IMG/VR virus record: IMGVR_UViG_3300028394_002328
Span: 271,036 to 335,035 of that record
Strand: one strand, 5' to 3'
Length of the DNA: 64,000 bases
Of this stretch, positions 1-64,000 are shown piece after piece (positions within the stretch are counted from its first letter, which is position 1; every line of letters begins with the position of its first letter). Below the pieces are notes generated by a model that was not told the origin of the DNA, ran no database searches, and saw nothing but the letters and a program-made list of their open reading frames with translations. Made by a program: the position numbers and the translations under genes.

Positions 1-16
1 TCAGGTTACCTTTACA

Positions 17-1054
17 TCATACCCGCGCTTTCAATGTAGCATTTACTCTACGAACACTGTGACTAATACCACAATACTGTGTACACTTTGACATGACATT
101 CCTTAAGTTATCGGTGCCATACCAAAATCTTTTCAAGTCACCGTATCTCTTTATTTTAAACCCAGGGAACTTATGTGAGAAGCATAAACGGGCAATCCCG
201 TCCATATCTACCATAATATTTCTGTCGAAGGAATTACAAATCAATTTTTCAGTACCTCGACCATTCCACCCAATAACCGCATCGTTGTTTTTGTGAACAC
301 TACGATGGTACATCTCAACTGTTTCAATCCATTCAGGATCTAAACTTAGATTATACTTTTCATTACAAGCATTTAGTATTTTAAACAACCCTTCATGATC
401 CCTAATGACATTGTTATCATAAAACTTGTCATCTCGCTGTTTGCCTTCTTTATCTAATAGTGTACCAAACATTGGTTGAAGCCAATTTAATTTTAACTTA
501 TCTGCTTTAAGGTCATTCAATACAAAGTCATAAAACTTATCTAAATCTCTGTAATTTTGCTCGCACATTATAGACATTGCGTATACAGGATTAGATTTGT
601 TTAATTCTTTTCTCGCTTGAAGTAATAGACGAATAGCATTAACAGCCATGTCAAATGATCCTACCATGCCTCTAGTTGAATCATGTACTTCAGGTATGTA
701 ACTGTTTAGTGATATAGTAATCTCAGTTGGACCTTCAACGATTAACTTTTTAGCCATTGACAAATCAGTAACCATTGTACCGTTCATCACTGATAAACAT
801 CTTAGTCCTAATTGGCGACAATATCTAGTAATTGGCCAATATCTTTCAGGATTCATTAATGCTTCACCGCCACATATTACTACTGCACCATGTGGATTTA
901 ATTCATGAAATTCCTGAATAATATTCCCGCGTTCTTCTATAGTGATATGAGTAGGTAATACAACTTCTTCCCTAGTCCAATACATGCAGGTTTTACATTT
1001 TAGATTACATTGTAAGTTAGTATCTAAGAATAGAAATTTTGGCGGGTGATTCAT
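17..1054 (-). CDS. Radical SAM protein with C-terminal SPASM/twitch-like cysteines
   Basis: CxxxCxxC (CNLKCKTC), GGEALM motif, C-terminal C..CF...C..YC. Confidence 0.85.
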   Translation of the reverse strand: MNHPPKFLFLDTNLQCNLKCKTCMYWTREEVVLPTHITIEERGNIIQEFHELNPHGAVVICGGEALMNPERYWPITRYCRQLGLRCLSVMNGTMVTDLSMAKKLIVEGPTEITISLNSYIPEVHDSTRGMVGSFDMAVNAIRLLLQARKELNKSNPVYAMSIMCEQNYRDLDKFYDFVLNDLKADKLKLNWLQPMFGTLLDKEGKQRDDKFYDNNVIRDHEGLFKILNACNEKYNLSLDPEWIETVEMYHRSVHKNNDAVIGWNGRGTEKLICNSFDRNIMVDMDGIARLCFSHKFPGFKIKRYGDLKRFWYGTDNLRNVMSKCTQYCGISHSVRRVNATLKARV

Positions 1055-1062
1055 TAGTCTAT

Positions 1063-1731
1063 TTATGCAGGTTTATGCCCACTACTGTCAGCACCTGTTA
1101 ATATCCAAGATTTTTCATGTCCTATTTGTATTGTAGGATCTCCCCATATAGTATAACCTAATTTTTTTACCCTATGACAAAATCCTGTATCTTCTGATAA
1201 AAAGGTTTCTCTTTCACTATCAGAAAATACTAGAGGTTTGAACCACGGGAATGTCAATGATTCAAATACACCCTTTTGAACACCCATGAATCCCATGCCA
1301 GTTGCTAATAATTCAATTCGCTCGCCATTAACATCGACCTCATTCCTAGGCATCCAATTCATTGTGTTTTTTTCTTTACCTTCAACTGCCTGTGCGTATA
1401 TTTTATTATTATATTGAATATAAAATCCAGTTACAATTTTATGTTCGGGGTTACTAATTAATTTTTCTAAATCTTTAGGTGTCCAAACGCTATCACTATC
1501 AATCCAAACAATCCAATCGTATTTTACTTTTCCATTAAATGGCTTGAAATCTTTAGGAGGATATCCTGTTCCACCTAATAACCAATTACGGCAATTATAA
1601 ATTACAGGTGTATAAGTAGTGCTAACATTAAATGCTATACCTTCTTTGTTTAACCAAGTAACGGTATTAGTCCAACATGTCACCCACGTTCTACTAAATG
1701 ACATTCCAGGAAAACAAAATACTATATTCAT
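1063..1731 (-). CDS. GT-A fold glycosyltransferase-like protein
   Basis: WIDSD (DxD), ATGMGF and SEDTGFC motifs. Confidence 0.65.
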   Translation of the reverse strand: MNIVFCFPGMSFSRTWVTCWTNTVTWLNKEGIAFNVSTTYTPVIYNCRNWLLGGTGYPPKDFKPFNGKVKYDWIVWIDSDSVWTPKDLEKLISNPEHKIVTGFYIQYNNKIYAQAVEGKEKNTMNWMPRNEVDVNGERIELLATGMGFMGVQKGVFESLTFPWFKPLVFSDSERETFLSEDTGFCHRVKKLGYTIWGDPTIQIGHEKSWILTGADSSGHKPA

Positions 1732-1745
1732 AATTATTATTAATT

Positions 1746-1820
1746 TGGTGCCTCGTGACAGGGTCGAACTGCCGACATTCGCCGTGTAAAGGCGCTACTC
1801 TACCACTGAGTTAACGAGGC
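1746..1820 (-). tRNA. tRNA-Val(UAC)
   Basis: Cloverleaf GCCTCGT..., anticodon loop TT TAC AC, encoded CCA. Confidence 0.93.
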
Positions 1821-1830
1821 TTTTTTACTT

Positions 1831-1959
1831 TTAACCTTGACCTCTATATTTTTTAAAACTTCTTTTTTCTGTTTTATTTAGAGTGCTAGTCTTAACCTTT
1901 CCACCTTGACTAGTTCGTTTAACAACCGATTTTGTAGTACCCTCAGATGCCTTAGCCAT
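1831..1959 (-). CDS. Small basic protein, 42 aa, MAKASEGTTKSVVKRTSQGGKVKTSTLNKTEKRSFKKYRGQG (below ORF-track cut-off)
   Basis: Translated by hand; AAGGA Shine-Dalgarno and upstream TAAATA; fills the intergenic gap. Confidence 0.75.
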   Translation of the reverse strand: MAKASEGTTKSVVKRTSQGGKVKTSTLNKTEKRSFKKYRGQG

Positions 1960-2018
1960 ATAATATCCTTTTTAAAAATGTACAGTATTTACTTAGAATA
2001 CAGATACAGAAAAAAATA

Positions 2019-2456
2019 TTAAGCTAGGTATTCGTAATTGACAGTTTCAGTGTTATTTCTGAAAACACTAGCTCCATTTTTTAAATGAAATCTGCGAGCC
2101 ATTTCAGTTGGTGGACTTAGTGTTACAAAACGACTAATATGAGGTTTATTGGATTTAATATAACTAACAGCATTTAAAATTAAATCTCTACCAGCACCTG
2201 GCTTATAACTCCATATAGTATAGAATATAGCCATGTTAGGATTGCTATCATGATTGAACAATTCGCTTTCTGTTGTAGGTATTTGGTCTTGATAACTAAC
2301 ACAAGTAATTGCTTTTACTATGTTATTTTCATCTTTCAATACAAAGATATCTCTATTGTTACCTATTCTTATAGAATGAGGTATATTGGGGCGAACAGGG
2401 TCCTCAGCCAATTTAGTAAACAATTCGTCTTGGTCTGATTTAATCAAGTATAACAT
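2019..2456 (-). CDS. Hypothetical protein, possible GNAT-like fold (start moved to MLYLIK)
   Basis: The listed start overlaps tRNA-Leu; ATG at 2456 follows TAAATA; motifs FYTIWSY..GAG and RFHLKNGA. Confidence 0.6.
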   Translation of the reverse strand: MLYLIKSDQDELFTKLAEDPVRPNIPHSIRIGNNRDIFVLKDENNIVKAITCVSYQDQIPTTESELFNHDSNPNMAIFYTIWSYKPGAGRDLILNAVSYIKSNKPHISRFVTLSPPTEMARRFHLKNGASVFRNNTETVNYEYLA

Positions 2457-2494
2457 ATTGCTATTTATTATATGTAGATATAAAAGATATATTT

Positions 2495-2578
2495 TGGTGC
2501 CCCAGGTCGGACTCGAACCGACACGCATTTCTGCACTGGCTTCTAAGACCAGCATGGCTACCGTTACATCACCGGGGC
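2495..2578 (-). tRNA. tRNA-Leu(UAG)
   Basis: Loop CT TAG AA, long variable arm, CCA. Confidence 0.93.
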
Positions 2579-2587
2579 TAATATAAT

Positions 2588-2661
2588 TGGAGCGGGTAGA
2601 GGGAATCGAACCCTCGTATGCAGCTTGGAAGGCTGCCGTTCTACCATTGAACTACACCCGC
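2588..2661 (-). tRNA. tRNA-Gly(UCC)
   Basis: GCGGGTG acceptor, loop CT TCC AA, CCA. Confidence 0.95.
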
Positions 2662-2666
2662 ACTGT

Positions 2667-2756
2667 TGGTGGAAGCGGTGAGATTCGAACTCACGGACCC
2701 CTTTCAGGGCCTTTAGTTTTCAAGACTAACGCAATCGGCCTCTCTGCCACGCTTCC
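2667..2756 (-). tRNA. tRNA-Ser(UGA)
   Basis: Loop CT TGA AA, long variable arm, CCA. Confidence 0.95.
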
Positions 2757-2760
2757 CTAA

Positions 2761-3016
2761 TAAGGTGCTCTGCATCCCTCGGCGGTAATTATAGCGCATC
2801 AAGCATATGGACCTCAGAACAACAATTAGTTCTTACCACACACCATCACACACGCCCTCCACCCGCTCTCGACAGGGATCGTTATCGCATTGCCAGCGCC
2901 GGTTAGGTTAAACCGCATGTTACCATGTGAAGATATTACTCTTCAGAACCACCCGTACATATCACTGTACTTCATATCCTCTGGGTCAGAGTATCCGTTG
3001 ATTAGACGGAACGTCT
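2761..3016 (-). ncRNA. Candidate structured ncRNA between two tRNA-Ser genes
   Basis: GC-rich spacer with about 8 abutting hairpins; no convincing ORF. Confidence 0.6.
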
Positions 3017-3104
3017 TGGCGGAGAGTATAGGATTCGAACCTATGCACCGATTTCTCAGCGACGGTTTAGCAAACCGTTGTATTAACCACTCTACCAACT
3101 CTCC
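3017..3104 (-). tRNA. tRNA-Ser(GCU)
   Basis: Loop TT GCT AA, long variable arm, CCA. Confidence 0.95.
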
Positions 3105-3109
3105 AATCT

Positions 3110-3187
3110 TGGTGCCTCCGGAGGGACTTGAACCCCCAACCAACGGCTTATGAGGCCGCTGCTACTAACCGATTGAGCTACAGAGGC
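3110..3187 (-). tRNA. tRNA(CAU): Ile2 (lysidine) or elongator Met
   Basis: Loop CT CAT AA; paired 1-72 and no GGG/CCC anticodon stem, so not an initiator. Confidence 0.88.
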
Positions 3188-3194
3188 ATATACT

Positions 3195-3280
3195 TGGTGC
3201 CCGGGGCCGGACTCGAACCGGCACGCCTTGTGAGCGAGAGATTTTAAGTCTCTTGTGTCTACCTATTTCACCACCCGGGC
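3195..3280 (-). tRNA. tRNA-Leu(UAA)
   Basis: Loop CT TAA AA, long variable arm, CCA. Confidence 0.95.
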
Positions 3281-3322
3281 GTTAATTTTTAAAGAACTTC
3301 TAATTTCTCAGTGTATGTATAC

Positions 3323-3351
3323 ATTGTACACGACACCTGCATATTTGTCAA
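3323..3351 (-). promoter_or_regulatory. Sigma70-type promoter for the distal tRNA block
   Basis: TTGACA-17 nt-TACAAT. Confidence 0.8.
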
Positions 3352-3927
3352 TTATTTTAAGAGACTTTCTACCCGATCTAGAACTAGATCCCAATGCTCA
3401 GTAAACCTGTGACCACCGTTCTCCAAGATGGTTGTTGTTGCGTAAGGAAAGCCTTCTAGCATAGATTCATGGGGGATGACCTCATCATCTTTAGCGACAA
3501 ACAAACTCACCAAACTAGGGGAATAGATTTCACGGACATGTTTCCGCATACTATCTAGTTTATCTAAATGTGCTATAGAAACAAGAAATTCTTCACCAGT
3601 ATAATAGTTTTTGTTTGGTCCTAACTTCTCCTTAAGAGTCTCGCTGGGGGTAGAACTAGGATTAACTAACACAGCACAACTGTCATACAAGTGACCGAAA
3701 TAATTTGCGTAAAATGCTCCTAGACTAGTACCAACGAATACCAATTTTTCGTTTGGTTCTCGGGATTTCATAAAGTCACAGACAATACCGTCGACCAACT
3801 CACCCACTAGATCGGGGTCAAAGGGCAGATCGGGTGCGATTACCTTATCGTCACCGAACCGTTTTCTGAGAGCGGTGACCTTATCACTAGTGCCTGAACT
3901 CGCAAAACCATGTAAGTAAACTATCAT
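3352..3927 (-). CDS. YqiA/YcfP-family alpha/beta hydrolase (esterase)
   Basis: YLHGFASSG, GTSLG nucleophile elbow, GGHRF; ATG at 3927. Confidence 0.85.
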   Translation of the reverse strand: MIVYLHGFASSGTSDKVTALRKRFGDDKVIAPDLPFDPDLVGELVDGIVCDFMKSREPNEKLVFVGTSLGAFYANYFGHLYDSCAVLVNPSSTPSETLKEKLGPNKNYYTGEEFLVSIAHLDKLDSMRKHVREIYSPSLVSLFVAKDDEVIPHESMLEGFPYATTTILENGGHRFTEHWDLVLDRVESLLK

Positions 3928-3958
3928 ATTGACGCCCAAAAGTCACTGTCTGAACTAT

Positions 3959-3987
3959 AGTATAGCAAACTATAGAATATTTGTCAA
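3959..3987 (-). promoter_or_regulatory. Sigma70-type promoter
   Basis: TTGACA-17 nt-TATACT. Confidence 0.75.
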
Positions 3988-4613
3988 ATTTTGGATACGA
4001 TATTGTCAGGAAGATGCTTTAAATCAAAGCCTAAATTAGATAATTTTTCTTTACCATTTGGACTTAATTTGACAAATCCAACTATTATCTTTTCATGCGG
4101 TTCGCCCTGAATTAATCTAGTATAATGATATCCATCAGGATTTAAATCTAATATCTTTTTACCAGTTAAAAACTCAGCATATTTATTGTCAATTGGTTTT
4201 GCGCCTGCTTTAAGCATTAATTTTTCAGCAGGTCCGCTTACTTCTGCCCATGCTCTTTTTGTTTTAATGTCATCTTTTTTGAGCATGTTATAATCTTTTA
4301 ATCCTTGTGCAGTGGCTTTATATTCACCTTCAGGATTAAGTTCTGTTTCAGTAGCACTAGCAATCATTTTAAAATTATCCGTATTAGATACTTGTTTATA
4401 AACACCTAATGCAGTTATATGATCACCACGGCGAACTACTTTCCAATAACCTAAATCATTTGCTAATTCTTCAGCACTATTAGCGCTTTTAAAGCCGCCA
4501 ATCTTTTTATAACTACGCTGAAGCATATCCCATATCTTATCCGCATACTTCATTTTTTGTTCAGGAGTATGTAGATTAAGAACCTTTTCAACTAATAATT
4601 GATGATAACGCAT
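3984..4613 (-). CDS. Hypothetical protein
   Basis: 209-aa ORF preceded by TAAATA. Confidence 0.7.
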   Translation of the reverse strand: MRYHQLLVEKVLNLHTPEQKMKYADKIWDMLQRSYKKIGGFKSANSAEELANDLGYWKVVRRGDHITALGVYKQVSNTDNFKMIASATETELNPEGEYKATAQGLKDYNMLKKDDIKTKRAWAEVSGPAEKLMLKAGAKPIDNKYAEFLTGKKILDLNPDGYHYTRLIQGEPHEKIIVGFVKLSPNGKEKLSNLGFDLKHLPDNIVSKI

Positions 4614-4673
4614 CTAGTATTTATGCAATGCGGCAATATCATATCTACAATGGCGTTGTATAAATAACAATAT

Positions 4674-5555
4674 ATGAACAATATTTATTTAGTTACGTTT
4701 CCAGGTGGCGGTGGTGGTGATTTTTTATGCTCTCAAATTTCTAAAGACATTAATTTTTATCCATTAGAATCAAGCATGAATACTGCGACTAATACATGTG
4801 AGTTAGAGAATCCATTTTTAAAATGGAATATTGACCTAAAATCTCATCATAAATTTAAGGTTTTAGAAATTTCTGATGTTATGTTAAAAGAAATAGAATT
4901 ATATTATAATGAAAAAGATTTAGTAGCACCTACTCATTTTTTCGGTAATCTTAGTGAAATTAAATTGCCTAGGCTTAAAGGAGTTCACCTATACACTAAA
5001 CAATTTTTTCCCCTTTTCTATTTGTTATATTGGATAAAAAGATTGTCTGGCCCGAAGCACTTTATAGATAAAGAGACTTTTTTAAGAAAGGTAACAGGTG
5101 CTAGTAGCTTACCCAATGATGCATATGCTAAATTCTTTAGAGATAAAATAGCAGATAATATATTGGCAAATAGAAATTTTGTATATGATTTTGAACTAAT
5201 AGCCGCAACTAGATTACTTGGTAATGCCATAGATTGCATTGAAAGGTTTTATAGATATTATTGTTTTATTTTTTCCTTTCCTAATCCTCACACCGTATCT
5301 AAAGATTGGATTCCATATAATATAGATAATCTCTATCTAGACCCAGTTAATAACTCAAAAGAATTTTGTCAACTGTTCAACATGGAAAAACCAATTAATC
5401 CCGAAATTATTGCATCATATTATTCCAAAAATTTACAGGTAATCGAAGAAACATTTGGCGAACCATATGAAGTTTTTATTCTCGGTGATTGGTTATCAAA
5501 ATTAAAAAAATGGATTGAACTTAAATGTCCAAATTCATATTCAATTAATTTTTAA
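4674..5555 (+). CDS. P-loop/sulfotransferase-like protein, paralog A
   Basis: N-terminal FPGGGGGDFL glycine loop; paralog of next gene. Confidence 0.55.
   Translation: MNNIYLVTFPGGGGGDFLCSQISKDINFYPLESSMNTATNTCELENPFLKWNIDLKSHHKFKVLEISDVMLKEIELYYNEKDLVAPTHFFGNLSEIKLPRLKGVHLYTKQFFPLFYLLYWIKRLSGPKHFIDKETFLRKVTGASSLPNDAYAKFFRDKIADNILANRNFVYDFELIAATRLLGNAIDCIERFYRYYCFIFSFPNPHTVSKDWIPYNIDNLYLDPVNNSKEFCQLFNMEKPINPEIIASYYSKNLQVIEETFGEPYEVFILGDWLSKLKKWIELKCPNSYSINF
5429..5482 (+). repeat. 54-bp exact direct repeat (second copy 6334-6387)
   Basis: aaatttacaggtaatcgaagaaacatttggcgaaccatatgaagtttttattct occurs in both paralogs. Confidence 0.9.
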
Positions 5556-5572
5556 TTTTTATAGGAAAATCA

Positions 5573-6469
5573 ATGAACAATATCTATTTACTTGCATTTA
5601 ATGGCGGATCAGGAGGAGATTTTTTATGCTCTCAAATCTCTAAAGATAGTGATTTTTATCCATTAGAATATAAAATTAATCCTATTACCAATACCTATGA
5701 TTTAGAAAATCCATTTGCAAAATGGAATTTAAATACAAAAAACCAATTCATGCAAGATTTACTAGTTACTACCGACAATACATTAGAAAATATAGATTTA
5801 CATTATAATGAAAAAAATTTAGTAGCACCTATTCATTTTTTTAGTTATTTTAATCAAGCGCATTTAGATACAATATATAGATTACCTAGACTTAAGATAA
5901 TTAGAGTATATAGTAATCAATTAACTCCCCTTTTTTATTTATTACTATGGATAAAAAGATGGGTTCTCATACAAGAGTGTGAAAATAAAGAGATTTTTAT
6001 TAGAGAACAAATTTCAACGTATACCTCTAAATTCGATATAGCTGCTAGAAATAAAATACTTGATAGCATATTTGCTAATAGAAATTATTATTATTCATTT
6101 GAAATTTTAGCCATGTCAAATTTATTTAATAATTCCACGGATTTTGTTAAGAATTTTTTTTTAAAAAAATATAATTATTATAATACCTTCGTTCAAAATA
6201 ACACTGGTAAATGGATTCCATATAATATAGATAATCTCTACTTAGACCCAGTTAATAACTCAGAAGAATTTTGTCAACTTTTAAATATGGAAAAACCAAT
6301 CGATCCCGAAATTATTTCAAACTACTACTTTAGAAATTTACAGGTAATCGAAGAAACATTTGGCGAACCATATGAAGTTTTTATTCTAGGTGATTGGTTA
6401 TCAAAATTAACAGAATGGGTACAAATTCAGTGCCCAAATGCATATTCAGTCGATTTTAAAATTTTGTAA
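5573..6469 (+). CDS. P-loop/sulfotransferase-like protein, paralog B
   Basis: FNGGSGGDFL; C-terminus nearly identical to paralog A. Confidence 0.55.
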   Translation: MNNIYLLAFNGGSGGDFLCSQISKDSDFYPLEYKINPITNTYDLENPFAKWNLNTKNQFMQDLLVTTDNTLENIDLHYNEKNLVAPIHFFSYFNQAHLDTIYRLPRLKIIRVYSNQLTPLFYLLLWIKRWVLIQECENKEIFIREQISTYTSKFDIAARNKILDSIFANRNYYYSFEILAMSNLFNNSTDFVKNFFLKKYNYYNTFVQNNTGKWIPYNIDNLYLDPVNNSEEFCQLLNMEKPIDPEIISNYYFRNLQVIEETFGEPYEVFILGDWLSKLTEWVQIQCPNAYSVDFKIL

Positions 6470-7414
6470 TATAGGAACCCATTGTTCTCTTAGTTGAGTC
6501 ATACTATTTTTAAAACCAGCAGGTGTTAATTCTCTTTCTTCTATAAACATATAATTTTGATCAAAAAACTTTTTGGCTTCAACAGATCGTATTGTACGAG
6601 AAAAGTTTCCCACATACCATTTAACTATGTCCTGATCAGTGCCTTTGGGCAATATGATACCCCAAGCTGCATATACATTCATTCCCGGCACCCATCGATT
6701 CATCAACGGAGCATCAATTCCTACTAAAGGTTTTTCTCCGCATATACTAATGAATTTAATTTTTCCACTAGATAACAATGTAGCGGCTACCGCAGTAGGG
6801 ACAATACCAAACTCAACATGACCTCCGGCAACGTCTTGTGCGGCTTGAGCAGGGCCTTTATATCCCACAGTCTTTACTAATTCACTAACTTTGACCTTTG
6901 TGGACATATATTCAAATGCTAATTTATGAGCACCGCTACCAGCAGCAAAAGTAATAGGTTTGTCAGTATTTTTAATTCTTTCTAATAATTCAGGCACACT
7001 ATTAACGGTGCTACCACTATAAGCAATAATAGCTAGCGGGCTTTTAGCAATAGTAACTACATATTCAAAATCATCTAATGTATATTTTACAGCTGGTTTA
7101 TTGAAGAATTCACTAGTGACCCAAATTCCTTGATGACTAGGCACATAGATATTATAGCCATCTGCGGGTTTTTTGATGAATTCATTCATGGCCACTACAC
7201 CATCTGCACCTGGCTTATTTTCAATAACAAAATTAATTTTAGGATTTAACTTTTCTAATATACTACTAACACCCCTAAAACTAATTTCATTACCCGACCC
7301 AGGTGCAAACCCTACAAGAACATTTATTGGTTTTGTAGGCTCCCAAGCATATGCTGATACCGACAAACAAGTTAATACAATTATTTTAACAATGTTACTA
7401 AAACATCTGACCAT
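6446..7414 (-). CDS. Bug/TctC tripartite tricarboxylate transporter substrate-binding protein
   Basis: Signal peptide, PTKPINVLVGFAPGSG, ENKPGADG, AGSGAH, YKGPAQAAQDVAGGHV. Confidence 0.9.
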   Translation of the reverse strand: MVRCFSNIVKIIVLTCLSVSAYAWEPTKPINVLVGFAPGSGNEISFRGVSSILEKLNPKINFVIENKPGADGVVAMNEFIKKPADGYNIYVPSHQGIWVTSEFFNKPAVKYTLDDFEYVVTIAKSPLAIIAYSGSTVNSVPELLERIKNTDKPITFAAGSGAHKLAFEYMSTKVKVSELVKTVGYKGPAQAAQDVAGGHVEFGIVPTAVAATLLSSGKIKFISICGEKPLVGIDAPLMNRWVPGMNVYAAWGIILPKGTDQDIVKWYVGNFSRTIRSVEAKKFFDQNYMFIEERELTPAGFKNSMTQLREQWVPILQNFKID

Positions 7415-7971
7415 TTGTTTTTTATCTCTATAGTTTGATTAAAGTTATATTCAATCCAACTTGTTGTAAAATAATTCCAAGTTAGATTATGTTTATATGC
7501 AAATTCTAATATATGAGAATTCTGATTACTTATCTCCCCTAACATATTGGTACTATTTTTATACCAAGTGTAATCGGGATATTTAATATTAAATCCACCT
7601 GCTTCATGCCACCAAGCATAACTAGACATGTCTGGTCTATAAATTAACATTATCCAATCATTAGGAAAAAATGTTTTTACGTCATCTAAGATATATGCCC
7701 AATTATGACTTTTGATTAGCCTTGTACCATCTAAACTCGACCATGCTTGATCTATATACTCAGCATCAAGTATTGCATCGAATTCCATGTGTCGCCCAAA
7801 GTATGCACCCTTATGTCCACTAAATCCATTATGACTATATTCTCTCTCAGAGGTGCGATCACTAATATTAAATCCATCAAGACTTTCAATAGTCTGCGCT
7901 ATTCCGCTCCACCGACTTCCAGGCACACCAGTAAAAAATATTCTTTTAGGAAGTTCTATGCCATTCTGCAT
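7381..7971 (-). CDS. Sulfotransferase-like/P-loop hypothetical protein
   Basis: FFTGVPGSRWS, LIKSH and LIYR motifs. Confidence 0.45.
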   Translation of the reverse strand: MQNGIELPKRIFFTGVPGSRWSGIAQTIESLDGFNISDRTSEREYSHNGFSGHKGAYFGRHMEFDAILDAEYIDQAWSSLDGTRLIKSHNWAYILDDVKTFFPNDWIMLIYRPDMSSYAWWHEAGGFNIKYPDYTWYKNSTNMLGEISNQNSHILEFAYKHNLTWNYFTTSWIEYNFNQTIEIKNKWSDVLVTLLK

Positions 7972-8479
7972 ACAATCTAGGCCTTGTTAAATGTTCATCT
8001 ATTTTTTCTACTGTTTGAACATAATTGTGCTTTTTGGCAAATACATTTAATTTATCAAATGTCCATGGGAAAAAAGGAATATCTAAACACTGTTTATTAT
8101 CGTGGTCACGACGACCTGGATTTAATCTCCAATATATTCTTGATGAAGGAGTTAAACAACTTACTACTTTTTCAATTTGGCGTTCAATGATTTCACTAGT
8201 GCCGAAATTAATACTACCTAAGCAAGTAGCAACATCAAACAACCTATTTGGTTCATATTCTTCTATGGTACATTTATAGTCAGCCTGAGCAAACGCAGGA
8301 TCTATACCTATAACATTTTTTACTAAGGACTTAAAAGGATTAGCCCCACATCCTACATCTAACAACCATTCATCATCATTGATGAAAGTTGATATTCTTG
8401 CAGGGCTAGTCAATCCTCTTGAGTCACCTGATACCCAATGTTTAGAAAAATATTCATTTAAAAATTTTTGATTATGCAT
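7946..8479 (-). CDS. SAM-dependent methyltransferase
   Basis: LLDVGCG motif I, IGIDP motif II. Confidence 0.8.
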   Translation of the reverse strand: MHNQKFLNEYFSKHWVSGDSRGLTSPARISTFINDDEWLLDVGCGANPFKSLVKNVIGIDPAFAQADYKCTIEEYEPNRLFDVATCLGSINFGTSEIIERQIEKVVSCLTPSSRIYWRLNPGRRDHDNKQCLDIPFFPWTFDKLNVFAKKHNYVQTVEKIDEHLTRPRLYAEWHRTS

Positions 8480-8541
8480 TTAATCATTTACCGCGATTAG
8501 AAAAATATTTATTATTTTATCTATACGCGGAAAATATTATT

Positions 8542-8606
8542 TGGAAGTGCGGGTGGGGTTCGCACCCACTGCAATCCGTTCTATTGGACTACGTTGGCAC
8601 CGCACT
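8542..8606 (-). ncRNA. D-armless tRNA-like element ending in CCA
   Basis: Acceptor AGTGCGG/CCGCACT-T-CCA; T arm GTGGG-TGCGAAC-CCCAC; 8-nt loop stem; no D arm. Confidence 0.6.
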
Positions 8607-8611
8607 ATATT

Positions 8612-8636
8612 TGGCGCACCGTAGGGGACTTGAACC
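8612..8636 (-). pseudogene. tRNA 3' remnant
   Basis: GGTTCAAGTCCCCTACGGTGCGCCA with no matching 5' half. Confidence 0.6.
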
Positions 8637-8649
8637 ATCATGCATGATT

Positions 8650-8724
8650 TGGCGGTCCCAAGGGGTAACGATCCCCTTCTTTCAGCGTGACAGGCTGATG
8701 TGCGTCCATGAACACTTTGAGACC
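8650..8724 (-). tRNA. tRNA-Asp(GUC), atypical T loop ATCGTTA
   Basis: Loop CT GTC AC; acceptor GGTCTCA/TGGGACC; CCA. Confidence 0.88.
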
Positions 8725-9152
8725 TAACTCAATCTACTGCCAATGGGCATTCTACCATTACGAATGTCATTGCCCAACTTAGCAGCCTCTTTAATTCTTT
8801 GTTTGCCCTCGTCGCTAGCATTCTTGACACCCCAAGTTTCAGTTTGAGTATGACAATTAGGACAAAGATAACGATAATTTTCTAGTCTATCGTTTTTGTT
8901 GTTTCCGTCAATGTGGTCAATCTGAAGTCGTATCGGCTTGCCGTTATATTCAGATATACCACATTCAGTACATTTGTACTCGGTGAATCTTCTAAAATAT
9001 GAAAGTGCGTTTGACTTAGTGTAAATACCACTTTCAATCTTTTCTTTTAATACATGTTGTATACCACATTCATTACAGCAATATTTGCCCTTACTTTGAG
9101 AGGGGTGCCACATAAATTTGGTATCGCAGTTTAAGCAGTTCTTTTTCGGCAT
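8724..9152 (-). CDS. HNH endonuclease with Zn-finger motifs
   Basis: LQIDHIDGNNKNDRLENYRYLCPNCH; several CxxC. Confidence 0.9.
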   Translation of the reverse strand: MPKKNCLNCDTKFMWHPSQSKGKYCCNECGIQHVLKEKIESGIYTKSNALSYFRRFTEYKCTECGISEYNGKPIRLQIDHIDGNNKNDRLENYRYLCPNCHTQTETWGVKNASDEGKQRIKEAAKLGNDIRNGRMPIGSRLS

Positions 9153-9281
9153 AGGTTAGTCCTTTGATAAAGTATTTATCACTCTAACCTAGAAATTGCG
9201 CTAACGGTGCATATACTGACAGGCTTTACACCTGATTGGACATTTGCTAGCGCACTCAGTCTAATGTCTAAATCATCAACT

Positions 9282-9355
9282 TGGCAGGGGTATAGGGATT
9301 CGAACCCCAACGAACGGAATCAAAATCCGGTATGCTACCATTACATCATACCCCA
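9282..9355 (-). tRNA. tRNA-Gln(UUG)
   Basis: Loop TT TTG AT, CCA. Confidence 0.92.
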
Positions 9356-9362
9356 ATTGTCT

Positions 9363-9439
9363 TGGTGGGTCCACCCGGACTCGAACCGGGAACTCTCAGA
9401 TTAAAAGTCTGATACTCTGACCAATTGAGTTATGGACCC
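9363..9439 (-). tRNA. tRNA-Lys(UUU)
   Basis: Loop CT TTT AA, CCA. Confidence 0.95.
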
Positions 9440-9446
9440 GAAAACT

Positions 9447-9522
9447 TGGCTCCCCGGGGTAGGATCGAACTACCGACACCCTGATTAACAGTCAGGTGCA
9501 ACTACCGCTGTGCTACCGAGGA
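9447..9522 (-). tRNA. tRNA-Asn(GUU), copy 1
   Basis: Loop CT GTT AA, CCA. Confidence 0.93.
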
Positions 9523-9528
9523 ATAAAC

Positions 9529-9735
9529 TTACAACTCTACACGCTCACGAAAATAAGAGTCCCAACCCTCTTCAGGGGGAGCTCCTATTACACGAGTTTC
9601 AACAAAAAATCGATAATCTCCAAAAGTTACAGTGTATTCACGGGCGGCGTCAACTGCCTGTGAACGTGATTCATAGACACCAAGAACTTCTGTCCCTTCA
9701 GGACCTTCATCAGTGACTAGAACATATACTTGCAT
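9529..9735 (-). CDS. Small hypothetical protein
   Basis: 68-aa ORF with AAGGA Shine-Dalgarno, downstream of a consensus promoter. Confidence 0.7.
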   Translation of the reverse strand: MQVYVLVTDEGPEGTEVLGVYESRSQAVDAAREYTVTFGDYRFFVETRVIGAPPEEGWDSYFRERVEL

Positions 9736-9776
9736 GATAGTTCCTTTTCTGTTCGTTTTTTCTCACTACAGAAACT

Positions 9777-9805
9777 ATTATACATACCTACCGATTAATT
9801 GTCAA
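9777..9805 (-). promoter_or_regulatory. Perfect sigma70 consensus promoter
   Basis: TTGACA-17 nt-TATAAT. Confidence 0.88.
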
Positions 9806-9843
9806 ACGCTTGTTGCTAGTTGTTTTTTAGCAACAGTGATATT

Positions 9844-9919
9844 TGGTGCCTCCACTTGGACTTGAACCAAGGACTTCCACCTTATCAAGGTGATACTCTA
9901 CCAACTGAGTTATAGAGGC
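9844..9919 (-). tRNA. tRNA-Ile(GAU)
   Basis: Loop TT GAT AA, CCA. Confidence 0.93.
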
Positions 9920-9923
9920 AATT

Positions 9924-10001
9924 TGGTCGGGGATGCAGGATTCGAACCTGCGACCTTCTGCTCCCAAAGCAGACCGTCTAACCGGACTGACGTAATCCCC
10001 G
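9924..10001 (-). tRNA. tRNA-Pro(UGG)
   Basis: CGGGGAT acceptor, loop TT TGG GA, CCA. Confidence 0.93.
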
Positions 10002-10008
10002 AATTCTA

Positions 10009-10082
10009 TGGCTCCGGTGGATGGAATCGAACCACCACTAGCGGTTTTGGAGACCGCCGCACTGCCATTATACTACACCGGA
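10009..10082 (-). tRNA. tRNA-Trp(CCA)
   Basis: Loop CT CCA AA, CCA end. Confidence 0.93.
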
Positions 10083-10088
10083 ATTGTT

Positions 10089-10174
10089 TGGTGGAGTGTA
10101 CTGGGATCGAACCAGTCGTGCCATAAAGACGGCGGATTTACAGTCCACTGCATCACCATTGATGCTTCCACTCC
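10089..10174 (-). tRNA. tRNA-Tyr(GUA)
   Basis: Loop CT GTA AA, long variable arm, CCA. Confidence 0.93.
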
Positions 10175-10240
10175 ATATTGAAACACACTTTTTAGTTCTT
10201 TCGACCTCTCCGCGTTCGGTAAAGGTAATGTGTTTTAATA

Positions 10241-10316
10241 TGGCGCGACTGGAGAGATTCGAACTCCCGACAGACCGGGTAGAAGCCGGATACTCTATCC
10301 ACTGAGTTACAGTCGC
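10241..10316 (-). tRNA. tRNA-Arg(UCU)
   Basis: Loop CT TCT AC, CCA. Confidence 0.93.
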
Positions 10317-10320
10317 AATA

Positions 10321-10396
10321 TGGCTCCTCGACCTGGGCTCGAACCAGGGACCAACGGATTAACAGTCCGGCACTCTACCAACTGAGCTATCGAGGA
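10321..10396 (-). tRNA. tRNA-Asn(GUU), copy 2
   Basis: Loop CT GTT AA, CCA. Confidence 0.95.
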
Positions 10397-11205
10397 AAAA
10401 ATTTTGTAAATGTGTTATTTAATAACGTTGTATTTAAACCTCTAAAACTTAAATATTCTATCAAGAAAGATAAACTATTATTATTTTCTTTAATACGCAA
10501 ATTTCTATGTATTCCTAAAACAAAACTGTTTTCATATATCTTTTCTAAGACTTTTTCTGTAGGCAATGAAGTTCGGTAATTCATAAACAACTTATTCATG
10601 CCGCTACTACAATGTAGTAATTCTGAATTAGGTAAAAACATATTATATAATGCAAACTCACTTGGCAATTCATCCTCAAAAAATAATGACGTATAATCAG
10701 TACAAATTATAGAATTGACTATAGATGTATTCATCTTATAAGGAGTCATGTAGTCAATATGAAGTTTTGGAATTTCTTTCTTATATTTTTTAGAAGTTTT
10801 TTCTAAAAAAACATCTACATCCATTCGTTTTTTGTTACCTTTATAATAAATGAACAAAGATCCATTACCGTGAGGTACATTCCAATCAGTAAGAGTGAAT
10901 GGCTTTATAAAAAAATTCTTACTATCTAATATCAAATAATTTTCAGTATTAATTTTTTTAGCAATTTCTAATTTTAGAATTTGCTGTTGCCGCCAGCCAG
11001 ATTGTAATACCAAATCATTTTGTATTAGTACTAATTTATGTCTAGTATAATACGGCGACAATGCCGATTGCCATTCACTTAATTCAATTTTAGTATCCTG
11101 AATTATAACGAAATGAGTTACATTGTCTATTACAAATTCCAAACTTGATGCTTGCAATAACATTGCATCAAAATCGGTACTAAAGGTAACAGTAACAAAA
11201 TTCAT
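10387..11205 (-). CDS. Nucleotide-sugar transferase-like protein (DUF6492-like)
   Basis: GWRQQQILKL and YLILDSKNFF motifs. Confidence 0.55.
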   Translation of the reverse strand: MNFVTVTFSTDFDAMLLQASSLEFVIDNVTHFVIIQDTKIELSEWQSALSPYYTRHKLVLIQNDLVLQSGWRQQQILKLEIAKKINTENYLILDSKNFFIKPFTLTDWNVPHGNGSLFIYYKGNKKRMDVDVFLEKTSKKYKKEIPKLHIDYMTPYKMNTSIVNSIICTDYTSLFFEDELPSEFALYNMFLPNSELLHCSSGMNKLFMNYRTSLPTEKVLEKIYENSFVLGIHRNLRIKENNNSLSFLIEYLSFRGLNTTLLNNTFTKFFPR

Positions 11206-11236
11206 ATTTAAATTACTGTCAGTAACGAGGGGCTAT

Positions 11237-11440
11237 CTATTTCATCAAAACCATTACTTTTTCAAAAGTTTCCTCAACTTCCCATGTACCGTGGGGAGGA
11301 GCAAACACAAAAGTAACTTCTTCTGATGTTCCATCTTCACGCAAGATAGTGCTTCTATGTACCGTTGCAATCAAATCTTTTCTAATTGCGACTTTTTTCC
11401 CTTTATGTGCGGGGTTAGCGTTGGTGAGTTTAATAAACAT
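11237..11440 (-). CDS. Small protein, possibly FlbD-like
   Basis: MFIKLT... start and V.ET..KV end resemble the FlbD pattern (weak). Confidence 0.4.
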   Translation of the reverse strand: MFIKLTNANPAHKGKKVAIRKDLIATVHRSTILREDGTSEEVTFVFAPPHGTWEVEETFEKVMVLMK

Positions 11441-11462
11441 TGTATTTTCTTTTAAAGTAAAT

Positions 11463-11538
11463 TGGTGCCCCCTGACGGATTCGAACCGCCGACCTACTGA
11501 TTACAAATCAGTTGCGCTACCAGCTGTGCCAAGAGGGC
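11463..11538 (-). tRNA. tRNA-Thr(UGU)
   Basis: Loop TT TGT AA, CCA. Confidence 0.95.
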
Positions 11539-11562
11539 GTGTTAATATTTAATTAGTATACA

Positions 11563-12123
11563 CTAACTCAATAAAATTCTACTATGTTTTGGTAATCCTG
11601 CTCTTAAATAATCCATCTGATCAGCCAAAATATTACGATTTTGTAATATCATATTTTCAAAATGGTTTGGCACATATGGAACATATAGTAGTTCCATTCT
11701 TGCCTCTTTAAGAGTTTTACACCCTTTCATAGCGTTACAATCTTTACATGCGGTAACTACATTCATCCATACATTTTCCCCACCTTTGCTTTTGGGGATA
11801 ATATGGTCTCTGCTTAGGCTGTTAACATTGGGAAAATAATCACCACAATATGCACAGATATGTCTATCTCTACCAAACAATGTTCTATTGCCTAGTGCTA
11901 CTTTACTATGCTTAGTTGGATTAAATCCATGTCCTTTGATAGCAATAATTGATTGAGTTTCAATGTAACTTAGTTCGCCATTGCGTTGAATTCCACCACG
12001 ATATTTAGCCACAATTTCACCCATAGTCCATGCAACACTTTTGGTTGCATGGTAAAGAATTGCGTTATCATATGAAATCCACTGTCGGGGCGTTCCCGAT
12101 ATATCCAGTGCTAAAACTGACAT
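11563..12123 (-). CDS. HNH endonuclease (McrA-like)
   Basis: RDRHICAYCG...DHIIPKSKGG..W.NVVTACKDCN..KG. Confidence 0.9.
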   Translation of the reverse strand: MSVLALDISGTPRQWISYDNAILYHATKSVAWTMGEIVAKYRGGIQRNGELSYIETQSIIAIKGHGFNPTKHSKVALGNRTLFGRDRHICAYCGDYFPNVNSLSRDHIIPKSKGGENVWMNVVTACKDCNAMKGCKTLKEARMELLYVPYVPNHFENMILQNRNILADQMDYLRAGLPKHSRILLS

Positions 12124-12227
12124 TAAAAACTCCTTGTTACTAACTATTTACAGTATGATCAATTTGGTAGAAATATCTATATGATACGTACCGCATTATA
12201 CTAAATATATCTACGCTATAGAATCCA

Positions 12228-12416
12228 TTAGCGCATACTATCAAGTTTACTTTCTGGTATTTTTTTAAGAGAATCTTTGCGAACCAAACAATCTCTTTGA
12301 GTACCATATTTAAACACACGCAAATATTCAATGCCATCAATCAACCTAATGTCGTTAGGGTTCTTGCATGAATATTTTTCTTTATTAACTAAATTTTCAA
12401 AATATGTTGTTTTCAT
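12228..12416 (-). CDS. Small hypothetical protein
   Basis: AAGGAG Shine-Dalgarno, 62 aa. Confidence 0.7.
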   Translation of the reverse strand: MKTTYFENLVNKEKYSCKNPNDIRLIDGIEYLRVFKYGTQRDCLVRKDSLKKIPESKLDSMR

Positions 12417-12420
12417 GATT

Positions 12421-12620
12421 ACTCCTTAATATGAACACTCTGGGGCCTCGCCTTACCAGGGCAAGCCTATGTCCGTCCCAAAGTGTGTAGTAAAACATAC
12501 TACATGTAATATGCTTTACTACTCGGTATTTTTCAAGCCACATTAGGCTTTTCATCCACCGCGCCGCCCGTTTCTCCGATTTATAGTGCGGAGTAGGTCC
12601 TCGTTACCTTACACTGTCTT
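12421..12620 (-). ncRNA. Candidate structured leader RNA/sRNA
   Basis: About 200-nt untranslated, multi-hairpin segment directly after a sigma70 promoter. Confidence 0.6.
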
Positions 12621-12623
12621 TCA

Positions 12624-12652
12624 ATTGTATCTCAATCTTCCTTTTCTGTCAA
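12624..12652 (-). promoter_or_regulatory. Sigma70-type promoter heading the tRNA array
   Basis: TTGACA-17 nt-TACAAT. Confidence 0.82.
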
Positions 12653-12656
12653 CCAT

Positions 12657-12683
12657 AAAAAAACCTCGGAATATTCCGAGGTT
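12657..12683 (-). terminator. Intrinsic terminator (attenuator)
   Basis: AACCTCGGA-ATAT-TCCGAGGTT followed by a T run. Confidence 0.88.
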
Positions 12684-12706
12684 CTGATAATTCGTATGTT
12701 TACTTG

Positions 12707-12802
12707 TTATCCAAACCTCGGAGTAGCCCTTCTATCAGATGTGGGATAGGCTGTCTCCAATGACCATGATTTAATATAGGTTGATAAGAAACAAGTTTTC
12801 AT
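12707..12802 (-). CDS. Putative leader peptide MKTCFLSTYIKSWSLETAYPTSDRRATPRFG (31 aa)
   Basis: Translated by hand; ATG 5 nt after TAAATA; last codons contain an exact copy of the terminator 3' arm. Confidence 0.65.
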   Translation of the reverse strand: MKTCFLSTYIKSWSLETAYPTSDRRATPRFG

Positions 12803-12836
12803 AAAGCTATTTATCCCTAATTATTATTTTAAATAA

Positions 12837-13439
12837 TTACCAACTAGCTAATACACAATATCTAGTATATACTTCTAATGGTAATGTCCAATCATCTTCT
12901 ATTTTAAATCCACGAGATACTAATTCTTTTATCAAAGGCTCGGTACTAGTAACAGTATTAATATGAGTATCTATTTGAAAATCTGTACTTTGTAAATAAA
13001 CATATCCTGATTCATACTTTTTAAAGTTTAACCAATCATAATTCATATGCTCACATGAGGTATTAACTATCAAGGTATTGTTCTTAATATTATCTTCCCA
13101 AGTATTACATTGCGTTGCATCGGCAATTATTGATTTAAAATCCCAATCATAGTTTAATTTTCTACTGAAATTAGCCCAAAAATGATCTAGTTCAATTCCT
13201 ATAGCACTTTTGATAATATCATGTTCATGTAACATATGGGGCAGCATACCATGCCACTGCCCCATAAAGATACAATAATAATCAGTTAAATTAGATAGGT
13301 GTTTAACCGCGCCAATCTTACTATGCAATTGTGAGTAAGTTAACCCATGTCTTAGATGCCTATGTGTGGCTTCATCAACATTTAAACCCCATTCACTAAC
13401 TTGCATGAGTCTCCCAATTGAATTGGCTAGTTTTTCCAT
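12837..13439 (-). CDS. Methyltransferase-like protein
   Basis: FMGQWHG glycine loop, IELD, IVNTSCEH. Confidence 0.6.
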   Translation of the reverse strand: MEKLANSIGRLMQVSEWGLNVDEATHRHLRHGLTYSQLHSKIGAVKHLSNLTDYYCIFMGQWHGMLPHMLHEHDIIKSAIGIELDHFWANFSRKLNYDWDFKSIIADATQCNTWEDNIKNNTLIVNTSCEHMNYDWLNFKKYESGYVYLQSTDFQIDTHINTVTSTEPLIKELVSRGFKIEDDWTLPLEVYTRYCVLASW

Positions 13440-13485
13440 ATACTATATTTAATATATGAGCTAGGTTTAATAATATAAATATTGT

Positions 13486-14157
13486 ATGCCAAAAATAAAT
13501 TATTTTTTAGATTCATACAAATATTTTTGCCAATTAAACCAAGATCCAATCACAGGTTCCGTATTAGACTATGGCTGTAACTATGGAATGTTTTTAGAAA
13601 GTAGCAGAAGTTTATTCTCTGAAAACATGTATACTGGTATAGATGTAGACTTAGAGGCATTGCAAGCTGGTAAGAAAATGTTTCCAAATGCAAAATTTAT
13701 TCATTATGACAAACATAATTTTATGTACAACCCAACCGGGTCTAGAAGCCTTTGGCCTGACATTAATGAACAATTTGATTGTATTATAAGTTATAGTGTC
13801 ATAACACATACCACAAAAGAAGACATGTTAGATGCTATTGCCTGGCTCTATACTAAGTTGAAATCAGATAAAAAAATGTTTATTACTTGGTTAGATCAAG
13901 AAAATAAAATAGCATTAGCTTACTTTTATCAAAAACGTATGAAAGATTTTGGTAGTTGTGATAGGATTCAAACAGAAGATTACGTTTATCTCATTGACAA
14001 TAAAACATCCAAAGTACCCAATGATGGGATGTTTTTAGCTTTTTACAAAAAAGAATATTTGGCTAGCTTGTTGTCCGATTATGATTTTTCTTTAGAGCAA
14101 TCACCTGATTTTACTAATAGATGTTTTCAAGACTGTATAATTATAAAGAAAATATAA
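13486..14157 (+). CDS. SAM-dependent methyltransferase
   Basis: VLDYGCNYG, YTGIDVD, FDCIISYSVITH. Confidence 0.85.
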   Translation: MPKINYFLDSYKYFCQLNQDPITGSVLDYGCNYGMFLESSRSLFSENMYTGIDVDLEALQAGKKMFPNAKFIHYDKHNFMYNPTGSRSLWPDINEQFDCIISYSVITHTTKEDMLDAIAWLYTKLKSDKKMFITWLDQENKIALAYFYQKRMKDFGSCDRIQTEDYVYLIDNKTSKVPNDGMFLAFYKKEYLASLLSDYDFSLEQSPDFTNRCFQDCIIIKKI

Positions 14158-14690
14158 TGAAATATTATTTTAAAGTTAATTTTTTAGAGACTAGGAAGTA
14201 CACTGATTATTTTTTAAAATTAATTTCCTCGACAGTTTTTATTAATAACAGTGTTGCTTCGGTGTCATTTAATATTAATGATCCGATGATAAAAGAAATT
14301 TCTTCAACATTGAAAGAACTGCAATTACCTATGATTGGTCAATTTATATTTTTTAAACATCACCGTAATCAAGATATACACAAAGAAGATATCAGATGTA
14401 GTTTAAATTTGCCTTTAATAGGATATGAAAACTCATTGATGCATTTTTATCAAATTAATGCTTTACCTATAAAGAAAAAAAGTGCTTATTATTATAAAGA
14501 AACTGATGAAAAAACAATAATAGAGACTTTACCAGGTACAAACGAATGGGTTTTGGTTGATTCTTCCGTACCACATTGCATTGTTAACAGCGATTTTAAT
14601 AATCCTAGATGTACGATAGCCTTAAGATTTTTAGGAAACCCGACACTGGAAGAATTGAAATTTAAAATTGAACAATTACAGCAACATTAA
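14157..14690 (+). CDS. Cupin/2OG-Fe(II) oxygenase-like protein (start MKYYFK)
   Basis: IHKED...SLNLPL...VPHCIVN...R pattern; TAATG coupling to the upstream gene. Confidence 0.6.
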   Translation: MKYYFKVNFLETRKYTDYFLKLISSTVFINNSVASVSFNINDPMIKEISSTLKELQLPMIGQFIFFKHHRNQDIHKEDIRCSLNLPLIGYENSLMHFYQINALPIKKKSAYYYKETDEKTIIETLPGTNEWVLVDSSVPHCIVNSDFNNPRCTIALRFLGNPTLEELKFKIEQLQQH

Positions 14691-16145
14691 TTTTTCATAA
14701 TATTGATTTTTTAATATTACCGTTTTTTCATCTAATTTTTTACCAAATGATTCAAAAGTTAAAGTATCATCTTGTAGAAATTTAAATAAATCTTCCATAG
14801 TATATCCTAAATTAAGAATTCTTCCTACCCAAGTAGCAGCGCCAAATTTATTTTTCTTTTGAACTCTTGGGTCGTTTCTAATATCTTTTACTAAAGCAAC
14901 TGCTTCTTGAAAAGTCATATCATCATTTTCCCACGGACGATCCTTTTCTATTTTAAACCCGAATTTTTTAGGATCCCTATCTATTTTACTAGAATTTCTT
15001 CCATCTGGAGAGTCTCTAACAGTAAGAGGCAAAAATCCAAATACATCAAGAGGACAATCATCACTAACTAAGTAATCTACGCTAGCCAGTATACTTTCCC
15101 TACTTTCACCAGGAAGTCCGGCAATAAAAGTACTACTCGCAATAATATTATTTTTCCATAACTCATTACAATAACTTAAAGTTTCTTTAATTCTATTTGG
15201 ACCCAGTCCTTTACCTATTTTTTTACCTGCTTCTTCATTCAGTGTTTCTATTCCAAAGTGAAGACTTTTTGCACCGCTTTCTAAAAGGAGTTCCCTCATC
15301 TCAGGAAACTTCCAAATTAAATCTAATCTCGCATAACTAGTATATGTTAATTTAAACGGTAATGTAGTTAACACACTATGTATGAATTCCATTTTAGGAA
15401 CACTTTCATTGATTAGTTCATCAGTAAACATGTAATGAGTAGTGCCATATAGTTCATAATTTCTAAGTAATTCTGATTTTAAAGTTTCTCCATTTTTTTG
15501 CCAATCACCTGCTTTTTTACCTATCAGGTCAAATCTGCAAAATGCACAACTAAAAATACACCCTCTAGCTATTTCCACAGGTAGAGATTCACCATGGAAA
15601 ATAATATCATGGGGTTCATATATAATTTGACTATGAGCAAATTGTTCTTGAGTATAAAAATAATCATTTCCGTCAATGTAAATACATTGGTCCTTTTTCA
15701 TTATTTTTATATCATCGCCGTCTTTAAGATGTCTAATCAATTTAATAATAACATTATCGGCTTTGTTTAATATAATGTAATCAGTTCCTGCCCAATAACA
15801 ATAGTCAGTTAGTCTAGCACCACCTAAACAAATTTTAACTTTTGAGTTTTTAGATTTAGCATAATTGGCTATATTAGTAAATTCTTCATTAGGTCTTCCA
15901 AAATTCAAAACTTTTCCGTTAATTCGTTTTTCCATTAGGGTAGCACCAAACCCCACTAATAAAGTGTCTTTAGTGACAAATTTATCTATGATTTTTTCTA
16001 ATTGGTCATATTGATAAAAACTAAAAAGATCAACAACTTGACAAGTATAGCCATATTTTCGTATTTCAGTAGCTACTTTATAAGTACCTGCATATTTTCC
16101 ATATCCATATGTGTCAGCAACGTCAGTAAATAATATTATCTGCAT
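14676..16145 (-). CDS. Cobalamin-binding radical SAM protein
   Basis: N-terminal B12-binding-like domain; ARGCIFSCAFC; FTDELIN; FGIETLN; GLPGES. Confidence 0.85.
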   Translation of the reverse strand: MQIILFTDVADTYGYGKYAGTYKVATEIRKYGYTCQVVDLFSFYQYDQLEKIIDKFVTKDTLLVGFGATLMEKRINGKVLNFGRPNEEFTNIANYAKSKNSKVKICLGGARLTDYCYWAGTDYIILNKADNVIIKLIRHLKDGDDIKIMKKDQCIYIDGNDYFYTQEQFAHSQIIYEPHDIIFHGESLPVEIARGCIFSCAFCRFDLIGKKAGDWQKNGETLKSELLRNYELYGTTHYMFTDELINESVPKMEFIHSVLTTLPFKLTYTSYARLDLIWKFPEMRELLLESGAKSLHFGIETLNEEAGKKIGKGLGPNRIKETLSYCNELWKNNIIASSTFIAGLPGESRESILASVDYLVSDDCPLDVFGFLPLTVRDSPDGRNSSKIDRDPKKFGFKIEKDRPWENDDMTFQEAVALVKDIRNDPRVQKKNKFGAATWVGRILNLGYTMEDLFKFLQDDTLTFESFGKKLDEKTVILKNQYYEKLMLL

Positions 16146-16214
16146 GTCATATTTCGATTGGTAAAAAGCCGTAGATAAATATACTTATCTACAGTAGCAG
16201 TTACAGATAATAAA

Positions 16215-16718
16215 ATGATAAAAATATTAGATCAAATTGAAGTAAGTAAAGTTTTAGAGGCATATTATGCTCTAGAAAACGGGATAGTTTGGACTGGATA
16301 TGGTCAGAATAGTAGACAGACAGGTCTTCAATATAAACTAAATGAGGATCCTTGGACAAGCGGTGTAGGTAAAAGTAAGGGACATGAGTTAGATTATGAC
16401 ATAATCAATCCCTTTTTTAAAGACACAATATTTGAAAATATTATTGAAAAGTATTCGTTAAAAAGAACTAGATTCATGTGGCTTGGGCCATATTCTTGTT
16501 ATAGTATGCATAGGGATTATACGATAAGGATTCATGTTCCAATAATAACAAATCCAGACTGCTATTTTGTTTTTAAATTAGGGGAAGTTATTCATTTGCC
16601 AGTTGATAGTGTTTACCAAGTTACTACTACTGAACTTCATACTTTTATTAATTGTTCCAATAGCTATCGATTACATTTAATAGGAATACCAACATTTGCT
16701 AATATTAGGTCAAATTAA
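16215..16718 (+). CDS. Asp/Asn beta-hydroxylase-like 2OG-Fe(II) oxygenase
   Basis: SMHRD..IRIHVPIITNP...LHTFINC..RLHLI. Confidence 0.75.
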   Translation: MIKILDQIEVSKVLEAYYALENGIVWTGYGQNSRQTGLQYKLNEDPWTSGVGKSKGHELDYDIINPFFKDTIFENIIEKYSLKRTRFMWLGPYSCYSMHRDYTIRIHVPIITNPDCYFVFKLGEVIHLPVDSVYQVTTTELHTFINCSNSYRLHLIGIPTFANIRSN

Positions 16719-16723
16719 ATAAA

Positions 16724-17338
16724 ATGTTTACAACTAAAAGTGTTTTTGACCAAGACTATCACCTAAGTCATAAAGAACAATTATTGAATTATTTTATTGC
16801 GGCTTATCAGGAAAAAGATCATCCGGGACATATTAATATGTGGGATGAAAATTGGGAAGAAAAAAATTTCACTTTACCTTATTTAATTTACAAAAGTGAA
16901 AGATTTAGAAATGGACACGGTGACATGCATATTATACTTGATGAGCAAGATAATATTATTGCCAATGCAGGAGTCAACATATCTGATTTTGATCCTTTTG
17001 TAGCTTTATCCGGTGTTAGGTCTTGGATAAATAAAGAACATAGAACGCAACTATTAATTGGAAAATATATCTTACCCATACAGTTGAGTTGGGCAAAAGA
17101 AAAAAATTTAAAGACTATTGCTATATCATTCAATGATTATAATAAAAATTTAATAAAACATATTACAAGATCGGGTTTAGGAATTAAAAAAAGACGTGGT
17201 CCACATAGTATGTTTTACAATGGTCAATATGAAGTTGAGTTCCCAGTGACTATTAATTATACTAAACAATGGGTAGTATACCACAAAATAGACGAAGATT
17301 ATATCCCAAATTGGGAATTAATAAGGTATGTTGAATAA
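16724..17338 (+). CDS. GNAT-like acyltransferase
   Basis: RSWINKEHR..LLIG..ILPIQL.WAK...I.ISFNDYN. Confidence 0.5.
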   Translation: MFTTKSVFDQDYHLSHKEQLLNYFIAAYQEKDHPGHINMWDENWEEKNFTLPYLIYKSERFRNGHGDMHIILDEQDNIIANAGVNISDFDPFVALSGVRSWINKEHRTQLLIGKYILPIQLSWAKEKNLKTIAISFNDYNKNLIKHITRSGLGIKKRRGPHSMFYNGQYEVEFPVTINYTKQWVVYHKIDEDYIPNWELIRYVE

Positions 17339-18096
17339 TGAAATATTTGGCCTCATCTGCACATAGTTTAAGTATAGTTCAATTATTATCTGTAATCCTA
17401 ACTATAATAGGGTTCAACTATTTTGATTTTAATTTAGTAAATTGCTCCTTAATATTTTTAGGTTATTTTATTTTTAGTGGTTTGGGTGTAAGCATGACAT
17501 TGCATAGATACTACTCTCACAAATCATTCGAATTTAGATATACATGGTTGAAATGGTTATTTACTATAGTAGCAGTATTAGCCGGACGAGGCAGCCCTGT
17601 TGGATGGGCTTATATACATCGATTACATCATAAATTTTCAGATACAGATAAGGATCCACATGGAGCTAAAACTGTAGGATGGAAAATAATATTCCCAAGT
17701 CTTGTAGAAAATTACAAAGATCCTATAGACAAAAAGGTTATCAAAGACTTCATGAATAAACCTCATATACTAATAAGTAGGTATTACATGGGTTTTATAA
17801 TATTATGGTCTGTTCTATTATTAATTCTGAGTCCTGCTATCTTTTATTTTTTGTATGTCATACCTGTGTTTTTGACTTTTGTAAGTCTAGATTTGTTTGT
17901 TTTATTAACACATAAATACGGGTACATTAGTCATAGTACCACCGACAACAGCAAAAATAATTGGTTTATATCATTGATTCTTTGGGGAGAGGGATGGCAT
18001 AACAATCACCATAACAACCCAAGAAAATGGAATTTAAAAGAAAATTGGTGGGAAATAGATTTATTATCATACTGCATAATGCTTGTAAAAAAATGA
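17338..18096 (+). CDS. Membrane fatty acid desaturase (delta-9-like), copy 1
   Basis: His boxes HRYYSH, HRLHH, HNNHH; DPH; transmembrane segments. Confidence 0.92.
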   Translation: MKYLASSAHSLSIVQLLSVILTIIGFNYFDFNLVNCSLIFLGYFIFSGLGVSMTLHRYYSHKSFEFRYTWLKWLFTIVAVLAGRGSPVGWAYIHRLHHKFSDTDKDPHGAKTVGWKIIFPSLVENYKDPIDKKVIKDFMNKPHILISRYYMGFIILWSVLLLILSPAIFYFLYVIPVFLTFVSLDLFVLLTHKYGYISHSTTDNSKNNWFISLILWGEGWHNNHHNNPRKWNLKENWWEIDLLSYCIMLVKK

Positions 18097-18860
18097 GTAA
18101 ACTTATCTCTAACAATACTCTAGTAACCCAACTATTTTTAATTATAGCAATTATAGGGGGAATCATTGGGCTCTATAACTATGAACTGACTGTAGACCAC
18201 ATGATGTTAATTGTTACTGGGTATTTTTTATATAGTTGCTTAGGCATAGTAATAACATTTCATAGGCAATTGACTCACCAAAGTTATAATACGTATCCTA
18301 TACTAACTAAAGTCTTTAGTTTTTTAGGTTGTATGGCCAATACAGGAAGTTCAATATCTTGGGTTGCTACGCATATTAAACATCATTTACATTCTGATAA
18401 ACCAGGCGATCCTCATAGTCCATGGATTTCAAAATGGAAAATATTCCTTCTTAATTACCCCAGTGACAGTGGAATAAAATGGAGAATGCGTAAACTTATC
18501 AGTGACCCTTTTCATTTATTTTTGCATAAATATTATAATCTCTTGATAGTATTATATAGTTCAGTGTTGTTTATATTAGGAGGTTGGAAATTAATGATAT
18601 TTTTACATTGGATACCAACTGTAGTAGTAGCGGTAATGAGCAATGTTGTAAACTATGCGGGACACAAAGATAACTGGTATGGATCATATAAAAACTTTAA
18701 GTTAAATGACCATAGTGCGAACAGTTGGGTATTCGCTATACCAAGCTGGGGTGAAACTTGGCACAACAATCATCATAGATATCCAAGAAATTATACCACT
18801 AGATATAATTGGTACGAATTAGATATATCTGGGCTAATTATTAAACTTATTAAAAAATAA
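18093..18860 (+). CDS. Membrane fatty acid desaturase (delta-9-like), copy 2 (start MSKLIS)
   Basis: HRQLTH, HIKHH, HNNHH; ATGA overlap with copy 1. Confidence 0.92.
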   Translation: MSKLISNNTLVTQLFLIIAIIGGIIGLYNYELTVDHMMLIVTGYFLYSCLGIVITFHRQLTHQSYNTYPILTKVFSFLGCMANTGSSISWVATHIKHHLHSDKPGDPHSPWISKWKIFLLNYPSDSGIKWRMRKLISDPFHLFLHKYYNLLIVLYSSVLFILGGWKLMIFLHWIPTVVVAVMSNVVNYAGHKDNWYGSYKNFKLNDHSANSWVFAIPSWGETWHNNHHRYPRNYTTRYNWYELDISGLIIKLIKK

Positions 18861-18862
18861 AA

Positions 18863-19375
18863 ATGGATTATTCAGATTATTTTACAATATTAAACATAGA
18901 TTTTCCAGTAAGGGAAAAACTGTATCATGAATTAAATTATGCTATTTCAAAAAATTTATTTTATATCAGTCCTACTGAACAAGTGCGATATAATATAAAC
19001 AAAGATTTAAGAAAAGAAATACAAGATATAATGCCGTTTAAAATTAGTGATTGTGGATTTTTTAAAAATGTTCCAAATTGGACCTATCCAGTTCATATTG
19101 ATGGGCAAAGACTTTTTGCAGTTAATATGTTAATGGTAGATGATCATGATGATTTTGAGGTAGTATTTTATGTAGATGATTCTAGTTTAGCAAATGATAT
19201 TGATGGCACTGATAAAGAAAAATTTCGCATCCCTTATGCAAAAGACCAACTTGTATTACTAAACACTAAGAAATATCATTCCGTGAGAAATATAAGTAAC
19301 ACTACAACAAGATATCTATTATCTATTGGTAATATAGATACTGGCTATCATGAAATTAAAAATAAATTTATTTGA
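18863..19375 (+). CDS. Cupin/2OG-Fe(II) oxygenase-like protein
   Basis: YPVHID...AVNML...YHSVRN...R. Confidence 0.65.
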   Translation: MDYSDYFTILNIDFPVREKLYHELNYAISKNLFYISPTEQVRYNINKDLRKEIQDIMPFKISDCGFFKNVPNWTYPVHIDGQRLFAVNMLMVDDHDDFEVVFYVDDSSLANDIDGTDKEKFRIPYAKDQLVLLNTKKYHSVRNISNTTTRYLLSIGNIDTGYHEIKNKFI

Positions 19376-20279
19376 TATTTAAATCGTTAAGAATTTTTTG
19401 ATGCTGTTTTAAGAATTTTATACTTTCAATTTTAGCAGCCTCACCAAATATGCCAATTGGGATAGACCCTTTACTTAGCATATCTCTTCTAGTCTCTGCT
19501 GAATTCATTTCAGTTTGAAAGTCATTGATAATTTTTTCTTTAACAGATAAAGGTAATGACTTATCAACAACTACCCCTAAAGTTAATTGCGTTGGAAATT
19601 TTTCTTTATACTCTTCGACCCAAGTATTAACCTTTACACCCGTAAAAGAAATATCGTGAGTAGAAATTATTAAATTTATTTTGTCATTATTGATGAAAGA
19701 GAGTATTGTAGGTAAATTTGCAAAATAGCAATCTACATGTCCTCCCAACAAATCAAGTGTTGGTTTATTTCCACCCGTAATATAGTTAACTATTTGATGA
19801 TCTTTGTTTATTTTATTAAAAAATATTTTAGAAGTTATTTCTTCTACCCCGTTAACAGCGGTACTTGCAAAATTCAAATCCTTTTTATAATTTGATATAT
19901 CACGAACATTTTTAAATCCCAAATCTGTCCTACATGCTAATACAGCCGGACTTGATGCAATTAATCCAATTATCTCAAGGTCATCTACATTGTAAATTAA
20001 ATTTTCCTTATATATAATTTTATTAGTAACAAATGTATTTTCCATGACAACGAATGACATAGATTTTTTTTCTTGCATTTCTCGTATACCAAGCTGACCG
20101 TTTGCCCCTGGTTTATTAGTAACCATATAATTTAATGATAACTTATTTTTTATCAATGCTCTAGCTATAATATCAGTATTACCACCAACCGCATACCCAA
20201 CAATTAGTTCTTGTTGACGATTAGCAAAGCTATTTGTTATTAACCCAAAAATTAAAACTAATTTAATTAGAACTTTCAT
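19368..20279 (-). CDS. Bug/TctC-family substrate-binding protein, copy 2
   Basis: LIVGYAVGGNTDIIAR, NKPGANG, LLGGHVD. Confidence 0.85.
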   Translation of the reverse strand: MKVLIKLVLIFGLITNSFANRQQELIVGYAVGGNTDIIARALIKNKLSLNYMVTNKPGANGQLGIREMQEKKSMSFVVMENTFVTNKIIYKENLIYNVDDLEIIGLIASSPAVLACRTDLGFKNVRDISNYKKDLNFASTAVNGVEEITSKIFFNKINKDHQIVNYITGGNKPTLDLLGGHVDCYFANLPTILSFINNDKINLIISTHDISFTGVKVNTWVEEYKEKFPTQLTLGVVVDKSLPLSVKEKIINDFQTEMNSAETRRDMLSKGSIPIGIFGEAAKIESIKFLKQHQKILNDLNIK

Positions 20280-21417
20280 TTTTCATTTTTCCTACTCTGT
20301 AAATTTTTTTAAATGATACGAGGCCCTCAGGACCGTTGTCATTTGTATACACATATTTACTAGCCATTTTAACCATAGAGTTTATTCCCTCTTTCCAAAT
20401 TTGGTAGGCTCTAGATTCTGTATGGTTGATTAAAAACCAATGGTCATACTCTCTATTCCAATCTAAGATTGGCTTATCAGCTTGAAACCAATTATTATTC
20501 CAAGTTGAATAAATTATATTTCTCAGCATTTTCTCATGAATAAGATTATAAACTTTAGTACCAATTGGTACAGTCCAAATTTTTTGATGTACAGGATTTA
20601 ACTCTAAGTATTTTTTAATAACATGTGCTTGTTTACATATTATTTCAAATGCATTTGGGTTCCAGTAAAAATACTCTACTGTTGCATTATCATATCCTTG
20701 AAGGTAATTTTCTACCCCCGAATTAGTAGCTCTATCGGTAAAACCAACAACAAAATCATTAAATTTATTAATAGCAGATCTAGGTTTACATACACCTAAT
20801 ATTACACCAATTTTTTGATTTTTATCTAAAACTTTTCTTACATCATCAATAGCAGCAATATCCCACCTGACCCCACTGACCGGGCTTAGTAATTCTCTCC
20901 GATTTTCAATCCATCCATCGTCATTGCTTTTTAAATAAGAATCAAAGACATGGTCAGTTAAATCCGATACCGTAATTTTTATATCAGGATATAAATTGTG
21001 AATATCTTTCAGCCTCGGTATTGTTTGTAAAACATGCTCAGAATATAATGAATTGGATGAAGATTGATCGTTTTTATCTAAGTTTTTTACTGAAACTGTT
21101 CCTTTTTCAAAATGAATAACTAGCAGTTCATCAACCTTTAAATTTTGACGAAGGAAGCTAGTTAACAAATTATGTGAGTCTGCTCCACCACTATATAGAA
21201 TTATAATATAATCATATTTTTCCCGCAATTCCTTGGCTCTTTTGTCATATAACTCATCAAGAGTTTGGTTAGGTTCTACTGTCCAATCAAATTTATCAAA
21301 AGCATTGTCATAAAACGCCCATTCTACTTCTTGATTAGTTTCGGTAGCATGAATGCAAGCTAAAATTTTATTAGTAAATGTTTTAGATCCTACACGGTAG
21401 TAGCTGTTATTTTTCAT
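20263..21417 (-). CDS. PP-loop (adenine nucleotide alpha-hydrolase) ATPase
   Basis: ILYSGGADS motif. Confidence 0.65.
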   Translation of the reverse strand: MKNNSYYRVGSKTFTNKILACIHATETNQEVEWAFYDNAFDKFDWTVEPNQTLDELYDKRAKELREKYDYIIILYSGGADSHNLLTSFLRQNLKVDELLVIHFEKGTVSVKNLDKNDQSSSNSLYSEHVLQTIPRLKDIHNLYPDIKITVSDLTDHVFDSYLKSNDDGWIENRRELLSPVSGVRWDIAAIDDVRKVLDKNQKIGVILGVCKPRSAINKFNDFVVGFTDRATNSGVENYLQGYDNATVEYFYWNPNAFEIICKQAHVIKKYLELNPVHQKIWTVPIGTKVYNLIHEKMLRNIIYSTWNNNWFQADKPILDWNREYDHWFLINHTESRAYQIWKEGINSMVKMASKYVYTNDNGPEGLVSFKKIYRVGKMKNESSN

Positions 21418-21462
21418 ATTATGTATTTATTGAGTAAATAATAGTAGTTTATATTTCATCGA

Positions 21463-22644
21463 ATGAATCCAAAAACCTGTATGTTTCCTTTCACTTCATT
21501 GAGTGTGTCGCCCCGAGGCGCAATCAGACCATGCTGCATGTATAATAGTCCTGATATGCCCACTTGGGAAAATATCAAAGACTTAACATCGGAAGTACCA
21601 TGGCCTAGCAAATCTATTAAGATACTTCAAGAAAAAATGTTGAGTGATCGCATAGAAGAATTAACTCCATTGTGCAACTCTTGTTGGGAACCTGAAAATG
21701 CAGGACTTGATAGTCATAGATTAAGATACCAAAGATTATTAGCACTTCCAAATGAAGAGTTAATTAAAACCCCTAAACTAACATTTTTAGATTTACAGTT
21801 TGGATACTTATGTAATTTAAGTTGTATTATGTGCCATCCCGAAGAAAGTTCACAGGTTCAAAAAACAATTTTCAAATTAATAGACAATACTTCAAATACT
21901 AAACAAAAAAAAATTTACCAATCTAAGGTAAATTTATATGACAACCATGATTGGACTGTAGATGAAAATTCGTATCAAAAAGTTTTGGAATTATGCCAGC
22001 CTGTCAAGAATATTAAAATATCAGGGGGAGAGCCATTTTTTAATCCAAAATTTAAACCTTTCTTAGAATTTTTATTATCAAAAAAAGTTCCAATTGAATA
22101 CTTGCATGTGACCACAAATTTAACTATATACGATAAAGACATTGTTGAACTGTTAAATAGATTTACTAATGTTAGATTTAGATTCAGTTTAGAATCAATA
22201 GGTAAAGAAGATGACTTTATAAGATGGCCTAGCAGATGGGAGGAAAAACAAGAAAATTTACATGCATATTTAAGTCAGTTACACACAAAAAACATTGTTT
22301 CTAGTACATGCATCCAAAGTTTAAATCTATTTTCTTTTTCAAATACTATTAAATTCTTGAAAAATTTACGTTATAATATCAATATTCAACAACAAATTGC
22401 TGAAAATTCATTAGCTGGGATTTATTACTCCGACAAACAATATATTGAACACTACTTAAAAAATAATGAAGCTAATTTTATATCTAAGTATTTAGAAAAT
22501 ATTATAACCCATATCAATGATCCTTCATTTCAAGTTAATTATTTTCTAGATATGGCCAAACTACAAAATAAAAATATACAAAACGAATTTCCAATTTGGT
22601 ATGAGTTTCATACCAAATATATTAGAGATTCAAATTCAACGTAA
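21463..22644 (+). CDS. Radical SAM protein with N-terminal SPASM/twitch domain
   Basis: N-terminal C..PF...RPCC...C..C; CNLSCIMC; SGGEPF. Confidence 0.88.
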   Translation: MNPKTCMFPFTSLSVSPRGAIRPCCMYNSPDMPTWENIKDLTSEVPWPSKSIKILQEKMLSDRIEELTPLCNSCWEPENAGLDSHRLRYQRLLALPNEELIKTPKLTFLDLQFGYLCNLSCIMCHPEESSQVQKTIFKLIDNTSNTKQKKIYQSKVNLYDNHDWTVDENSYQKVLELCQPVKNIKISGGEPFFNPKFKPFLEFLLSKKVPIEYLHVTTNLTIYDKDIVELLNRFTNVRFRFSLESIGKEDDFIRWPSRWEEKQENLHAYLSQLHTKNIVSSTCIQSLNLFSFSNTIKFLKNLRYNINIQQQIAENSLAGIYYSDKQYIEHYLKNNEANFISKYLENIITHINDPSFQVNYFLDMAKLQNKNIQNEFPIWYEFHTKYIRDSNST

Positions 22645-23338
22645 AGTTTGGATTTAGTGCGTGAAGATATTCGTAAAATGCATCATTTAATTTTGAATCC
22701 CGTTTTCTAAATGTAATAACTAATGCAATTCTTTTACCTGTTAAAAAATTAGCTCCATGAATAATATCGGTTCTAAAATAATACCAGGTTTTAGGTTTTA
22801 AAATCGTACTAGTTATTTCTTTATAACCTCTTATATCCCGTATATTTTTCATTGTTTCATGTTTATATAACGAGCTATTTGGATCATGATACCAACTTGT
22901 AATAATATTTTCACCGCCCAAATCTATAAAATATATAAGTTCACCGGCTCTTCCTTTATCAACATGGGGGGTTTGCCAACCATTTTTTTCCGTGGATTTG
23001 GGCCATGTTGTTTGAAGATGAATCATCCAATCGTCTCCGACCGAATCTTTATCCCCATTATATTTAAATTCAGAAAGTAAAGGAAAAGTGTTTTTAGACC
23101 ATTCAATCATAGGTTCTAATTCATTTGGATGTAGCTTATGATGTAAGAAATAAGCGACATTTGTAATTCTTCCATCATCAGTATCAACATATGGTCTTCT
23201 ATCAGGATCATTTATTTGATCTAATTCACTAGCTACTACTCGTTGCGGATCAGGTTCATAGTTTTTAGGAACAGGAGTCTCTAAATTTCGATTCCCTAAG
23301 TTCATATCCATATAGCAAAGAATTTTAGAATAGTCCAT
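22622..23338 (-). CDS. Cupin/2OG-Fe(II) oxygenase-like protein
   Basis: TPHVD...IYFID...IIHGA....R. Confidence 0.6.
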   Translation of the reverse strand: MDYSKILCYMDMNLGNRNLETPVPKNYEPDPQRVVASELDQINDPDRRPYVDTDDGRITNVAYFLHHKLHPNELEPMIEWSKNTFPLLSEFKYNGDKDSVGDDWMIHLQTTWPKSTEKNGWQTPHVDKGRAGELIYFIDLGGENIITSWYHDPNSSLYKHETMKNIRDIRGYKEITSTILKPKTWYYFRTDIIHGANFLTGKRIALVITFRKRDSKLNDAFYEYLHALNPNFTLNLNL

Positions 23339-23377
23339 TTTGTCTCATAAATATCTATTTATTATAAGAGAAGTTGA

Positions 23378-24322
23378 ATGTTTTTTACTGGCCATAATAA
23401 TTGGTATCAATGGGGATATGACAATTCAAATTGGTTAGGGCGACGGACATCAATAGATCAGACATTTTGTAGTAGATATGTCATTGACAAAATAAAATCA
23501 ATGACATTTGCAGAAGCTTTGGATTATAACTTAAAGACCTTTGTTAATGACTTTCCAAATGAAAAATATGCTTTATTATTATCTGGAGGATCAGAAAGTG
23601 AAACGGTATTTCGAACATTTATAAAAAATAAAGTTGACTTTACTCCATATATTTTTCGTTATGAAAACGACATAAACATTTACGATGTATCATACGCTAT
23701 TACACTGTGCGAATCACATGAGAAAAAATATAGGTTAATTGATCTAAATTTAAAAAAATTTTTTGAACATGGTGCCGAAAAAATAAGCGAATATGCTCAA
23801 ATTGACAACCCCCGTTTGTTACCACAATTAAAGTTTTTAGATTATATTGATGAAATGCCAATTGGCTGTCACGGTGAACCGAGCTGGCATAGGCTTAATC
23901 ATAGTTACGAAGAGCCTGGTATATGGGTTAATTCTGAATTTGAATTTGAAATGGGATGGGACAAATATATTCAACGCACCAATCGAACATCTATAATGTT
24001 ATGGTTTAAATATACCCCCGAACTTGCATTAGCATATAACCAAACACCGTGGATTAATACGTTAATAAATGACGGATTTTATGGTAAGCTTGGGCCTAGA
24101 AGTACAAAAATTCAAGCATATAAACAAGTTTACCCTGAAATGCTTTTTAGAAAAAAACAAACCGGATTTGAAAAAATTGAATTCGTTATTGACGAATTTG
24201 AAAAATTTTTATATCAAAAGTATAATGGATTTTTATACCGAGGAATAGTACAACGATCTAGAGAGGAAGTTTTTAAAATATTATTGAAAAATGTAAATAC
24301 TTTTATGACGTTACTGCCGTAA
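23378..24322 (+). CDS. PP-loop ATPase-like protein, copy 2
   Basis: LLLSGGSESE degenerate SGGxDS motif. Confidence 0.55.
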   Translation: MFFTGHNNWYQWGYDNSNWLGRRTSIDQTFCSRYVIDKIKSMTFAEALDYNLKTFVNDFPNEKYALLLSGGSESETVFRTFIKNKVDFTPYIFRYENDINIYDVSYAITLCESHEKKYRLIDLNLKKFFEHGAEKISEYAQIDNPRLLPQLKFLDYIDEMPIGCHGEPSWHRLNHSYEEPGIWVNSEFEFEMGWDKYIQRTNRTSIMLWFKYTPELALAYNQTPWINTLINDGFYGKLGPRSTKIQAYKQVYPEMLFRKKQTGFEKIEFVIDEFEKFLYQKYNGFLYRGIVQRSREEVFKILLKNVNTFMTLLP

Positions 24323-24629
24323 CTAATTGATGCGTAATATTATTTTCCAAACAATAAGCGTCTATTAAAGATTCAAATCTTGCCAAACCTAAAGGATCCG
24401 ATTTAAAGTTTAGATATTGCTCTTCACTTTGCCAAATATTATGCATAGTAAGAGTTAGATTATCTTCTGAATATTCAAACTGTGAGGTTAACCAAAACAT
24501 AGTCTGTACATAATTATTACTAAAGTTTATACAGTATTCAATTTCCTCCGGTGAAGAAAATGACCATTGTGGTATATAAAAATTTACTGAAGTGCTAGGT
24601 CTTACTTGAGTTCTTGTCACAGTGTACAT
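24303..24629 (-). CDS. Small hypothetical protein, possibly ABM/ferredoxin-like fold
   Basis: W.SEEQY motif; Shine-Dalgarno and TAAATA upstream. Confidence 0.5.
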   Translation of the reverse strand: MYTVTRTQVRPSTSVNFYIPQWSFSSPEEIEYCINFSNNYVQTMFWLTSQFEYSEDNLTLTMHNIWQSEEQYLNFKSDPLGLARFESLIDAYCLENNITHQLVTAVTS

Positions 24630-24666
24630 ACTATTCTCCCATTATAATGTATTTATTATAATTAGA

Positions 24667-24695
24667 ATTAAACCTTTGGTAACCAAAGGTTTAAT
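24667..24695. terminator. Perfect 13-bp inverted repeat (hairpin/terminator)
   Basis: ATTAAACCTTTGG-TAA-CCAAAGGTTTAAT. Confidence 0.7.
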
Positions 24696-24701
24696 AGTCC
24701 A

Positions 24702-24839
24702 TCACAGAAGTTCGTAGTCCTGTTTACCTACTCCACATTCAGGACAAGCAAAATCATCAGGTAAATCTTCCCAATGACCTTCTAGTTCTTCATTGTGGAC
24801 ATGACCACATACGATACAAACGTGTTCTTGATTAGCCAT
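24702..24839 (-). CDS. Rubredoxin, 45 aa (missed by ORF track)
   Basis: MANQEHVCIVCGHVHNEELEGHWEDLPDDFACPECGVGKQDYELL; two CxxCG motifs. Confidence 0.92.
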   Translation of the reverse strand: MANQEHVCIVCGHVHNEELEGHWEDLPDDFACPECGVGKQDYELL

Positions 24840-25290
24840 GAGTTAACTCCTCCAATTTTTGTAGATAGGCGGCCGCATGACGTTCTTCAACTCGCTTAAG
24901 AGCGGCAAAACGTTTTTCTGCCTTAGCTAAAATTTGTGCAAATTGTTCGGCATGCTCTCGGCTTTCTTCAATTTGTTCACCAAATTCTTTGACTGCATGA
25001 CCATACATTTCATCGGATGCTTGTCCTTGGAACGTTGGATACATTTCCATGTATTCGTAAGTTTCCCCTTCAATGGCTTTAGTTAAACATTCTACAGTAT
25101 TGGGCTTGCCAATAAGTAACTCAAGATGACCCCAAGCATGTTTGAGTTCTTGATCCGCTGTATGCTCAAAATGTTGGGCAATATCTTCATGCCCTTCTTC
25201 ACGGGCGATCCGAGCAAAATAGCGATATTTAATATGAGCCATTGATTCGCCTGCCAATGCGCTCTCTAAGTTCTTAAGTGTGTTTGACAT
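24832..25290 (-). CDS. rbr: Rubrerythrin (ferritin-like di-iron protein)
   Basis: ALAGES..Y, ELKHA, GETYE..MY, ESREHA. Confidence 0.9.
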   Translation of the reverse strand: MSNTLKNLESALAGESMAHIKYRYFARIAREEGHEDIAQHFEHTADQELKHAWGHLELLIGKPNTVECLTKAIEGETYEYMEMYPTFQGQASDEMYGHAVKEFGEQIEESREHAEQFAQILAKAEKRFAALKRVEERHAAAYLQKLEELTHG

Positions 25291-25322
25291 AATGTCTCCT
25301 TTGTGTGTGATGTTATTTAGTC

Positions 25323-25346
25323 AAAAAAGGCCGTGCGGCCCTTTTT
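25323..25346. terminator. Bidirectional intrinsic terminator
   Basis: A run-GGCC GTGC GGCC-T run. Confidence 0.65.
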
Positions 25347-25362
25347 ATCATTTTAAATTAGT

Positions 25363-25917
25363 TTAAAATGAGTGAGTGTACGCTAGGTTATAGCTGTGAT
25401 TGAAACTGTCACCACGAACTAGGTCATAACGAAGACCAACACTATCATGTTTGGTAATAGCATAGCTAACACCGGCACGAGCAGTATGGGTAGTGTCAAG
25501 ATCACCATTGTTACCAAAACCATTACGGAAACGATAACCAACCTTGGCAGTTAGCTTGTCAAACATAGTGTATGTAACGCCCGGCTCGACACTGTAGTAA
25601 CCAAAATTAGCGCCATTAGTGAACTTTTCACCTGTAGCAACACGGGTGTAAACACCAACTGGGCCAACTGGTAGTGAACCAGTTAAACCAACTTCAAGAC
25701 GGTCGCTAAGTGCTTTAGTGCCAGCCTGTTGGTAAGCTGTAAAGCCAATATCACCGGCAAACATTTTGCCAAATGATTCTTTAACGCTGAGTTGATAGTT
25801 GCTGCTGTCGCGGGCACCACGATCACCCTTTTGGATTTGATCTTCAAGGGTAATGCTAGCTGCATTGGCTAGACCAGTAACAGCCGCTAGTGCTGCGATT
25901 GCGAAAACTTTCTTCAT
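25363..25917 (-). CDS. Outer-membrane beta-barrel (porin-like) protein
   Basis: Signal peptide MKKVFAIAALAAVTGLANA; amphipathic strands; C-terminal YTHSF. Confidence 0.75.
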   Translation of the reverse strand: MKKVFAIAALAAVTGLANAASITLEDQIQKGDRGARDSSNYQLSVKESFGKMFAGDIGFTAYQQAGTKALSDRLEVGLTGSLPVGPVGVYTRVATGEKFTNGANFGYYSVEPGVTYTMFDKLTAKVGYRFRNGFGNNGDLDTTHTARAGVSYAITKHDSVGLRYDLVRGDSFNHSYNLAYTHSF

Positions 25918-25946
25918 ATAGATATCTCCTTTAAAAAGTTTCATAC

Positions 25947-25975
25947 AGTATATATTTATTCTAAAGTGGTGTCAA
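25947..25975 (-). promoter_or_regulatory. Sigma70 promoter with an overlapping TAAATA late core
   Basis: TTGACA-17 nt-TATACT; spacer ends ATAAATA. Confidence 0.75.
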
Positions 25976-26024
25976 TATAATTTTTACCCATAAAAAATGT
26001 ATAAATATTAAAAAAGGACAATAT

Positions 26025-26651
26025 ATGAGTGAGATTGTAATACCTTCAATTCGTGAAACATTGCGTATACAACGTTGGGACGATCATAGATATTATCATC
26101 ATAGCAGAATTAATCAATTCTTACATTTGATTTCGGCTACTAGTTTCTTAGTAGCATATGTATATTTGTTTGTCAACCCCGTAATCTCATCTTACATTGC
26201 TTGGTTTGTAGCTATGACTACACGCCAAATTGGGCATTTCTTTTTTGAACCCGATGGTTACGATGAATATAACAAGGCCACTTTTGAATACAAAGAAAAG
26301 ATAAAAGTTGGATTCAATCTCAAACGTAAACGAGTGTTACTAGCATGTTGGGCAGCAGTACCTATACTAGCTTACTTTGATGCCGAACTTTTTAACTTTA
26401 TCATGCCCGATGCTAGCCCAGATACACTGTTTAATCGTATTGGGTGGGGTTGGTTATGGTTGGGTGTAGCAGGTGTAGTATTTAGAATGATTCAACTTAC
26501 TGCTATTGAAAGTCGCCGTACTGCTATCACTTGGTGTATTAAGATCATTACAGATCCATTCCACGATGTCGTTATCTATCGTAAAAGTCCACTATATTTA
26601 ATGCAGGGACAACTCATTGACCCCGACTTAAGACAAGACTACGAAGATTAA
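26025..26651 (+). CDS. Membrane protein, Mpo1/DUF962-like
   Basis: YYHHSRINQFLHLIS and QIGHFFFE His pattern; 4-5 transmembrane segments. Confidence 0.55.
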   Translation: MSEIVIPSIRETLRIQRWDDHRYYHHSRINQFLHLISATSFLVAYVYLFVNPVISSYIAWFVAMTTRQIGHFFFEPDGYDEYNKATFEYKEKIKVGFNLKRKRVLLACWAAVPILAYFDAELFNFIMPDASPDTLFNRIGWGWLWLGVAGVVFRMIQLTAIESRRTAITWCIKIITDPFHDVVIYRKSPLYLMQGQLIDPDLRQDYED

Positions 26652-26655
26652 TTTT
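26634..26655 (+). repeat. 22-bp direct repeat (second copy 27265-27286) flanking a one-gene cassette
   Basis: caagactacgaagattaatttt at both positions. Confidence 0.9.
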
Positions 26656-26679
26656 CAAGACTTAGATATTAAATAACTG

Positions 26680-27252
26680 ATGTACTATTTAGAATTGCCT
26701 AATTTTCCAACAGATGTGTTGACCGAGCAGTATCAACGTCCAGGCTCGTATGATATTAAAGTTAATTATTGGAATGTTAAAATAGAATTTTTTAAAAAAC
26801 AGATAATTGATTTTTTTGTAAGTCATAATCTAGAATTAAAAGATGGAGAAATATTTAAGAAAAGTCCCGGAATAATAGGTATTGTTCATACTGATGTTGT
26901 TTGGGATAGTTTTCAATCTGCATGGACCCGTTGGCATTGTGCTGTTAATATTAACCTTGACAACACTAATTCATTGATGTATTGGTTTTCAACTACCGAT
27001 ACTGAAGTGTATCCCATGCCAGGAGCAACTGGATTAAGAGGAATTCATTATGGCACTAAAAATAATAACAACTTTCATGACCGTGATGAATATACAGTCC
27101 TCGATAGTTTTTGCATTAATGGTCCAACGCTAGTAAGAACCAGTGTTCCTCACTTGGTTAAGAATTTAGATAATAAAGATCGGTGGTGCCTTAGTCTAAG
27201 ATTTAAGGGAAACCCAACTTTTGAAGAATGTGCTAAGAAATTGCTCCTTTAA
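26680..27252 (+). CDS. Cupin/2OG-Fe(II) oxygenase-like protein
   Basis: IVHTD...AVNINL...VPHLVKN...R..LSLRF. Confidence 0.65.
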   Translation: MYYLELPNFPTDVLTEQYQRPGSYDIKVNYWNVKIEFFKKQIIDFFVSHNLELKDGEIFKKSPGIIGIVHTDVVWDSFQSAWTRWHCAVNINLDNTNSLMYWFSTTDTEVYPMPGATGLRGIHYGTKNNNNFHDRDEYTVLDSFCINGPTLVRTSVPHLVKNLDNKDRWCLSLRFKGNPTFEECAKKLLL

Positions 27253-27278
27253 AGTGATCTACGCCAAGACTACGAAGA

Positions 27279-27632
27279 TTAATTTTTAGACATTGACCCA
27301 ATTTTATTGGGTACATTCATTCTGTCTTCAATAACAGCAATATGCTGACGATTCTCAGCAATCATGTCACGGTTACGTTGAATCTCTTTTTCGAGGTCTT
27401 GACGTAACTTTTCACGGGCAAGTTCTGCTCCTGAATTGTTGGCCTGTTTGTTATCGCTAGTAACTACTAGAGAAATCTTACCATTCAATATGGTAACGTC
27501 ATGACTGAGGTTCTGTAGGGCACTCATTAGGTACACTACACATGAGAATAACAACGGTAATAGTGCAAAACTAATCTTTTCAATTAGTTGGCTTTTGGCG
27601 TGTGCTTGATCAACTTTTTCCTGCATATCCAT
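27279..27632 (-). CDS. Small membrane/coiled-coil protein
   Basis: One transmembrane segment plus coiled coil. Confidence 0.65.
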   Translation of the reverse strand: MDMQEKVDQAHAKSQLIEKISFALLPLLFSCVVYLMSALQNLSHDVTILNGKISLVVTSDNKQANNSGAELAREKLRQDLEKEIQRNRDMIAENRQHIAVIEDRMNVPNKIGSMSKN

Positions 27633-27667
27633 AATCTCCTCTTTTAACTATTTATTAAAATAGTATA

Positions 27668-28288
27668 TTATTTACCAGCCAGTGGGTTGTCCATGGCTTT
27701 TTGAATCTTTTGATCAACTTCACGCTTTAGTGTTTCCACTTCACGATTGATTTCTCTACGGGCAGTAGTAAACTCTGAATTAATCTCTTTACGAGTTTGT
27801 TCCATATCTTTGCGTATGGTAGCAGCCTCACTACGGGCTCTTTCTAAATCTTCACGCACTGCTTTACGCATATCACGCATTTCTTGTTCAGTTTCACGCT
27901 GTGCTTGTTTAACGCTGCGTTCTACTTGTTCTGTAACACTTTCATTACGACGGATATCATTCTTTAAATCGTTTTTGATATCTCTAGTATAGTCACTGGT
28001 CTTGCCTGAATTTTCTTCCATCACGGCCAATCGTTTATCAAAGCCCGACAGATCAGGAGCAGTGTATTCAGAAATCTTTTTCTTCATACTTTGATAGTCT
28101 TTATATACTTCAAAACAGCCATATAAGCCACCCAATGTACTACTAACAATAGTAAATGCTACCATAAGTTTAGCAGGGGTAAATTCATAGCCACCAATAC
28201 TAATTACAGTATCTTTGCTAGCATATTTTTTTACTGCGGCTTCGGCGTCATCAATCTTAGCGTCTACGCTTTTAATTTCTTCAGTCAT
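27668..28288 (-). CDS. Membrane-anchored coiled-coil protein
   Basis: Transmembrane segment then long heptad region. Confidence 0.7.
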   Translation of the reverse strand: MTEEIKSVDAKIDDAEAAVKKYASKDTVISIGGYEFTPAKLMVAFTIVSSTLGGLYGCFEVYKDYQSMKKKISEYTAPDLSGFDKRLAVMEENSGKTSDYTRDIKNDLKNDIRRNESVTEQVERSVKQAQRETEQEMRDMRKAVREDLERARSEAATIRKDMEQTRKEINSEFTTARREINREVETLKREVDQKIQKAMDNPLAGK

Positions 28289-28289
28289 A

Positions 28290-30671
28290 TTATCTCCTAT
28301 ACTGTTGTTCTATCATCTGTTGATGTAAACGGTCTGTTGATAACTGTCTTAACGCTCTAGCATTATCAACTGGGGTTTGGTTCTTATAGATTTCTTTTGG
28401 CTCATACATTTTGCCATCTTTAAGCATCAAATTAGTGTAGTTACTATAGCCAATTGGAGTAGTAGCCATCTTATTAATATCCACATTACCTGCTAGTTCA
28501 TTTGCTGCGACATTAGTTTTTACTTTTTGATTTGACTCCGTAGTAGAATTTGTAGTTACAATTGGTTTTGTTTCAACTACTTCATTAAGTGGGTCTGTGC
28601 GATTAGTCATAAAGCCTGCCGTACTGCTAACCTGTTCTACTTCTGTTTGTCTAGTAAAACTCACTTGCTGTGATGTGGTCTGCTGCTGTTCAACAGGTGC
28701 TGCTGCCATAGCATAAAACAAGGTGTTCTGCGGTTGTACATAGGCAAACGTCATAAAAGATTGTTGATCGGTTGAAGATTGTGAAAATACAGGTGTATTT
28801 GATGTAGTAATGATTGGAGTTACTGCGGTCGCCACTGTTGTATTAGCAGATTTGTTAGGTTGCGGGGGTAGACTACTTGTTACTGTAATTTGAACAGGTT
28901 GAGTTGATTGTACCCTGTTAAAATAAGTTTGAGCAGCAGATATCATGCTATATTGTGAATCATTAGCCGTTGTTGTAGTAGATGACACAGTAGTAACTAC
29001 GGGTGTAGATACTCTCAATGGGGCGGTTTGAACAGTTGTTGCCACAGTGGCAGATTTATTTTCGTTATTAAGGGGTGCTGCATTAACCATTGATAGACCT
29101 GATTGCGCTTGGCTAACAGGCGCACTCGCAGTGGCAGTGTTGGTTTGTCTTTGAGTCTGTACTGATGCATTGGACAGTGTTTGGCTCATTGTAACTGCGG
29201 CTGTAGCAACTGACACAGCCTGTTGTTGAGCCTTGTCACCGGCCGCTGTTGCTTCTGTTGTAGCCATTTGTACTGCGGAATTTTGTATTGCCTGTTCACG
29301 CTGTTGATTCTTAGCAATTATACTTAATGCTGCTGCTACAGTTTTGGATTGAGGACTGCCTTTGGCTGCTGTAGTATTGCTTGTTTGCTGTGGTGTTGAT
29401 TGAGCAATATTGGCAGTGGTAACAGCAGAAGTACTAGCTGTGGGTGGTTCCGCTATTGGAGTGGATGTTGTATTACTGGTACTAAGTTTGGCAGCCATTG
29501 CTTGAGCAAAGCCACTACAATCGGGACTATATAGTGGGTTCTTAACACAAGGATCTGGTGTATAAATCAGACTCATTGAATAATTGCCAATTGAAGAACC
29601 TATACCAGATGCCCCACCTGAAAGTCTAATATTACCAAGTGCGGATTGATTCATGCTACTTGATAGTAGTAGTTGTGAATTTACTGTTCCACTAGTGCCT
29701 TCACTATTGAAACTATGATTTCTTGAAATTATGGTTTGATTACTGCTATTGGTCATTGAGGCACTAGCACTGACATATGCTGGAGTGTTCATCACCCAAC
29801 TACACCCATCTTGATTCCAAGCAGTACATCCAAAGAACCCTTGCCCCACTGTATAATCAAATTTATAATTAAAGCCATGTACTGTAGCACCAAACCCAGC
29901 ACTTTTTAATGCTGTGTTAATAGCAACTACTTGAGTCATTGAAGTAGATACAGCATCAGGATTTGGGGCAAGATTACCGGTAGTTATTATGTTACCAAAT
30001 CCCGAGCAAATAGAACTGTAAGCAGGATTTAATTTACAAGGATCTACAGTGTATAGTAAATTAAAGCTATCAACATGTACTCTAGGCCCATAATATCCTG
30101 CCCAGTTGTTTTGATCCTTACCAGTAAAACTAACGGTTATACTACTAGCTGAGGCGATATCGTAGCGATTATTAAAAAATTGTGTACCCGAAAAAGTAGT
30201 AAAGTTTGGCAAGTTTTGATTATAGTCATAATTGAAACTTTCTACAATGTTACCAGTACTACCTTTTAAGGAAACGTTGCCGGTTAAAGTTCCTCTATTA
30301 CCCTGATAATTATTGAGGTCATTATTGATTTGCCACTGATAACGATATCCACTAAGTTGGACTCCTGCTCCAGAATTTGCCAATGCCTGATTAATCGCAA
30401 TTGTTTGACTTACTGTACGAGGAGCATTGCTAAAAATAATATTACCCGTCGAGGGATTATATGCGGGTGTAGGTCCACCACTCGTTCCACCTGCCTCACC
30501 AGTAACGGTATTGTTCCAAGGTAGTCCACCGCCCAAATTCAGTATATTGTTAGTACTGTTTAGGTTTAGACCTGTAACAGGGTCTATATTTTGACTATTA
30601 GTGGAAGCCGAATAACTTGAAAGCAACAATGCCCAACAAGCTACCGAGACCAATTTTCTTAAGGGTGTCAT
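28290..30671 (-). CDS. Large secreted Ser/Thr/Ala/Gln-rich protein with a duplicated Cys-flanked domain
   Basis: Signal peptide; DPC..NP.YS..C.GF twice; low-complexity linker. Confidence 0.7.
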   Translation of the reverse strand: MTPLRKLVSVACWALLLSSYSASTNSQNIDPVTGLNLNSTNNILNLGGGLPWNNTVTGEAGGTSGGPTPAYNPSTGNIIFSNAPRTVSQTIAINQALANSGAGVQLSGYRYQWQINNDLNNYQGNRGTLTGNVSLKGSTGNIVESFNYDYNQNLPNFTTFSGTQFFNNRYDIASASSITVSFTGKDQNNWAGYYGPRVHVDSFNLLYTVDPCKLNPAYSSICSGFGNIITTGNLAPNPDAVSTSMTQVVAINTALKSAGFGATVHGFNYKFDYTVGQGFFGCTAWNQDGCSWVMNTPAYVSASASMTNSSNQTIISRNHSFNSEGTSGTVNSQLLLSSSMNQSALGNIRLSGGASGIGSSIGNYSMSLIYTPDPCVKNPLYSPDCSGFAQAMAAKLSTSNTTSTPIAEPPTASTSAVTTANIAQSTPQQTSNTTAAKGSPQSKTVAAALSIIAKNQQREQAIQNSAVQMATTEATAAGDKAQQQAVSVATAAVTMSQTLSNASVQTQRQTNTATASAPVSQAQSGLSMVNAAPLNNENKSATVATTVQTAPLRVSTPVVTTVSSTTTTANDSQYSMISAAQTYFNRVQSTQPVQITVTSSLPPQPNKSANTTVATAVTPIITTSNTPVFSQSSTDQQSFMTFAYVQPQNTLFYAMAAAPVEQQQTTSQQVSFTRQTEVEQVSSTAGFMTNRTDPLNEVVETKPIVTTNSTTESNQKVKTNVAANELAGNVDINKMATTPIGYSNYTNLMLKDGKMYEPKEIYKNQTPVDNARALRQLSTDRLHQQMIEQQYRR

Positions 30672-32124
30672 CTTCTTTTACCTCTACTGCCACTGGCATT
30701 TTTTCTGGGTTGGCTTCCCATGCTGCTCGTGCCGCATCTCCAATTTTACCTTCATACGGGCAAGGTGTGCCTGCGCTCCACATAGCATCAAACACACGGC
30801 GATCCTGACACATTGTGGCAACTGCTGCTACCTTCATACCCATATCGTAAAGTGTTTTGGCTAACTTTAGTCTTTCGCAATTAACATCTCTAATAGTAGA
30901 ACCACTACTAACACCAAAGATTTGTGTTTGAACAGCACCACTTACACCAGTGGTACATAGGTCAGCATTACCACCACTCATCATAGTAGGAGCGATTGCT
31001 GTAGGAGGGGGTTGTATAACTCTTTGTGTAATCTCTGACGAATTAATATTTCGGTTAGTCATGTCACCAGTTTGTACATTTTGGTTGACATTGTTACTAT
31101 TATTAGTATTACTACTAGTACTTGAACTTAAACTAGTGTTTACATTGTTATTGTTGTTGGTCATTGTACCTGAGTTAATGTTATTATTGGTATTAACATT
31201 ACTGTTTGTGCTGGTGCTGTTATTAATATTTCTATTAGTCATGCTGCCACTAGTGATATTATTGTTAGTATTAACAGCAGTGCTAGTGCTTGCATTGTTA
31301 TTGTTATAAGTCATTGTGCCAGTATTAACATTCACGTTTCTGTTAGTACTTGTGCTGGTACTAACATTATTATTGTTATTGGTCATCGTACCATAATTGT
31401 AATTGGTACTGTTATTAGTATTGACATTTCTGCTTGTACTAGTATTAACATTTTTATTGACATTATTGCTAGTACTAGCGTTATTGTTATTGTATGTCAT
31501 TGTACCGCTGTTGATATTGTTGTTGGTATTGACATTGTTACTAGTACTAGTGCTGGTACTGGCATTATTGTTATTGTATGTCATTGTACCTGAATTAATA
31601 TTGTTATTGGTATTGACACTGGTACTTGTGTTGGTATTGATATTACGGTTAGTCATATCACCACTATTGACATTATTGTTGTTATATGTCATTGTACCAC
31701 TATTAACATTGTTATTGGTATTAACACTAGTACTAACGTTATTATTGTTGTTAGTCATTGTTCCAGTGTTCACATTGTTATTGTTATAAGTAACAGTTCC
31801 GCTGTTAACATTGTTATTGTTATTGTTATAAGTAACAGTTCCGCTGTTGACATTGTTGTTGGTAACCGTACCGCTTTGGATATTATTATTTGTATTAACG
31901 CTGGTATTGACGTTATTGCTGTTGCTGTTTACTGTACTAGTGCTCGTACTATTGCTGCTACTAGTACTGGTATTTGTTGTATTGACACTGCTGGTACTAT
32001 TACTAGTGCTATTAGTATCCACCAAAGTTTTAGAATCATAACTACCTTGATTAATTAAAGTTTGACTATAGGCCGTACCCGTAAAAAAGACGATACTGGT
32101 AGATACCAATATTTTTTTAAGCAT
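30598..32124 (-). CDS. Secreted Asn/Thr-rich repeat protein with a Cys-containing C-terminal domain and TM anchor
   Basis: Signal peptide; about 13 G-[TDS]-[MV]-T repeats within poly-Asn; NCERLKL..GTPCP domain. Confidence 0.75.
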   Translation of the reverse strand: MLKKILVSTSIVFFTGTAYSQTLINQGSYDSKTLVDTNSTSNSTSSVNTTNTSTSSSNSTSTSTVNSNSNNVNTSVNTNNNIQSGTVTNNNVNSGTVTYNNNNNNVNSGTVTYNNNNVNTGTMTNNNNNVSTSVNTNNNVNSGTMTYNNNNVNSGDMTNRNINTNTSTSVNTNNNINSGTMTYNNNNASTSTSTSNNVNTNNNINSGTMTYNNNNASTSNNVNKNVNTSTSRNVNTNNSTNYNYGTMTNNNNNVSTSTSTNRNVNVNTGTMTYNNNNASTSTAVNTNNNITSGSMTNRNINNSTSTNSNVNTNNNINSGTMTNNNNNVNTSLSSSTSSNTNNSNNVNQNVQTGDMTNRNINSSEITQRVIQPPPTAIAPTMMSGGNADLCTTGVSGAVQTQIFGVSSGSTIRDVNCERLKLAKTLYDMGMKVAAVATMCQDRRVFDAMWSAGTPCPYEGKIGDAARAAWEANPEKMPVAVEVKEDDTLKKIGLGSLLGIVAFKLFGFH

Positions 32125-32175
32125 AAACTTTTCCCCTATTGTTAGAGAAGTTACTTAATATTTACTCGGTTACCA

Positions 32176-33183
32176 TTAACATTTATCTACTAAGTTATCT
32201 CTAAATATACGCCAACACTCTTCCCAACTCCAACGTAGACTAGCTTCTTCTACACGAACACGATCTAATCGCAAACATTGGTCAATAGCAGTCTTTAAAT
32301 CCTCATCCATATAACCTGTTAGTCCCTGATCTATAACATCTTTAGGTCCAGTTACTGGATATGCTGCTACTGGTGTGCCACAAGCCATAGCTTCAATCAT
32401 TACTATACCAAACGTATCCCAATAACTAGGGAATACGAATACATCAGCATCGGCGTAATACTTAGCTAGTTCTGCCCCACGTTTTACTCCTACGAATTCA
32501 ACATCAGGATATTCACGCTCCATACGACGGCGGCATGGACCATCACCTACGACTATTTTGGTAGCACTTGGATAGTATAATCTACAAAAATCATCTAAGT
32601 TTTTTTCTTTGCTGACACGCCCTACATTTAACAATATGGGCTGTGATAGTTCTGTAGCAGTTCTAGTGCTGCTGCTAAATATGGTACGATCAACCCCGCG
32701 AGTCCAAGGCTTGATGTCGGTTCTAAATCCACGACTAGCCAAATCATCAACCATGCTTTGTGTAGTGGTCAGTACACGACCACTATGTTTATGAAACCAA
32801 CGCAAGTAACGATAACTCCAGTCAGTGGGTATGCCTGCAATTTTGTTTATGGCTTCGGGGAAACGAGTATGGTAGCTAGTATTATAACGCCATCCCCAAT
32901 AGTCCATCCAGCAACGGGCAGCAAAGCCCACTGGACCTTCTGTAGCAATGTGTATGTAGTCGGGATTTACTTTTTCAATAATCCTGCCAATGCCCCAGGT
33001 CCAACTAAGTTTGATTTCACCATAGCCAGGACAGGGAATATTAACAAACTGCCGGGGATCAAGATAAACAAAATCATAGCCATCCCGCTCAGCCAAAACT
33101 TCCAGGTTATGAAAGGTAGTAACAACACCATTAACCTGCGTTGGTTCATTGTCGGTTATGATTAATACTGTCTTCATTTTCAC
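32176..33183 (-). CDS. agt: GT4 glycosyltransferase, Agt-like glycolipid synthase
   Basis: TD..P.QVNGVVTT, HIATEGPVG, SYHTRFPE, VGRVSKEKNL, FPS..DTFGIVMIEAMACGTPVAAY. Confidence 0.75.
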   Translation of the reverse strand: MKMKTVLIITDNEPTQVNGVVTTFHNLEVLAERDGYDFVYLDPRQFVNIPCPGYGEIKLSWTWGIGRIIEKVNPDYIHIATEGPVGFAARCWMDYWGWRYNTSYHTRFPEAINKIAGIPTDWSYRYLRWFHKHSGRVLTTTQSMVDDLASRGFRTDIKPWTRGVDRTIFSSSTRTATELSQPILLNVGRVSKEKNLDDFCRLYYPSATKIVVGDGPCRRRMEREYPDVEFVGVKRGAELAKYYADADVFVFPSYWDTFGIVMIEAMACGTPVAAYPVTGPKDVIDQGLTGYMDEDLKTAIDQCLRLDRVRVEEASLRWSWEECWRIFRDNLVDKC

Positions 33184-33931
33184 GCACCTCTGCCCATGTT
33201 ACGATTTCCCAGCGACCATCCCAATGTTCAACTAGTGCTGTACAACTTTCACACCAGTCACCATCGTTCATGTAGATTACGCCGTTGATTTCTTTGATTT
33301 CAGCCTTATGTATATGCCCACAGATCACACCATCGTAGCCCTTCTTTTTGCAATAACCGGCTAGATTTTGTTCAAATTGAAACATAAAGTCTACCGCTTT
33401 TTTGACCCGGTGCTTAAGGTACAAGCTAAGGCTCCAGTAGCCAAAACCCAAACGATGACGAATCCAATTGAATTTAGTATTGATATTGAGTACGCAGTCA
33501 TATGCTTTGTCTCCTAATATGCTGAGCCAAGGGGCCAGCCTAGTAATACCATCAAATAAATCACCATGAACTACAAGATACCTTTTTCCATCTATACCGG
33601 TGTGAATAGCCTGATTACAGATTTTAATACGACCAAAACTAACACCATATGGTATAAGTGGGCGTAAAAATTCATCATGATTGCCTGCCACATAAACTAC
33701 TTGTGTTCCGCGTTTGGCATGACCTAATACACGGCGAATTACATTGGTATGACTTTGATGCCACTTTAGAGTGTTCTGTTTCATTTTCCACGCATCTATA
33801 ATATCGCCTACTAGATACAACGTTTCGCAACTATTATGTTTTAAAAAGTTGTTTAGATAGTCTGCTTTACAGGCTTTAGTACCGAGGTGTACATCACTAA
33901 TAGAGATTGTACGGTAAGTTGTTTGCGGCAT
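33146..33931 (-). CDS. plcP: PlcP-like metallophosphoesterase (phospholipase C; LpxH-like family)
   Basis: SDVHLG, GDIID, GNHDE, HGDLFD, CGHIH, NDGDWCESCTAL; coupled to the GT4 gene. Confidence 0.8.
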   Translation of the reverse strand: MPQTTYRTISISDVHLGTKACKADYLNNFLKHNSCETLYLVGDIIDAWKMKQNTLKWHQSHTNVIRRVLGHAKRGTQVVYVAGNHDEFLRPLIPYGVSFGRIKICNQAIHTGIDGKRYLVVHGDLFDGITRLAPWLSILGDKAYDCVLNINTKFNWIRHRLGFGYWSLSLYLKHRVKKAVDFMFQFEQNLAGYCKKKGYDGVICGHIHKAEIKEINGVIYMNDGDWCESCTALVEHWDGRWEIVTWAEVRENEDSINHNRQ

Positions 33932-33936
33932 AATAC

Positions 33937-33971
33937 TATTTAATGTTTAATATATTACAAAGCTGTTACAA
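33937..33971 (-). promoter_or_regulatory. Pho box plus TAAATA hybrid promoter for plcP-agt
   Basis: TTGTAAC-AGCT-TTGTAAT-ATAT-TAAACAT-TAAATA. Confidence 0.75.
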
Positions 33972-33973
33972 TC

Positions 33974-33999
33974 ATAAAAAAAGAGCCATATGGCCCTTT
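33974..33999 (-). terminator. Intrinsic terminator
   Basis: GGGCC-ATAT-GGCTC followed by a T run. Confidence 0.65.
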
Positions 34000-34082
34000 A
34001 GTGCTGGTTACGAGCGTCCAGCGATCCCTCTATCTTGGGCCCGTTTTAAACAAACTACTAAACCAGCGTTTTGCGCTGGTAA

Positions 34083-34724
34083 TTACTTTCCCAATAAACT
34101 ATCAACCTTCGCTTCAGCAACATTCAACCGATGCTCAATATCATCTAGTGCAGGATCTGCTGGAGCGGAAACTGCTTCAAATATTTGTTGATGAACTTCA
34201 GAATTAACTGCTTCTCCTGTTGCTGTTGAAACAATATGAGCTACCGCAGCGGCAATTTCTTCTGTACCTGCAGTTGGTGCAGGCATTTCAGCAACTGCTG
34301 CTGTAATAGCGGCTGTAATTGCTTCAGGGTCTGTGACAACTTCAGGCTCTGCTGTAACAACTGCTAGTACCGCTGCTTTTACAATATCAGCAACTTCAGG
34401 GTTAACAATTGCATCTGCTTCGTGTTGAGCAGCTACTACATCGCCAACAATGCCTGCGGCTTCTGCATGGTCAGCACTTGGTGAAAGTGCTAGTACATCT
34501 TCAACAGAAACTGGTGCTTCATCAGCTACGGAATAAACAATGGCGTCAATATGGCTCTCAGTTTTTTCAGCGATCAAATGATCAACTTGAACTTCAACAA
34601 CTGACAATCTGGTGTCTAGTTCTTCAATGCTTGTGGCATAATCTGTGTTAACTTCTGTGCCAGTTAGTGTTGCTAACTTAGCTTCTACTGCTACTAATCT
34701 TGCGGCTAAATCTTGTAATCTCAT
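34083..34724 (-). CDS. Acidic Ala/Val-rich hypothetical protein (start MRLQD)
   Basis: AAGGAG Shine-Dalgarno; similar RL.V.EAK motifs at both ends. Confidence 0.7.
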   Translation of the reverse strand: MRLQDLAARLVAVEAKLATLTGTEVNTDYATSIEELDTRLSVVEVQVDHLIAEKTESHIDAIVYSVADEAPVSVEDVLALSPSADHAEAAGIVGDVVAAQHEADAIVNPEVADIVKAAVLAVVTAEPEVVTDPEAITAAITAAVAEMPAPTAGTEEIAAAVAHIVSTATGEAVNSEVHQQIFEAVSAPADPALDDIEHRLNVAEAKVDSLLGK

Positions 34725-34809
34725 GGGTTGCTCCTTTAGGTTAGGTGAGTGAATCATGTCCACTCACCCTTATTTAACTGCTACTATATTAAAGTATTAT
34801 TACAAAATA

Positions 34810-36384
34810 TCAGAAACTCAATAATAGTAGCTGTCCACCTTCAATTAATTCAGCAGCATTAGCACCAGTTGCTGCTTTGTGATTTTGATCAACCAATAAG
34901 AAGTAACGCTTGCCATCAGTACGACCTAAGATACTGGTGATTTCAATGATACCACTGGATTCTTCGTCATTGGTCTCAGTTCCAACAACACCTGTGTAAT
35001 AATCACCAAACAGCTTCTCATCATGTTGAGCAAGTAGTGTTAGTGCCTTGGTAACAGGATTGTATCTCCAAATCTTACCATTGTGATTGTTACCACCCAC
35101 ATCTTCTTGTAGAATGATTGTGCCATCGCTAGCAACAGTCATGTTGTCAAACATCTGTGTGCCATGAACACGACCGGCAACAGTAACTGTTTCAGTACCA
35201 TCGAGCACCATTTCAAGGATACCACCCGATTCAGGACGGGTTAAATCAGTAAATGTCATGCTCCAAAGGCGTGTGCGACCAACTTGAGCAGTATTAGTAA
35301 TACTGGTATTGATCTTGCCCCCGGTGTTGTCTTTAGCAGCATCTACTGTGTTGGTTGTTACAAAGTAGTAGCGGTTCTTGTTAACTGTATCCCAAGCACC
35401 ATCTTCTGGACGCAAGAAACTTGTACCAGCAACACCAGTTACAGGAACATTGGGAACAAAACTAAATGTAGCAGTCTTGTTGACTAGTCCTAAACCAGCA
35501 TCAGTAGCAGTGGTTTCATTAGCAGCAACACCACCAACATTGACCACAGCACGATACAGCGTACCATTGGTTAGGCCTGCTTTATCAACTTCAGTAGCAC
35601 CAGTCTTGTTCTTAGTGCCGACATACATATAAACACCATTGCTGCCACTGTCGCTATTGGCCATAACAATGGTCTTATCGCCGCTGTTAGGATGTGCGAT
35701 TAGATTTTCCCAGCCTACACCAAATGTGGTAAATCCACCAAAGTGTGGGAGAATGTATGCTTTGCCTTTGTCTGCTCCACTAGCCACAATAGCAACACCC
35801 CGACCCATTGTAACAGTACCGTTAGCGGTTTCTTCACCAGTCATAAACATTTTAACCGAAGAACCATTGCCTGTTGCTGAGTTGAAGAAAGCGCCGGCTG
35901 CTGGTAGATCGGCTGAACAGAAACGCTGAAATGCTACAGCAGTTTGCTCGGCCCAAGCACCATTGACCTGTGCATAAACTTTTTTCATTAGGTCACTACC
36001 GCTCTTGACCTGTAGAGTAGTTTTATCAATAACCCACTCACTAACAAAAGCACCAATACCACCATGAGCACGGGCAATACCAACAGTGTTGGCCAGTTCA
36101 TGAGCCATTAGCACGGTGAATGTGTTGTCACCATTGTCGTAAGCACCTAGCCCATCCGGGATACCTACCATGCGATAAGTGCCAACAGCGTCACCAACGG
36201 TTAAGATACTGGCAACTTTTACGCTGCTGTCAATTGGTGTGATATAAGGATCTGCTGAACTACTAGTTGCTTTGCCTGATGTAAAACCAGTAACTTCTTT
36301 GGGTGCTGCTACAGTGGTGTCATCGCTACCACATGCTGTTAATAGAGCCGTTGCTACGGCTACTGCTAGAACGGTATATTTCAT
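34810..36384 (-). CDS. phoX: PhoX-family alkaline phosphatase, lipoprotein
   Basis: Lipobox LTAC; RFCSA, WEN, RPEDG, FDN, QED, EESSG motifs. Confidence 0.75.
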   Translation of the reverse strand: MKYTVLAVAVATALLTACGSDDTTVAAPKEVTGFTSGKATSSSADPYITPIDSSVKVASILTVGDAVGTYRMVGIPDGLGAYDNGDNTFTVLMAHELANTVGIARAHGGIGAFVSEWVIDKTTLQVKSGSDLMKKVYAQVNGAWAEQTAVAFQRFCSADLPAAGAFFNSATGNGSSVKMFMTGEETANGTVTMGRGVAIVASGADKGKAYILPHFGGFTTFGVGWENLIAHPNSGDKTIVMANSDSGSNGVYMYVGTKNKTGATEVDKAGLTNGTLYRAVVNVGGVAANETTATDAGLGLVNKTATFSFVPNVPVTGVAGTSFLRPEDGAWDTVNKNRYYFVTTNTVDAAKDNTGGKINTSITNTAQVGRTRLWSMTFTDLTRPESGGILEMVLDGTETVTVAGRVHGTQMFDNMTVASDGTIILQEDVGGNNHNGKIWRYNPVTKALTLLAQHDEKLFGDYYTGVVGTETNDEESSGIIEITSILGRTDGKRYFLLVDQNHKAATGANAAELIEGGQLLLLSF

Positions 36385-36409
36385 TTTAAAACTCCTTTTG
36401 TATGTTTGT

Positions 36410-37390
36410 TTATTTGACTAACTTTGCCCAATCGGCACGAACTTGATCCTTAACCTTTTGGGGTAATGGAACATAATCTAGGTCTGTAGCGTCCTTGTCA
36501 CCCTTTGTATAGACCCAATCAAAAAATTTGGTAACTTGTTTTGTTCGCTCTCCAGTAGGATATATGAGAATAAATGTAGCGGCAGTAATAGGCCATCCAT
36601 CTAAATCATTGAGATTAACTGCCATGTTGGGCACTGACCAGTCAGCAGTCTTGGCACTTTCAGCAAATGTTAAGTCATCTGGTTGAACTACAGCACCTTT
36701 GCGGTTCTTCATGGCCACATGAGTTAGTTTGCTCTGTTTAGCAAATGCGTACTCAACATAACCAATTGATCCTGCCAGTTGTTGAACGTTGGCAGCAACA
36801 CCAGCATTGCCCTTACCTGCTGACAAGTTTGTGGGCTTCCAAGTAACTGTTTTACCCGTACCGGTACCTGCTTTAAAATCAGGATTTACTTTGCTTAAGT
36901 AATCAGTAAACACAGCAGTTGTACCTGATCCATCAGCACGAACCACTACGTTGATAGCAGCATCAGGTAATGCTAGACTTGGATTGAGTTTTGTAATAGC
37001 AGCATCGTTCCACTTGCTGATTTTACCTTGATAAATGTCGGCTAGTGTCTTGCCATCAAGAATCATTTTACCTGGCTCAATACCTTTGATATTGATTACA
37101 GCAACAACTCCACCGATAACTGATGGGAATTGATATAGCCCAACTTCTTTTAATTTATTGTCTGGTGTAGGATCATCACTTGCACCAAAATCTACGGTTT
37201 TAGCAATGATTTGAGCAACACCACCGCCACTTCCGATTGGATTGTAGTTAACAGTAGTACCAGTTTCTTTGTTGTAGGCTGCTGCCCATTTTGAATAAAT
37301 AGGAGCCGGGAAAGTTGCCCCGGCTCCAGTAATCTGTGCTTGTGCAGCAAATGCGGCTGCGGCTAATAGAATTCCAACAATTTTCTTCAT
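36410..37390 (-). CDS. pstS: Phosphate ABC transporter substrate-binding protein
   Basis: TGAGATFPAPIYSKW, GSGGG, DFGASD, RADGSGTT, GYVEYA. Confidence 0.97.
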   Translation of the reverse strand: MKKIVGILLAAAAFAAQAQITGAGATFPAPIYSKWAAAYNKETGTTVNYNPIGSGGGVAQIIAKTVDFGASDDPTPDNKLKEVGLYQFPSVIGGVVAVINIKGIEPGKMILDGKTLADIYQGKISKWNDAAITKLNPSLALPDAAINVVVRADGSGTTAVFTDYLSKVNPDFKAGTGTGKTVTWKPTNLSAGKGNAGVAANVQQLAGSIGYVEYAFAKQSKLTHVAMKNRKGAVVQPDDLTFAESAKTADWSVPNMAVNLNDLDGWPITAATFILIYPTGERTKQVTKFFDWVYTKGDKDATDLDYVPLPQKVKDQVRADWAKLVK

Positions 37391-37428
37391 TTGATTTCCT
37401 TTAATAATATGTGCTCTTGCACAATTAT

Positions 37429-37463
37429 TATTTAATAATAATTATGTTACAGGAATATTACAA
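37429..37463 (-). promoter_or_regulatory. Pho box plus TAAATA hybrid promoter for pstS-phoX
   Basis: TTGTAAT-ATTC-CTGTAAC-ATAA-TTATTAT-TAAATA. Confidence 0.8.
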
Positions 37464-37494
37464 GGCGCCCAAAATGAATAATATTTTTAAAACT

Positions 37495-37878
37495 TTATTG
37501 AACAGTCCGTTTTGATTTGTAATCTTCTATTGCCGATTTAATCGCATCTTCTGCTAAGATTGAGCAGTGGATTTTGACTGGCGGGAGAGCGAGTTCTTCC
37601 GCAATCTGTGTGTTTCTAATTGTTGCTGCCTCGTCGAGGGTTTTGCCTTTAACCCACTCTGTGACAAGACTTGAGCTAGCAATCGCTGACCCGCACCCAT
37701 ACGTTTTAAATCTAGCATCTTCTATTACTCCATTCTCATTTACTTTAATTTGAAGTTTCATCACATCTCCGCATGCCGGGGCTCCGACTAGTCCGGTGCC
37801 TATTGTATCGTCAATTTCAAATTTTCCAACATTGCGTGGGTTTTCATAATGATCAACTACTTGAGGTGAATAAGCCAT
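37495..37878 (-). CDS. iscU: Fe-S cluster scaffold IscU
   Basis: DHYENPRNVG, APACGD, FKTYGCGSAIASSS, LPPVKIHC. Confidence 0.97.
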   Translation of the reverse strand: MAYSPQVVDHYENPRNVGKFEIDDTIGTGLVGAPACGDVMKLQIKVNENGVIEDARFKTYGCGSAIASSSLVTEWVKGKTLDEAATIRNTQIAEELALPPVKIHCSILAEDAIKSAIEDYKSKRTVQ

Positions 37879-37898
37879 GTTGTTCTCCTTTTCTTTAT

Positions 37899-38426
37899 TT
37901 AATCGTTTTTATCAGATTCAAAAACTATCCAACCCAATTTAAATAGGTCAGATTTAATCTCTTCTGTGACTTCACCTTCTCCAACATAGCCTTTTGAACC
38001 GTCTTCGTCACCGTTACCAAGGCCACTGCCCATGCCAGAACAATACCAATCCATGTAATCACCCTGTTGTCTAATATCTGCTACAATTCCACCAGCATAT
38101 CGCCAACTACAACTCCATTTTTTCTCATTAAGTATAGGCCATACTTCATTCTTTATAAATTCATTGTTGCACAAGGCAGCATAAAGACTCTGAGCATATC
38201 TATCATCTTTGCACTTTTCTGCTATCCAATCAGAAGTTAACAGATCGTACTCCATATTGTTTTCTTGCCACATAGGATCTAACTCATCCTCTTTTCTTTT
38301 TTTAATCATGTTTTCCCACATGTCAAGATATTCTTGATTAGGAGTTTGATTTTCTTCCTTGCATCGTTTTATATAACTTGTTCGTTGGAAAGAATACTTG
38401 TTAGGACTAGAACGAAGTTTAGACAT
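37899..38426 (-). CDS. Hypothetical protein
   Basis: 175-aa ORF, co-oriented and abutting neighbours. Confidence 0.65.
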   Translation of the reverse strand: MSKLRSSPNKYSFQRTSYIKRCKEENQTPNQEYLDMWENMIKKRKEDELDPMWQENNMEYDLLTSDWIAEKCKDDRYAQSLYAALCNNEFIKNEVWPILNEKKWSCSWRYAGGIVADIRQQGDYMDWYCSGMGSGLGNGDEDGSKGYVGEGEVTEEIKSDLFKLGWIVFESDKND

Positions 38427-38741
38427 TTACTTAAAATAGATAAGTACCAATGCCATTGCTTGTAGCATAAATCCTACACCAATAGTAGCGATATTAAGTA
38501 AATCTTTGAGCAAAATAGCACGAAAGAATAACAAACATAGAGCGGACCACAACATCAAAACAACATCTACATTGGGTGCTTTGTCAGTTAACCCTGTCAT
38601 CAAGGCTAAAAACGAAGGTAGTGTAGCCGCATGAAGCGCAATATTAGCTAACCACCCTAGCGTGTCCGCAGAAATTTTGTGTAACTTAGTGGTAAGAAAT
38701 TCAATTAAAAATGTATAAAGGTCTACTAACTTGGTCATCAT
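38427..38741 (-). CDS. Small three-TM membrane protein
   Basis: Hydrophobic segments; coupled to the hydrolase gene. Confidence 0.65.
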   Translation of the reverse strand: MMTKLVDLYTFLIEFLTTKLHKISADTLGWLANIALHAATLPSFLALMTGLTDKAPNVDVVLMLWSALCLLFFRAILLKDLLNIATIGVGFMLQAMALVLIYFK

Positions 38742-39286
38742 GCTTTATCCTTGTAAAAAATATGGTTACCGATTTTGTTGATTTTTTGATATGGCCATGC
38801 CGGGTGAACATATACAGCATGATAATACAATGCATCATGTAAACTGTCAAGTCTAAACCCTTCTAACAACACTTTTTTGGCTACCGCATAACTTTCTTTA
38901 TATGCTTCGTCCGTGGGTTTAGATTTAGTCTTACCTATGCAATACCAGCTAAATTGACATACTACTTTTTCCATGATGACGTTCTTTTGGTAAACTACAG
39001 CACATACATCTTTAGGAAATCTAGGATCGTCTACACGGTTAAGGGTCACTTGAGCAACCGCAACCTTACCTTCAAATGATTCCTGAGCCGCTTCTTTGTA
39101 AATATTCATAGCCAAACAATCTAATGTTCTGTCTACATTTTTTGCTGACACATATGACCGTGGTTTGTCCAAAGCAACTTCTTGAACAGAACCAAACTTA
39201 AAAGCGGTTACTGCATTAATAAGTACAGCAAGTAATAGCACGCCGAAAATGCTATTAATCGTTCTGATTGAAAATTCCATTTTCAA
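38738..39286 (-). CDS. SleB-like cell wall hydrolase
   Basis: CLAMNIYKEA..E...GKVAVAQV.LNR..P, QFSW, ALYYHA, IGNHIFY. Confidence 0.92.
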   Translation of the reverse strand: MKMEFSIRTINSIFGVLLLAVLINAVTAFKFGSVQEVALDKPRSYVSAKNVDRTLDCLAMNIYKEAAQESFEGKVAVAQVTLNRVDDPRFPKDVCAVVYQKNVIMEKVVCQFSWYCIGKTKSKPTDEAYKESYAVAKKVLLEGFRLDSLHDALYYHAVYVHPAWPYQKINKIGNHIFYKDKA

Positions 39287-39360
39287 CTCCTTTTAGTAAA
39301 AGTAACTCGTTGGATGATTATATCATCCTTTCTATATCCACGCAATAGAAACGGGTTAGG

Positions 39361-41112
39361 TTAGTCTATCCAACAATCGCAGTTGCACTTGATAACTTCT
39401 TCAATTGCATCTGCTACATTGTAGACTGATGGTGACAAAACTGATGCGGTCAATGCCGCATTTAGATTTGGTGGAATAATATTGCTGGCATTTGAACCAG
39501 CTAGACTTCCTGGTACAGCAGGGCCCCCAATATCAAGAGGCGTACCCTGCGAGCTTGGCCCATTAGTTATAACTGCAATGGGTTCTAATCCAGCTGGTCC
39601 GGCTTCTAAAATCGCAGATACTAACCCGGGTCTAGGGTTAACTGAGGGTTTAGCGATTCCATTGGCAGTAGAAGTTGTAGGTGATATGATTGGTTGAGCT
39701 GGTCCAGTTCCATTCTTAGCTGGCCCTAATAAATTTTTATTATTAGGATTACTTCGTGCTGTATTTAAAATCTGTTTAATAGGCGATATAGTCTGAGTTG
39801 TTGCTAATTTAAATTGAGTAGTATTAGGATCGTAATAGCCAATTGGCTGAGCAGATGAGTTGCTAGGCAGAGTAAAAGTAGTTGATGGATTATCCATGTC
39901 CCCGTTGATACCCGTAACTGTAATTCCCTCTATACCTGTAGGTAGTGTTCCATTAGAAATTAAAATTTCTACCTCTTGTTGATCCAATTCACCTGGTATA
40001 TTATTATCCAATTCTATACCAATCTCTTGTAATCTAGCACCATTTCTTTCCTGTCTCATCATTGCTACAATACTCTGACCACCAACTGTGGTTAGATCAC
40101 TGATAGCTTCCAATGTTTGAGCATACATGTGGGGTAACGTACTTTTTGCAATAGTAGGGATCGAGTCAACAAATACATACTGACTAGTTGGATACAAATT
40201 TAACCAAGTATCACGAGTAGGACTAGGTACCGGGGGTATTCCTGTATATCTACTTCGTTGTTCTATTGTAAGTTGTGTGCCAAATGCATCATATATAGTA
40301 TTTAAATCTACGCTAAGTATAGGATTAATAGTTCGTATAACTGCTATCTCTGCATTAGCAGCATCAATATAATATTGTACTGCTGTATTCATTCCAGGCC
40401 ATCCTGCACTACCATAAGTAGTTGGAGGATTGGCTATTGTTCCTGTAGGCACTACTACCGTAATAGGACCAGCTGAAGTTAATGCAACGGAAGTTATTCT
40501 GCCGTAAGTAGCTACATCATTGGGATCCGTACCAATAGTAGTACTACCTGTCCCGCCATTACTCAATGTAATGCTAGGTGCGGCTGCACCTTCTCTACCA
40601 TACCCTCCACCTGAATCAACTAGTGTGATTCCTGTAACTGTGTAATTCCCAAACCCATCATTAGTATATTGAACAGAAACAGTACCAACTTCCCACGTAA
40701 CCGCTAGATATAAATTTTTATAAGTGTTGACTAGAGTAGTAGTTTGTAATGATTGAATGCCTGATTGAATATCATTCCATGCATATGGTAACCCACTCAT
40801 ACATCCTAAAAAGTCACTCATAGTATATGCGCCATATGGTCCACTTCCTAATGCAACTAAGTTGTACGCTGTTGTAGATAAATCAGTATTAGTTGGTACA
40901 TTTGTACCATTAACTTGATCTAACCCTTTTGTTGTTTCAATATTAAAAACTACTTGAGAAAATTTTTCAAAATCAACATTTCGGATGTTTCTAATTTGCT
41001 GCATAGTAGCAGAAAAGGCTCCAGCAGTTACAGCAATCTCGTCAGGTAATATTCCTGATAGATAGGAGCCAAAGCCTTCTTTTGCTACTTGAAAATTTAA
41101 TGTATCTGCCAT
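39361..41112 (-). CDS. Hypothetical, probably virion/baseplate protein
   Basis: 583 aa, Gly/Thr-rich, in the PAAR block. Confidence 0.5.
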   Translation of the reverse strand: MADTLNFQVAKEGFGSYLSGILPDEIAVTAGAFSATMQQIRNIRNVDFEKFSQVVFNIETTKGLDQVNGTNVPTNTDLSTTAYNLVALGSGPYGAYTMSDFLGCMSGLPYAWNDIQSGIQSLQTTTLVNTYKNLYLAVTWEVGTVSVQYTNDGFGNYTVTGITLVDSGGGYGREGAAAPSITLSNGGTGSTTIGTDPNDVATYGRITSVALTSAGPITVVVPTGTIANPPTTYGSAGWPGMNTAVQYYIDAANAEIAVIRTINPILSVDLNTIYDAFGTQLTIEQRSRYTGIPPVPSPTRDTWLNLYPTSQYVFVDSIPTIAKSTLPHMYAQTLEAISDLTTVGGQSIVAMMRQERNGARLQEIGIELDNNIPGELDQQEVEILISNGTLPTGIEGITVTGINGDMDNPSTTFTLPSNSSAQPIGYYDPNTTQFKLATTQTISPIKQILNTARSNPNNKNLLGPAKNGTGPAQPIISPTTSTANGIAKPSVNPRPGLVSAILEAGPAGLEPIAVITNGPSSQGTPLDIGGPAVPGSLAGSNASNIIPPNLNAALTASVLSPSVYNVADAIEEVIKCNCDCWID

Positions 41113-41114
41113 GA

Positions 41115-42845
41115 TTAATTTAGAACCTCATTAACACCAATCACCAGTTTGACATTATGCGATACCAATCCTTCTGTCAAATAAGTATGAGCATCTGCTA
41201 CAGTAATTTTTACGACTTCTCCAAAAGAATGTGGTTTAGCATACTTCACCACTGCTAACTTATTATGAGCCGTAATAATATCACCTGGCATTAACCTTTC
41301 AATTTCAATCCAACCTTCTTCAGTTAACATTCTATGGTTAGGTGATCCAACCAATTTAATATCATCAATTCCGACTTCCCAACGATTAGCATCTTCAAAT
41401 GATACCGCAGTTACAGGGTAGTCCCCCCACTCTTTAGTTGTTTCGTGTTGAGTATAAACTAACATACCTTCTTTAATGTCTTTAGCAGGTATTGAAGTTC
41501 TATCTGCTAATGTAATATTGATCCACGGTGCAGGACATCCACCTCCCCTATACTGTCCAGTCGGCGCAGCTTCTGGCACAAATCGTTCAAGCGGAACTGC
41601 GGTTGGTGCTACTTCAGGTGGTATTGGGGTAGGAGGTTCTACTATAGCAGGAGGACCAGGTGGAATAATTACACCGATTTGCTCAACTATCGCAGGTGCT
41701 TCTAACCTAGAACTTACTGAACCATTATCAAATATAGGATAATATGTTTTAGCGTTAGTAGGACCAGGATTAGCATTGTAAATAGGCACAGTCAATGATT
41801 GATAACTATTTGGAAATAACTTCTTAATGTTTAGTAAATCTGCCAATGACTCTAATCCTTGAGTTTTGCAATTCAACGGTATTAGTATGTCAGCTAAATC
41901 CTGTCCTACAATAATTAAAAATGCCCCATATATCTGTTGCTCTTGTAATTTTGTAGGTGTTAACATTCTTCCACTAGAAATGTCATCTATATCTTGTGTT
42001 GAAAGTCCTGCTGATAATAAGGCTAATGATAACGATTGAGTAATAGAATTATATTTCTTAATAGTTTGCAATAGTACAGAAGGCATTCCAAACTTGAGTA
42101 TCTTAGATAAATCTATTACTTTACCTGCGGTAATACAGTCTTGACCAAATGCTTGTGTTGCTAGGCTTACCCCAGTTACATCAGCACTGATTAGATCGTT
42201 CATATTACTATAAGTGCCTTTAAGGAACTTAGTAGAACCCTGCAATGCGTTGATAGTAGTATTAGAATAGTCTATAAAATTTTGAGAGGCTAGGAAGCTT
42301 GACAAAAAATCTTTATATTCCGGCATACCTGAACCTGCTACGATGCCATTCCAATTAAATTCATTCCAAGCCTGTAATGCATACAATCTTAAAAAGCCCC
42401 ATTGGGTAACACTTTTATTATTGTTGGTCGTATCATATGGAATCCAAGTTGCACTTTGTCCATCACCAGTATCACTTGCAGTTGAATAACCAGTAGTAGC
42501 TTGTCCTTGCCATTGATTAGTAGGATCATCAGTAGTGTATCCAAGGCTTTTTGAATTACCTAATGCTGGAATAATATCCTTACCTATAGCAATTAAATTG
42601 TCATAGGTCGAAGTTCCAGCAGGAGTTTGAGAAACACTACCGTTATATGCTTGATTTATTGCGTAAGTTAATAATTTAAGGCATGTATTGTTGACTAGAC
42701 TACCCGGGGTATGACTAGCATTGGTCTTGCTAGTCCCTATATAGCCTTGATTAGTAGAATTAATGCATAGACCTATATTTTGTAACAAGGAACTATTTAC
42801 ATTGACACCCAGTGGACTTTGTTTACCTGTAGTACTCATGGGCAA
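41115..42845 (-). CDS. Probable virion protein with C-terminal Hint (intein-like) domain
   Basis: GGG|CPAP..ITLAD, GSPNH.M...GW, V..ITV..AHTY..EG.VSHN. Confidence 0.75.
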   Translation of the reverse strand: MPMSTTGKQSPLGVNVNSSLLQNIGLCINSTNQGYIGTSKTNASHTPGSLVNNTCLKLLTYAINQAYNGSVSQTPAGTSTYDNLIAIGKDIIPALGNSKSLGYTTDDPTNQWQGQATTGYSTASDTGDGQSATWIPYDTTNNNKSVTQWGFLRLYALQAWNEFNWNGIVAGSGMPEYKDFLSSFLASQNFIDYSNTTINALQGSTKFLKGTYSNMNDLISADVTGVSLATQAFGQDCITAGKVIDLSKILKFGMPSVLLQTIKKYNSITQSLSLALLSAGLSTQDIDDISSGRMLTPTKLQEQQIYGAFLIIVGQDLADILIPLNCKTQGLESLADLLNIKKLFPNSYQSLTVPIYNANPGPTNAKTYYPIFDNGSVSSRLEAPAIVEQIGVIIPPGPPAIVEPPTPIPPEVAPTAVPLERFVPEAAPTGQYRGGGCPAPWINITLADRTSIPAKDIKEGMLVYTQHETTKEWGDYPVTAVSFEDANRWEVGIDDIKLVGSPNHRMLTEEGWIEIERLMPGDIITAHNKLAVVKYAKPHSFGEVVKITVADAHTYLTEGLVSHNVKLVIGVNEVLN

Positions 42846-43117
42846 TATACATCCGAACTACCTTGTACAATAGGATGACCGCATGTATTACCTGAACCAG
42901 TACGAAGTACTGGTTCACCCTCAGCAAAAACAGTAGGACTACCTTCTGTAGTTCTAGCGGCATTGTGAGGAGGATGTGGTTTACCAAACGGAGCATGAGG
43001 TGTCATTACACTTACATGTAACCCTACAGGCATGCCATTAGCGAACACCGTGCCGGCGCCTCGCATGATTTTTCCGCCTGCTGAATTTGCATCACCCTGT
43101 CTGCTCAATTGCGCCAT
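42836..43117 (-). CDS. PAAR spike-tip protein (T4 gp5.4-like)
   Basis: R.GD, H..PH, GS.TVFAEG.PV.R.G....CGH....GS..V. Confidence 0.9.
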   Translation of the reverse strand: MAQLSRQGDANSAGGKIMRGAGTVFANGMPVGLHVSVMTPHAPFGKPHPPHNAARTTEGSPTVFAEGEPVLRTGSGNTCGHPIVQGSSDVYCP

Positions 43118-43118
43118 A

Positions 43119-43415
43119 TTATCCTAAGATTAGTTTTTTATTAGGTACTGCAATTCCTGTTGTTGCTTGAGTGTATTTTGCTTTTATACCCTCGTCAGTT
43201 ATTCCATAAATTGCAATACTATTAGTATTTAGCTTTATTTCACCCTGGGGATCCGCGGTAAACAAGCTAGGAACTAATCCCATACCTTGCGGACCAGGTG
43301 CTACGGACACCGGGTCAAAAATAGTAATGTAATCTGTTTCTGATTTAATTACCTTAGCGATTAATTCTTCTCCACTGTTTAATTTAAACGTATAAATTTC
43401 ATCTGTATTAAGCAT
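43119..43415 (-). CDS. Small Sm-like hypothetical protein
   Basis: KLNSGEELIAKV pattern typical of T4-like phages. Confidence 0.55.
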   Translation of the reverse strand: MLNTDEIYTFKLNSGEELIAKVIKSETDYITIFDPVSVAPGPQGMGLVPSLFTADPQGEIKLNTNSIAIYGITDEGIKAKYTQATTGIAVPNKKLILG

Positions 43416-43423
43416 TATATTCC

Positions 43424-43648
43424 TTAAGCTGCTAATTTTTGTTTGAGTTCTGGAAACCCACCCACATACTCTTCACCAAGAAAAATTTGTGGCACTGTTC
43501 GGGCAGTTGGTACTGCCTCTAATAATTGTTCTCTTGTCCAACCTTCACCGATCTTCTTTTCTTCAAATTGTATTCCTTTACTATTGAGCAATGCCTTCGC
43601 TTGATCACAATTTGAACAATTGTTTTTACTCCATACTATAGCTTTCAT
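43424..43648 (-). CDS. grx: Glutaredoxin
   Basis: CSNC, TVPQIF, VGGF. Confidence 0.95.
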   Translation of the reverse strand: MKAIVWSKNNCSNCDQAKALLNSKGIQFEEKKIGEGWTREQLLEAVPTARTVPQIFLGEEYVGGFPELKQKLAA

Positions 43649-43662
43649 ACTTTTTCTCCTTA

Positions 43663-44766
43663 TTATACTTTAGGTAGCTGGTCATAGTCAAGTGATTCAC
43701 TCATCACGCCTAATACATAATTAGTACTTTCTGTTTCTTGAAGGGCTGACTGTTTTTTACTTGTATCGCTATGTTTATTAAACCATGGAATAGGAGTAGT
43801 TTTTGGAACATTAGTATTGATATATTTGATCCCAATATCTTTTAATGCATGTAGTGCAGTATAATCTACAAAATCTCTTAGGATATTAGGATTAAGTCCA
43901 ATTACAGGACCCATTTTAAACAAATAGGTAGCCCAATCTTTTTCTTCTCTAATAACATCCATATACATACTGTATACTTCTTGCTCACACTCTTGTTTTG
44001 CTTGAGCAAATCTAGGATCTTCTTTTACTACTTGATTAATCATCCAAGCAGTCCATTCTTTGTGCAAGAGTTCATCTTGTAGAATTAGGCTAATAATGTT
44101 ACCGTTTCCAATAAAGATTTTGTTCTCTACCATAGCAAGACTAGTAGCAAAACTAACCATAAAACGAAATGCTTCAAGGGCATAACTAGCATTGAGTGCT
44201 AACCAGATGGCCCGAATATGTACCTTTTCACTAATTGCCTCGCCAAGCTCTTTATGGCAATTAATCATATGCAATTGATCATAATAGTTACCCACACTAC
44301 TAGCCATGTCCACAATTTCTTTAGTGTCATGAATAGTGTTAAACACATCCTTTGGCACATTATAGATATTACGAATGATATGACTATAACTGCGACTATG
44401 TATGTTAGTTTCAAAGAAGCTCCAATTATACATTAGTGCTTCTAGTTCAGGTAGACTAACAACAGGTGTAAAAACCTGTGCTGGACCACGACCTTGAATA
44501 CTATCAAGTGCGGTTTGTCTTAATAAGTTACTAGTAAAGATATGCTTAACTGCATCACTGGCATCTTTAAAATCATTAGCATCTTTAGATAGAGAAATTT
44601 CTTCGGGTACCCAAAAGAATCCCCTAGCTGTTTGTTCTATCTTTTGTAATTTATTATACTTGACTTCTTCAAAGCGTTGAATTGTAACAGGACCTTCAGG
44701 GTCTAGAAACATTTTACGATTTATATAGTCTGTTTTAGTGTTTAGGTTGTATTGGTGTTTTGACAT
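43663..44766 (-). CDS. nrdB: Ribonucleotide reductase class Ia beta subunit
   Basis: FW.PEE, DSIQGR, ETNIHSRSY (radical Tyr), EAFRF, DELLH. Confidence 0.97.
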   Translation of the reverse strand: MSKHQYNLNTKTDYINRKMFLDPEGPVTIQRFEEVKYNKLQKIEQTARGFFWVPEEISLSKDANDFKDASDAVKHIFTSNLLRQTALDSIQGRGPAQVFTPVVSLPELEALMYNWSFFETNIHSRSYSHIIRNIYNVPKDVFNTIHDTKEIVDMASSVGNYYDQLHMINCHKELGEAISEKVHIRAIWLALNASYALEAFRFMVSFATSLAMVENKIFIGNGNIISLILQDELLHKEWTAWMINQVVKEDPRFAQAKQECEQEVYSMYMDVIREEKDWATYLFKMGPVIGLNPNILRDFVDYTALHALKDIGIKYINTNVPKTTPIPWFNKHSDTSKKQSALQETESTNYVLGVMSESLDYDQLPKV

Positions 44767-44777
44767 AGTTTTCTATT

Positions 44778-45263
44778 TTAGTTATAATTATCGTCTTTGT
44801 CAAGCTCTATCCACGTATAGTCGCCTAACCATTTCACCTTGCATATGTACTCATAATGACTTGGTGGTCCGCTACTCCAATCATCAGGTCCATTATGTGT
44901 CAATATTGTGCATTTATCTATATGATTAAATGCTAGCCAATATATCTGCCCATGATATATTTGAAAGTTATATTTAGCACTATGTACTGATTCGGTAATG
45001 TCTAGTCTACGTTTAATACTGGCTGCTTGTTTCTGTAGTACATTAACCAAATCCATAATACGATTATATTCTTGTTGGGCGTGCATTTTGGCTACATTGA
45101 CCATAATGTCTTTTTGTTTTTCAACAGGAATCAAATCAAATTTAGGCCCACTAGATTCTGTAGGATAAGGAGTAATATTTCTATTGAAAAATTCAACCAA
45201 GCCTGTACTTAATTCAGCATCATAGCTCTCTCTGCCTTGTGCTAAATTACTTCTAGCGGTCAT
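44778..45263 (-). CDS. Hypothetical protein (DUF2452-like)
   Basis: Coiled coil followed by A.YNF...GQIYWL (recalled pattern). Confidence 0.5.
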   Translation of the reverse strand: MTARSNLAQGRESYDAELSTGLVEFFNRNITPYPTESSGPKFDLIPVEKQKDIMVNVAKMHAQQEYNRIMDLVNVLQKQAASIKRRLDITESVHSAKYNFQIYHGQIYWLAFNHIDKCTILTHNGPDDWSSGPPSHYEYICKVKWLGDYTWIELDKDDNYN

Positions 45264-45275
45264 TGATATGTCCTG

Positions 45276-45911
45276 TTATTCATTTTTTTCGTCAATAGTG
45301 TAAAACCAATCATCTCCGGCAATCCATTTGCGTGTGCCATCTACTGTGAAAATAGTCTGCGCGGCTTTGAAGTCTGGGAATTTTACTTTGCCTGAAATCA
45401 AACTTTGATCATACCATAAACATCGATTGTTAGGCTGACAAGCAAACTGACCGTTTTCTAGACGAATAAAATTAAATGACTTATGTTCTTCAGCAACCTC
45501 AGTAAAGCCAGTATCAACATCCATTCCGTCAGCACAAAAGTCTACTGTAAATAAATATATTCCGTGATGCCATGCACGATCTTTTCCTAAAAACTTAACA
45601 CCTAGATTACGCAGACCTATTTTTTCAATAATAGTAAAGCGATATCCCATGCAATCCCAAAGCTGTAAAGTATCTATAGGTAAATTTCCCGTATAGTTTT
45701 CTTGCCATACATAAGCGTGGATAGGTAGTTTATCATATAGTGCTCCGTAATTAGGTAATAATGATTCAATACGAAACACTTGCCCTCGTAGGGCTTTGAG
45801 GCTAACCCATATTGCAGGTTCTAACTCACCGTGACCTTTTTCAAAGTTATAAAGAAATTCTCTTTTAACAAAACATTTGATTGGTGGCAACGATCCGATA
45901 ATATAACTCAT
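45276..45911 (-). CDS. Conserved hypothetical protein
   Basis: GALYDKLPIHA, LQLWDC, EHKSFN...NGQFACQPNNR. Confidence 0.7.
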   Translation of the reverse strand: MSYIIGSLPPIKCFVKREFLYNFEKGHGELEPAIWVSLKALRGQVFRIESLLPNYGALYDKLPIHAYVWQENYTGNLPIDTLQLWDCMGYRFTIIEKIGLRNLGVKFLGKDRAWHHGIYLFTVDFCADGMDVDTGFTEVAEEHKSFNFIRLENGQFACQPNNRCLWYDQSLISGKVKFPDFKAAQTIFTVDGTRKWIAGDDWFYTIDEKNE

Positions 45912-45925
45912 ATTGTATGTTGTCC

Positions 45926-48244
45926 TTATAATTTACAGGCCAAACAATCTTCTTCATCATCAAAATTAATAGGGGCAAGAGGAGCCTCTTCTATAACTGA
46001 TTTACTTCCTGCTTTATTAATCAAACTATAGTAAAAAGTTTTTAAACCCCAAATATGAGCTTGCATCAGATTTTTAGCTATAAGTGTTGTAGGAACTTTA
46101 CGATCAGGGAAAAATGCCGGATTGTAGAAAGTATTAGTACTAATGCTTTGGTCTATATAAGCAGCCAATACAGCGGCGGTTTTGATGTAACCATCACAGT
46201 CTCGCTGATCCCACATTAGTTGATATTTGTTTTTTAGTTTTTGATATTCAGGTACTACTTGAACGAAAGAACCAGCTTTGCTTTCTTTTACAGAGATTAA
46301 ACTCATTGGCATCTCAATACCATTTGTAGAGTTAATAACTACTGAGGAAGATTCAACTGGTGCTATAGCCATTAATGTAGCATTACGAACACCGTGTTTC
46401 ATCATGTTTTCTCTGAGAGTTTCCCAATCAAGTTCAGGACTAAATTCTGCCAAATCGTTAACTGCTTCGGCTCGTAACTCCCACGGAAAGATACCTTGTC
46501 CATATCGTGTTCTAGCACTTTCTCTGCAAGGTCCACGTTCTTTGGCTAATTCTACAGTGGCTTCTGTTAGATAATATGCTTGATGCTCAACCCAAGTTTT
46601 AACATCTTGAAGTGCATCCTTTTCACCGTACTTGTAACCACGTTTGGCATGCCAGTAGGCCAAGTTAGTTACTCCAATGCCAAGTGGTTGAATTTCTTCA
46701 TTACTTAGTTTAGATTGGATACTAAGGTAGTCCTGATAATCAAGGATATTGCACAGGCTGCGCTGGAGAATGCGACAAGCACGACGCATATCCTCAGGAT
46801 TTCTGAACGCACCCCAGTTAATCGATCCCAAGGTACAAAGAGCGATACGGCCATCGCTGTCATCCAAACGCTTAAAAGGACGGGTAGGGAGTAGAATTTC
46901 ACAGCAAAGATTACTTTGGTAAATTGTATGGTACTCGGGATCAAATGGACCCTGCTTCATAACATTGTCAATGAACACTAAGTAGATACGTCCTGTATCT
47001 GTGCGTTCTTTTAATATGCCACTCTTAAATACTTCTTCAGCACTGATAGTTTTTTTACGAAGACCATCTTGGTGTTCGTATTTTACATAGAGTTTTTCAA
47101 AGAGTTCGGTGTTTTTGTAGAAGGCTTCGTAGAGGTCCGGTACTTGGTTTGGATCGAAGAACGTAATATTCTCTTTGTTCTTAAACCTACGCCAGAAGAA
47201 TGCTGAGAGTACGACACCATAGTCCATATGTCTGACTCGGGTTTCTTCTGTTCCTTGATTATTTTTGAGCACAATAAGGTCATCAAATTGGTGATGCCAA
47301 ATCGGATAGAACACAGTCGCCGAAGCATTTCTAATCCCTCCTTGTGAACAGGAGCGCAAGTCCCCAAACCATTTCTTTAAGAACGGAATCATGCCAGTAT
47401 GCATGATCTCGCCTCCCCTAATTGGGCTACCCAATGGGCGTAGCCTACCAATCTCTAAACCTATGCCAGCACGTTTACTAGCATACTTGGCCATCATTTC
47501 TCCACTAGCAAATATGGAGTCAAGATCATCATCACTGCGTATGAGAACACAACTAGAAAACTGCTTTGTAGGAGTCCCAAGCCCAGCAAGAACAGGAGTA
47601 GCGAGAGTAAATAACCCATCACTGGCTGCATTGTAATACTCCTTGATATATTTTAATCTTGCTGAAAGCGGTTCTTCTTTATGAAAGATTGTCGCGGCAG
47701 CGATCATATAACGAACTTGCGGCGTTTCATAAATTTCTTTTGAACTACGATTTCGTACCAAATACTTTTCAATTAATTGTTCAATTGCCGCATAACTATA
47801 TTGTTCATCCCTTCCATGATCAATAAAAGCTTCCATTTTATTCCAATCATCTTCACTATACCATTCTAATAATTCAGGGGTATATAAACCCACTTTTATA
47901 TTTCGTACAACAACATCATAGAGTTTAGGAACAGTATAGCTTCCGTAAACATCTTTGCGTAGCATACTTAAACGCTGTTTACCTGCAACATATTGGTAAT
48001 TAGTGTGACCTACATCAGGATTGGTCTCAACGTCAATCAAGTCAACAATAGCTCTTAATGTAATTTCATCAATTTCTTTAGTCGTTATGCCATCATAAAA
48101 ATGTGGTTGCGCTTTGATTTCTATCATACTTTGGCTTACATCAGCAATGCCTGTACATATATTTGCAATTTGCGCTTGCCATTTTTCTATTGTAAGGGGC
48201 TCTTTTAAGCCTGAACGCTTAACGACATTTATTCTCATGTTCAA
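45926..48244 (-). CDS. nrdA: Ribonucleotide reductase class Ia alpha subunit with ATP cone
   Basis: VVKRSG ATP cone, QFSSCV, QSNLCCEI, ALCTL, APVESSS, KTFYY, C-terminal CLAC. Confidence 0.98.
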   Translation of the reverse strand: MNMRINVVKRSGLKEPLTIEKWQAQIANICTGIADVSQSMIEIKAQPHFYDGITTKEIDEITLRAIVDLIDVETNPDVGHTNYQYVAGKQRLSMLRKDVYGSYTVPKLYDVVVRNIKVGLYTPELLEWYSEDDWNKMEAFIDHGRDEQYSYAAIEQLIEKYLVRNRSSKEIYETPQVRYMIAAATIFHKEEPLSARLKYIKEYYNAASDGLFTLATPVLAGLGTPTKQFSSCVLIRSDDDLDSIFASGEMMAKYASKRAGIGLEIGRLRPLGSPIRGGEIMHTGMIPFLKKWFGDLRSCSQGGIRNASATVFYPIWHHQFDDLIVLKNNQGTEETRVRHMDYGVVLSAFFWRRFKNKENITFFDPNQVPDLYEAFYKNTELFEKLYVKYEHQDGLRKKTISAEEVFKSGILKERTDTGRIYLVFIDNVMKQGPFDPEYHTIYQSNLCCEILLPTRPFKRLDDSDGRIALCTLGSINWGAFRNPEDMRRACRILQRSLCNILDYQDYLSIQSKLSNEEIQPLGIGVTNLAYWHAKRGYKYGEKDALQDVKTWVEHQAYYLTEATVELAKERGPCRESARTRYGQGIFPWELRAEAVNDLAEFSPELDWETLRENMMKHGVRNATLMAIAPVESSSVVINSTNGIEMPMSLISVKESKAGSFVQVVPEYQKLKNKYQLMWDQRDCDGYIKTAAVLAAYIDQSISTNTFYNPAFFPDRKVPTTLIAKNLMQAHIWGLKTFYYSLINKAGSKSVIEEAPLAPINFDDEEDCLACKL

Positions 48245-48681
48245 CCTATTTTTTTAATTATTTTAGAAATATCTATTAATTTAGAAATTTTAAAATCTTG
48301 TAGACAACTATTTACTACCATATTGGGCCAGTAATTAAGTATATATTTTGCATCATCTACCAAAACCAACACAACATCTTCATTATTATAGTCTTTAGCG
48401 TGGGCAAAGTCAACACGATCTACGCCCAATAGTAGTAGAGTGTACACCATACCCAAACCACGAGCAATAGTACAGTAGTTATTTTCTGCTAATAATTCCC
48501 ATGGATTGGGCCAATCATTAATAAAATCAGTATGAAGGTAATGATTGACCAGTGGTGCATGTTGCCACCACCGATCAATTTCTACACAGGTAGTTTTTAA
48601 CTCTTTATCTTCTAATGACTGTCGTAGACGATACCAACTCTTTAATCTAGTATCATATGCTGATTGAAATACATTGGACAT
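48241..48681 (-). CDS. Hypothetical protein
   Basis: 146 aa, coupled to nrdA. Confidence 0.65.
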   Translation of the reverse strand: MSNVFQSAYDTRLKSWYRLRQSLEDKELKTTCVEIDRWWQHAPLVNHYLHTDFINDWPNPWELLAENNYCTIARGLGMVYTLLLLGVDRVDFAHAKDYNNEDVVLVLVDDAKYILNYWPNMVVNSCLQDFKISKLIDISKIIKKIG

Positions 48682-49134
48682 TTATTTGAGTTCAACGCCA
48701 AATGACTCAAGTGCTTCTAATACTACATCATGGGTAACAAATGATTCAGCATTGAATTCACATTGTTCCCATAACCAAAATTGTTTTTCTCTTAGGTATT
48801 TTCTATCTTTAAGTAGATTAACATTTTCAGGGTGACCAAATATTACAGGATCGCTTTGGCCCCAAAGTACTATACCTGGTTTACCTTGATCCCAACAATA
48901 ATGTTGGAAAAAACTATCAATACCCATCCAAGTTTTACATTCTTTAATCAATTCAGCGAGGTCTTCTAACGATAAATTTTGTCTAAAATCAGCCACTAGC
49001 GGTACTTCACCTTCTACCCCAACTTGAACAATATGCTCTTTGACTTGAGCAATTACTTCTTCCCAATATGGATAATTTTTAGGATGTTGTTTTCCATTAC
49101 GCATTGTCTTTGCGTAGGGTGATAAAATAATCAT
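48682..49134 (-). CDS. GT9 (heptosyltransferase-like) single-lobe protein
   Basis: KNYPYW, LEDLAELI, GIDSF..H, GIVLWG...P..FG. Confidence 0.7.
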   Translation of the reverse strand: MIILSPYAKTMRNGKQHPKNYPYWEEVIAQVKEHIVQVGVEGEVPLVADFRQNLSLEDLAELIKECKTWMGIDSFFQHYCWDQGKPGIVLWGQSDPVIFGHPENVNLLKDRKYLREKQFWLWEQCEFNAESFVTHDVVLEALESFGVELK

Positions 49135-49622
49135 TTAAATGCTTCCACAGTTAAAAATAAATGAGCAGGATAATGCTCTAGGTATTTGCTAGCGGCAGGT
49201 AATCTATTTACTTTGTTAAACCCTGTCCACATCAGATGGGTACGGAGTTGGTCTTCAGTAAATAAAAACAAATGTTCCTGACCTTTAATCCAAGGCATTG
49301 AGAAAAAATGCCCATATAAATGTATTCTATAGTCAGGTGAGCCATTAACAAAATCTCTGCAACTTGCTAAGAAGTCAGGTGTTTCTAAATATAATCTACC
49401 ATTTGGTTTTAAAACCCTATGCCATTCTTTAAGTACATCTTTACCTTTATGCCAATCAAAGTGTTCAATAATATGAAATGCTTTTATTTCATCTACTGAA
49501 TTATCTTCATAGGGTATTGTGCTTACATCAAACCTAGCGTCAACTTTTCCATCATGATACAAGTCTACATTAACATATCCATCGATATAATCATCACCGC
49601 ATGCTAAATTTAACTTAATCAT
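49131..49622 (-). CDS. SAM-dependent methyltransferase
   Basis: LNLACG, NVD, IIEH, RVLKPNG.L..ETPD. Confidence 0.9.
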   Translation of the reverse strand: MIKLNLACGDDYIDGYVNVDLYHDGKVDARFDVSTIPYEDNSVDEIKAFHIIEHFDWHKGKDVLKEWHRVLKPNGRLYLETPDFLASCRDFVNGSPDYRIHLYGHFFSMPWIKGQEHLFLFTEDQLRTHLMWTGFNKVNRLPAASKYLEHYPAHLFLTVEAFK

Positions 49623-50602
49623 GTCTTATCCACATATAGTTTTCTAAATCCATCTTCCAAACTGCCTGTCCAATTCCATTGATCCATCTTCTGATAAACA
49701 TTGAAATGTTCAATTGCACCAAATAACTGTTTGGCTTCGGCTATACTTCTACCAGGAACAATGTCAGGATAGCAAGTAAAAATGATAGGATTTTTAATAT
49801 CAGGTAATACTTTCTTAAACACTATATGATCACCCATACCACAGTCTAATACAACTATAGTACTATCTCCAAGATTCATTATGTTTTTGAATATCTGTTC
49901 ATCATGCATGAACATTTCATAATGACCATCTCTTATACCACCATCTCTATTTTTTAAATGCCAAGTAACTGCATTTGGTACTATAAGATTTTTATATCCA
50001 CGCTGTTTTAGTGCATAGGTAAATAGAGTTTCTTCTCTATGTGCTATTCTACTTAAGCCCAAATGATAATCTGCTATTCCTGCTCTATATAAAAATGAAC
50101 AATGTAAATGGTCTACTTCTTGTTTTTCTTTAATATAATACCACTGTAAATTGCCTTCATTATAAATGTCTTCAATTTTACCAGTAGCCTGTATTTCTCC
50201 ACCTAATGGAGGTGTTAATACACTACCACCTACTCCACCAACATCATCCGCAGTATGTGAATATAATACTTCTAGTGTATTGGCTTCGGCAACTGTATCG
50301 TCATCCATGCGCCAAACCCATTTATATCCCATTCTATTTGCTTTGTCATGATTAAAATGTTGACCTTTCTTTTCAGCAAATAACCATTCCCATTGAATGC
50401 CTTTTTGATCTAGCATTTGAAAAATGTATAGATAATGCTGATGTTCTCTTACATCAATAGGTTCTACATTATCATCAAATACAATGAGTTTATCGGGCTT
50501 CAATGTTTGATTAACTACACTCATCATTGCTAATGGCAATGTAGTATCGTATCGACCTCTAGTAGAAATGGAACATAATATGTTTTTACTCATCTTTTCC
50601 AA
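49619..50602 (-). CDS. GT2-family glycosyltransferase with C-terminal extension
   Basis: VWRMDDD, HREET; C-terminal GMGDHI (GT9 N-lobe-like). Confidence 0.8.
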   Translation of the reverse strand: MEKMSKNILCSISTRGRYDTTLPLAMMSVVNQTLKPDKLIVFDDNVEPIDVREHQHYLYIFQMLDQKGIQWEWLFAEKKGQHFNHDKANRMGYKWVWRMDDDTVAEANTLEVLYSHTADDVGGVGGSVLTPPLGGEIQATGKIEDIYNEGNLQWYYIKEKQEVDHLHCSFLYRAGIADYHLGLSRIAHREETLFTYALKQRGYKNLIVPNAVTWHLKNRDGGIRDGHYEMFMHDEQIFKNIMNLGDSTIVVLDCGMGDHIVFKKVLPDIKNPIIFTCYPDIVPGRSIAEAKQLFGAIEHFNVYQKMDQWNWTGSLEDGFRKLYVDKT

Positions 50603-52575
50603 CGTTGGTTACAATAAGGAAGTTCTTTCCAATTAAATTTATTACCCAAATGATCTACTTCATACCAATATATTTGGTCTGATCTTAAATTAGTAAATCC
50701 AAATTCTTTTAGTTTATTTTCTATTATCTCTTTGCCTTTATAAGTAGGATGTAAGTCAGTATGAATTTCTAGCACAATTTCGTTAATTCTATTCATTTCT
50801 TCTTGAGTCGCATTTAAAATAATATCGTATTCAGCACCTTCACAGTCTAGTTTTAATAATATGTTATTACCTTCTATCATTTTTAATAATATAGGCAAAG
50901 ATAGACTACGAACCAATTCATGCTCAGTTGTAATATTATACATACTATTTGCACCGGCATTGTCATTATTAATGCTTACACTAATATATTTCCCATGCTC
51001 TGCTGCCACTACATTTTTTAATGCGATTATAGAAGATAAGCCTGATCGTTTTACATTAGATTGAAAAATGTTAAAAGTTTTAGAAACAGGTTCAATTCCT
51101 ATTACCTTTTTAGCTCCCATTGCTCCGGCTAGTAATGAAAAGGCTCCTATATTTGCTCCCACATCTATAACTGATCTACCTGTTAATTCTTCTTTAGTAA
51201 GATTGTATTGATTTGATTCAATAACTTCACGATGCATATTAGCATCTTGTTCTTTTAGCCAACTCAAATCTATAGTTTCATCTTTATCCCAAATACATAA
51301 CATTAAGTTTATATTCTCAGGGTCACCTCTTACTAAAGGATCGTCTAATAATCTTCCATCAGGTGCTATATATTTAAATTTAAAACTAGGGAAATATAAT
51401 TCATCTAACATATGTAGTTTATGATGTGGACCCCATTTACCCGGTGGCTCAAGCATAGGAACCGTTATCATTAATCTTTTACAATGCTTTTTTAGTCTTT
51501 CAACAATTTCTAATCCGTTTTCCAAATGCTCAATTACTTCAAAAGCAACTATAGTATCATACTGATATAATTCAAAATTATTAATATCAGCATTAATAAA
51601 CTGTGCATTATATCCCCAATCTTGATCTTTGGCTGCTTTAATTATATACTTGTCATAATCTAATCCAGTATATTCAATAGTGTTAGGAAAGAATTGAATT
51701 CCATAACCACTAGTGCATCCTAATTCAAAAACCTTAGTTCCTAATAGATTTTCTGCGGCCCACCGATATCTAGTTACTTCTCGGTCATACACAGGATCAC
51801 CCTTGAAAAATACAGCCCTCTCCCAATAATTTGAAAGACGCCATTTATACCAATCAGGATTATATTTTCTTGCTAGAGTTAATGAATTTTCTAAAAATAC
51901 ATCATTATAATCATTTACTAGTTTAGAATCGTGCATTGTGCCTTCACCCTTATGATATATAGGGAATTCGCCGATATGTAGATTAGTAGTAGTATCCCAA
52001 GATTTGTTAAGTACTTCACATACTTCAAACCCTGCATTTTCTGCTTCAATACAGAATTCTGTATCTTCTCCGCCACCTACACCATAATCCATGCTTAATA
52101 AACCAATACTATCAAACACTTTTTTATGAATCATTACACAAAAGAATACAGCAAAGTCTCTGCCTGCTGGCTCACTATGACCTTTAATGATACAACTAAT
52201 GCCGCATTTTGGATTACTAATAAAAGGACTTTCTAGTAAGTTTAGCCAACCATTTACTTCATGAGGTAATAATATTGCATCATTGTTTAACAGTATTATT
52301 AAGTCCGTCGTTGCTAATTTAATGGCAGGATTACATGCGCCTGAGTATCCAAGTGGTTCATTAGCCCATGCGATTTTAAAATGCTTTTTTAATCCTAAAT
52401 ATGTAAACTTTTCTGATAACGCACCCAAATACTCTAGCGTATTATCAGTACATCCATTAGCGCTGACTATTAACTCAATATCTTCTATGTTAGAATATGC
52501 TAGTATAGATTCAATACAAGGTTTTAATAAATCATCACAATGATTATAAGTGGGAATTACTATACTATATTTCAT
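50590..52575 (-). CDS. GT2 + methyltransferase + FkbM methyltransferase fusion
   Basis: SIVIPTYN, LLNND, GEDTEFC; ELGCTSG..FEVIEH; IDVGANIG..LKLDCEGAE. Confidence 0.88.
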   Translation of the reverse strand: MKYSIVIPTYNHCDDLLKPCIESILAYSNIEDIELIVSANGCTDNTLEYLGALSEKFTYLGLKKHFKIAWANEPLGYSGACNPAIKLATTDLIILLNNDAILLPHEVNGWLNLLESPFISNPKCGISCIIKGHSEPAGRDFAVFFCVMIHKKVFDSIGLLSMDYGVGGGEDTEFCIEAENAGFEVCEVLNKSWDTTTNLHIGEFPIYHKGEGTMHDSKLVNDYNDVFLENSLTLARKYNPDWYKWRLSNYWERAVFFKGDPVYDREVTRYRWAAENLLGTKVFELGCTSGYGIQFFPNTIEYTGLDYDKYIIKAAKDQDWGYNAQFINADINNFELYQYDTIVAFEVIEHLENGLEIVERLKKHCKRLMITVPMLEPPGKWGPHHKLHMLDELYFPSFKFKYIAPDGRLLDDPLVRGDPENINLMLCIWDKDETIDLSWLKEQDANMHREVIESNQYNLTKEELTGRSVIDVGANIGAFSLLAGAMGAKKVIGIEPVSKTFNIFQSNVKRSGLSSIIALKNVVAAEHGKYISVSINNDNAGANSMYNITTEHELVRSLSLPILLKMIEGNNILLKLDCEGAEYDIILNATQEEMNRINEIVLEIHTDLHPTYKGKEIIENKLKEFGFTNLRSDQIYWYEVDHLGNKFNWKELPYCNQRWKR

Positions 52576-53327
52576 ATTGTACCTGTGTGTTTATTTGCTT
52601 CATACCACTCTAGATTATACTTCTTAGCAAGCCTTAGTTCATTATTTCTAAATGTTTGATTCCAATTCTGAACTAGATTAGGATCATGAACAGTACCCTC
52701 ACCACGATGATATATGGGGAAAGTACCTACGTGTAGCATTGCTTCATTAGACCATACCATTTGAACAGGTTGAATAATTGAAAACCCTGCTAATTCTGCT
52801 TCCATACAAAATTCAATATCCTCTCCACTACCCGTACCATAATCTTCGTTTAATAATCCAATCTTATCAAATACTTTACGGTCAATCATAACACAGAAAA
52901 ATATTCCAAAATTTCTTTTTATTATTTCGCTATACTTTAGTAGTACTGCGGTAATTCCACAGTTACTATCATCAAATCCATTGTTAAGTAGAGTTAACCA
53001 ATCATTTTTATTTTGAGGTAGTAGTACTGCATCATTGTTAAACAATACTATTCTATTAGTTGTTGCAACTTTAATACCAGCATTTGTTGCTTTTGGATAA
53101 CCTAAGGGATTATTATCCCAAACTATCTTAAGATGATTTTCTAATCTAAGATAGTTGAATTTTTCTTTTAGATTTCCTAAGTATTCCAAAGTATTGTCAG
53201 TACATCCATTAGCACTGATAATAAGTTCTATATCTGTTATATTTGAATATTCAAATATAGATTCTATACATGGTTTTAGTAAATCATTGCAATGATTATA
53301 GGTAGGGATTACTATACTGTATTTCAT
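52572..53327 (-). CDS. GT2-family glycosyltransferase, paralog of the next gene's N-terminus
   Basis: MKYSIVIPTYNHC.DLLKPCIESI shared; LFNND, GEDIEFC. Confidence 0.9.
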   Translation of the reverse strand: MKYSIVIPTYNHCNDLLKPCIESIFEYSNITDIELIISANGCTDNTLEYLGNLKEKFNYLRLENHLKIVWDNNPLGYPKATNAGIKVATTNRIVLFNNDAVLLPQNKNDWLTLLNNGFDDSNCGITAVLLKYSEIIKRNFGIFFCVMIDRKVFDKIGLLNEDYGTGSGEDIEFCMEAELAGFSIIQPVQMVWSNEAMLHVGTFPIYHRGEGTVHDPNLVQNWNQTFRNNELRLAKKYNLEWYEANKHTGTI

Positions 53328-53387
53328 TTACTTTCCTCTGTTCTACTTATGACAGTAGATTTTAGTCAGTAAATTTATATTAGCCAC

Positions 53388-53411
53388 AAAAAAGCGCACC
53401 GAAGTGCGCTT
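53388..53411 (-). terminator. Intrinsic terminator after the major capsid gene
   Basis: AAGCGCAC-TTCG-GTGCGCTT followed by a T run (cUUCGg loop). Confidence 0.9.
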
Positions 53412-53456
53412 CCCTGTAACTTCCCATCCCGATTGAGAATTAAAGTTATTCCAATA

Positions 53457-54653
53457 TTATTGGAATGTAAGGTTAGAAACAGCAATTTCCCCAACATAGT
53501 CAGCCGCATTACCGAAAGAACTTGCGGTATTGGTTAATTCTATGTATCCGTAACGAGTCATAAATGACACGACTGGTTCGAATGTTGACGGATCAAGGAC
53601 AACACCAGAACTCATCAAAGGAATATATGGGCAATAGAACGCGGCTGCGTCTGTCTCGCTTGAACCTTTGTAACCGACTAGCACAGGAATGTTGTCAGCA
53701 GCATAACTGTCAACGAACACACGCATTGCACCGTTCAATGTACCAACGAACTTGGTGTTTGTTGGGGCTTCGAATGTGCCTTCTGTTGTGCGAGCAAAAG
53801 CAGAAGTTGTAGCACTCTGAAGAACTGTCAAGCTAGCAGAACTAACAACGGCCCAGTTACCAGCACCACGACGGGTACGCTGTGCAATCAAGTTAGCAAC
53901 ACGGTTGATTAGAACAGCTAGAGCAGCGTGTTCGTCACCAACGTATGTAGCTGTACCAGATACTGTAGCTTGGTTGTATGTATACTCTGTAGAAGCAAGA
54001 GTACGGAGTGACAAGAGGATCTCTTGGTCGATCTCAGCAGTGATCTCTTGTGCTAGAGCAGCCATGATTTCTGCTTCAACGTCAATACCATGCTGGCTTT
54101 GAGCGTCTTGTGCAGCTTCGAATGTCCAACGTGCCTGTAACTTGCGTGACTTAGCTTCAACAGCCTGTCTTAAGATTTGCACGGAAATTTGCTTACCGCC
54201 ATTACCTTCTAATGCTGCTGTATCGTTAGCAGTATAGTAGCTAGTAGAAGTAGCATCACCTTTAACTCTTGAGTAAGCCTGTGCAATTAAGAATGGGCTT
54301 AATGCTTCCTGACCAGCTGTTACGCTTGTCTGAGCAGCAGAGTTATCAGTTAATGACTGAGCATAACGGACACGTAGTGTATGGATCTGACCAACTGGGC
54401 CAGTCATTGGCTGAACACCAACCAACTCGTTAGCGATAACTGTTGGCATAACACGACGGATAACTGGAAGAATCACACGGTTTAATGTAGCGATATTGCC
54501 AGCTGTAGTTGTACCTGCGGTACTTTCAGCAAGTAGTTGCTTTTTGGTGTTTTCTAAGATAACACCCATTGTTGAGCGGCGAGTGCCTTTTAAGCCTTCT
54601 AACAGAGCTTCCTTGGTCTCGTCCCAACGGCTTTCTAATAGAACTTTTGACAT
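53457..54653 (-). CDS. Major capsid protein (T4 gp23-like)
   Basis: VGVQPMTGPVGQI, EAKSRKL.A.WT.E.AQD, EIDQE, FYCPYIPL, MTRYG. Confidence 0.97.
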   Translation of the reverse strand: MSKVLLESRWDETKEALLEGLKGTRRSTMGVILENTKKQLLAESTAGTTTAGNIATLNRVILPVIRRVMPTVIANELVGVQPMTGPVGQIHTLRVRYAQSLTDNSAAQTSVTAGQEALSPFLIAQAYSRVKGDATSTSYYTANDTAALEGNGGKQISVQILRQAVEAKSRKLQARWTFEAAQDAQSQHGIDVEAEIMAALAQEITAEIDQEILLSLRTLASTEYTYNQATVSGTATYVGDEHAALAVLINRVANLIAQRTRRGAGNWAVVSSASLTVLQSATTSAFARTTEGTFEAPTNTKFVGTLNGAMRVFVDSYAADNIPVLVGYKGSSETDAAAFYCPYIPLMSSGVVLDPSTFEPVVSFMTRYGYIELTNTASSFGNAADYVGEIAVSNLTFQ

Positions 54654-54682
54654 TTTTATTTTCTCCTAATCTATGTCTTAAA

Positions 54683-55792
54683 TTAAAGCCCTGCCAGACG
54701 CTTGATATCAATCACGTTATCACGCTCTTGGGTATCAATAATATCTTTTTTGGCAGATTTATCACCTGTCACTTCACTAATCATTTTTGATTCTGTAATT
54801 GTCTGCTTAGTAGCTTTCTTTTCAGAACCACTGTTTAGTACAGCCGGTAGATACTTTTCAAAAGCATTCTGTAACCTTGGGGTTTGAACGCTTTCTAATA
54901 AAGATAGCATTACCTTAGCCTTTTCTTCGTTCAATGGAGCAAGTAAATCACTCATTGTTTTTTCACGAAGATTAGATTCTTTGATAATACGCACTTCTTT
55001 CTCTTTGCTCTCAACTAACTGTTTAGCCTGTGAGATTAAACTCATAGACTCGGCTAGTTTTTGATCTTTCTCTTTTAACGCAGCCATTAACTTGCGTGTC
55101 TCAGCTTTTTCATTTAAATGAGTAACTGAAAACTCGCTAGCGAACGATTCAAATATTCTGCGACCGAAATTGTTTTCACGGGCGGCTTGAATATCTTCTT
55201 TAAGCTGGCTTAGTTCACCTTTAAGATGTTTAGTAACAACAGCATTCATTCTCTTAGCACTTTCTGTGACAAATTTTGCCTTTAGTGCTTCAAGTTGTTT
55301 GCGTCCTTCTGCAACTAATTTAACCTTAGCTTCAACAACTGCTTTCTTGTCCTGTGAGAATTCTTTGATTTCACGGGCAAGTGCATGAACAATAAATTGC
55401 TCTAGCTTTTGCTGACTTTCCTGCTGAATCTTGCGATCACTACGCAATTCTTTGATTTCTTCGGCTAGTTTAGTAACCATGAAATCATTGAATTTTGATG
55501 CGCTTTCACGAAGTTTCACTTGGCTTTTTACACGGTCTTCGTTCATTGCTTTTCTTTCATTATGAAATTCTTGAATTTCTTCTGAAAGATTGTCTGTTAC
55601 CATACGATCAAGGGCTTCAACCATAACGCTTCTGTCATGCTCATACTTTTGTGCAAACTCTTCTCTAAGTTCTGCACGAACCTGTTCACGAGCCTCATTC
55701 AACTTGGATTCCCAGGCTTCATTAATCTGTTGCCCTACGTCTTCATTAATAAGTCCGCTCTCAAGTAATGGTTTGATTATTTCCAATGTCAT
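54683..55792 (-). CDS. Prohead core scaffold (gp22-like)
   Basis: Coiled coil; position between protease and capsid genes. Confidence 0.85.
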   Translation of the reverse strand: MTLEIIKPLLESGLINEDVGQQINEAWESKLNEAREQVRAELREEFAQKYEHDRSVMVEALDRMVTDNLSEEIQEFHNERKAMNEDRVKSQVKLRESASKFNDFMVTKLAEEIKELRSDRKIQQESQQKLEQFIVHALAREIKEFSQDKKAVVEAKVKLVAEGRKQLEALKAKFVTESAKRMNAVVTKHLKGELSQLKEDIQAARENNFGRRIFESFASEFSVTHLNEKAETRKLMAALKEKDQKLAESMSLISQAKQLVESKEKEVRIIKESNLREKTMSDLLAPLNEEKAKVMLSLLESVQTPRLQNAFEKYLPAVLNSGSEKKATKQTITESKMISEVTGDKSAKKDIIDTQERDNVIDIKRLAGL

Positions 55793-55803
55793 TGGACATC
55801 CCC

Positions 55804-56436
55804 TTATTTAATTTTGAGATCCTTGATGAGGCGTATGACTTCCTCTTTCAAGAATTTCTCTACTTTTTTGTCGCCTTTAGCGTCTTTTACAATACTCAAC
55901 AATCTATGACCATGCTTCATGTTCATTATGCCTTCATAAATTGCCTTTGGATATGCATTAGGTGCGCTTGGTTGAGCGACAATATCTACTGTGACTATTT
56001 CAAAGTCACTTACTTTGCCGTCCATGTCGTTTACATTACCTGATCCACGACTTGATACGCCTAGTTTCACACCACTCTCCAACATAGTCTTTACTAACTG
56101 ACCCATTGGAGTTGGTAATATTTTTAGTTTTCCGAATCCATTAGCTCCGTCCATCCACATACTAGTAATCATATGTGACACACGGTCTAAATTAATTTTG
56201 AGGTCATCAGGGTGATCTACTTCACCTAGAACTGAATGACCATCTGAAATTTGCTCATTAAGAGTTTGCACGGCATTTTCAATTTCAGACACGGGGTAAA
56301 TGCGTTCATTAGCATTTTTAACCCCGCCCTGAATGAAAATTCCCTTCATGTATAGGGACTTTCCGTTAGCGTCATCTAACGACTCGACCACCATTCCTGC
56401 GCGGTCAAATGTTAAATGTTCTTTGAGATAAGCCAT
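55804..56436 (-). CDS. Prohead protease (gp21-like)
   Basis: GIFIQ..VKNAN.RIYP, GEVDHP, GVSSRGSG, D.VAQPSAP.A. Confidence 0.95.
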   Translation of the reverse strand: MAYLKEHLTFDRAGMVVESLDDANGKSLYMKGIFIQGGVKNANERIYPVSEIENAVQTLNEQISDGHSVLGEVDHPDDLKINLDRVSHMITSMWMDGANGFGKLKILPTPMGQLVKTMLESGVKLGVSSRGSGNVNDMDGKVSDFEIVTVDIVAQPSAPNAYPKAIYEGIMNMKHGHRLLSIVKDAKGDKKVEKFLKEEVIRLIKDLKIK

Positions 56437-56451
56437 TTCTCTCAGATTCTC

Positions 56452-57336
56452 TTAGATTCTTCTTCTAGCAGGTTTTCTGCTTTCCATAACGCTCTTGTCG
56501 TTCTGTTGAACAGAACCACCGGCGCCAGCTTCTTTACCTTGTGGGGTCTTGTGACCAAAACCGCCTGGCACTTTTTCTTTGAATGATGACTTGCCTGCAT
56601 CTTGTCCTGGTGTGTTTTTAAACTGACCAGCACCCTTTACAGTTGTCTCACCCTTAGAACCGTAGTTGCTAGGAGCTTTAGGACTTGTTGGAACTGTCTC
56701 AGATGCACCAGAGAACTTTACTGGCTTGCTGTCCATTCCTGCTTGTCCACTGTTTTGTAGACCTGGGCTCTTTGTTTGTGCGCCATTGTCGCCGCCGATT
56801 TTAGAACCGTAAAGACCTGGAACATTCTTTAATTGAATTGCTTCCATCATTTCTTCAGCACCTTCTTCTTCATCGTCAAATTCTTCTTCGCCTTCTTCAT
56901 CACCCGTCATTTCTTCTTCGTCGCCGAAATCTTCTTCGTCGCCCATACCATCGTCATCACCGCCCATGATCTTTTCAAAATCAGCCATTAACTGGTCTAA
57001 TTTGTCTTCAATGCGAATAACCGCATCTTCAACTTCATCATCAGCTTCTTCATCATGCATATCGTCAGAACTAATGTCAATGACTTCTTCTTCGTCATCG
57101 AATCCAATATCATCTTCATCTTCTGTCATACCACCAGCTTCTTCTGCGCTGATTTCGTCCATTAGATCGCCGACTTGACCTCCCATGCCTTCTTCACCCA
57201 TCATTTCGTCGTCCATGATAGATTCGTAGATTTCACGGGATTTTTCTACTACGATATCGTGAAATAATTCACGGGCTTGTTCTTCATTCTCATTGATAAT
57301 CAAATCAATAAGTTGTTCAAATTTTCTATGATCCAT
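56452..57336 (-). CDS. Acidic prohead core protein (gp67/68-like)
   Basis: Asp/Glu-rich; head-gene position. Confidence 0.55.
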   Translation of the reverse strand: MDHRKFEQLIDLIINENEEQARELFHDIVVEKSREIYESIMDDEMMGEEGMGGQVGDLMDEISAEEAGGMTEDEDDIGFDDEEEVIDISSDDMHDEEADDEVEDAVIRIEDKLDQLMADFEKIMGGDDDGMGDEEDFGDEEEMTGDEEGEEEFDDEEEGAEEMMEAIQLKNVPGLYGSKIGGDNGAQTKSPGLQNSGQAGMDSKPVKFSGASETVPTSPKAPSNYGSKGETTVKGAGQFKNTPGQDAGKSSFKEKVPGGFGHKTPQGKEAGAGGSVQQNDKSVMESRKPARRRI

Positions 57337-57444
57337 TATTGTTCTCCTGAAGTGAAATGGCTTTGTAATAATTATTTAGTGGGTATACCAAAAAACAGCT
57401 TATTAACTACTGTTTTTTTACGTTTTTGTAAAATATATACAAAA

Positions 57445-57672
57445 TTATAGGGTAGGAGCTGCTGCTTCTGCCTTAGGTCCGTATTGATCGTGGACTTTTT
57501 TTAGATGTTGTTTCTTTTCGTAGTTTCTTACATCAAGCATTTTTCTTAATTTTCTTATTTGCTTTAATGTAAGTTTAGTTTTTCTAGATTGTTTCCAAAT
57601 AGGTTTACTGTTATCTTGATCAACATCTTGATAACCTTCAACCGGCGGATCAAACATTTCTAGTAACTTCAT
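57445..57672 (-). CDS. Small basic hypothetical protein
   Basis: 75 aa between portal and core genes. Confidence 0.65.
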   Translation of the reverse strand: MKLLEMFDPPVEGYQDVDQDNSKPIWKQSRKTKLTLKQIRKLRKMLDVRNYEKKQHLKKVHDQYGPKAEAAAPTL

Positions 57673-57685
57673 GTAATTATTTATC

Positions 57686-59476
57686 TTATGCTGTTAAACC
57701 GCCGCCACCTGCTCCACCGGGAGGCATTGCGCCTGGTGCTGATTGCACAGGGCCAGCTACTTCAGGTCCTGCAGGCATTTCACCTTCAGCCGGTGCTTGT
57801 TCTATATCATCTGCTGTTTGTTCATCAGATTCTATATCACCTATGCTTACTCCAATGTTTCTTAAATCACCACCTTCAGGTGTGCGGTCTTCATCTTTGT
57901 TGTTTTCTTCACGCCAAAGTTGCTCATTCTTAGTAATTTCTTCTTCACTAAGACCTAAGAATCTTTCTAGTGCGAATCTTTTTGATATATAGGGAAACGC
58001 TTCCATTGCTTGGAATGTAGATACTCTAGCAGTATCTAACTCACTTTGACGATAAGCAGCAAAATTTTGTGGAGGATTAAACTTTAGTGAGAACAATCCA
58101 CTATCAATATTCAATCCTCTCCAACGCAAGAATAATTTAAATTCTTCGTCTAATTTTAATGCAATATAATTTTGTAAACGCTCACAATATTGATTAAATC
58201 TAAACTCTTGTATCATTGCTGTGCCAACACGACCATCACTTAATGGGGTAGTATTGTCATCAGGACCAGTTGGTAAATATGAACTTGGTACACGCAATCC
58301 ACGTGCCAATCTATTATTAAAATAGCGCAGGTCATCGATCTCGCCTAGATTCTGTCCACCTGGTAATAATTCTACGCTACTTCCTCTACCATCAGCAGTA
58401 ACAGGGAAGAAATAATCTTCGTTCATACTTAATGGATTATATGTAGCATCTACTATGCTTTGTCCACCGTATACTGAAGGGATACGTCTTTGATGAATTT
58501 CATTTTTAATTCTTTCAACAAACGCCATAGCCATATGACTTGGCATATTACCAACGTCAATCTTAAACATTCTACGCTCAGGCGCACGTTGTACACGATA
58601 GATTAATACCGCATCTTCTAACAATTCTTTTTGTTTATAAACTTTAAAGACATTTTCTAAAATACTTTGACCAAAAGGCCAAAATCTGTCAAGACCTTCT
58701 GTTAGACTTAAATGTACTACATGTTTAGCATCAACTGAACTTTCACTTTGTCCTAATGTAAACCTACTACCAGTAGTATTGTAAGGCATTGCTGGAACAG
58801 TGTACGGTGTGTTAGTACCGCCACCGGTTCCACCTAATCCAGTAGCTGGATTAGCTGCAAAGTCTGTATTAGTTTTTTGTGCTACTGACAAGTTCTGTAA
58901 GTTAATGTTTAAGTCTTTAATGACATATTGTTCAGGTTTCTTACCTTCACTTTCGTTAACAATAACCTTAATAACTTTTAGCATATCAATCCAATATAGT
59001 CTAAAGTTTTCAGGATCACGCAAAAAGACTTGATCTCCGTACTTAATAACATTTCTGAATATCTTAAATACGCGGGTATCAAATTCGTTTAGTTTACACC
59101 ATTGCTGCAATTGAGTTTTTAATAAGTCTACTTCATGGGGAGTAGGATCTTCTTTAAATTCAAAAGCAAATGGAGTTTTATTTTGTTCATTTTTTTGTGT
59201 ACTGAATTCTGATATAATGTCCAAACATGCGTTGATTTCAGCATCAACGTCCATCATTTCATATTGGTTATATCGTTCAATACGGTTTGGGTGACCTGTA
59301 TAGACTTCAGGAAGTCTACTCATATAGTTTTTATAGCCCCAATCTAGATTATTCCAACCACCAGTAGAACTACCATTTTGTCCTGGGCTACCGTTCCAAG
59401 CACCGGCGTTACTGTTCACACCGGATATAGGACTAGAAACTCCGCTCCTATTTATAAATCGTTTTTTGTAGGTCAT
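57686..59476 (-). CDS. Portal protein (gp20-like)
   Basis: EDAVLIYRVQRAPERR.F.IDVGNMP, EDYFFP, LPGGQNLGEIDD. Confidence 0.97.
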   Translation of the reverse strand: MTYKKRFINRSGVSSPISGVNSNAGAWNGSPGQNGSSTGGWNNLDWGYKNYMSRLPEVYTGHPNRIERYNQYEMMDVDAEINACLDIISEFSTQKNEQNKTPFAFEFKEDPTPHEVDLLKTQLQQWCKLNEFDTRVFKIFRNVIKYGDQVFLRDPENFRLYWIDMLKVIKVIVNESEGKKPEQYVIKDLNINLQNLSVAQKTNTDFAANPATGLGGTGGGTNTPYTVPAMPYNTTGSRFTLGQSESSVDAKHVVHLSLTEGLDRFWPFGQSILENVFKVYKQKELLEDAVLIYRVQRAPERRMFKIDVGNMPSHMAMAFVERIKNEIHQRRIPSVYGGQSIVDATYNPLSMNEDYFFPVTADGRGSSVELLPGGQNLGEIDDLRYFNNRLARGLRVPSSYLPTGPDDNTTPLSDGRVGTAMIQEFRFNQYCERLQNYIALKLDEEFKLFLRWRGLNIDSGLFSLKFNPPQNFAAYRQSELDTARVSTFQAMEAFPYISKRFALERFLGLSEEEITKNEQLWREENNKDEDRTPEGGDLRNIGVSIGDIESDEQTADDIEQAPAEGEMPAGPEVAGPVQSAPGAMPPGGAGGGGLTA

Positions 59477-59486
59477 AATGTATTTA

Positions 59487-62400
59487 TTAAACTTTAGTGT
59501 ACTTCAATAAATCACTTTGGGTATTGTTGCTCTCGGATAACTCATTAATCATATCGTCTAATCTAGAAATCATTACATCAAATTTATCTGTAAGCATTTC
59601 TATTATCCTGTCATTAATGTCAGTTCCGGTGACCGTAGCAGTAGTAGTTGTGCTTTCTATTGGTTGAGAAGCGGGAGTCGTTGCTAATTTTTCTAATATA
59701 GAATTAGCGTCTAATGGAGCAGTAATTTCTCTACCATGATGTTCTACTGGATAACCTGTCATAGGTCCATCAAAGATACCTCCCAGTTCAGCTTGAGGTA
59801 TTTCACCTGATCGTAATTTGCCTGAGAAACCTTGTGCAAGTTGCATTCTTTTTTGTGTTTCGGCTTGTCCTCCGGCATATCCAACAGATTTACCAACTTG
59901 TTCAATATTACCAAGATCGACCCCACGAGATTGTTTTTCTTTAAAATATACAGCAGCTAATTTAGCCGCTATATCCGGGTCATTAGCTAAATCCGGATCT
60001 TTTACTAAATCAACACCTATAAGATTTCCATATTTTTCATAATTACTTTTACCGGTAAGTTGTATTAATCCTCGCCCTCTATATTTGTATCCTTCATCAG
60101 CAGCATTGCCCATTCTGCCGCCGTATATTACATTACCAACTGCTTCAGGGCCCTTATCTACTACACTTTGTGCTTCTTCTAATGATCTAAAACGAACTTT
60201 ATTTCCACTACCCGGACCATATAACCTAAGTAATGTTTGTGCGCTGTATTTACCAACATCTTCTGATCTAGCTTTAAAGCCAGATTCGGCTTGCACTTGT
60301 GCCATAAGATTAGAAACAGAACCAGTATCTGATATACCCTGTTTTTTTAATTCTGCTAAAAATTTGTTTTGTTGTTCGCCACTGGTCGCTGTTGGTTGAG
60401 ATCCTGATGACAATCTAGCACCCATGTTGCTAAAAAATCCACCTCCACTTGCACCACCAGTAGATCCACTTGCACCACCAGTAGATCCACTTGCACCACC
60501 AGTAGATCCGCCTGAACCCCCGGCACCTCCACTACCAAGCTGCCCTGTTACTACTTTTATTTGTTTAGTAAAATTGTTTAAATCAAAAAATGCGTTTTTA
60601 ACCCCGCCGGTAATTCCAGCTGTACCATCAACAAACTGTTCAAGTTTCTCAGTTTCTTCTTCTTTTAGTTCTAATTGTTCGTCTAGTTCTGTATTCCATT
60701 TATTAAGATTGCCTATTAACTTTTTTAGTATAGCGTCAGAATCTTTTAAATTCTTGTTAAACGCTTCAGTATTTTCTTTTTCTTCTTTACTATCTGCTGA
60801 ATTTTGATCAGCGTTATTTTGCAATCCATCAGGTAATTCTGTTTTTGATGATAAAGGGATCACTGCCTCGTTACCGTGTAATTCAACAGGATAACCAGAT
60901 TTAGGACCACTGAATATACCACCTTCAGCAGCTTTAGGTACTAGTTTGACCGCTTCTTGATTTTTCTTTTCTTGAGCAATTGCCCCATCTAAGGTTCTCA
61001 ACATCTCTTCGTAAGATTGTTTACTCTGTAGAGAATTGGTTCTTGGTCCTTTTTCTTCAAGTTTTTTTCTTTGTCTTTCAAGTTCTTCTATTTTTTCCTG
61101 ACCCTGTAACTCCCTTTCATTTTGTTTAACTGTAGAAGTGGTAGAAGCAGTAGATGCTAAGGTAGATGTTGTAGTATTAAATGATTTAGTCACTGCAGGA
61201 GGCGCTGCCGCTACATCAAAATTTGAATTAACTTTAGTTTTTTGTTCTAAAGAATTAATTGCTTTGTCCAATGAATTCATGGTTTCTTTCCATGATATTG
61301 CATCTTTTGTTGTATTAGTTTTAGGGCCTCTCTCTAACAGTTTTGCTCTGTCAGCTAACATTTTTTTAAGTTCAGTAGCTGGGTCAACTGCCGAAGAATC
61401 AGGTTGGTTCTCTGTTGGTTTCTGTTCAAAGGATGATGCCGGTCTATTTGACATTTTTCCTAATTCTGCTTTAGCCTTAGCTAACTCATCTATTGCTTTT
61501 TTCTGATCAGCCTCTCGTCCAAATCCCATTTTTTGAGTAAGGGATGCAGTTTCCATAGACTTTGCATATTTGGCTTCAGCTTCTACAATTTTTTGTTTGG
61601 CTTTTTGAATCGCCTCTTCTTTTTTAGCTTGAGCCTCTTTATTTTTTTCCTCTTTCTTTTGAAGCTCTTCTTCTTTATTTTTAATTTTTTCTTTTGCTGC
61701 TTTCTCTACTTCTAACTCTTTTAACTTCTCTTCCCAATATTTTATACCTCTGGCCGCTGCCGCTTTTTCCTCAGCAGTTGTAGCATTTTTCTGATCGGCA
61801 ATGGCAGCATCTTGTTTAGCCTTAGCATCTACTATTTCTTTTTCTTTTTCTGCAAGATCACTTTTTGCGGTATCTAGAGTAGATACTTTTTCACCAAGTT
61901 TTTCTCCTAGTAATTGTCCACCTTTACCACCTAACCAACCACCTAATGCACCGCCTATAGCAGTCCCTATACCAGGTAATATCGCAGTTCCGATCGCTGC
62001 ACCTATCAGTGTTCCAGATGCAGTTCCTGCACCTTCACCTAATGCGCCGCCTTTCTTTTTGTTAGCTTCTTCTTCGGTGATCTTTCCTTCTTTTAATTCT
62101 TTAGAAGCGTCTTGGTATCCGCTATAGGCTTGATATGCTCCCACAACTGCGCCCATTCCCGCTGTACCGGCAGTAGATCCTAATACTTTGCCAACCGATC
62201 CCAATGTTTTGGTTAATGCTGACATACTTGATGACAACGACGATGCAGCAGCCGTTGCTGCAGGTGCAGCAGCAGGTGCAGCGGCACTAGCAGGAATTAA
62301 CAGCCCACTTGCCGATTTTACAAAGCCAGATGCAGCAGGTGCAGCACCTGCTGCTCCGGGAAGTGCACCTGCTGCTGCACCTAACCGACCCATACCCGTA

Positions 62401-64000
62401 GCCTGAGCAAGAGCGTTAGTACCTGAGGCTACTAAACTGTTTCCAAATTTAGCAAGACCAATAGTTACTAATCCAGTTAATGCAGCACTAGCAAATCCAA
62501 TAGCTAGTGTCATTCTATCAAAGCCAGCAATTAAAGGATTTCCTGCAAGTACTATCTCATCAAACTTTGTTGCAACCTGAATTTCCGCAGTGACCATTTT
62601 GGCTCTGGTATCCTGCATAGGATCTTTACCAGCTTCTTTTTGTGCTTTGATTTTAGCTTCAGCTTCTTTTTTAGCGGCTACTTCATCTTTTTCTCTTCTA
62701 CCACCTAAAAATTGTAAAAATTCTTTAGAGTAACCAAATGATTCCCTTACTTCTTTGTTATGCATTGCAGAAACGCCAACATTCTGTAAGGTTTGATCAC
62801 CTTGTTTTTTTAGAGAATTCAAGAATTCTTGTGTTACATCTTCACCATTTTTTATGCGTCTTGCAAATTCCTCAATAGGCACGCCCATTCTTGCAAGCAT
62901 TGCACTTTCTTGGGTTACCGCGCCAGTAGCCAAGAATTTGGACATGGCATCGACCATCTTAGGATCTTTAACTTGGTTTTGAATACCTACCAATAAAGCA
63001 TCTCTAGCCTTTAGTTCTGCTTCTAATTTCTTTGCTCTTTCTTCATCTAACGGAAGACCTGTTTTGCGTAAACGATTGATTTCCATTTCCATTAAATTGG
63101 TTTGGATCAATGTTTCTTCCCTACTTAATGCAGCTTCATTTTCCTTCTTAATTGTTTCAATATCTTTTCCGCTTAAAGCACTAAGTGTTAACAGATTATC
63201 AGTATATTCTAATGAAGCTTTTCTTAAAGAGGCTTCGTCTTTATTTCGTGCGCTAAGATTTCTTCCTGAGATAGTCTGAAGTTTTATATAATCTGCTTGA
63301 TTTTGTATTAACTCCCCTTGACTTACACCTAATCTAAGATATTCTTCTCTTTGTTGATTAGTAATTGAAGTTAGTCTACCAAATGCTTTAGTGCCGTCAC
63401 CTACGGTATTACCCAATGAGACTAGACCTGAGCCCATACTTTGCAGTGGTCTAACTAATAAGTCTAAATTTTTACTAGTAACTCCAGATTGGTGTGCTAA
63501 CTTAAGTAATTCTTCACCGGTCATTGCACCGGCATTTCCAAATTTAGATAATTGATCAGAGGCTTTTAATACATTGTCCGCTTGAGTTAAATAAGCACTA
63601 CCTACTTTAGCAATGCCTTGCGTGAGTATTCCTAAGCCTTTGCCAAGCAAGCCAAAATTATTAAGTACACTAGTAGAACCATTTGCCAAGCTAGTTAATG
63701 TACTTTCATATTTAGAATATGACCTTTCCCCGCTAAGTACAGCTTTTGAAAATGACTCTACTGCGGCTTGTCCATGATCAAGACCAGCCTTAAAGTTAGT
63801 CATAGCCTCATTATATTTTTTAGCAGCTTCCTGACTATCTTGTTGTACTCGGGTATACCCTCGTGTAGCATTGCCTAAACCATCAAAAGCTTGAGCCTGA
63901 CCCTTAATATTATTCTCAAGGTTCATCTTTGCTAATTGCTCTTTAGGCACCATGGCCATGTTGAAAGTTAACAGAGAATTCAACATCTCTGTATTACGAT
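59487..64000 (-). CDS. Tape-measure-like tail protein with GH19 chitinase/lysozyme domain; probably 5'-truncated by the window edge
   Basis: Helical N-terminus; AESGF, YGGRMGN, YRGRGLIQLTGKSNY; frame is open upstream of ATG 63986. Confidence 0.8.
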   Translation of the reverse strand, partial: RNTEMLNSLLTFNMAMVPKEQLAKMNLENNIKGQAQAFDGLGNATRGYTRVQQDSQEAAKKYNEAMTNFKAGLDHGQAAVESFSKAVLSGERSYSKYESTLTSLANGSTSVLNNFGLLGKGLGILTQGIAKVGSAYLTQADNVLKASDQLSKFGNAGAMTGEELLKLAHQSGVTSKNLDLLVRPLQSMGSGLVSLGNTVGDGTKAFGRLTSITNQQREEYLRLGVSQGELIQNQADYIKLQTISGRNLSARNKDEASLRKASLEYTDNLLTLSALSGKDIETIKKENEAALSREETLIQTNLMEMEINRLRKTGLPLDEERAKKLEAELKARDALLVGIQNQVKDPKMVDAMSKFLATGAVTQESAMLARMGVPIEEFARRIKNGEDVTQEFLNSLKKQGDQTLQNVGVSAMHNKEVRESFGYSKEFLQFLGGRREKDEVAAKKEAEAKIKAQKEAGKDPMQDTRAKMVTAEIQVATKFDEIVLAGNPLIAGFDRMTLAIGFASAALTGLVTIGLAKFGNSLVASGTNALAQATGMGRLGAAAGALPGAAGAAPAASGFVKSASGLLIPASAAAPAAAPAATAAASSLSSSMSALTKTLGSVGKVLGSTAGTAGMGAVVGAYQAYSGYQDASKELKEGKITEEEANKKKGGALGEGAGTASGTLIGAAIGTAILPGIGTAIGGALGGWLGGKGGQLLGEKLGEKVSTLDTAKSDLAEKEKEIVDAKAKQDAAIADQKNATTAEEKAAAARGIKYWEEKLKELEVEKAAKEKIKNKEEELQKKEEKNKEAQAKKEEAIQKAKQKIVEAEAKYAKSMETASLTQKMGFGREADQKKAIDELAKAKAELGKMSNRPASSFEQKPTENQPDSSAVDPATELKKMLADRAKLLERGPKTNTTKDAISWKETMNSLDKAINSLEQKTKVNSNFDVAAAPPAVTKSFNTTTSTLASTASTTSTVKQNERELQGQEKIEELERQRKKLEEKGPRTNSLQSKQSYEEMLRTLDGAIAQEKKNQEAVKLVPKAAEGGIFSGPKSGYPVELHGNEAVIPLSSKTELPDGLQNNADQNSADSKEEKENTEAFNKNLKDSDAILKKLIGNLNKWNTELDEQLELKEEETEKLEQFVDGTAGITGGVKNAFFDLNNFTKQIKVVTGQLGSGGAGGSGGSTGGASGSTGGASGSTGGASGGGFFSNMGARLSSGSQPTATSGEQQNKFLAELKKQGISDTGSVSNLMAQVQAESGFKARSEDVGKYSAQTLLRLYGPGSGNKVRFRSLEEAQSVVDKGPEAVGNVIYGGRMGNAADEGYKYRGRGLIQLTGKSNYEKYGNLIGVDLVKDPDLANDPDIAAKLAAVYFKEKQSRGVDLGNIEQVGKSVGYAGGQAETQKRMQLAQGFSGKLRSGEIPQAELGGIFDGPMTGYPVEHHGREITAPLDANSILEKLATTPASQPIESTTTTATVTGTDINDRIIEMLTDKFDVMISRLDDMINELSESNNTQSDLLKYTKV
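60445..60507 (+). repeat. Three tandem 21-bp repeats encoding GSTGGAS-type linker units
   Basis: ccacttgcaccaccagtagat x3. Confidence 0.9.

Follow-up and report, generated by a model that had tools for sequence, protein, structure and literature searches.

A covariation-supported structured RNA encoded between two tRNA genes of a lake phage

The DNA analysed here (the window, 64,000 nucleotides) is the final 64 kb of the 335,035-bp IMG/VR virus record IMGVR_UViG_3300028394_002328, which comes from a lake phage. The phage genome has a GC content of 37%, and its large terminase shares 49% identity with that of the Pseudomonas jumbo phage PA5oct. ARAGORN identified 18 tRNA genes within ~12 kb, all on the minus strand, and Rfam added a nineteenth. 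The tRNA genes of this array are separated by spacers of 5-9 nt (ARAGORN). HNH endonuclease genes are present in the same array, suggesting that the region is prone to insertions.

One gap in the array is 260 nt long (window positions 3016-2757, minus strand, which is also the sense strand of the RNA described here). This element is bounded by tRNA-Ser(GCU) upstream (3017-3104) and tRNA-Ser(UGA) downstream (2667-2756; ARAGORN and Rfam-type calls), both on the minus strand. tRNA-Ser(GCU) encodes its CCA, and the element begins 2 nt (AG) later. The GC content of the element is 48-52%, compared with ~30% in adjacent genes. A first-pass annotation, made by a model from the sequence alone, had described a GC-rich spacer directly after this CCA, and that description held. 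The conserved RNA spans 3014-2766 and is followed by an unconserved spacer of ~9 nt (2765-2757) before tRNA-Ser(UGA). RNA positions (p) are given below as 3017 minus the window coordinate, and all features lie on the minus strand.

A sigma-70-like promoter (3323-3351, minus strand; TTGACA and TACAAT separated by 17 nt) lies ~40 nt upstream of tRNA-Leu(UAA). It matches 11 of 12 consensus positions, and this match is the only evidence for it. No terminator-like site was found between 1700 and 3450. The promoter likely marks the start of an operon that contains tRNA-Leu, tRNA-Met, tRNA-Ser(GCU), the element, tRNA-Ser(UGA), tRNA-Gly, and tRNA-Leu. A separate 320-nt gap (9523-9843) was considered as a second RNA and rejected, as it contains a promoter and a 68-aa DUF7336 gene.

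We built a covariance model (R1; 206 positions, 41 pairs) from 61 homologs. R1 matches window positions 2763-3016 (minus strand) at 180.1 bits (E = 5e-59) and covers model positions 1-206 of 206. The window sequence is in the R1 seed, so this match is partly by construction; homologs outside the seed (L223-L240) score 147-196 bits. The R1 scan identified a single copy of the element in the 335-kb genome.

To score covariation, we used an alignment to R1 (A10) of 81 distinct sequences of type A, one of two family types that differ in their 3′ domains. The scored structure comprises 13 helices with 52 pairs; three of its elements are pseudoknotted and absent from R1. Across the 81 sequences, paired cells amount to 95.6%, compared with 77.2% in shuffles (0 of 500 shuffles reach the observed value), and 42 of the 52 pairs have changed on both sides. 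The covariation score is 0.515, compared with 0.165 in shuffled alignments and 0.05-0.10 when partners are slid. Eleven covariation-supported pairing elements are packed into ~200 nt. The supported fold contains eight nested helices, two pseudoknots, a kissing-loop contact, and, in a subtype, an extra hairpin capped by a GNRA loop; a K-turn is inferred from a sequence pattern.

Folding energy does not contribute to this evidence. The single-sequence minimum free energy is -80.7 kcal/mol, with z = -1.28 on the minus strand (19 of 200 shuffles do as well) and z = -0.17 for plus-strand folding. These values are no better than chance, and the proof of structure therefore comes from the comparison of homologs. 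The initial proposal of a structured RNA was strongly upheld by that comparison. We consider it close to certain that the element is a real, selected, and intricately folded RNA gene.

The 5′ domain is ~68 nt long (RNA positions 3-69) and consists of an ACGU tail, hairpins P1 and P2, the junction GAUGAGAA, and hairpin P3. The unpaired tail ACGU (3011-3014; p 3-6) is kept in most members found without imposing it in the search; L234 and L236 have the variant tail ACCC. P1 (2994-3010; p 7-11 with 19-23) has a 7-nt loop, CUAAUCA, and all five of its pairs covary in A10. P2 (2979-2991; p 26-29 with 35-38) is helix 3 of the scored structure, is 99.7% paired, and has double changes at three of its four pairs. 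Between P2 and P3 lies the purine-rich conserved junction J2/3 (2971-2978), which reads GAUAUGAA in this phage and GAUGAGAA in the consensus.

Two tertiary contacts tie the 5′ domain together. The first is the pseudoknot PK1, in which the P2 loop ACCC (2986-2983; p 31-34) pairs with a downstream strand, GGGU (2951-2954; p 63-66). PK1 (helix 4) is 99.7% paired and all four of its pairs covary. Ten complementary PK1 combinations occur across both family types, including ACCC/GGGU, GUCC/GGAC, ACCG/CGGU, ACUC/GAGU, and CCUC/GAGG. The second is a kissing contact between the loop of P3 (2955-2970; p 47-51 with 58-62), whose positions 53-56 read UGAU, and positions 15-18 (AUCA) of the P1 loop. Kissing pair 15:56 occurs as A-U (42 sequences) and as G-C (37 sequences). 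At least four consecutive kissing pairs are kept in 35 of the 36 distinct loop combinations, and PK1 is likewise kept in 35 of 36. An analogy between the P1-P3 kiss and the D-loop/T-loop contact of tRNA was dropped, as the tRNA model gives it no support.

The 5′ domain is followed by a second pseudoknot and a set of short hairpins. In PK2 (helix 6), the strand GGU (2948-2950; p 67-69) pairs with ACC in the P4 loop (2908-2906; p 109-111). Pair 93:162 of PK2 is G-C in 61 sequences and C-G in 15; PK2 has only 3 bp, and its support is therefore weaker than that for PK1. P4 (2899-2915; p 102-106 with 113-117, closed by C71:G118) comprises helices 7 and 8 and has double changes at four pairs. A different pairing, of GGUGGUU with AACCGG, was returned by RNAalifold on a small subtype alignment and was rejected in favour of P4, which covaries family-wide. 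P5 (2886-2898; p 119-121 with 129-131) is a 3-bp stem with a conserved 7-nt loop, UGGCAAU, and its third pair is C-G in 67 sequences and U-A in 14.

Between PK2 and P4, a subtype carries two further hairpins that covary in the nine subtype members compared. P4a (2928-2945; p 72-77 with 84-89) is a subtype-specific insertion found in 11 members and has changed from G-C to A-U at two pairs. P4b (2916-2927; p 90-93 with 98-101) has a covarying stem and a GNRA tetraloop, GUAA (2920-2923). This loop is kept as GNRA in every subtype member, where it reads GUAA, GCGA, GAAA, or GAGA.

The 3′ domain is closed by the long-range helix P6 (helix 10), in which the strand at 2874-2879 (p 138-143) pairs with that at 2774-2779 (p 238-243). 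P6 is 99.2% paired and has double changes at six of six pairs. P7a (p 146-147) and P7b (p 151-154; both 5′ strands within 2863-2871) form helices 11 and 12 by pairing with 2780-2785 (p 232-237). Both covary, with GCGG/CCGC changing to GUGG/CCAC and to GAGG/CCUC. P8a (helix 13) is 98.3% paired, and six of its six pairs covary; its 5′ strand (p 161-166) lies with the K-turn signature at 2845-2856, and its 3′ strand (p 219-224) lies with the non-bulged K-turn strand (p 215-218) at 2793-2802, a segment supported by both covariation and conservation.

The K-turn signature consists of a 3-nt bulge, UGU (p 167-169), followed by G170 and A171 opposite A218 and G217 and by U172 opposite U216. GA is present on both strands in 38 of 63 type A members, and covariation is seen in the adjoining C-stem. 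We infer from sequence alone that P8 carries a K-turn in most members; no data address the kinked geometry. Distal P8 (2803-2844) varies in length and sequence, contains a hairpin at 2816-2833, and lacks covariation. Two further segments are identified by conservation: the junction J8/7, AUAAUUA (2786-2792; p 225-231), and the 3′ tail CAGAGCAC (2766-2773; p 244-251). An 8-nt complementarity of J8/7-P7 to the 530 loop of 16S rRNA was set aside as probable chance, and it is partly engaged in P7b.

The first-pass annotation had listed eight inverted repeats, all of which are present on the minus strand: 2994-3010 (P1), 2979-2991 (P2), 2955-2970 (P3), 2929-2944 (P4a), 2916-2927 (P4b), 2900-2915 (P4), 2886-2898 (P5), and 2816-2833 (the tip of P8). 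Seven are supported by compensatory changes in homologs. The eighth lies in the variable region, is unchanged in close relatives, and has no covariation evidence. The statement that several loops are GNRA-like was too strong, as the P4b loop is the only one. Missing from the annotation were three long-range helices (P6, P7, P8a), the two pseudoknots, and the loop-loop kiss.

We compared the element with known RNAs by searching Rfam 15 with cmscan. No family matched the element when the window was searched at the gathering threshold, when positions 2650-3120 were searched at E up to 10, or when six homolog loci were searched at E up to 1. The same search detects every tRNA as well as a genuine group I intron at the homolog locus L028 (85.5 bits, E = 1.9e-20), indicating that it is sensitive. 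The GOLLD and ROOL models gave no match in any of these searches, so the earlier suggestion of a GOLLD-like domain is not supported. Models of HDV-family ribozymes matched neither the window nor the six homolog loci. There is no RF00005 (tRNA) match inside 2757-3016 at E up to 10, nor any ARAGORN call for a tRNA or pseudo-tRNA. No group I intron model matches the element, which sits between two intact tRNA genes. RNase P RNA gave no Rfam match, and its conserved GAGGAAAGUCC block is absent from the element sequence. ARAGORN found no tmRNA in the window; a weak tmRNA_permuted match (13.6 bits) coincides with the T-arm region of tRNA-Ser(UGA).

The RNA family is also undescribed in the literature we searched. 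A 2023 catalogue based on IMG/VR (PMC10690425) lists 10,006 candidate structured RNAs without names, and the motif may already be among them. With that reservation, absence from Rfam 15 and from the searched literature makes it likely that the family is new, which fits the other earlier suggestion of a new class.

Our searches recovered over 100 distinct sequences of the family, of viral and metagenomic origin. Lake phages account for most of them, and several of these phages have genomes of 150-360 kb. Contigs of close relatives, found through neighbouring proteins, contain the same spacer at 100%, 94%, and 92.6% identity. In another close relative (L004 = L015), the spacer is only 30 nt long and keeps the P1 hairpin alone, implying that at least one lineage can do without the RNA.

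Several search patterns extended the family. A pattern based on the P1 sequence identified 16 viral loci or contigs, mostly ~3 nt after a tRNA 3′ end (Gly, Ala, Met, Pro, Ser), and most of these then carry 200-255 nt of recognisably related sequence. A looser pattern for the 5′ domain identified 78 viral loci (49 unique, two chance hits) and at least 120 metagenome stretches, many of them false positives. GC-rich metagenome false positives were removed by requiring P2 complementarity and by the covariance model. Since these patterns impose the P1 sequence, we used an independent pattern anchored on P5, which identified 21 further viral loci with differing P1 stems. An early impression that ACGUUCCG...CGGAUA is invariant was thereby rejected as a product of the search pattern; P1 varies and covaries.

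BLAST queries representing this phage's own copy, type A (a consensus-like member), and type B gave no true homolog among 50,697 GenBank phage records. R1 likewise found nothing in T4 (rnaC and rnaD included), PA5oct, or Phosso. A strict pattern gave two hits in 185,579 species genomes, of which one is real: a 5.9-kb tRNA-array contig binned into a MAG. At least one member is marine (L105, Global Ocean Sampling), and the others come mainly from lake samples. The family is essentially confined to uncultivated phages; many of these are large, and the element usually lies within or next to their tRNA gene arrays. Cellular genomes, and hence prophages, essentially lack it.

The carriers of the element are diverse. 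Their terminases share 99, 70, 58, 54, 37, 35, 34, 32, and ~30% identity with that of the phage studied here. The RNA itself is 58-79% identical in the distant carriers compared, four of which are among those with terminase data. The RNA is conserved far beyond the surrounding proteins. Conservation across such diverged carriers implies strong purifying selection, horizontal spread, or both.

These observations bear on the possibility that the element is not a functional RNA: the remnant of one or more tRNA genes, a scar left by an intron or mobile element, a gene for a small protein, or a spacer that is GC-rich by chance. Three points could be read in favour of such an origin, namely the modest folding z-score of -1.28, the variable presence of the element among close relatives, and the HNH endonuclease genes that mark the array as insertion-prone. 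Against it stand the double changes in 42 of 52 pairs across 81 sequences and the conservation of the RNA across phages with terminases only ~30% identical. No tRNA or intron model matches the element, while the L028 intron is readily found. The only open reading frames over the element overlap a tRNA gene, and substitutions follow helices and not codons. We regard a non-functional element as all but excluded.

Family members differ in their 3′ parts. We identified 12 unique members of type B, which have only the 5′ domain in common with type A and form their own covarying helices in a different 3′ domain. Three further members (L021, L129, and L133) have still other 3′ parts. The 5′ domain alone is common to types A and B and to the odd members, and the 68-nt 5′ domain thus defines the family.

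The element lies on the strand of the adjacent genes in all members. Among the 78 unique members, 25 have a tRNA identified by ARAGORN that ends 0-3 nt upstream (2 nt for 16 of them); these tRNAs represent 13 different anticodons. Upstream of most type B members is a long-armed tRNA not detected by ARAGORN. In other members, the element starts 0-5 nt past the stop codon of an open reading frame. Downstream, a tRNA is found 184-317 nt from the first base of the element in 46 of 78 unique members. Open reading frames beside L092, a member outside a tRNA context, belong to no informative Pfam family.

One reading of this context is that the element is a cis-regulatory or ligand-sensing RNA that controls the transcription, processing, or stability of downstream tRNAs or genes. 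In favour of this reading, the complexity of the fold, with its pseudoknots and putative K-turn, is aptamer-like. Some members lie directly upstream of open reading frames that encode GroES-like (L033 and L038) or MazG-like (L034) proteins, and in some type B members the element finishes with a hairpin and then a U-tract. However, the downstream genes are mutually unrelated and most often are tRNAs of many identities, new promoters follow the element at several loci (including L083 and L092), and type A has no conserved alternative terminator/antiterminator pairing. Cis-regulation thus remains possible but appears unlikely.

Metatranscriptomes from lakes provide evidence that the element is transcribed. 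Library X15 contains a 323-nt contig over window positions 2794-3112 at a depth of 56.8, with zero cover in protein-coding bins 201-1600, 2001-2400, and 3401-6000; this contig is a variant from a relative and not the exact phage. Library X17 contains a 163-nt contig over 2901-3057 (depth 2.7), with zero cover of flanking open reading frames, and library X18 a 262-nt contig over 2860-3041 (depth 3.7), with low cover throughout the flanking open reading frames. In a DNA dataset (X1), cover of the element is ~260 and that of flanking open reading frames is flat at ~165-430, with higher values over tRNA genes. These figures make it likely that the RNA is far more abundant than its neighbours, a judgement reached without mapped RNA ends. 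Contigs of three RNA libraries cross the junction between tRNA-Ser(GCU) and the element, indicating that unprocessed precursor or contaminating DNA is present. The earlier description of the RNA as processed remains an inference, based on position inside a tRNA operon and on RNA-library contigs.

We consider it somewhat more likely than not that the element is a stable, compact RNA that is released from the transcript of the tRNA operon and acts in trans on a partner not yet known; the mechanism, the processing, and the action in trans are all inferred. The promoter at 3351-3323 would transcribe the element together with six flanking tRNAs. Nucleases that mature tRNAs would then excise it, through RNase P cleavage at the 5′ end of the next tRNA and 3′-end processing of the preceding one. 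RNase P cleavage at the 5′ end of tRNA-Ser(UGA) would set the 3′ end of the element. The excised element would accumulate as a stable, compact RNA and would act in trans during infection through an unknown protein, RNA, or small ligand. Because the element is encoded in a tRNA operon, the partner is most plausibly tied to tRNA or translation. A search of the phage genome for hints of this partner found RtcB, Ro60/TROVE, and a CCA-adding enzyme all absent.

The main rival is a self-cleaving ribozyme, or a cis-acting processing signal, formed by the 68-nt 5′ domain. Cleavage near its own 5′ edge would free the upstream tRNA or mRNA, and the 3′ domains would be accessory. Several observations are consistent with this possibility. 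First, conservation has a sharp onset, 0-3 nt from a tRNA 3′ end or 0-5 nt from a stop codon, regardless of the upstream gene. Second, the unpaired ACGU tail and the junction GAUGAGAA are highly conserved. Third, the 5′ domain is a compact double-pseudoknot of a size typical of small ribozymes, and it is the only part common to types A, B, and the odd members. Fourth, P1 alone persists in L015 after the deletion and precedes a terminator in L020. Finally, there is a precedent in theta ribozymes, which lie within 1 nt of phage tRNA 3′ ends (PMC10879173).

Other observations weigh against self-cleavage. No known ribozyme model matches, and the topology differs from the nested double pseudoknot of HDV. 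The tRNAs upstream of type A members encode CCA and are followed by 1-3 extra nt, and cleavage at the edge of the element would thus leave a tail and a cyclic phosphate that need trimming. Contigs from three RNA libraries span the junction, even where depth is only 2.7-3.7, although this is not decisive. Genes in these arrays are normally packed closely, with 5-9 nt between tRNAs. There are no data on cleavage, and we regard the ribozyme reading as possible and as less probable than a trans-acting RNA excised by tRNA-maturing nucleases.

A bolder interpretation, which can only be called possible, is that the element represents a new catalytic or machine-like class of RNA that serves tRNA biology in large phages. 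In one conceivable version, the 5′ domain would be a ribozyme that cleaves itself or processes tRNA. In another, the RNA might capture a host factor directed at tRNA or translation, such as a defence nuclease. If this interpretation is true, the phage tRNA array gains an undescribed, RNA-only accessory function. Large structured RNAs with many conserved unpaired nucleotides are rare, and past cases have been ribozymes, riboswitches, or parts of RNA-protein machines. The family described here numbers ~100 distinct members or more, and its sequence has diverged far less than the terminases of its carriers.

Comparison with known systems places the element beside several classes of RNA without assigning it to any. 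K-turn-containing riboswitch aptamers (SAM-I, lysine, T-box, and cobalamin) resemble it in combining a K-turn arm, only inferred for the element, with loop-loop or loop-strand pseudoknots and conserved junctions in a domain of 100-250 nt. By eye only, GGGAAGCGGGUGGA and UUACCGCC recall the cobalamin core and a T-box sequence; these resemblances were dropped, as no Rfam model of any of these aptamers matches. Riboswitch aptamers are found in the 5′ leaders of metabolic genes, whereas the element is found inside tRNA arrays.

Theta ribozymes, the HDV-like ribozymes of gut phages, resemble the element in position, as they adjoin the 3′ ends of phage tRNAs to within 1 nt, and their tRNA neighbours span many isotypes (PMC10879173). 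Only 4.5% of the tRNAs associated with theta ribozymes encode CCA (PMC10879173), whereas the element follows CCA-encoding tRNAs after 1-3 nt. Theta ribozymes are ~60-70 nt long, form the nested double pseudoknot of HDV, and are found chiefly in the Bacteroidota and Bacillota phages of the gut. The element is 190-260 nt long, comes mainly from lake samples, and has a different, covariation-supported topology of three hairpins, a kissing loop, and a loop-strand pseudoknot.

GOLLD and ROOL are likewise large, ornate, pseudoknotted RNAs of unknown function; their genes are carried by phages and prophages and frequently lie close to tRNA islands. In GOLLD, one half is conserved and the other variable, and both RNAs form cages (PMC12286853). 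The element is similar to GOLLD in that its 5′ domain is common to types A and B while its 3′ half differs between them. Like GOLLD and ROOL, the element might form a homo-oligomeric, RNA-only particle, with a function that arises from assembly. The shared genomic niche supports this alternative, as do conserved unpaired self-complementary words (ACGU in the 5′ tail; AAUU or UAAUUA in J8/7) and a subtype GNRA loop with no identified receptor. However, the element is three to four times smaller (190-260 nt, compared with roughly 600-800 nt for ROOL and GOLLD; ROOL ~580) and has no sequence or model similarity to either, and the palindromes are short and incompletely conserved. Unlike GOLLD and ROOL, it is also essentially absent from cellular genomes and prophages (one true hit in 185,579 species genomes). 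Without data on oligomerisation, we consider assembly unlikely, though still possible, and continue to favour a compact RNA that would act in trans.

The closest analogy in layout is provided by rnaC and rnaD of phage T4, known as its species 1 and species 2 RNAs. Both are small and stable, have no known function, and lie within the tRNA cluster of the phage. They are made from tRNA precursor transcripts. When R1 was run with filters off on the T4 tRNA region, rnaC gave no match and the start of rnaD gave 1.0 bit (E = 9.6), which is within the range of chance given that the best match in the 8-kb stretch scores 5.1 bits; as a positive control, R1 reaches 180 bits on the genome of the phage studied here. 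The niche that the element shares with the T4 RNAs, GOLLD, and ROOL, the phage tRNA island, remains unexplained. The element is small enough for biochemistry and structure work, and the role of non-tRNA RNAs in phage tRNA clusters could thus become directly testable. In T4, tRNA-Arg is followed on the same strand by a 1-nt gap, rnaD (119 nt), a 6-nt gap, and rnaC (139 nt), ~264 nt together. These are two separate RNAs, with a tRNA-like T-arm end on rnaC, whereas the element is one unit whose ends are tied together by P6 and P7.

We identified type B members of the RNA family on viral or metagenomic contigs L024, L028, L036, L040, L041, L043, L061, L064, L065, L068, L136 and L174. These elements contain the 5′ domain common to the family but a different 3′ domain, in which UUAUUCCUAAC precedes a first hairpin and GGACAGCC separates this from the terminal hairpin, CACCUGUAAGUUGGAUAAAUUAGGGUG. 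UUAUUCCUAAC is apparently complementary to the terminal loop GUUGGAUAA. Such a pairing, inferred from this complementarity and untested, might add a further pseudoknot. The usual upstream neighbour of type B elements is a long tRNA that ends in CCUGACUA without an encoded CCA (for example, L068:1030-1131) and is not called by ARAGORN. The type B carrier L028 also encodes a group I intron (L028:7071-7287, 85.5 bits) and has tRNA-model matches of 125-128 nt at 246-370 and 522-649.

The 5′ domain itself varies in a few homologs. Only in L227:5716-5908 do the P1 and P3 loops, each GUAGCA(A), lack complementarity, and this member might rely on another tertiary contact. A separate variant group (L234:913-1116, L235:8197-8399 and L236:10617-10848) has a 5′ tail of ACCC or GUCC, rather than the usual ACGU, and a J2/3 junction of GAAGGAG or GAAGUG, rather than GAUGAG. 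Because both segments vary jointly in these three loci, the 5′ tail could touch the J2/3 junction.

Hairpin P1 occurs without the rest of the element at two places: L015:7389-7420 (equivalent to L004:4804-4833) and L020:5183-5240. In L015, a close relative of the window phage, P1 is the sole remnant between the two tRNA-Ser genes, while in L020 an intrinsic-terminator-like hairpin directly follows it. Solitary P1 may have its own role, such as a processing or protein-binding site. Alternatively, the solitary copies may be deletion remnants.

A second large gap in the tRNA array (window 9523-9843, minus strand), 96% conserved in two relatives, was considered as an RNA gene and rejected; it contains a conserved TTGACA-17-TATAAT promoter (minus strand) and a 68-aa ORF with a DUF7336 match (9529-9735, minus strand). 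The array probably totals 19 tRNAs, since Rfam identifies a tRNA not called by ARAGORN at 10092-10174 (minus strand, 34.3 bits) and tRNA-Tyr(GUA) precedes tRNA-Trp at the corresponding position in relatives L003 and L005.

The window also carries host-like metabolic genes, all on the minus strand, for a radical SAM protein (17-1054), a family-2 glycosyltransferase-like protein (1063-1731) and a TctC-family tricarboxylate-binding receptor (6446-7414, E = 1e-23). Two adjacent plus-strand ORFs of ~295 aa each (4674-5555 and 5573-6469) have no Pfam match; they share an N-terminal GGGGDFLCSQISKD-like motif and appear to be paralogues.

Two minus-strand HNH endonuclease genes lie inside the tRNA array (8724-9152 and 11563-12123), with matches across the two to Pfam families HNH and HNH_5 (the latter at E = 1e-16). 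Their presence is consistent with a stretch of the genome where insertions and deletions are common. The T4 tRNA cluster likewise includes a homing endonuclease gene, segB.

Follow-up and report, generated by a model that had tools for sequence, protein, structure and literature searches.

Structured RNAs associated with phage transcription units and phage tRNA genes have been described in several forms. The put RNAs of phage HK022 (putL and putR) are cis-acting processive antiterminators of about 70 nt, comprising two stem-loops in a V shape and an RNA triplex; they lie just downstream of an early promoter, suppress downstream terminators in cis by binding RNA polymerase, and their antitermination activity persists on terminators at least 10 kb away (PMC9378689). 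GOLLD and ROOL are structured RNAs of unknown function found in phages and metagenomes in association with tRNA genes or arrays (PMC12286853), and theta (HDV-like) ribozymes of uncultured phages cleave within 5 nt of a tRNA 3’ end (PMC10879173). The tRNA cluster of phage T4 encodes the stable species 1 and 2 RNAs (rnaC, rnaD), non-tRNA species of unknown function that lie inside or at the end of the cluster and mature from the same precursor. Outside phages, the E. coli thrS operator carries a tRNA-Thr anticodon-arm mimic that controls the ribosome-binding site of the cognate synthetase gene. Phage tRNA arrays are common and are now linked to codon supply and to escape from tRNA-cleaving host defenses, yet how such long untranslated arrays are expressed is largely unexplored. 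Here we describe a pseudoknotted RNA of about 190 nt that matches no Rfam 15 family and that, in at least 80 contigs of uncultured, mostly freshwater, phages (about 4.6 to 383 kb), sits at the upstream end of a long tRNA gene array in nearly all loci.

The RNA compares differently with each of these systems. Like put, it is a phage-encoded structured RNA that, in the clade studied most closely here, is promoter-proximal at the head of a long transcription unit, but at 190-300 nt, with a 5’-terminal pseudoknot and five or more helices, it has a different architecture and no sequence similarity. It shares with GOLLD and ROOL the association with phage tRNA genes, and variable peripheral helices around a conserved core; however, Rfam models for both give no hit, it is far smaller than either, and it occupies a strict position at the upstream end of the array, on the same strand. 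Theta ribozymes follow a tRNA, whereas this RNA precedes the array: only 7 of 66 loci have a same-strand tRNA within 1.5 kb upstream, none of which abuts the RNA, and there is no HDV-type fold. No significant match was found in cultured relatives of the phage, as detailed below.

A structured RNA behind a sigma70 promoter

The window, the whole 64-kb stretch analyzed here, is the end of a 335-kb jumbo-phage IMG/VR record rated 95% complete, whose major capsid protein is about 63-67% identical to those of cultured jumbo phages. All 17-18 tRNA genes of the window lie on the minus strand between 1746 and 11538, and the element must be read on that strand as well. There, an intrinsic terminator closing the upstream unit (12685-12660; an 11-bp stem followed by a U run) is followed by a promoter, TTGACA (12652-12647), 17 nt, TACAAT (12629-12624), matching 11 of 12 consensus positions. 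Its -10 ends 8 nt before the pseudoknot tail, placing the predicted start at about 12617-12618. Next come the GC-rich RNA (12617-12431) and, 4 nt beyond its end, the Shine-Dalgarno AAGGAG (12427-12422) and ATG (12416-12414) of a 62-aa ORF (12228-12416), which has no PHROG or Pfam hit; an HNH endonuclease gene (12123-11563, identified by a PHROG hit) and tRNA-Thr follow. The predicted fold has an MFE of -68 kcal/mol (z = -4.0), with 0 of 200 shuffles folding as well, and GC content is 42-46% against about 30% in the flanks. An overlapping 52-aa ORF (12397-12555) is not coding, as close relatives carry 1-2-nt and 13-nt indels inside it.

The observation made in the sequence-only reading, that a structured RNA of about 200 nt follows a sigma70 promoter at the start of the tRNA operon, holds. 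Every hairpin it listed is present: P1 (12574-12593, CUCCG/CGGAG), P2a (12535-12550), P3 (12487-12522, 16-17 bp) and P4 (12435-12444 with 12477-12486) around an inner hairpin, P4a (12447-12465). It missed three features, namely the P0 hairpin (12595-12609, AGGU/ACCU, with loop AACGAGG at 12599-12605), helix P2 (12558-12561 with 12524-12527, CGGU/ACCG), and a pseudoknot between AGUG (12615-12612) of the 5’ tail AGUG(U) (12611-12615) and CACU (12588-12585) in the P1 loop, which reads GCACUAUAAAU. P1 and P2 are separated by the single-stranded junction AAACGGGCGG (12564-12573). P2 (12524-12561) contains the conserved internal loops GGAUGA and GAAAAAU and encloses P2a (12536-12549). P4 (12435-12486) is a 10-bp helix (ACACUUUGGG/CCCAGAGUGU) with a clade-specific insertion that includes P4a. 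The window’s copy is a somewhat derived member of its family, with a short linker between tail and P0, its own version of the P1 loop, a plain P3 hairpin and an enlarged P4.

A previously uncatalogued RNA family with extensive covariation

The 62-aa ORF has relatives in 16 IMG/VR loci, but only the 7 closest also keep the RNA; in the others the ORF follows a tRNA directly. A 15-nt pattern from the P0 hairpin recovered much more divergent copies among 26 IMG/VR stretches, and a 20-base gapped pattern from the P1 loop and junction hit 93 viral stretches with 78 distinct cores. The same gapped pattern hit only 3 MAG contigs among 185,579 prokaryotic species genomes, which we presume to be mis-binned phage contigs; a differently spaced pattern, AAACGGGCGGNNNNNGTGGAT, gave 17 hits (L024-L040; L numbers denote fetched loci) that are chance matches and were left out. 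A covariance model of the core (R1, 131 positions) finds 83 matches in the fetched loci at 76-142 bits, plus one weak second hit in L110 (23 bits, E = 7e-4). The window scores 94 bits (12501-12625, E = 3.5e-26, although E-values from R1 are rough), and its 335-kb genome holds a single copy.

No Rfam 15 family (4227 models) describes this RNA. Only tRNAs pass the gathering score in the window, and nothing plausible appears at E <= 10 on 12350-12750, at E <= 1 on 1-14000, or at E <= 1 on three typical members (L079, L046 and L043). Searches by blastn with 700 nt of the window and with a typical member found nothing in 50,697 cultured-phage records, and four cultured relatives by major capsid protein (Pseudomonas PA5oct, Vibrio 2.275.O, E. 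coli A4 and Sinorhizobium Phosso) have no significant R1 hit (best E-value 0.27). Literature searches likewise turned up no description of the RNA, leaving aside the unnamed entries of the 10,006-candidate viral RNA catalogue of Fremin et al. (PMC10690425).

From 5’ to 3’, family members comprise a tail, [A/C]GUG(U); P0, 5 bp, with the invariant 7-nt loop AACGAGG; P1, 4-5 bp, with the loop GCAC[U/G]UAAAACAU (typically GCACUUAAAACAU); a junction, RAACGGGCGG (AACGGGCGG); P2, with internal loops that read GGAUGA and GAAAAAU in most members, and P2a; P3, a long hairpin with a conserved base and a tip that varies up to about 150 nt; P4, in most members a plain 8-bp hairpin with a 4-nt loop, commonly GAAA or GCAA, and sometimes large insertions; and a short A/U-rich linker. 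The part through P2, about 130 nt, forms the conserved core, while P3 and P4 make up a variable 3’ part. Conservation of GCAC-TAAAACAT and ACGGGCGG is partly imposed by the search pattern; however, the window’s clade, in which ACGGGCGG is invariant, and the P0-pattern hits were found independently and show the same motifs with small variations.

All seven helices (the pseudoknot, P0, P1, P2, P2a, P3 and P4) are backed by compensatory changes, so that absence of conserved structure in homologs, which had been named beforehand as grounds for rejecting the element, is decisively ruled out. On the model-based alignment of the core, 92.2% of cells form pairs against 66.9% in shuffles, 524 cells show changes on both sides against 151, and the covariation score is 0.600 against 0.163 in shuffles and at most 0.124 when partners are slid by 1-3 columns. 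That alignment was fitted to the model, which favors the structure, but an independent MAFFT alignment shows the same compensations. Helix 2 (P0) is 95.8% paired with 4 of its 5 pairs changing on both sides, helix 3 (P1) is 98.3% paired with all 5 pairs doing so, and helix 5 (P2) is 96.5% paired with all 5 pairs covarying. The diagnostic pseudoknot pair is A-U in 72 sequences, C-G in 9 and other (unpaired) in 1, and every CGUGUG tail goes with a GCACGU loop. P3 and P4, checked separately, also show compensatory changes: in 42 distinct type-A members all ten positions at the base of P3 are paired, with compensatory changes at eight of the ten (at position 3, for example, U-A 32, G-C 7, A-U 2). 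Two such events are visible within the window’s own clade, a C-G to A-U change in P1 of L013 and L014 and a G-C to A-U change in P2 of L013.

Position at the head of tRNA arrays

Across 81 loci, 1011 same-strand tRNA genes lie downstream of the RNA (286 kb examined), 33 upstream (418 kb) and none on the opposite strand. All 70 loci with at least 600 nt of downstream sequence have tRNAs there, 62 of them within 600 nt, and arrays hold 15-37 tRNAs; upstream, 59 of 66 loci have no tRNA within 1.5 kb. In most members the next gene is a tRNA rather than an ORF, in many cases 4-13 nt after P4. The first tRNA is most often tRNA-Tyr(GUA), called by ARAGORN in 24 of 59 cases, with about a dozen more being odd tRNA-Tyr-like genes that ARAGORN misses.

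Upstream context is more varied. The window’s promoter recurs at the same distance in all 7 members of its clade, and L135 has a comparable one (TTGACA-18-TAGAAT) just upstream, giving 8 of 81 loci against 2.2 +/- 1.5 in shuffles; a promoter is not evident in most other members. In 31 of 81 loci a conserved ORF of about 65 aa, without a Pfam hit and without a relative in the window’s genome, ends 1-70 nt before the RNA, in many cases placing the RNA directly behind its stop codon. At least 12 loci instead have another conserved structured element plus an intrinsic terminator 10-30 nt before the RNA, with no recognizable promoter between. Fourteen of 73 members carry a strong sigma70 promoter after the core, against 3.7 +/- 1.9 in shuffles; in nine of these (TTGACA-17-TAnAAT) it is placed so that transcription would start just before the first tRNA. 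The window’s own array has further strong promoters at 9805-9777, 3987-3959 and 3351-3323.

DNA metagenomes from lakes contain the sequence, and four metatranscriptome runs, examined as Logan contigs rather than raw reads, contain 5-9% of its sampled words. The matches were mostly tRNA-Thr look-alikes from other organisms, and the only RNA-library contig over the region (X20, 256 nt, 12526-12780) also spans the terminator and promoter, and is therefore uninformative on RNA ends or abundance.

Candidate functions of the RNA

What the comparative evidence establishes is a real, widespread and previously uncatalogued structured RNA family that marks the head of phage tRNA arrays and is not specific to the small ORF of this window; what the RNA does, including any antitermination, ligand binding, self-cleavage or action in trans, is inferred. 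The interpretation offered in the sequence-only reading, a cis-regulator or sRNA unlike any riboswitch known to its author, is thus supported only in part: the RNA is genuine and has no Rfam counterpart, whereas a role tied to the small gene is not supported.

We tentatively favor a cis-acting leader. The RNA would be transcribed first, from the sigma70 promoter in the window (predicted start 1-3 nt before the pseudoknot tail) or behind the stop codon of a small ORF in many relatives, which is where ribosome-coupled transcription would stop and the transcript would become exposed to Rho. It may then act on the polymerase that made it, or against Rho, allowing transcription to continue through kilobases of untranslated, hairpin-rich tRNA genes, functionally like put RNA or the rrn leader, before RNase P cleavage at the first downstream tRNA separates it from the array. 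In this view, a 62-aa ORF and an HNH homing-endonuclease gene have been inserted between the RNA and the tRNAs in the window’s clade, so that the RNA here also forms the 5’ UTR of that ORF. The strict upstream, same-strand position points to such a leader, although this rests on position and analogy, without data on transcript ends or termination. Polymerases starting at the promoters between core and first tRNA in nine members would never transcribe the RNA, which argues against an obligatory cis role; the further promoters inside the window’s array, the terminators immediately upstream in at least 12 members, and the dissimilarity to put architecture also weigh against it. Furthermore, the many invariant unpaired nucleotides would fit a ligand- or protein-binding RNA, or a ribozyme, equally well. 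A resemblance of GUGCUUUAAUAC and UUACAA to rrn boxA is weak and absent from the window’s own copy.

Nearly as likely, though equally tentative, is a stable trans-acting RNA, possibly the RNA part of a ribonucleoprotein or a decoy, merely co-expressed with the array and released by RNase P cutting at the 5’ end of the next tRNA, in the manner of the T4 species 1 and 2 RNAs or of GOLLD and ROOL next to phage tRNAs. The ornate fold, with invariant unpaired nucleotides and variable peripheral helices, agrees with this reading, as do the separate tRNA promoters in some members, the persistence of the RNA where an ORF and an HNH gene separate it from the tRNAs (in the window’s clade and in L135), and the ready-made processing site offered by a tRNA shortly after P4. 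Perhaps the small upstream ORF encodes a protein partner, but it is absent from the window’s genome. A trans-acting RNA could sit anywhere in or outside an array, yet this one is at the upstream end in nearly all loci and never on the other strand; expression data to support a discrete species are lacking.

A riboswitch-like sensor or attenuator, in which the pseudoknotted core binds a small molecule, a tRNA or a protein and decides whether transcription proceeds into the array, is unlikely but not excluded. As in many aptamers, the core combines covarying helices, an H-type pseudoknot, an A-rich loop and invariant purine-rich unpaired segments (AACGAGG, AACGGGCGG), and it consistently lies upstream of what it would regulate. 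However, there is no recognizable expression platform, since P4 is an A/U- and G-U-rich 8-bp hairpin followed by UUACAA and not by a U run, and there is no covarying alternative pairing. A conformational switch between the tail and the similar P4 3’ strand is not supported, as the A/C to U/G covariation is specific to tail and P1 loop; L075, for example, has a CGUG tail and a GCACG loop, but its P4 3’ strand stays AGUGU. Rfam riboswitch models give no hit, nor do those for T-box leaders, which have a stem I with a specifier loop plus the T-box antiterminator sequence and lie upstream of aminoacyl-tRNA synthetase or amino-acid genes whereas the downstream genes here are tRNAs, and no riboswitch is known to control tRNA genes.

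Comparably unlikely is a new class of self-cleaving ribozyme that would cut at its own 5’ edge and so separate upstream mRNA from tRNA precursor. Conservation starts sharply about 3 nt before the tail whether a stop codon, a terminator or a promoter lies upstream, the 5’-terminal nucleotides are locked into a pseudoknot as in ribozymes that cleave at their 5’ end, and phage tRNA genes are already known to be flanked by theta ribozymes (PMC10879173). On the other hand, the window’s clade, where the predicted transcription start coincides with the 5’ edge, still keeps the whole core, suggesting that the RNA probably does more than make that end; moreover, no Rfam ribozyme model shows similarity, and RNase P would free the tRNAs anyway.

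It remains possible, though less likely than not, that the family is a new class of cis-acting RNA that reprograms the host transcription machinery, by processive antitermination or Rho antagonism, so that phages can express arrays of 15-37 tRNA genes as long untranslated transcripts, or alternatively a new ribozyme class at the mRNA-tRNA precursor boundary; either would constitute an undescribed RNA-based control layer for phage tRNA arrays, and an antiterminator, ribozyme or ligand sensor would add a new class to a short list. Regardless of function, a conserved RNA at the head of these arrays is a concrete handle on their expression, and its abundant covariation, about 130 conserved core positions and invariant loops make it a good target for biochemistry and structure determination.

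A translational leader of the 62-aa ORF is very unlikely. The RNA does end 4 nt before AAGGAG, and RNAalifold pairs ACUCC with the GGAGU of the Shine-Dalgarno, the only such sequestration it proposes (CUCC with GGAG); however, this pairing is broken in two of the 7 close relatives (L013 and L014), in which the competing P1 helix is kept by its compensatory change, and in distant relatives the same ORF follows a tRNA directly, without this RNA. Mimicry of a tRNA-Thr anticodon arm by P4a, as in the thrS operator, was initially attractive because its 7-nt loop, CUGGUAA in the window and UUUGUAA in L014, reads as a Thr anticodon (GGU, UGU) with U33 and A37 in place, but two variants are weak evidence. 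The downstream gene is not thrS, L013 has lost P4a through a 13-nt deletion, and the other members, which mostly have no ORF downstream, lack it; we therefore treat it as a clade-specific curiosity.

The speculation that the RNA is one half of a split RNA whose partner lies at 2761-3016, with the tRNAs processed out between them, is not supported and close to refuted, as that element was found in only 4 of the fetched arrays although most loci extend kilobases downstream, its longest complementarity to the head RNA is 8 nt (E = 0.58), and the head RNA folds completely on its own. The element (2757-3016) is itself conserved, lying downstream of the head RNA in L054, L062, L075 and L127.

Additional elements within the tRNA array

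A second conserved non-coding element sits inside the tRNA array, at 2757-3016 on the minus strand of the window, directly after tRNA-Ser(GCU). Homologs of this element are present in four of the IMG/VR viral loci compared here, namely L054 (8331-8609), L062 (3302-3539), L075 (73-307, minus strand) and L127 (1809-2043). Its hairpins visibly covary, and a TGCGCTATAAT-like -10 lies near its 3' end; however, its own fold z-score is only -1.3, and no Rfam hit was obtained. Further near-consensus sigma70 promoters, matching 11-12 of 12 positions, lie within the tRNA region at 9805-9777, 3987-3959 and 3351-3323 (minus strand), and the window's array is therefore probably several transcription units.

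Two observations concern tRNA-Tyr or tRNA-Tyr-like genes that are missed by ARAGORN. In the window, the tRNA gene at 10092-10174 (minus strand) is detected only by the Rfam model (34 bits); its anticodon loop, CUGUAAA, reads as Tyr (GUA), and it corresponds to the tRNA-Tyr of relatives such as L013 (4602-4687). In L105, L095, L078, L079, L119 and other loci, an unusual tRNA-Tyr-like gene that ARAGORN does not call is found directly after the head RNA, the structured RNA at the upstream end of the arrays. This gene appears to lack a D arm, but has a covarying 7-bp acceptor stem, a long composite anticodon arm with loop CUGUAAC, a normal T arm and CCA.

Sequences downstream of the head RNA

The 62-aa ORF at 12228-12416 (minus strand) of the window is itself a conserved resident of phage tRNA arrays, found in 16 loci (L008-L023) at 65-100% identity, and has no family assignment; in distant relatives it is directly preceded by a tRNA. 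At about 12221-12241, the window lacks the tRNA-Arg(UCG) gene that lies between this small ORF and the HNH gene in L009, L010 and L013. There, 87 nt are replaced by 21 nt in the window, which also changes the C-terminus of the ORF. Related HNH endonuclease genes (MSVLALD...) are inserted right behind the RNA in two separate lineages, at 11563-12123 in the window and after the P4 hairpin in L135, which suggests homing-endonuclease traffic at the head of the arrays. In L113, the P3-P4 module is duplicated in tandem downstream of the core.

Sequences upstream of the head RNA

In L095 (2623-2820, minus strand) and 30 other loci, a conserved ORF of about 65 aa (...KEQLQKLIQDKFERARVYHEAL...) ends 1-70 nt before the RNA. 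It has no Pfam hit and no relative in the window's genome; it is possible that it encodes a protein partner of the RNA, or it may simply be syntenic. In L063, L104, L115, L059, L080, L124, L121, L110, L141, L143, L090, L120, another conserved structured element (GGGUCC..GGAGGAC..hairpin..GGACCC) lies upstream of the RNA, where it is fused to a strong terminator and ends 10-30 nt before the head RNA. Farther upstream, a permuted tmRNA gene is called by ARAGORN in L095 (8548-8982, minus strand), about 6 kb from the head RNA.

What the first reader, a model, noticed from the sequence alone, without database searches (positions are those of the whole stretch)
12837..27252. BGC-like island of tailoring enzymes with no obvious scaffold gene
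Seen: a B12 radical SAM, a SPASM radical SAM, five cupin/2OG-type oxygenases, two methyltransferases, two PP-loop ATPases, a GNAT, two desaturases and a Bug protein. More radical SAM, sulfotransferase-like and methyltransferase genes lie at 0-8.5 kb. Many have TAAATA late cores. No PKS, NRPS or clear precursor peptide is visible. Inferred: a late-expressed pathway modifying virion proteins, the host envelope, tRNA or a small signal molecule.
Basis: partly seen in the sequence, partly recalled or inferred. Interest (0 to 1): 0.68.

Follow-up and report, generated by a model that had tools for sequence, protein, structure and literature searches.

The report
Late-expressed enzyme guild in jumbo phage
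A 14-kb stretch of a 335-kb freshwater jumbo phage holds about twenty intact enzyme genes (lipid desaturases, iron oxygenases, radical-SAM enzymes, asparagine-synthetase-like ligases, an exported solute-binding protein) that recur together in hundreds of uncultured large phages; its two ligases and its binding protein match no cultured phage, so it is a real, conserved viral enzyme kit whose substrate is still unknown, not a classical biosynthetic gene cluster.

Summary
Window 12837-27252 is a densely packed, low-GC (26-32% against 37% for the genome) block of 20 genes in a 335-kb freshwater jumbo phage, beside the phage's whole tRNA array. The "SPASM" enzyme is an N-terminal-twitch radical SAM. 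The two PP-loop proteins are asparagine-synthetase-B-like synthetase domains without a glutaminase domain. One methyltransferase call and the "sulfotransferase-like" call found no support.

All genes are under purifying selection and keep their catalytic motifs. A T4-type late-promoter core (ATAAATA) is about 16-fold enriched upstream of genes and leads eight of the eleven island transcription units.

Across about 130 viral contigs two modules recur:
- a lipid-type operon (desaturase, GNAT, desaturase, cupins, FA hydroxylase, AsnB-like PP314, B12 rSAM);
- an AsnB-like PP384 paired with an exported TctC, which is swapped as a unit between near-identical phages.

There is no scaffold gene or precursor peptide. 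The likeliest reading is late remodelling of host membrane or envelope lipids plus capture and amidation of a periplasmic carboxylate. The substrates are inferred, not shown.

The parts
12837..13439 (-).
   Evidence: No Pfam, PHROG or PDB match, singly or as a 9-sequence profile. Conserved GQWHG / IGIELD / NTSCEHM motifs resemble class I MTase motifs only by eye. dN/dS 0.07.
13486..14157 (+). Class I SAM-dependent methyltransferase
   Evidence: Methyltransf_23 6.7e-10 and three more MTase families over cut-off. TATAAATA at 13474-13481 just upstream.
14157..14690 (+). Small Fe(II)/2OG-type cupin (the ORF opens at 14121; the likely start overlaps the upstream stop codon)
   Evidence: Paralogue of 26680-27252 (30% over 105 aa, 6e-7). 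A member of alignment A2 with the HxD/E...H...R pattern.
14676..16145 (-). Radical SAM enzyme of the B12-binding (class B) type
   Evidence: Radical_SAM 1.1e-12. NCBIfam PhpK-type 9e-21, lipid B12/rSAM 1.4e-11 and HpnJ 2e-10, all below their cut-offs. CxxxCxxC at residue 196, kept in 20 of 20 relatives. Present in 20 of 68 PP384 loci and 26 of 55 GNAT loci.
16215..16718 (+). Cupin, Asp/Asn-beta-hydroxylase-like; first gene of the five-gene plus-strand operon
   Evidence: Asp_Arg_Hydrox 2.2e-4, below cut-off. Invariant H99, D101 and H142 in 5 sequences. Weak profile link to A2. ATAAATA 40 nt upstream.
16724..17338 (+). GNAT-type acyl/acetyltransferase lying next to the desaturases
   Evidence: PHROG acetyltransferase 5.9e-5. 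PDB GNAT 6.7e-4. PF00583 on 13 of 101 homologues. Desaturases lie within 10 kb in 49 of 55 loci anchored on it.
17338..18096 (+). Membrane delta-9-type (SCD1/DesC-like) fatty-acid desaturase, copy 1
   Evidence: FA_desaturase 5.4e-17. HRxxSH, HRLHH and GEGWHNNHH boxes. Absent from the near-identical relative L009.
18093..18860 (+). Membrane delta-9-type fatty-acid desaturase, copy 2 (start overlaps the stop of copy 1)
   Evidence: FA_desaturase 3.1e-16. Aligned to mouse SCD1 residues 52-290, 1.7e-9. 33% identical to copy 1.
18863..19375 (+). Small Fe(II)/2OG-type cupin
   Evidence: hhalign to the modelled cupin family: 95.4% probability, E 1.7e-8. Invariant H78, D80, H139 and R150.
19368..20279 (-). 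Exported TctC/Bug-type periplasmic solute-binding protein (an orphan: no TctA in the genome)
   Evidence: TctC 4.1e-16. PDB TctC, Bug27, BugD and terephthalate-binding protein at 1e-11 to 1e-9 over the mature length. The signal-peptide criterion is met by 35 of the 39 non-identical TctC-family proteins examined, including both copies in the window. No TctA in the genome.
20263..21417 (-). PP384: asparagine-synthetase-B-like ATP-pyrophosphatase (synthetase domain only), overlapping the TctC gene by 17 nt
   Evidence: AF2 pLDDT 88. VIA Z 11.8 to E. coli AsnB residues 121-515, then beta-lactam and carbapenam synthetases. SGGxDS invariant. 557 metagenomic relatives, none named. No match in 50,697 phage records. 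The nearest Atlas clusters are 99-100% viral.
21463..22644 (+). Radical SAM enzyme with an N-terminal twitch domain
   Evidence: NF033640 at 210.9 bits against a 170-bit cut-off. CxxxCxxC at 117 and five N-terminal Cys. Five tandem paralogues at genome 33967-40365.
22622..23338 (-). 238-aa cupin-like protein
   Evidence: hhalign to the cupin family: 78% probability, E 1.8e-5, with HVD...H...R aligned. No Pfam or PDB hit.
23378..24322 (+). PP314: second AsnB/QueC-like PP-loop enzyme
   Evidence: Atlas nearest clusters are viral with Asn_synthase/QueC hits, TM 0.85-0.88. It shares a structural neighbour with PP384. Present in 50 of 68 PP384 loci and 40 of 55 GNAT loci. No match in cultured phages.
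24303..24629 (-). 108-aa protein, possibly an ABM-type monooxygenase fold
   Evidence: Aligns with a ~100-aa family found in 27 of 55 GNAT loci. The profile gives only weak hits to IsdI (E 0.005).
24702..24839 (-).
   Evidence: Open frame with CxxC...CPxC. Identical to the product of L005, which is annotated PF00301.
24832..25290 (-). Rubrerythrin
   Evidence: Rubrerythrin 4.5e-16. GC 42%, higher than the island core.
25363..25944 (-). Small exported outer-membrane beta-barrel
   Evidence: Porin_4 9e-6, below cut-off. Signal peptide and C-terminal Phe are seen in the sequence.
26025..26651 (+). Mpo1-like (DUF962) membrane protein
   Evidence: Mpo1-like 8.8e-5, just below cut-off. TATAAATA at 26000-26007. 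dN/dS 0.03-0.08.
26680..27252 (+). Fe(II)/2OG-type cupin (the modelled representative)
   Evidence: AF2 pLDDT 81. Foldseek matches to FIH, NO66 and 1vrb with probability 1.0. VIA Z 9-11 to 2OG hydroxylases, ALKBH6/7, vCPH and AspH. H70, H158 and R168 invariant in 17 sequences.
1746..11538 (-). Context: tRNA array (17-18 genes) interleaved with accessory genes, including a second exported TctC (6446-7414) and an rSAM/SPASM-like gene (17-1054)
   Evidence: All 18 tRNAs of the genome lie here. tRNA genes also lie in 39 of 86 PP384 loci and 26 of 55 GNAT loci.

Best explanation
The island is this phage's copy of an accessory enzyme guild found so far almost only on viral contigs. It sits in the plastic, tRNA-bearing part of large phage genomes and is transcribed from T4-type late promoters. 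It is built from two modules that recur independently.

Module L is a lipid-type tailoring set. Its parts are the operon cupin / GNAT acyltransferase / two SCD1-like delta-9 desaturases / cupin, the AsnB-like PP314, a class-B radical SAM, a twitch radical SAM, more Fe/2OG cupins, an ABM-like protein and a rubrerythrin-rubredoxin pair that could supply or buffer electrons. Most likely it desaturates, hydroxylates and otherwise decorates acyl chains of host membrane or envelope lipids, or of an N-acyl lipid made from them, during late infection.

Module P is a two-gene cassette. An AsnB-like ATP-dependent carboxylate-activating enzyme (PP384, cytoplasmic) is translationally coupled to an exported orphan TctC binding protein. 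The TctC would dock on the host's TctAB permease to bring in a carboxylate, which PP384 then amidates or ligates. This is analogous to the way phage PstS boosts phosphate uptake.

Shown here: folds, motifs, export signals, selection, synteny, cassette exchange and promoter-motif enrichment. Inferred: substrates, timing, and any link between the two modules.
For: Lipid theme:
- Two desaturases with intact His boxes align to SCD1.
- Related islands add FA_hydroxylase, NMO/FabK-like, Rieske and DUF2061 membrane proteins.
- The window adds an Mpo1-like protein, an OM barrel and rubredoxin.
- A phage delta-9 desaturase has been shown to be active (PMC5776448).

Conserved linkage:
- In 55 loci anchored on the GNAT gene: desaturase 49, cupin 41, PP314 40, B12 rSAM 26, FA hydroxylase 21. 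The order PP314 / FA hydroxylase / Des / x / Des / GNAT recurs.
- In 68 non-redundant PP384 copies: TctC adjacent in 25 and in the locus in 39; PP314 in the locus in 50.

Cassette behaviour: against L005 the neighbours are 96-100% identical in DNA, but 19.3-21.4 kb (exactly TctC plus PP384) is 67-78%, and both proteins are 63% identical.

Compartments and chemistry:
- 35 of 39 TctC copies meet the signal-peptide criterion, and the genome has no TctA.
- PP384 has the AsnB synthetase fold with an invariant PP-loop.

Function kept: dN/dS 0.03-0.31 for orthologous pairs.

Late motif.
Against: - No substrate is identified for any enzyme.
- The modelled cupin matches protein, nucleic-acid and small-molecule 2OG oxygenases equally well (Z 8-11), so it does not point to lipids.
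- PP-loop enzymes and rSAMs have no established role in acyl-chain tailoring.
- A near-identical relative does without one desaturase and one cupin, which argues against an obligate linear pathway.
- In some phages PP384 sits next to tail-fibre, glycine-rich and P4H-type oxygenase genes instead.
- The strong co-location with tRNA arrays is not explained by this reading.
- The host, and hence a TctAB partner, is unknown.
Confidence: 0.4

Rival explanations
1. Post-translational modification of virion (or host) proteins. The Fe/2OG cupins hydroxylate residues, the AsnB-like enzymes amidate or cross-link side-chain carboxylates (as lasso cyclases do), and the rSAMs, methyltransferase and GNAT methylate or acylate. 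All are made late, together with the structural proteins.
For: - The late-promoter core is shared with fibre and portal genes.
- Structural neighbours of the cupin model include the protein hydroxylases FIH, NO66, YcfD, AspH and viral collagen P4H.
- In about a dozen loci PP384 follows tail-collar fibre genes, glycine-rich proteins and a P4H-type 2OG oxygenase.
- The genome carries many huge fibre paralogues.
Against: - Integral-membrane desaturases, FA hydroxylase, exported TctC and an OM barrel have no place in cytoplasmic protein modification.
- No substrate protein is conserved next to the guild in most loci.
- The cupin fold match is generic.
Confidence: 0.2
2. There is no common pathway. 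The region is a hyperplastic dumping ground beside the tRNA array, where independently useful auxiliary genes accumulate. Co-occurrence would then reflect shared location, not shared substrate.
For: - Gene order and content are shuffled between phages.
- Single genes are lost or replaced between near-identical relatives.
- Strands alternate, and almost every unit has its own promoter core.
- GC is uneven along the island.
- HNH endonuclease and tRNA genes lie alongside.
Against: - Reciprocal anchoring gives very high conditional co-occurrence (desaturase in 49 of 55 GNAT loci; PP314 in 50 of 68 PP384 loci), with recurring same-strand operons.
- PP384 and TctC are exchanged together.
- PP384, PP314 and TctC match no cultured phage, whereas generic AMGs do not show this.
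Confidence: 0.2
3. Modification of tRNA or another nucleic acid or nucleotide. The PP-loop enzymes would act like TilS, TtcA or QueC, the rSAMs and 2OG oxygenases like MiaB, TYW1, TYW5 or ALKBH8, and the targets would be the adjacent phage tRNAs.
For: - The guild lies beside tRNA arrays in 39 of 86 and 26 of 55 loci, 21 of them with 9-30 tRNAs.
- Related loci carry T4 RNA ligase, a Pnk-like kinase, metallophosphatase and DSP phosphatase genes.
- Some PP314 relatives hit QueC.
- TYW5 and ALKBH8 are among the cupin's fold matches.
Against: - PP384 matches AsnB and beta-lactam synthetase (Z 10-12) clearly better than TilS, MnmA, TtuA or QueC-type enzymes (Z about 7).
- There is no RNA-binding domain.
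- The membrane desaturases and exported proteins do not fit.
- tRNA arrays mark plastic regions in T4-like phages anyway (my own knowledge).
Confidence: 0.08
4. A RiPP-like or other natural-product cluster whose precursor peptide or scaffold enzyme has not been recognised.
For: - B12 rSAM, twitch/SPASM rSAMs, 2OG hydroxylases, a methyltransferase, a GNAT and AsnB-like (lasso-cyclase-like) enzymes are all typical RiPP tailoring enzymes.
- The upstream rSAM at 17-1054 gives sub-threshold hits to many peptide maturases.
Against: - No PKS, NRPS, RRE, leader peptidase or transporter was found.
- No conserved short ORF lies in the few intergenic gaps; the largest is 713 nt and holds only unconvincing frames.
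- No small family sits consistently next to the rSAMs.
- Membership is variable.
Confidence: 0.07

Closest known systems
Cyanophage-encoded DesC-like delta-9 lipid desaturases (vFAD; PMC5776448)
   Same: Phage-borne membrane delta-9 desaturases with the three His boxes. They were shown to desaturate C16 chains when expressed in yeast.
   Different: Here there are two diverged copies (33% identical) next to a GNAT inside a five-gene operon, linked to cupins, AsnB-like enzymes and rSAMs. The phage is a freshwater jumbo phage, not a cyanomyophage. There is no nucleotide match to any cultured phage. Activity was not tested.
Asparagine synthetase B / beta-lactam synthetase / carbapenam synthetase
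   Same: PP384 has the same synthetase-domain fold (Z 11.8-8.8, 247-285 residues aligned) and the same PP-loop. This implies ATP-dependent adenylation of a carboxylate followed by attack of an amine.
   Different: There is no N-terminal glutaminase domain, identity is 6-10%, and there is no Pfam Asn_synthase hit. The family is seen almost only on viral contigs. The substrate is unknown.
Tripartite tricarboxylate transporter binding proteins (TctC / Bug family)
   Same: Full-length homology to solved TctC, Bug27, BugD and the terephthalate-binding protein, a signal peptide, and the GGxxD motif.
   Different: It is phage-encoded and an orphan, with no TctA/B partner. It is coupled to an AsnB-like gene rather than to a permease.
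Phage PstS and similar binding-protein auxiliary genes (my own knowledge)
   Same: A phage-encoded periplasmic binding protein that would use the host's membrane permease.
   Different: A different transporter family and ligand class. This is an analogy only, and nothing was tested here.
Hypervariable islands rich in 2OG-Fe(II) oxygenases in T4-like cyanophages (my own knowledge)
   Same: Clusters of small 2OG oxygenases of unknown substrate in a plastic region of T4-related phages, with T4-type late promoters.
   Different: This guild adds AsnB-like enzymes, TctC, desaturases and rSAMs. Its two AsnB-like enzymes and its TctC match no cultured phage record.
Virus-encoded sphingolipid pathway of Emiliania huxleyi virus (my own knowledge)
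   Same: A precedent for a virus carrying a multi-enzyme lipid pathway with desaturase and acyltransferase steps.
   Different: That is a eukaryotic virus with a defining serine palmitoyltransferase. No such committing enzyme is present here.

Membership tests
Scaffold-based biosynthetic gene cluster (PKS, NRPS or RiPP) | A scaffold synthase or a precursor peptide gene | tested here: not met
   Pfam and NCBIfam scans of all ORFs and a small-ORF scan of the intergenic gaps found none.
Scaffold-based biosynthetic gene cluster (PKS, NRPS or RiPP) | A stable gene set inherited together | tested here: inconclusive
   Sub-clusters recur, but the full set and its order vary, even between near-identical relatives.
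Delta-9 acyl-CoA / acyl-lipid desaturase (PF00487, SCD1/DesC type) | Family score over cut-off and three His boxes | tested here: met
   62.8 and 60.4 bits against a 29.7-bit cut-off. The boxes are present and the proteins align to SCD1.
Delta-9 acyl-CoA / acyl-lipid desaturase (PF00487, SCD1/DesC type) | Delta-9 regiospecificity on an acyl substrate | not testable with these tools
   This needs expression followed by fatty-acid analysis.
TctC / Bug solute-binding protein of TTT transporters | Pfam TctC over cut-off, homology to solved members, export signal | tested here: met
   59.7 bits against 27. PDB matches at 1e-11. 35 of 39 family copies meet the signal-peptide criterion.
TctC / Bug solute-binding protein of TTT transporters | Cognate TctA/TctB permease | tested here: not met
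   There is no TctA match in the 335-kb genome. It would have to be the host's.
Asparagine synthetase B family | PP-loop and synthetase-domain fold | tested here: met
   SGGxDS is invariant. Z 11.8 to 1ct9 over 285 residues.
Asparagine synthetase B family | N-terminal class II glutamine amidotransferase domain; Pfam Asn_synthase score | tested here: not met
   The match starts at AsnB residue 121 and no glutaminase domain is present. There is no Pfam or NCBIfam hit.
Class B (B12-binding) radical SAM methyltransferase | CxxxCxxC radical SAM core | tested here: met
   Pfam 48.9 bits. The motif is at residue 196 and is kept in 20 of 20 relatives.
Class B (B12-binding) radical SAM methyltransferase | Recognisable N-terminal cobalamin-binding domain; a named family's cut-off | tested here: inconclusive
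   NCBIfam matches to B12/rSAM families extend from residue 22 but are all far below their cut-offs. Pfam B12-binding is not significant.
N-terminal twitch radical SAM (NF033640) | Family cut-off, core motif, N-terminal Cys cluster | tested here: met
   210.9 bits against 170. CxxxCxxC at residue 117. Five Cys in the first 90 residues.
Fe(II)/2-oxoglutarate oxygenase (cupin/DSBH) | DSBH fold with an HxD/E...H triad and a basic 2OG-binding residue | tested here: met
   Model pLDDT 81. Z 9-11 to many 2OG oxygenases. H70, H158 and R168 are invariant. The role of R168 is inferred.
Fe(II)/2-oxoglutarate oxygenase (cupin/DSBH) | A Pfam family score over cut-off | tested here: not met
   Only Asp_Arg_Hydrox at 21.5 against 22.6 bits for one of the five. 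The others have no hit.
GNAT acyltransferase | Match to GNAT profiles | tested here: inconclusive
   The protein itself has no Pfam hit. Support comes from a PHROG hit at 5.9e-5, a PDB profile hit at 6.7e-4, and PF00583 on 13 of 101 homologues.
T4-type late transcription unit | TATAAATA-like core placed 10-30 nt upstream of genes, shared with structural genes | tested here: met
   58 of 351 genes against about 3.5 expected. The position peak is at -10 to -30. The core precedes portal and fibre genes and eight island units.
T4-type late transcription unit | A gp55-type late sigma factor in the genome; late timing of the transcripts | not tested
   No reference sequence or RNA data were to hand.

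The most novel reading that the evidence does not exclude
Large freshwater phages carry a virus-specific lipid pathway. Its enzymes are two desaturases, a GNAT N-acyltransferase, an FA hydroxylase, Fe/2OG cupins, an AsnB-like amide synthetase and a B12 radical SAM. It would make a modified N-acyl or amidated lipid that the uninfected host does not make, as coccolithoviruses make their own sphingolipids. It would be fed by a fast-evolving module of an exported binding protein and an amide ligase that captures a periplasmic carboxylate.
Probability: 0.2. Interest if true: 0.8.

Novelty: new variant of a known kind. Interest (0 to 1): 0.6.

Why it matters
Accessory metabolic islands in phages are well known. 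This particular guild, however, has at least 557 protein clusters of PP384 relatives and at least 244 IMG/VR stretches, and its two AsnB-like enzymes and its TctC have no counterpart in 50,697 cultured phage records. I found no description of it in the literature I searched.

It offers two sharply testable units:
- a five-gene desaturase-GNAT operon;
- a two-gene ligase plus binding-protein cassette that recombines as a unit.

If the lipid reading is right, abundant freshwater phages rewrite host membrane chemistry late in infection. If the TctC reading is right, phages extend the 'borrowed binding protein' strategy beyond phosphate to organic acids. Either result would give functions to several large virus-only protein families.

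Tried and rejected
- Nucleotide searches of the island and of the desaturase-GNAT segment against cultured phages: no match.
- tblastn of PP384 and PP314 against cultured phages: no match. TctC gave only two weak partial hits.
- Scan of 185,579 species genomes for PP384: one hit, on a 23-kb MAG contig with 28 tRNAs that looks like a mis-binned phage. It therefore gives no host evidence.
- PDB sequence searches for the 200-aa, 238-aa and 293-aa proteins and for the cupin profile: nothing usable. The methyltransferase call for 12837-13439 and the sulfotransferase call for 4674-6469 therefore stay unverified.
- Small-ORF search for a precursor peptide: nothing convincing.
- Rfam scan of 1-32 kb: only tRNAs.
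- Literature searches for this gene combination in jumbo or huge phages, and two freshwater jumbo-phage papers: no mention.
- Context of the twitch rSAM relatives in Vibrio phage K566: uninformative hypothetical proteins.
- Complex prediction was not used, because the signal peptide puts TctC in a different compartment from PP384 and I do not claim that they bind.
- The search of protein representatives was not used, because the word search already gave ample relatives.
- Carotenoid ketolase/hydroxylase and sphingolipid desaturase readings of the desaturases were considered and dropped, because the His boxes are of the SCD1/DesC type.

Full report
WHERE THE WINDOW LIES. The window is the last 64 kb of a 335,035-bp IMG/VR virus record estimated to be 95% complete. 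The major head protein (53457-54653) and the portal match PHROG head families. The head protein is 62-67% identical to those of Vibrio phage 2.275.O, Pseudomonas phage PA5oct and related jumbo myoviruses. The DNA recurs in 21 freshwater or metagenome sequencing runs from 18 studies, and none of them is RNA. The host has two membranes, because the island encodes proteins with classical signal peptides and an outer-membrane barrel.

CHECKING THE OBSERVATION. The ORF map fits the stated limits exactly. The block 12.8-24.6 kb has 26-32% GC per gene against 37% for the genome. The rubrerythrin and the barrel protein are at 42-44%.

Verified by family scans, motifs or folds:
- a methyltransferase at 13486;
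- a radical SAM whose best relatives are all B12-binding families, though below their cut-offs;
- a radical SAM that reaches the cut-off of NF033640, the N-terminal-twitch family;
- two SCD1-like desaturases;
- a TctC/Bug protein;
- two PP-loop proteins;
- a GNAT;
- five small cupins.

For the cupins I aligned 17 relatives. H70, H158 and R168 are invariant. The AlphaFold model (pLDDT 81) is a double-stranded beta-helix that matches many Fe/2OG oxygenases at Z 9-11. Profile comparison ties in the 170-aa family (95%) and the 238-aa family (78%), and the 167-aa family only weakly.

Not verified: the 200-aa protein as a methyltransferase and the 'sulfotransferase-like' paralogues at 4674-6469.

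All 18 tRNA genes of the genome lie immediately to the left of the island.

THE PP-LOOP PROTEINS. PP384 (20263-21417) has no Pfam, NCBIfam or PHROG hit. It does have 557 relatives at E<=1e-3 in the metagenomic protein collection, none of them named. A model built on 27 relatives (pLDDT 88) aligns best with the C-terminal synthetase domain of E. coli and human asparagine synthetase (Z 11.2-11.8). Next come beta-lactam synthetase, carbapenam synthetase and TsnB9. GMP and NAD synthetases, LarE, TilS and QueC-like enzymes follow at Z about 7. It lacks the glutaminase domain. PP314 resembles viral clusters with Asn_synthase/QueC hits and shares a structural neighbour with PP384, although the two are not alignable pairwise beyond the PP-loop. 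Neither is found in 50,697 cultured phage records. Among 185,579 species genomes only one MAG contig carries PP384, and that contig has 28 tRNAs.

CONSERVATION AND LINKAGE. I anchored on PP384 and fetched 78 IMG/VR loci plus contigs from other collections. I clustered all their ORFs. Among 68 non-redundant PP384 copies:
- PP314 is in the locus in 50 and adjacent in 25;
- TctC is in the locus in 39 and adjacent in 25;
- an NMO/FabK-like FMN protein is in 33;
- desaturases are in 26, the twitch rSAM in 21, and the B12 rSAM in 20;
- further cupins, FA_hydroxylase, DUF2061, a Rieske oxygenase, DSP phosphatase and GNATs also recur.

I then anchored reciprocally on the GNAT gene and fetched 55 loci. 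Desaturases are present in 49 (111 copies), the cupin family in 41, PP314 in 40, the ~100-aa family in 27, the B12 rSAM in 26, PP384 in 25 and FA_hydroxylase in 21. Same-strand runs such as PP314 / FA hydroxylase / Des / x / Des / GNAT recur. Even so, order and membership are fluid.

MICRO-EVOLUTION. Two close relatives are informative. Against L005 most of the island is 96-100% identical in DNA. Positions 19.3-21.4 kb, which are exactly TctC plus PP384, drop to 67-78%, and both proteins are 63% identical. This is a cassette replacement. L009 has the window's cassette at about 100% identity but lacks desaturase copy 1 and the 170-aa cupin. For every orthologous pair dN/dS is 0.03-0.31. Catalytic motifs are widely kept among relatives.

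EXPRESSION SIGNALS. TATAAATA occurs only 4 times in the window against 12.5 expected. All four copies sit at gene starts: three in the short spacer upstream, and the fourth, at the portal gene, just inside the longest ORF's start. In the whole genome ATAAATA lies within 60 nt upstream of 58 of 351 genes, against about 3.5 expected, and peaks at -10 to -30. It precedes the portal gene, several fibre genes, and eight of the eleven island transcription units. Late expression is therefore a reasonable inference, but it has not been shown.

WHAT IT MOST LIKELY DOES. I read the island as two modules.

Module L has SCD1-type desaturases with intact di-iron ligands, next to an acyltransferase. In relatives it is joined by FA_hydroxylase, FabK-like, Rieske and DUF2061 membrane proteins. 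In the window it is joined by an Mpo1-like protein and rubredoxin. This points to acyl-chain chemistry at the membrane. A phage delta-9 desaturase has been shown to be active (PMC5776448).

Module P couples a cytoplasmic carboxylate-adenylating enzyme to an exported TctC, and 35 of the 39 family copies examined meet the signal-peptide criterion. The genome has no TctA, so an import role would need the host permease. The joint replacement of the pair suggests that they share a ligand.

I put this combined reading at 0.4. Rivals are protein modification (0.2), a mere plastic region of unrelated auxiliary genes (0.2), tRNA or nucleic-acid modification (0.08) and an unrecognised RiPP or natural-product cluster (0.07). 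The tRNA co-location stands out: 39 of 86 and 26 of 55 loci carry tRNAs, and 21 of them carry 9-30. My preferred reading does not explain it.

COMPARISON AND NOVELTY. Each enzyme belongs to, or resembles, a known superfamily, and phage accessory islands rich in oxygenases are a known kind of feature. New here are the specific, widespread guild found almost only on viral contigs, its two recurrent modules, and the TctC-ligase cassette. I found no description of it. I therefore rate it a new variant of a known kind, with interest 0.6.

LIMITS. No substrate, host or transcript evidence is available. ORF families were defined by my own clustering (BLASTP and HMMs). The loci were chosen by anchor genes, so co-occurrence frequencies are conditional, not population-wide.

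Noticed in passing
window 1746-11538 (and genome 270988-271061): All 18 tRNA genes of the 335-kb genome lie in one array directly left of the island. They are interleaved with accessory genes: an alpha/beta hydrolase (UPF0227), a second exported TctC, a GT2 fragment, an rSAM/SPASM-like gene and an HNH endonuclease.
   Followed up: partly
genome 33967-40365 (L002:6067-12465): Five tandem paralogues of the N-terminal-twitch radical SAM (30-47% identical among four of them; the fifth is more distant) are related to window 21463-22644. Vibrio phage K566 also carries several copies.
   Followed up: partly
genome 41314-66661 (L002, L003): A sugar-tailoring cluster lies next to the tandem rSAMs. It holds an NDP-sugar C-methyltransferase (Methyltransf_13/14), an NAD epimerase/dehydratase, a UDP-glucose/GDP-mannose dehydrogenase fusion, a carbamoyltransferase, a 719-aa B12-binding rSAM and a five-member paralogue family of unknown function. 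This suggests phage-made glycans.
   Followed up: partly
genome 8717-27751, 57810-64706, 133516-141378, 176765-181792: Very large ORFs (6344, 2298, 2620 and about 1675 aa) and a large family of fibre-like paralogues at 133-203 kb. Several of them are preceded by the ATAAATA core.
   Followed up: no
window 4674-5555 and 5573-6469: Tandem paralogues (55% identical) with the lowest GC in the window (25-28%). They carry an N-terminal PGGGGGD motif and match no family.
   Followed up: partly
window 50590-52575 and 52572-53327: Two adjacent paralogues (61% over 244 aa) just upstream of the major head gene. The longer one has a C-terminal part that hits a PHROG methyltransferase family (1.5e-15).
   Followed up: no
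window 28290-30671: A 793-aa protein with a signal peptide and long Ser/Thr/Gln/Ala-rich stretches, following two coiled-coil membrane-anchored proteins (27279-28288). This may be a lysis or envelope-associated set at the island's right border.
   Followed up: no
L087 (NZ_JBBAKG010000090.1, MAG labelled Haliscomenobacter): The only 'bacterial' genome hit for PP384 is a 23-kb contig with 28 tRNA genes in the 17 kb held. It is most likely a phage contig binned into the MAG, so it should not be used as host evidence.
   Followed up: partly
L022-L026, L046, L057, L059, L061, L070 and others: In one group of viral contigs PP384 follows tail-collar fibre genes, glycine-rich proteins, a P4H-type 2OG oxygenase and a 150-aa family that duplicates together with PP384. 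This context favours protein modification.
   Followed up: partly
L008, L089, L088: Related guild-bearing contigs of 217-351 kb carry eIF-1a/IF1-like, Rpb6/omega-like, T4 RNA ligase 1, Pnk-like kinase and metallophosphatase genes near the guild. These are translation and RNA-repair genes typical of huge phages.
   Followed up: no
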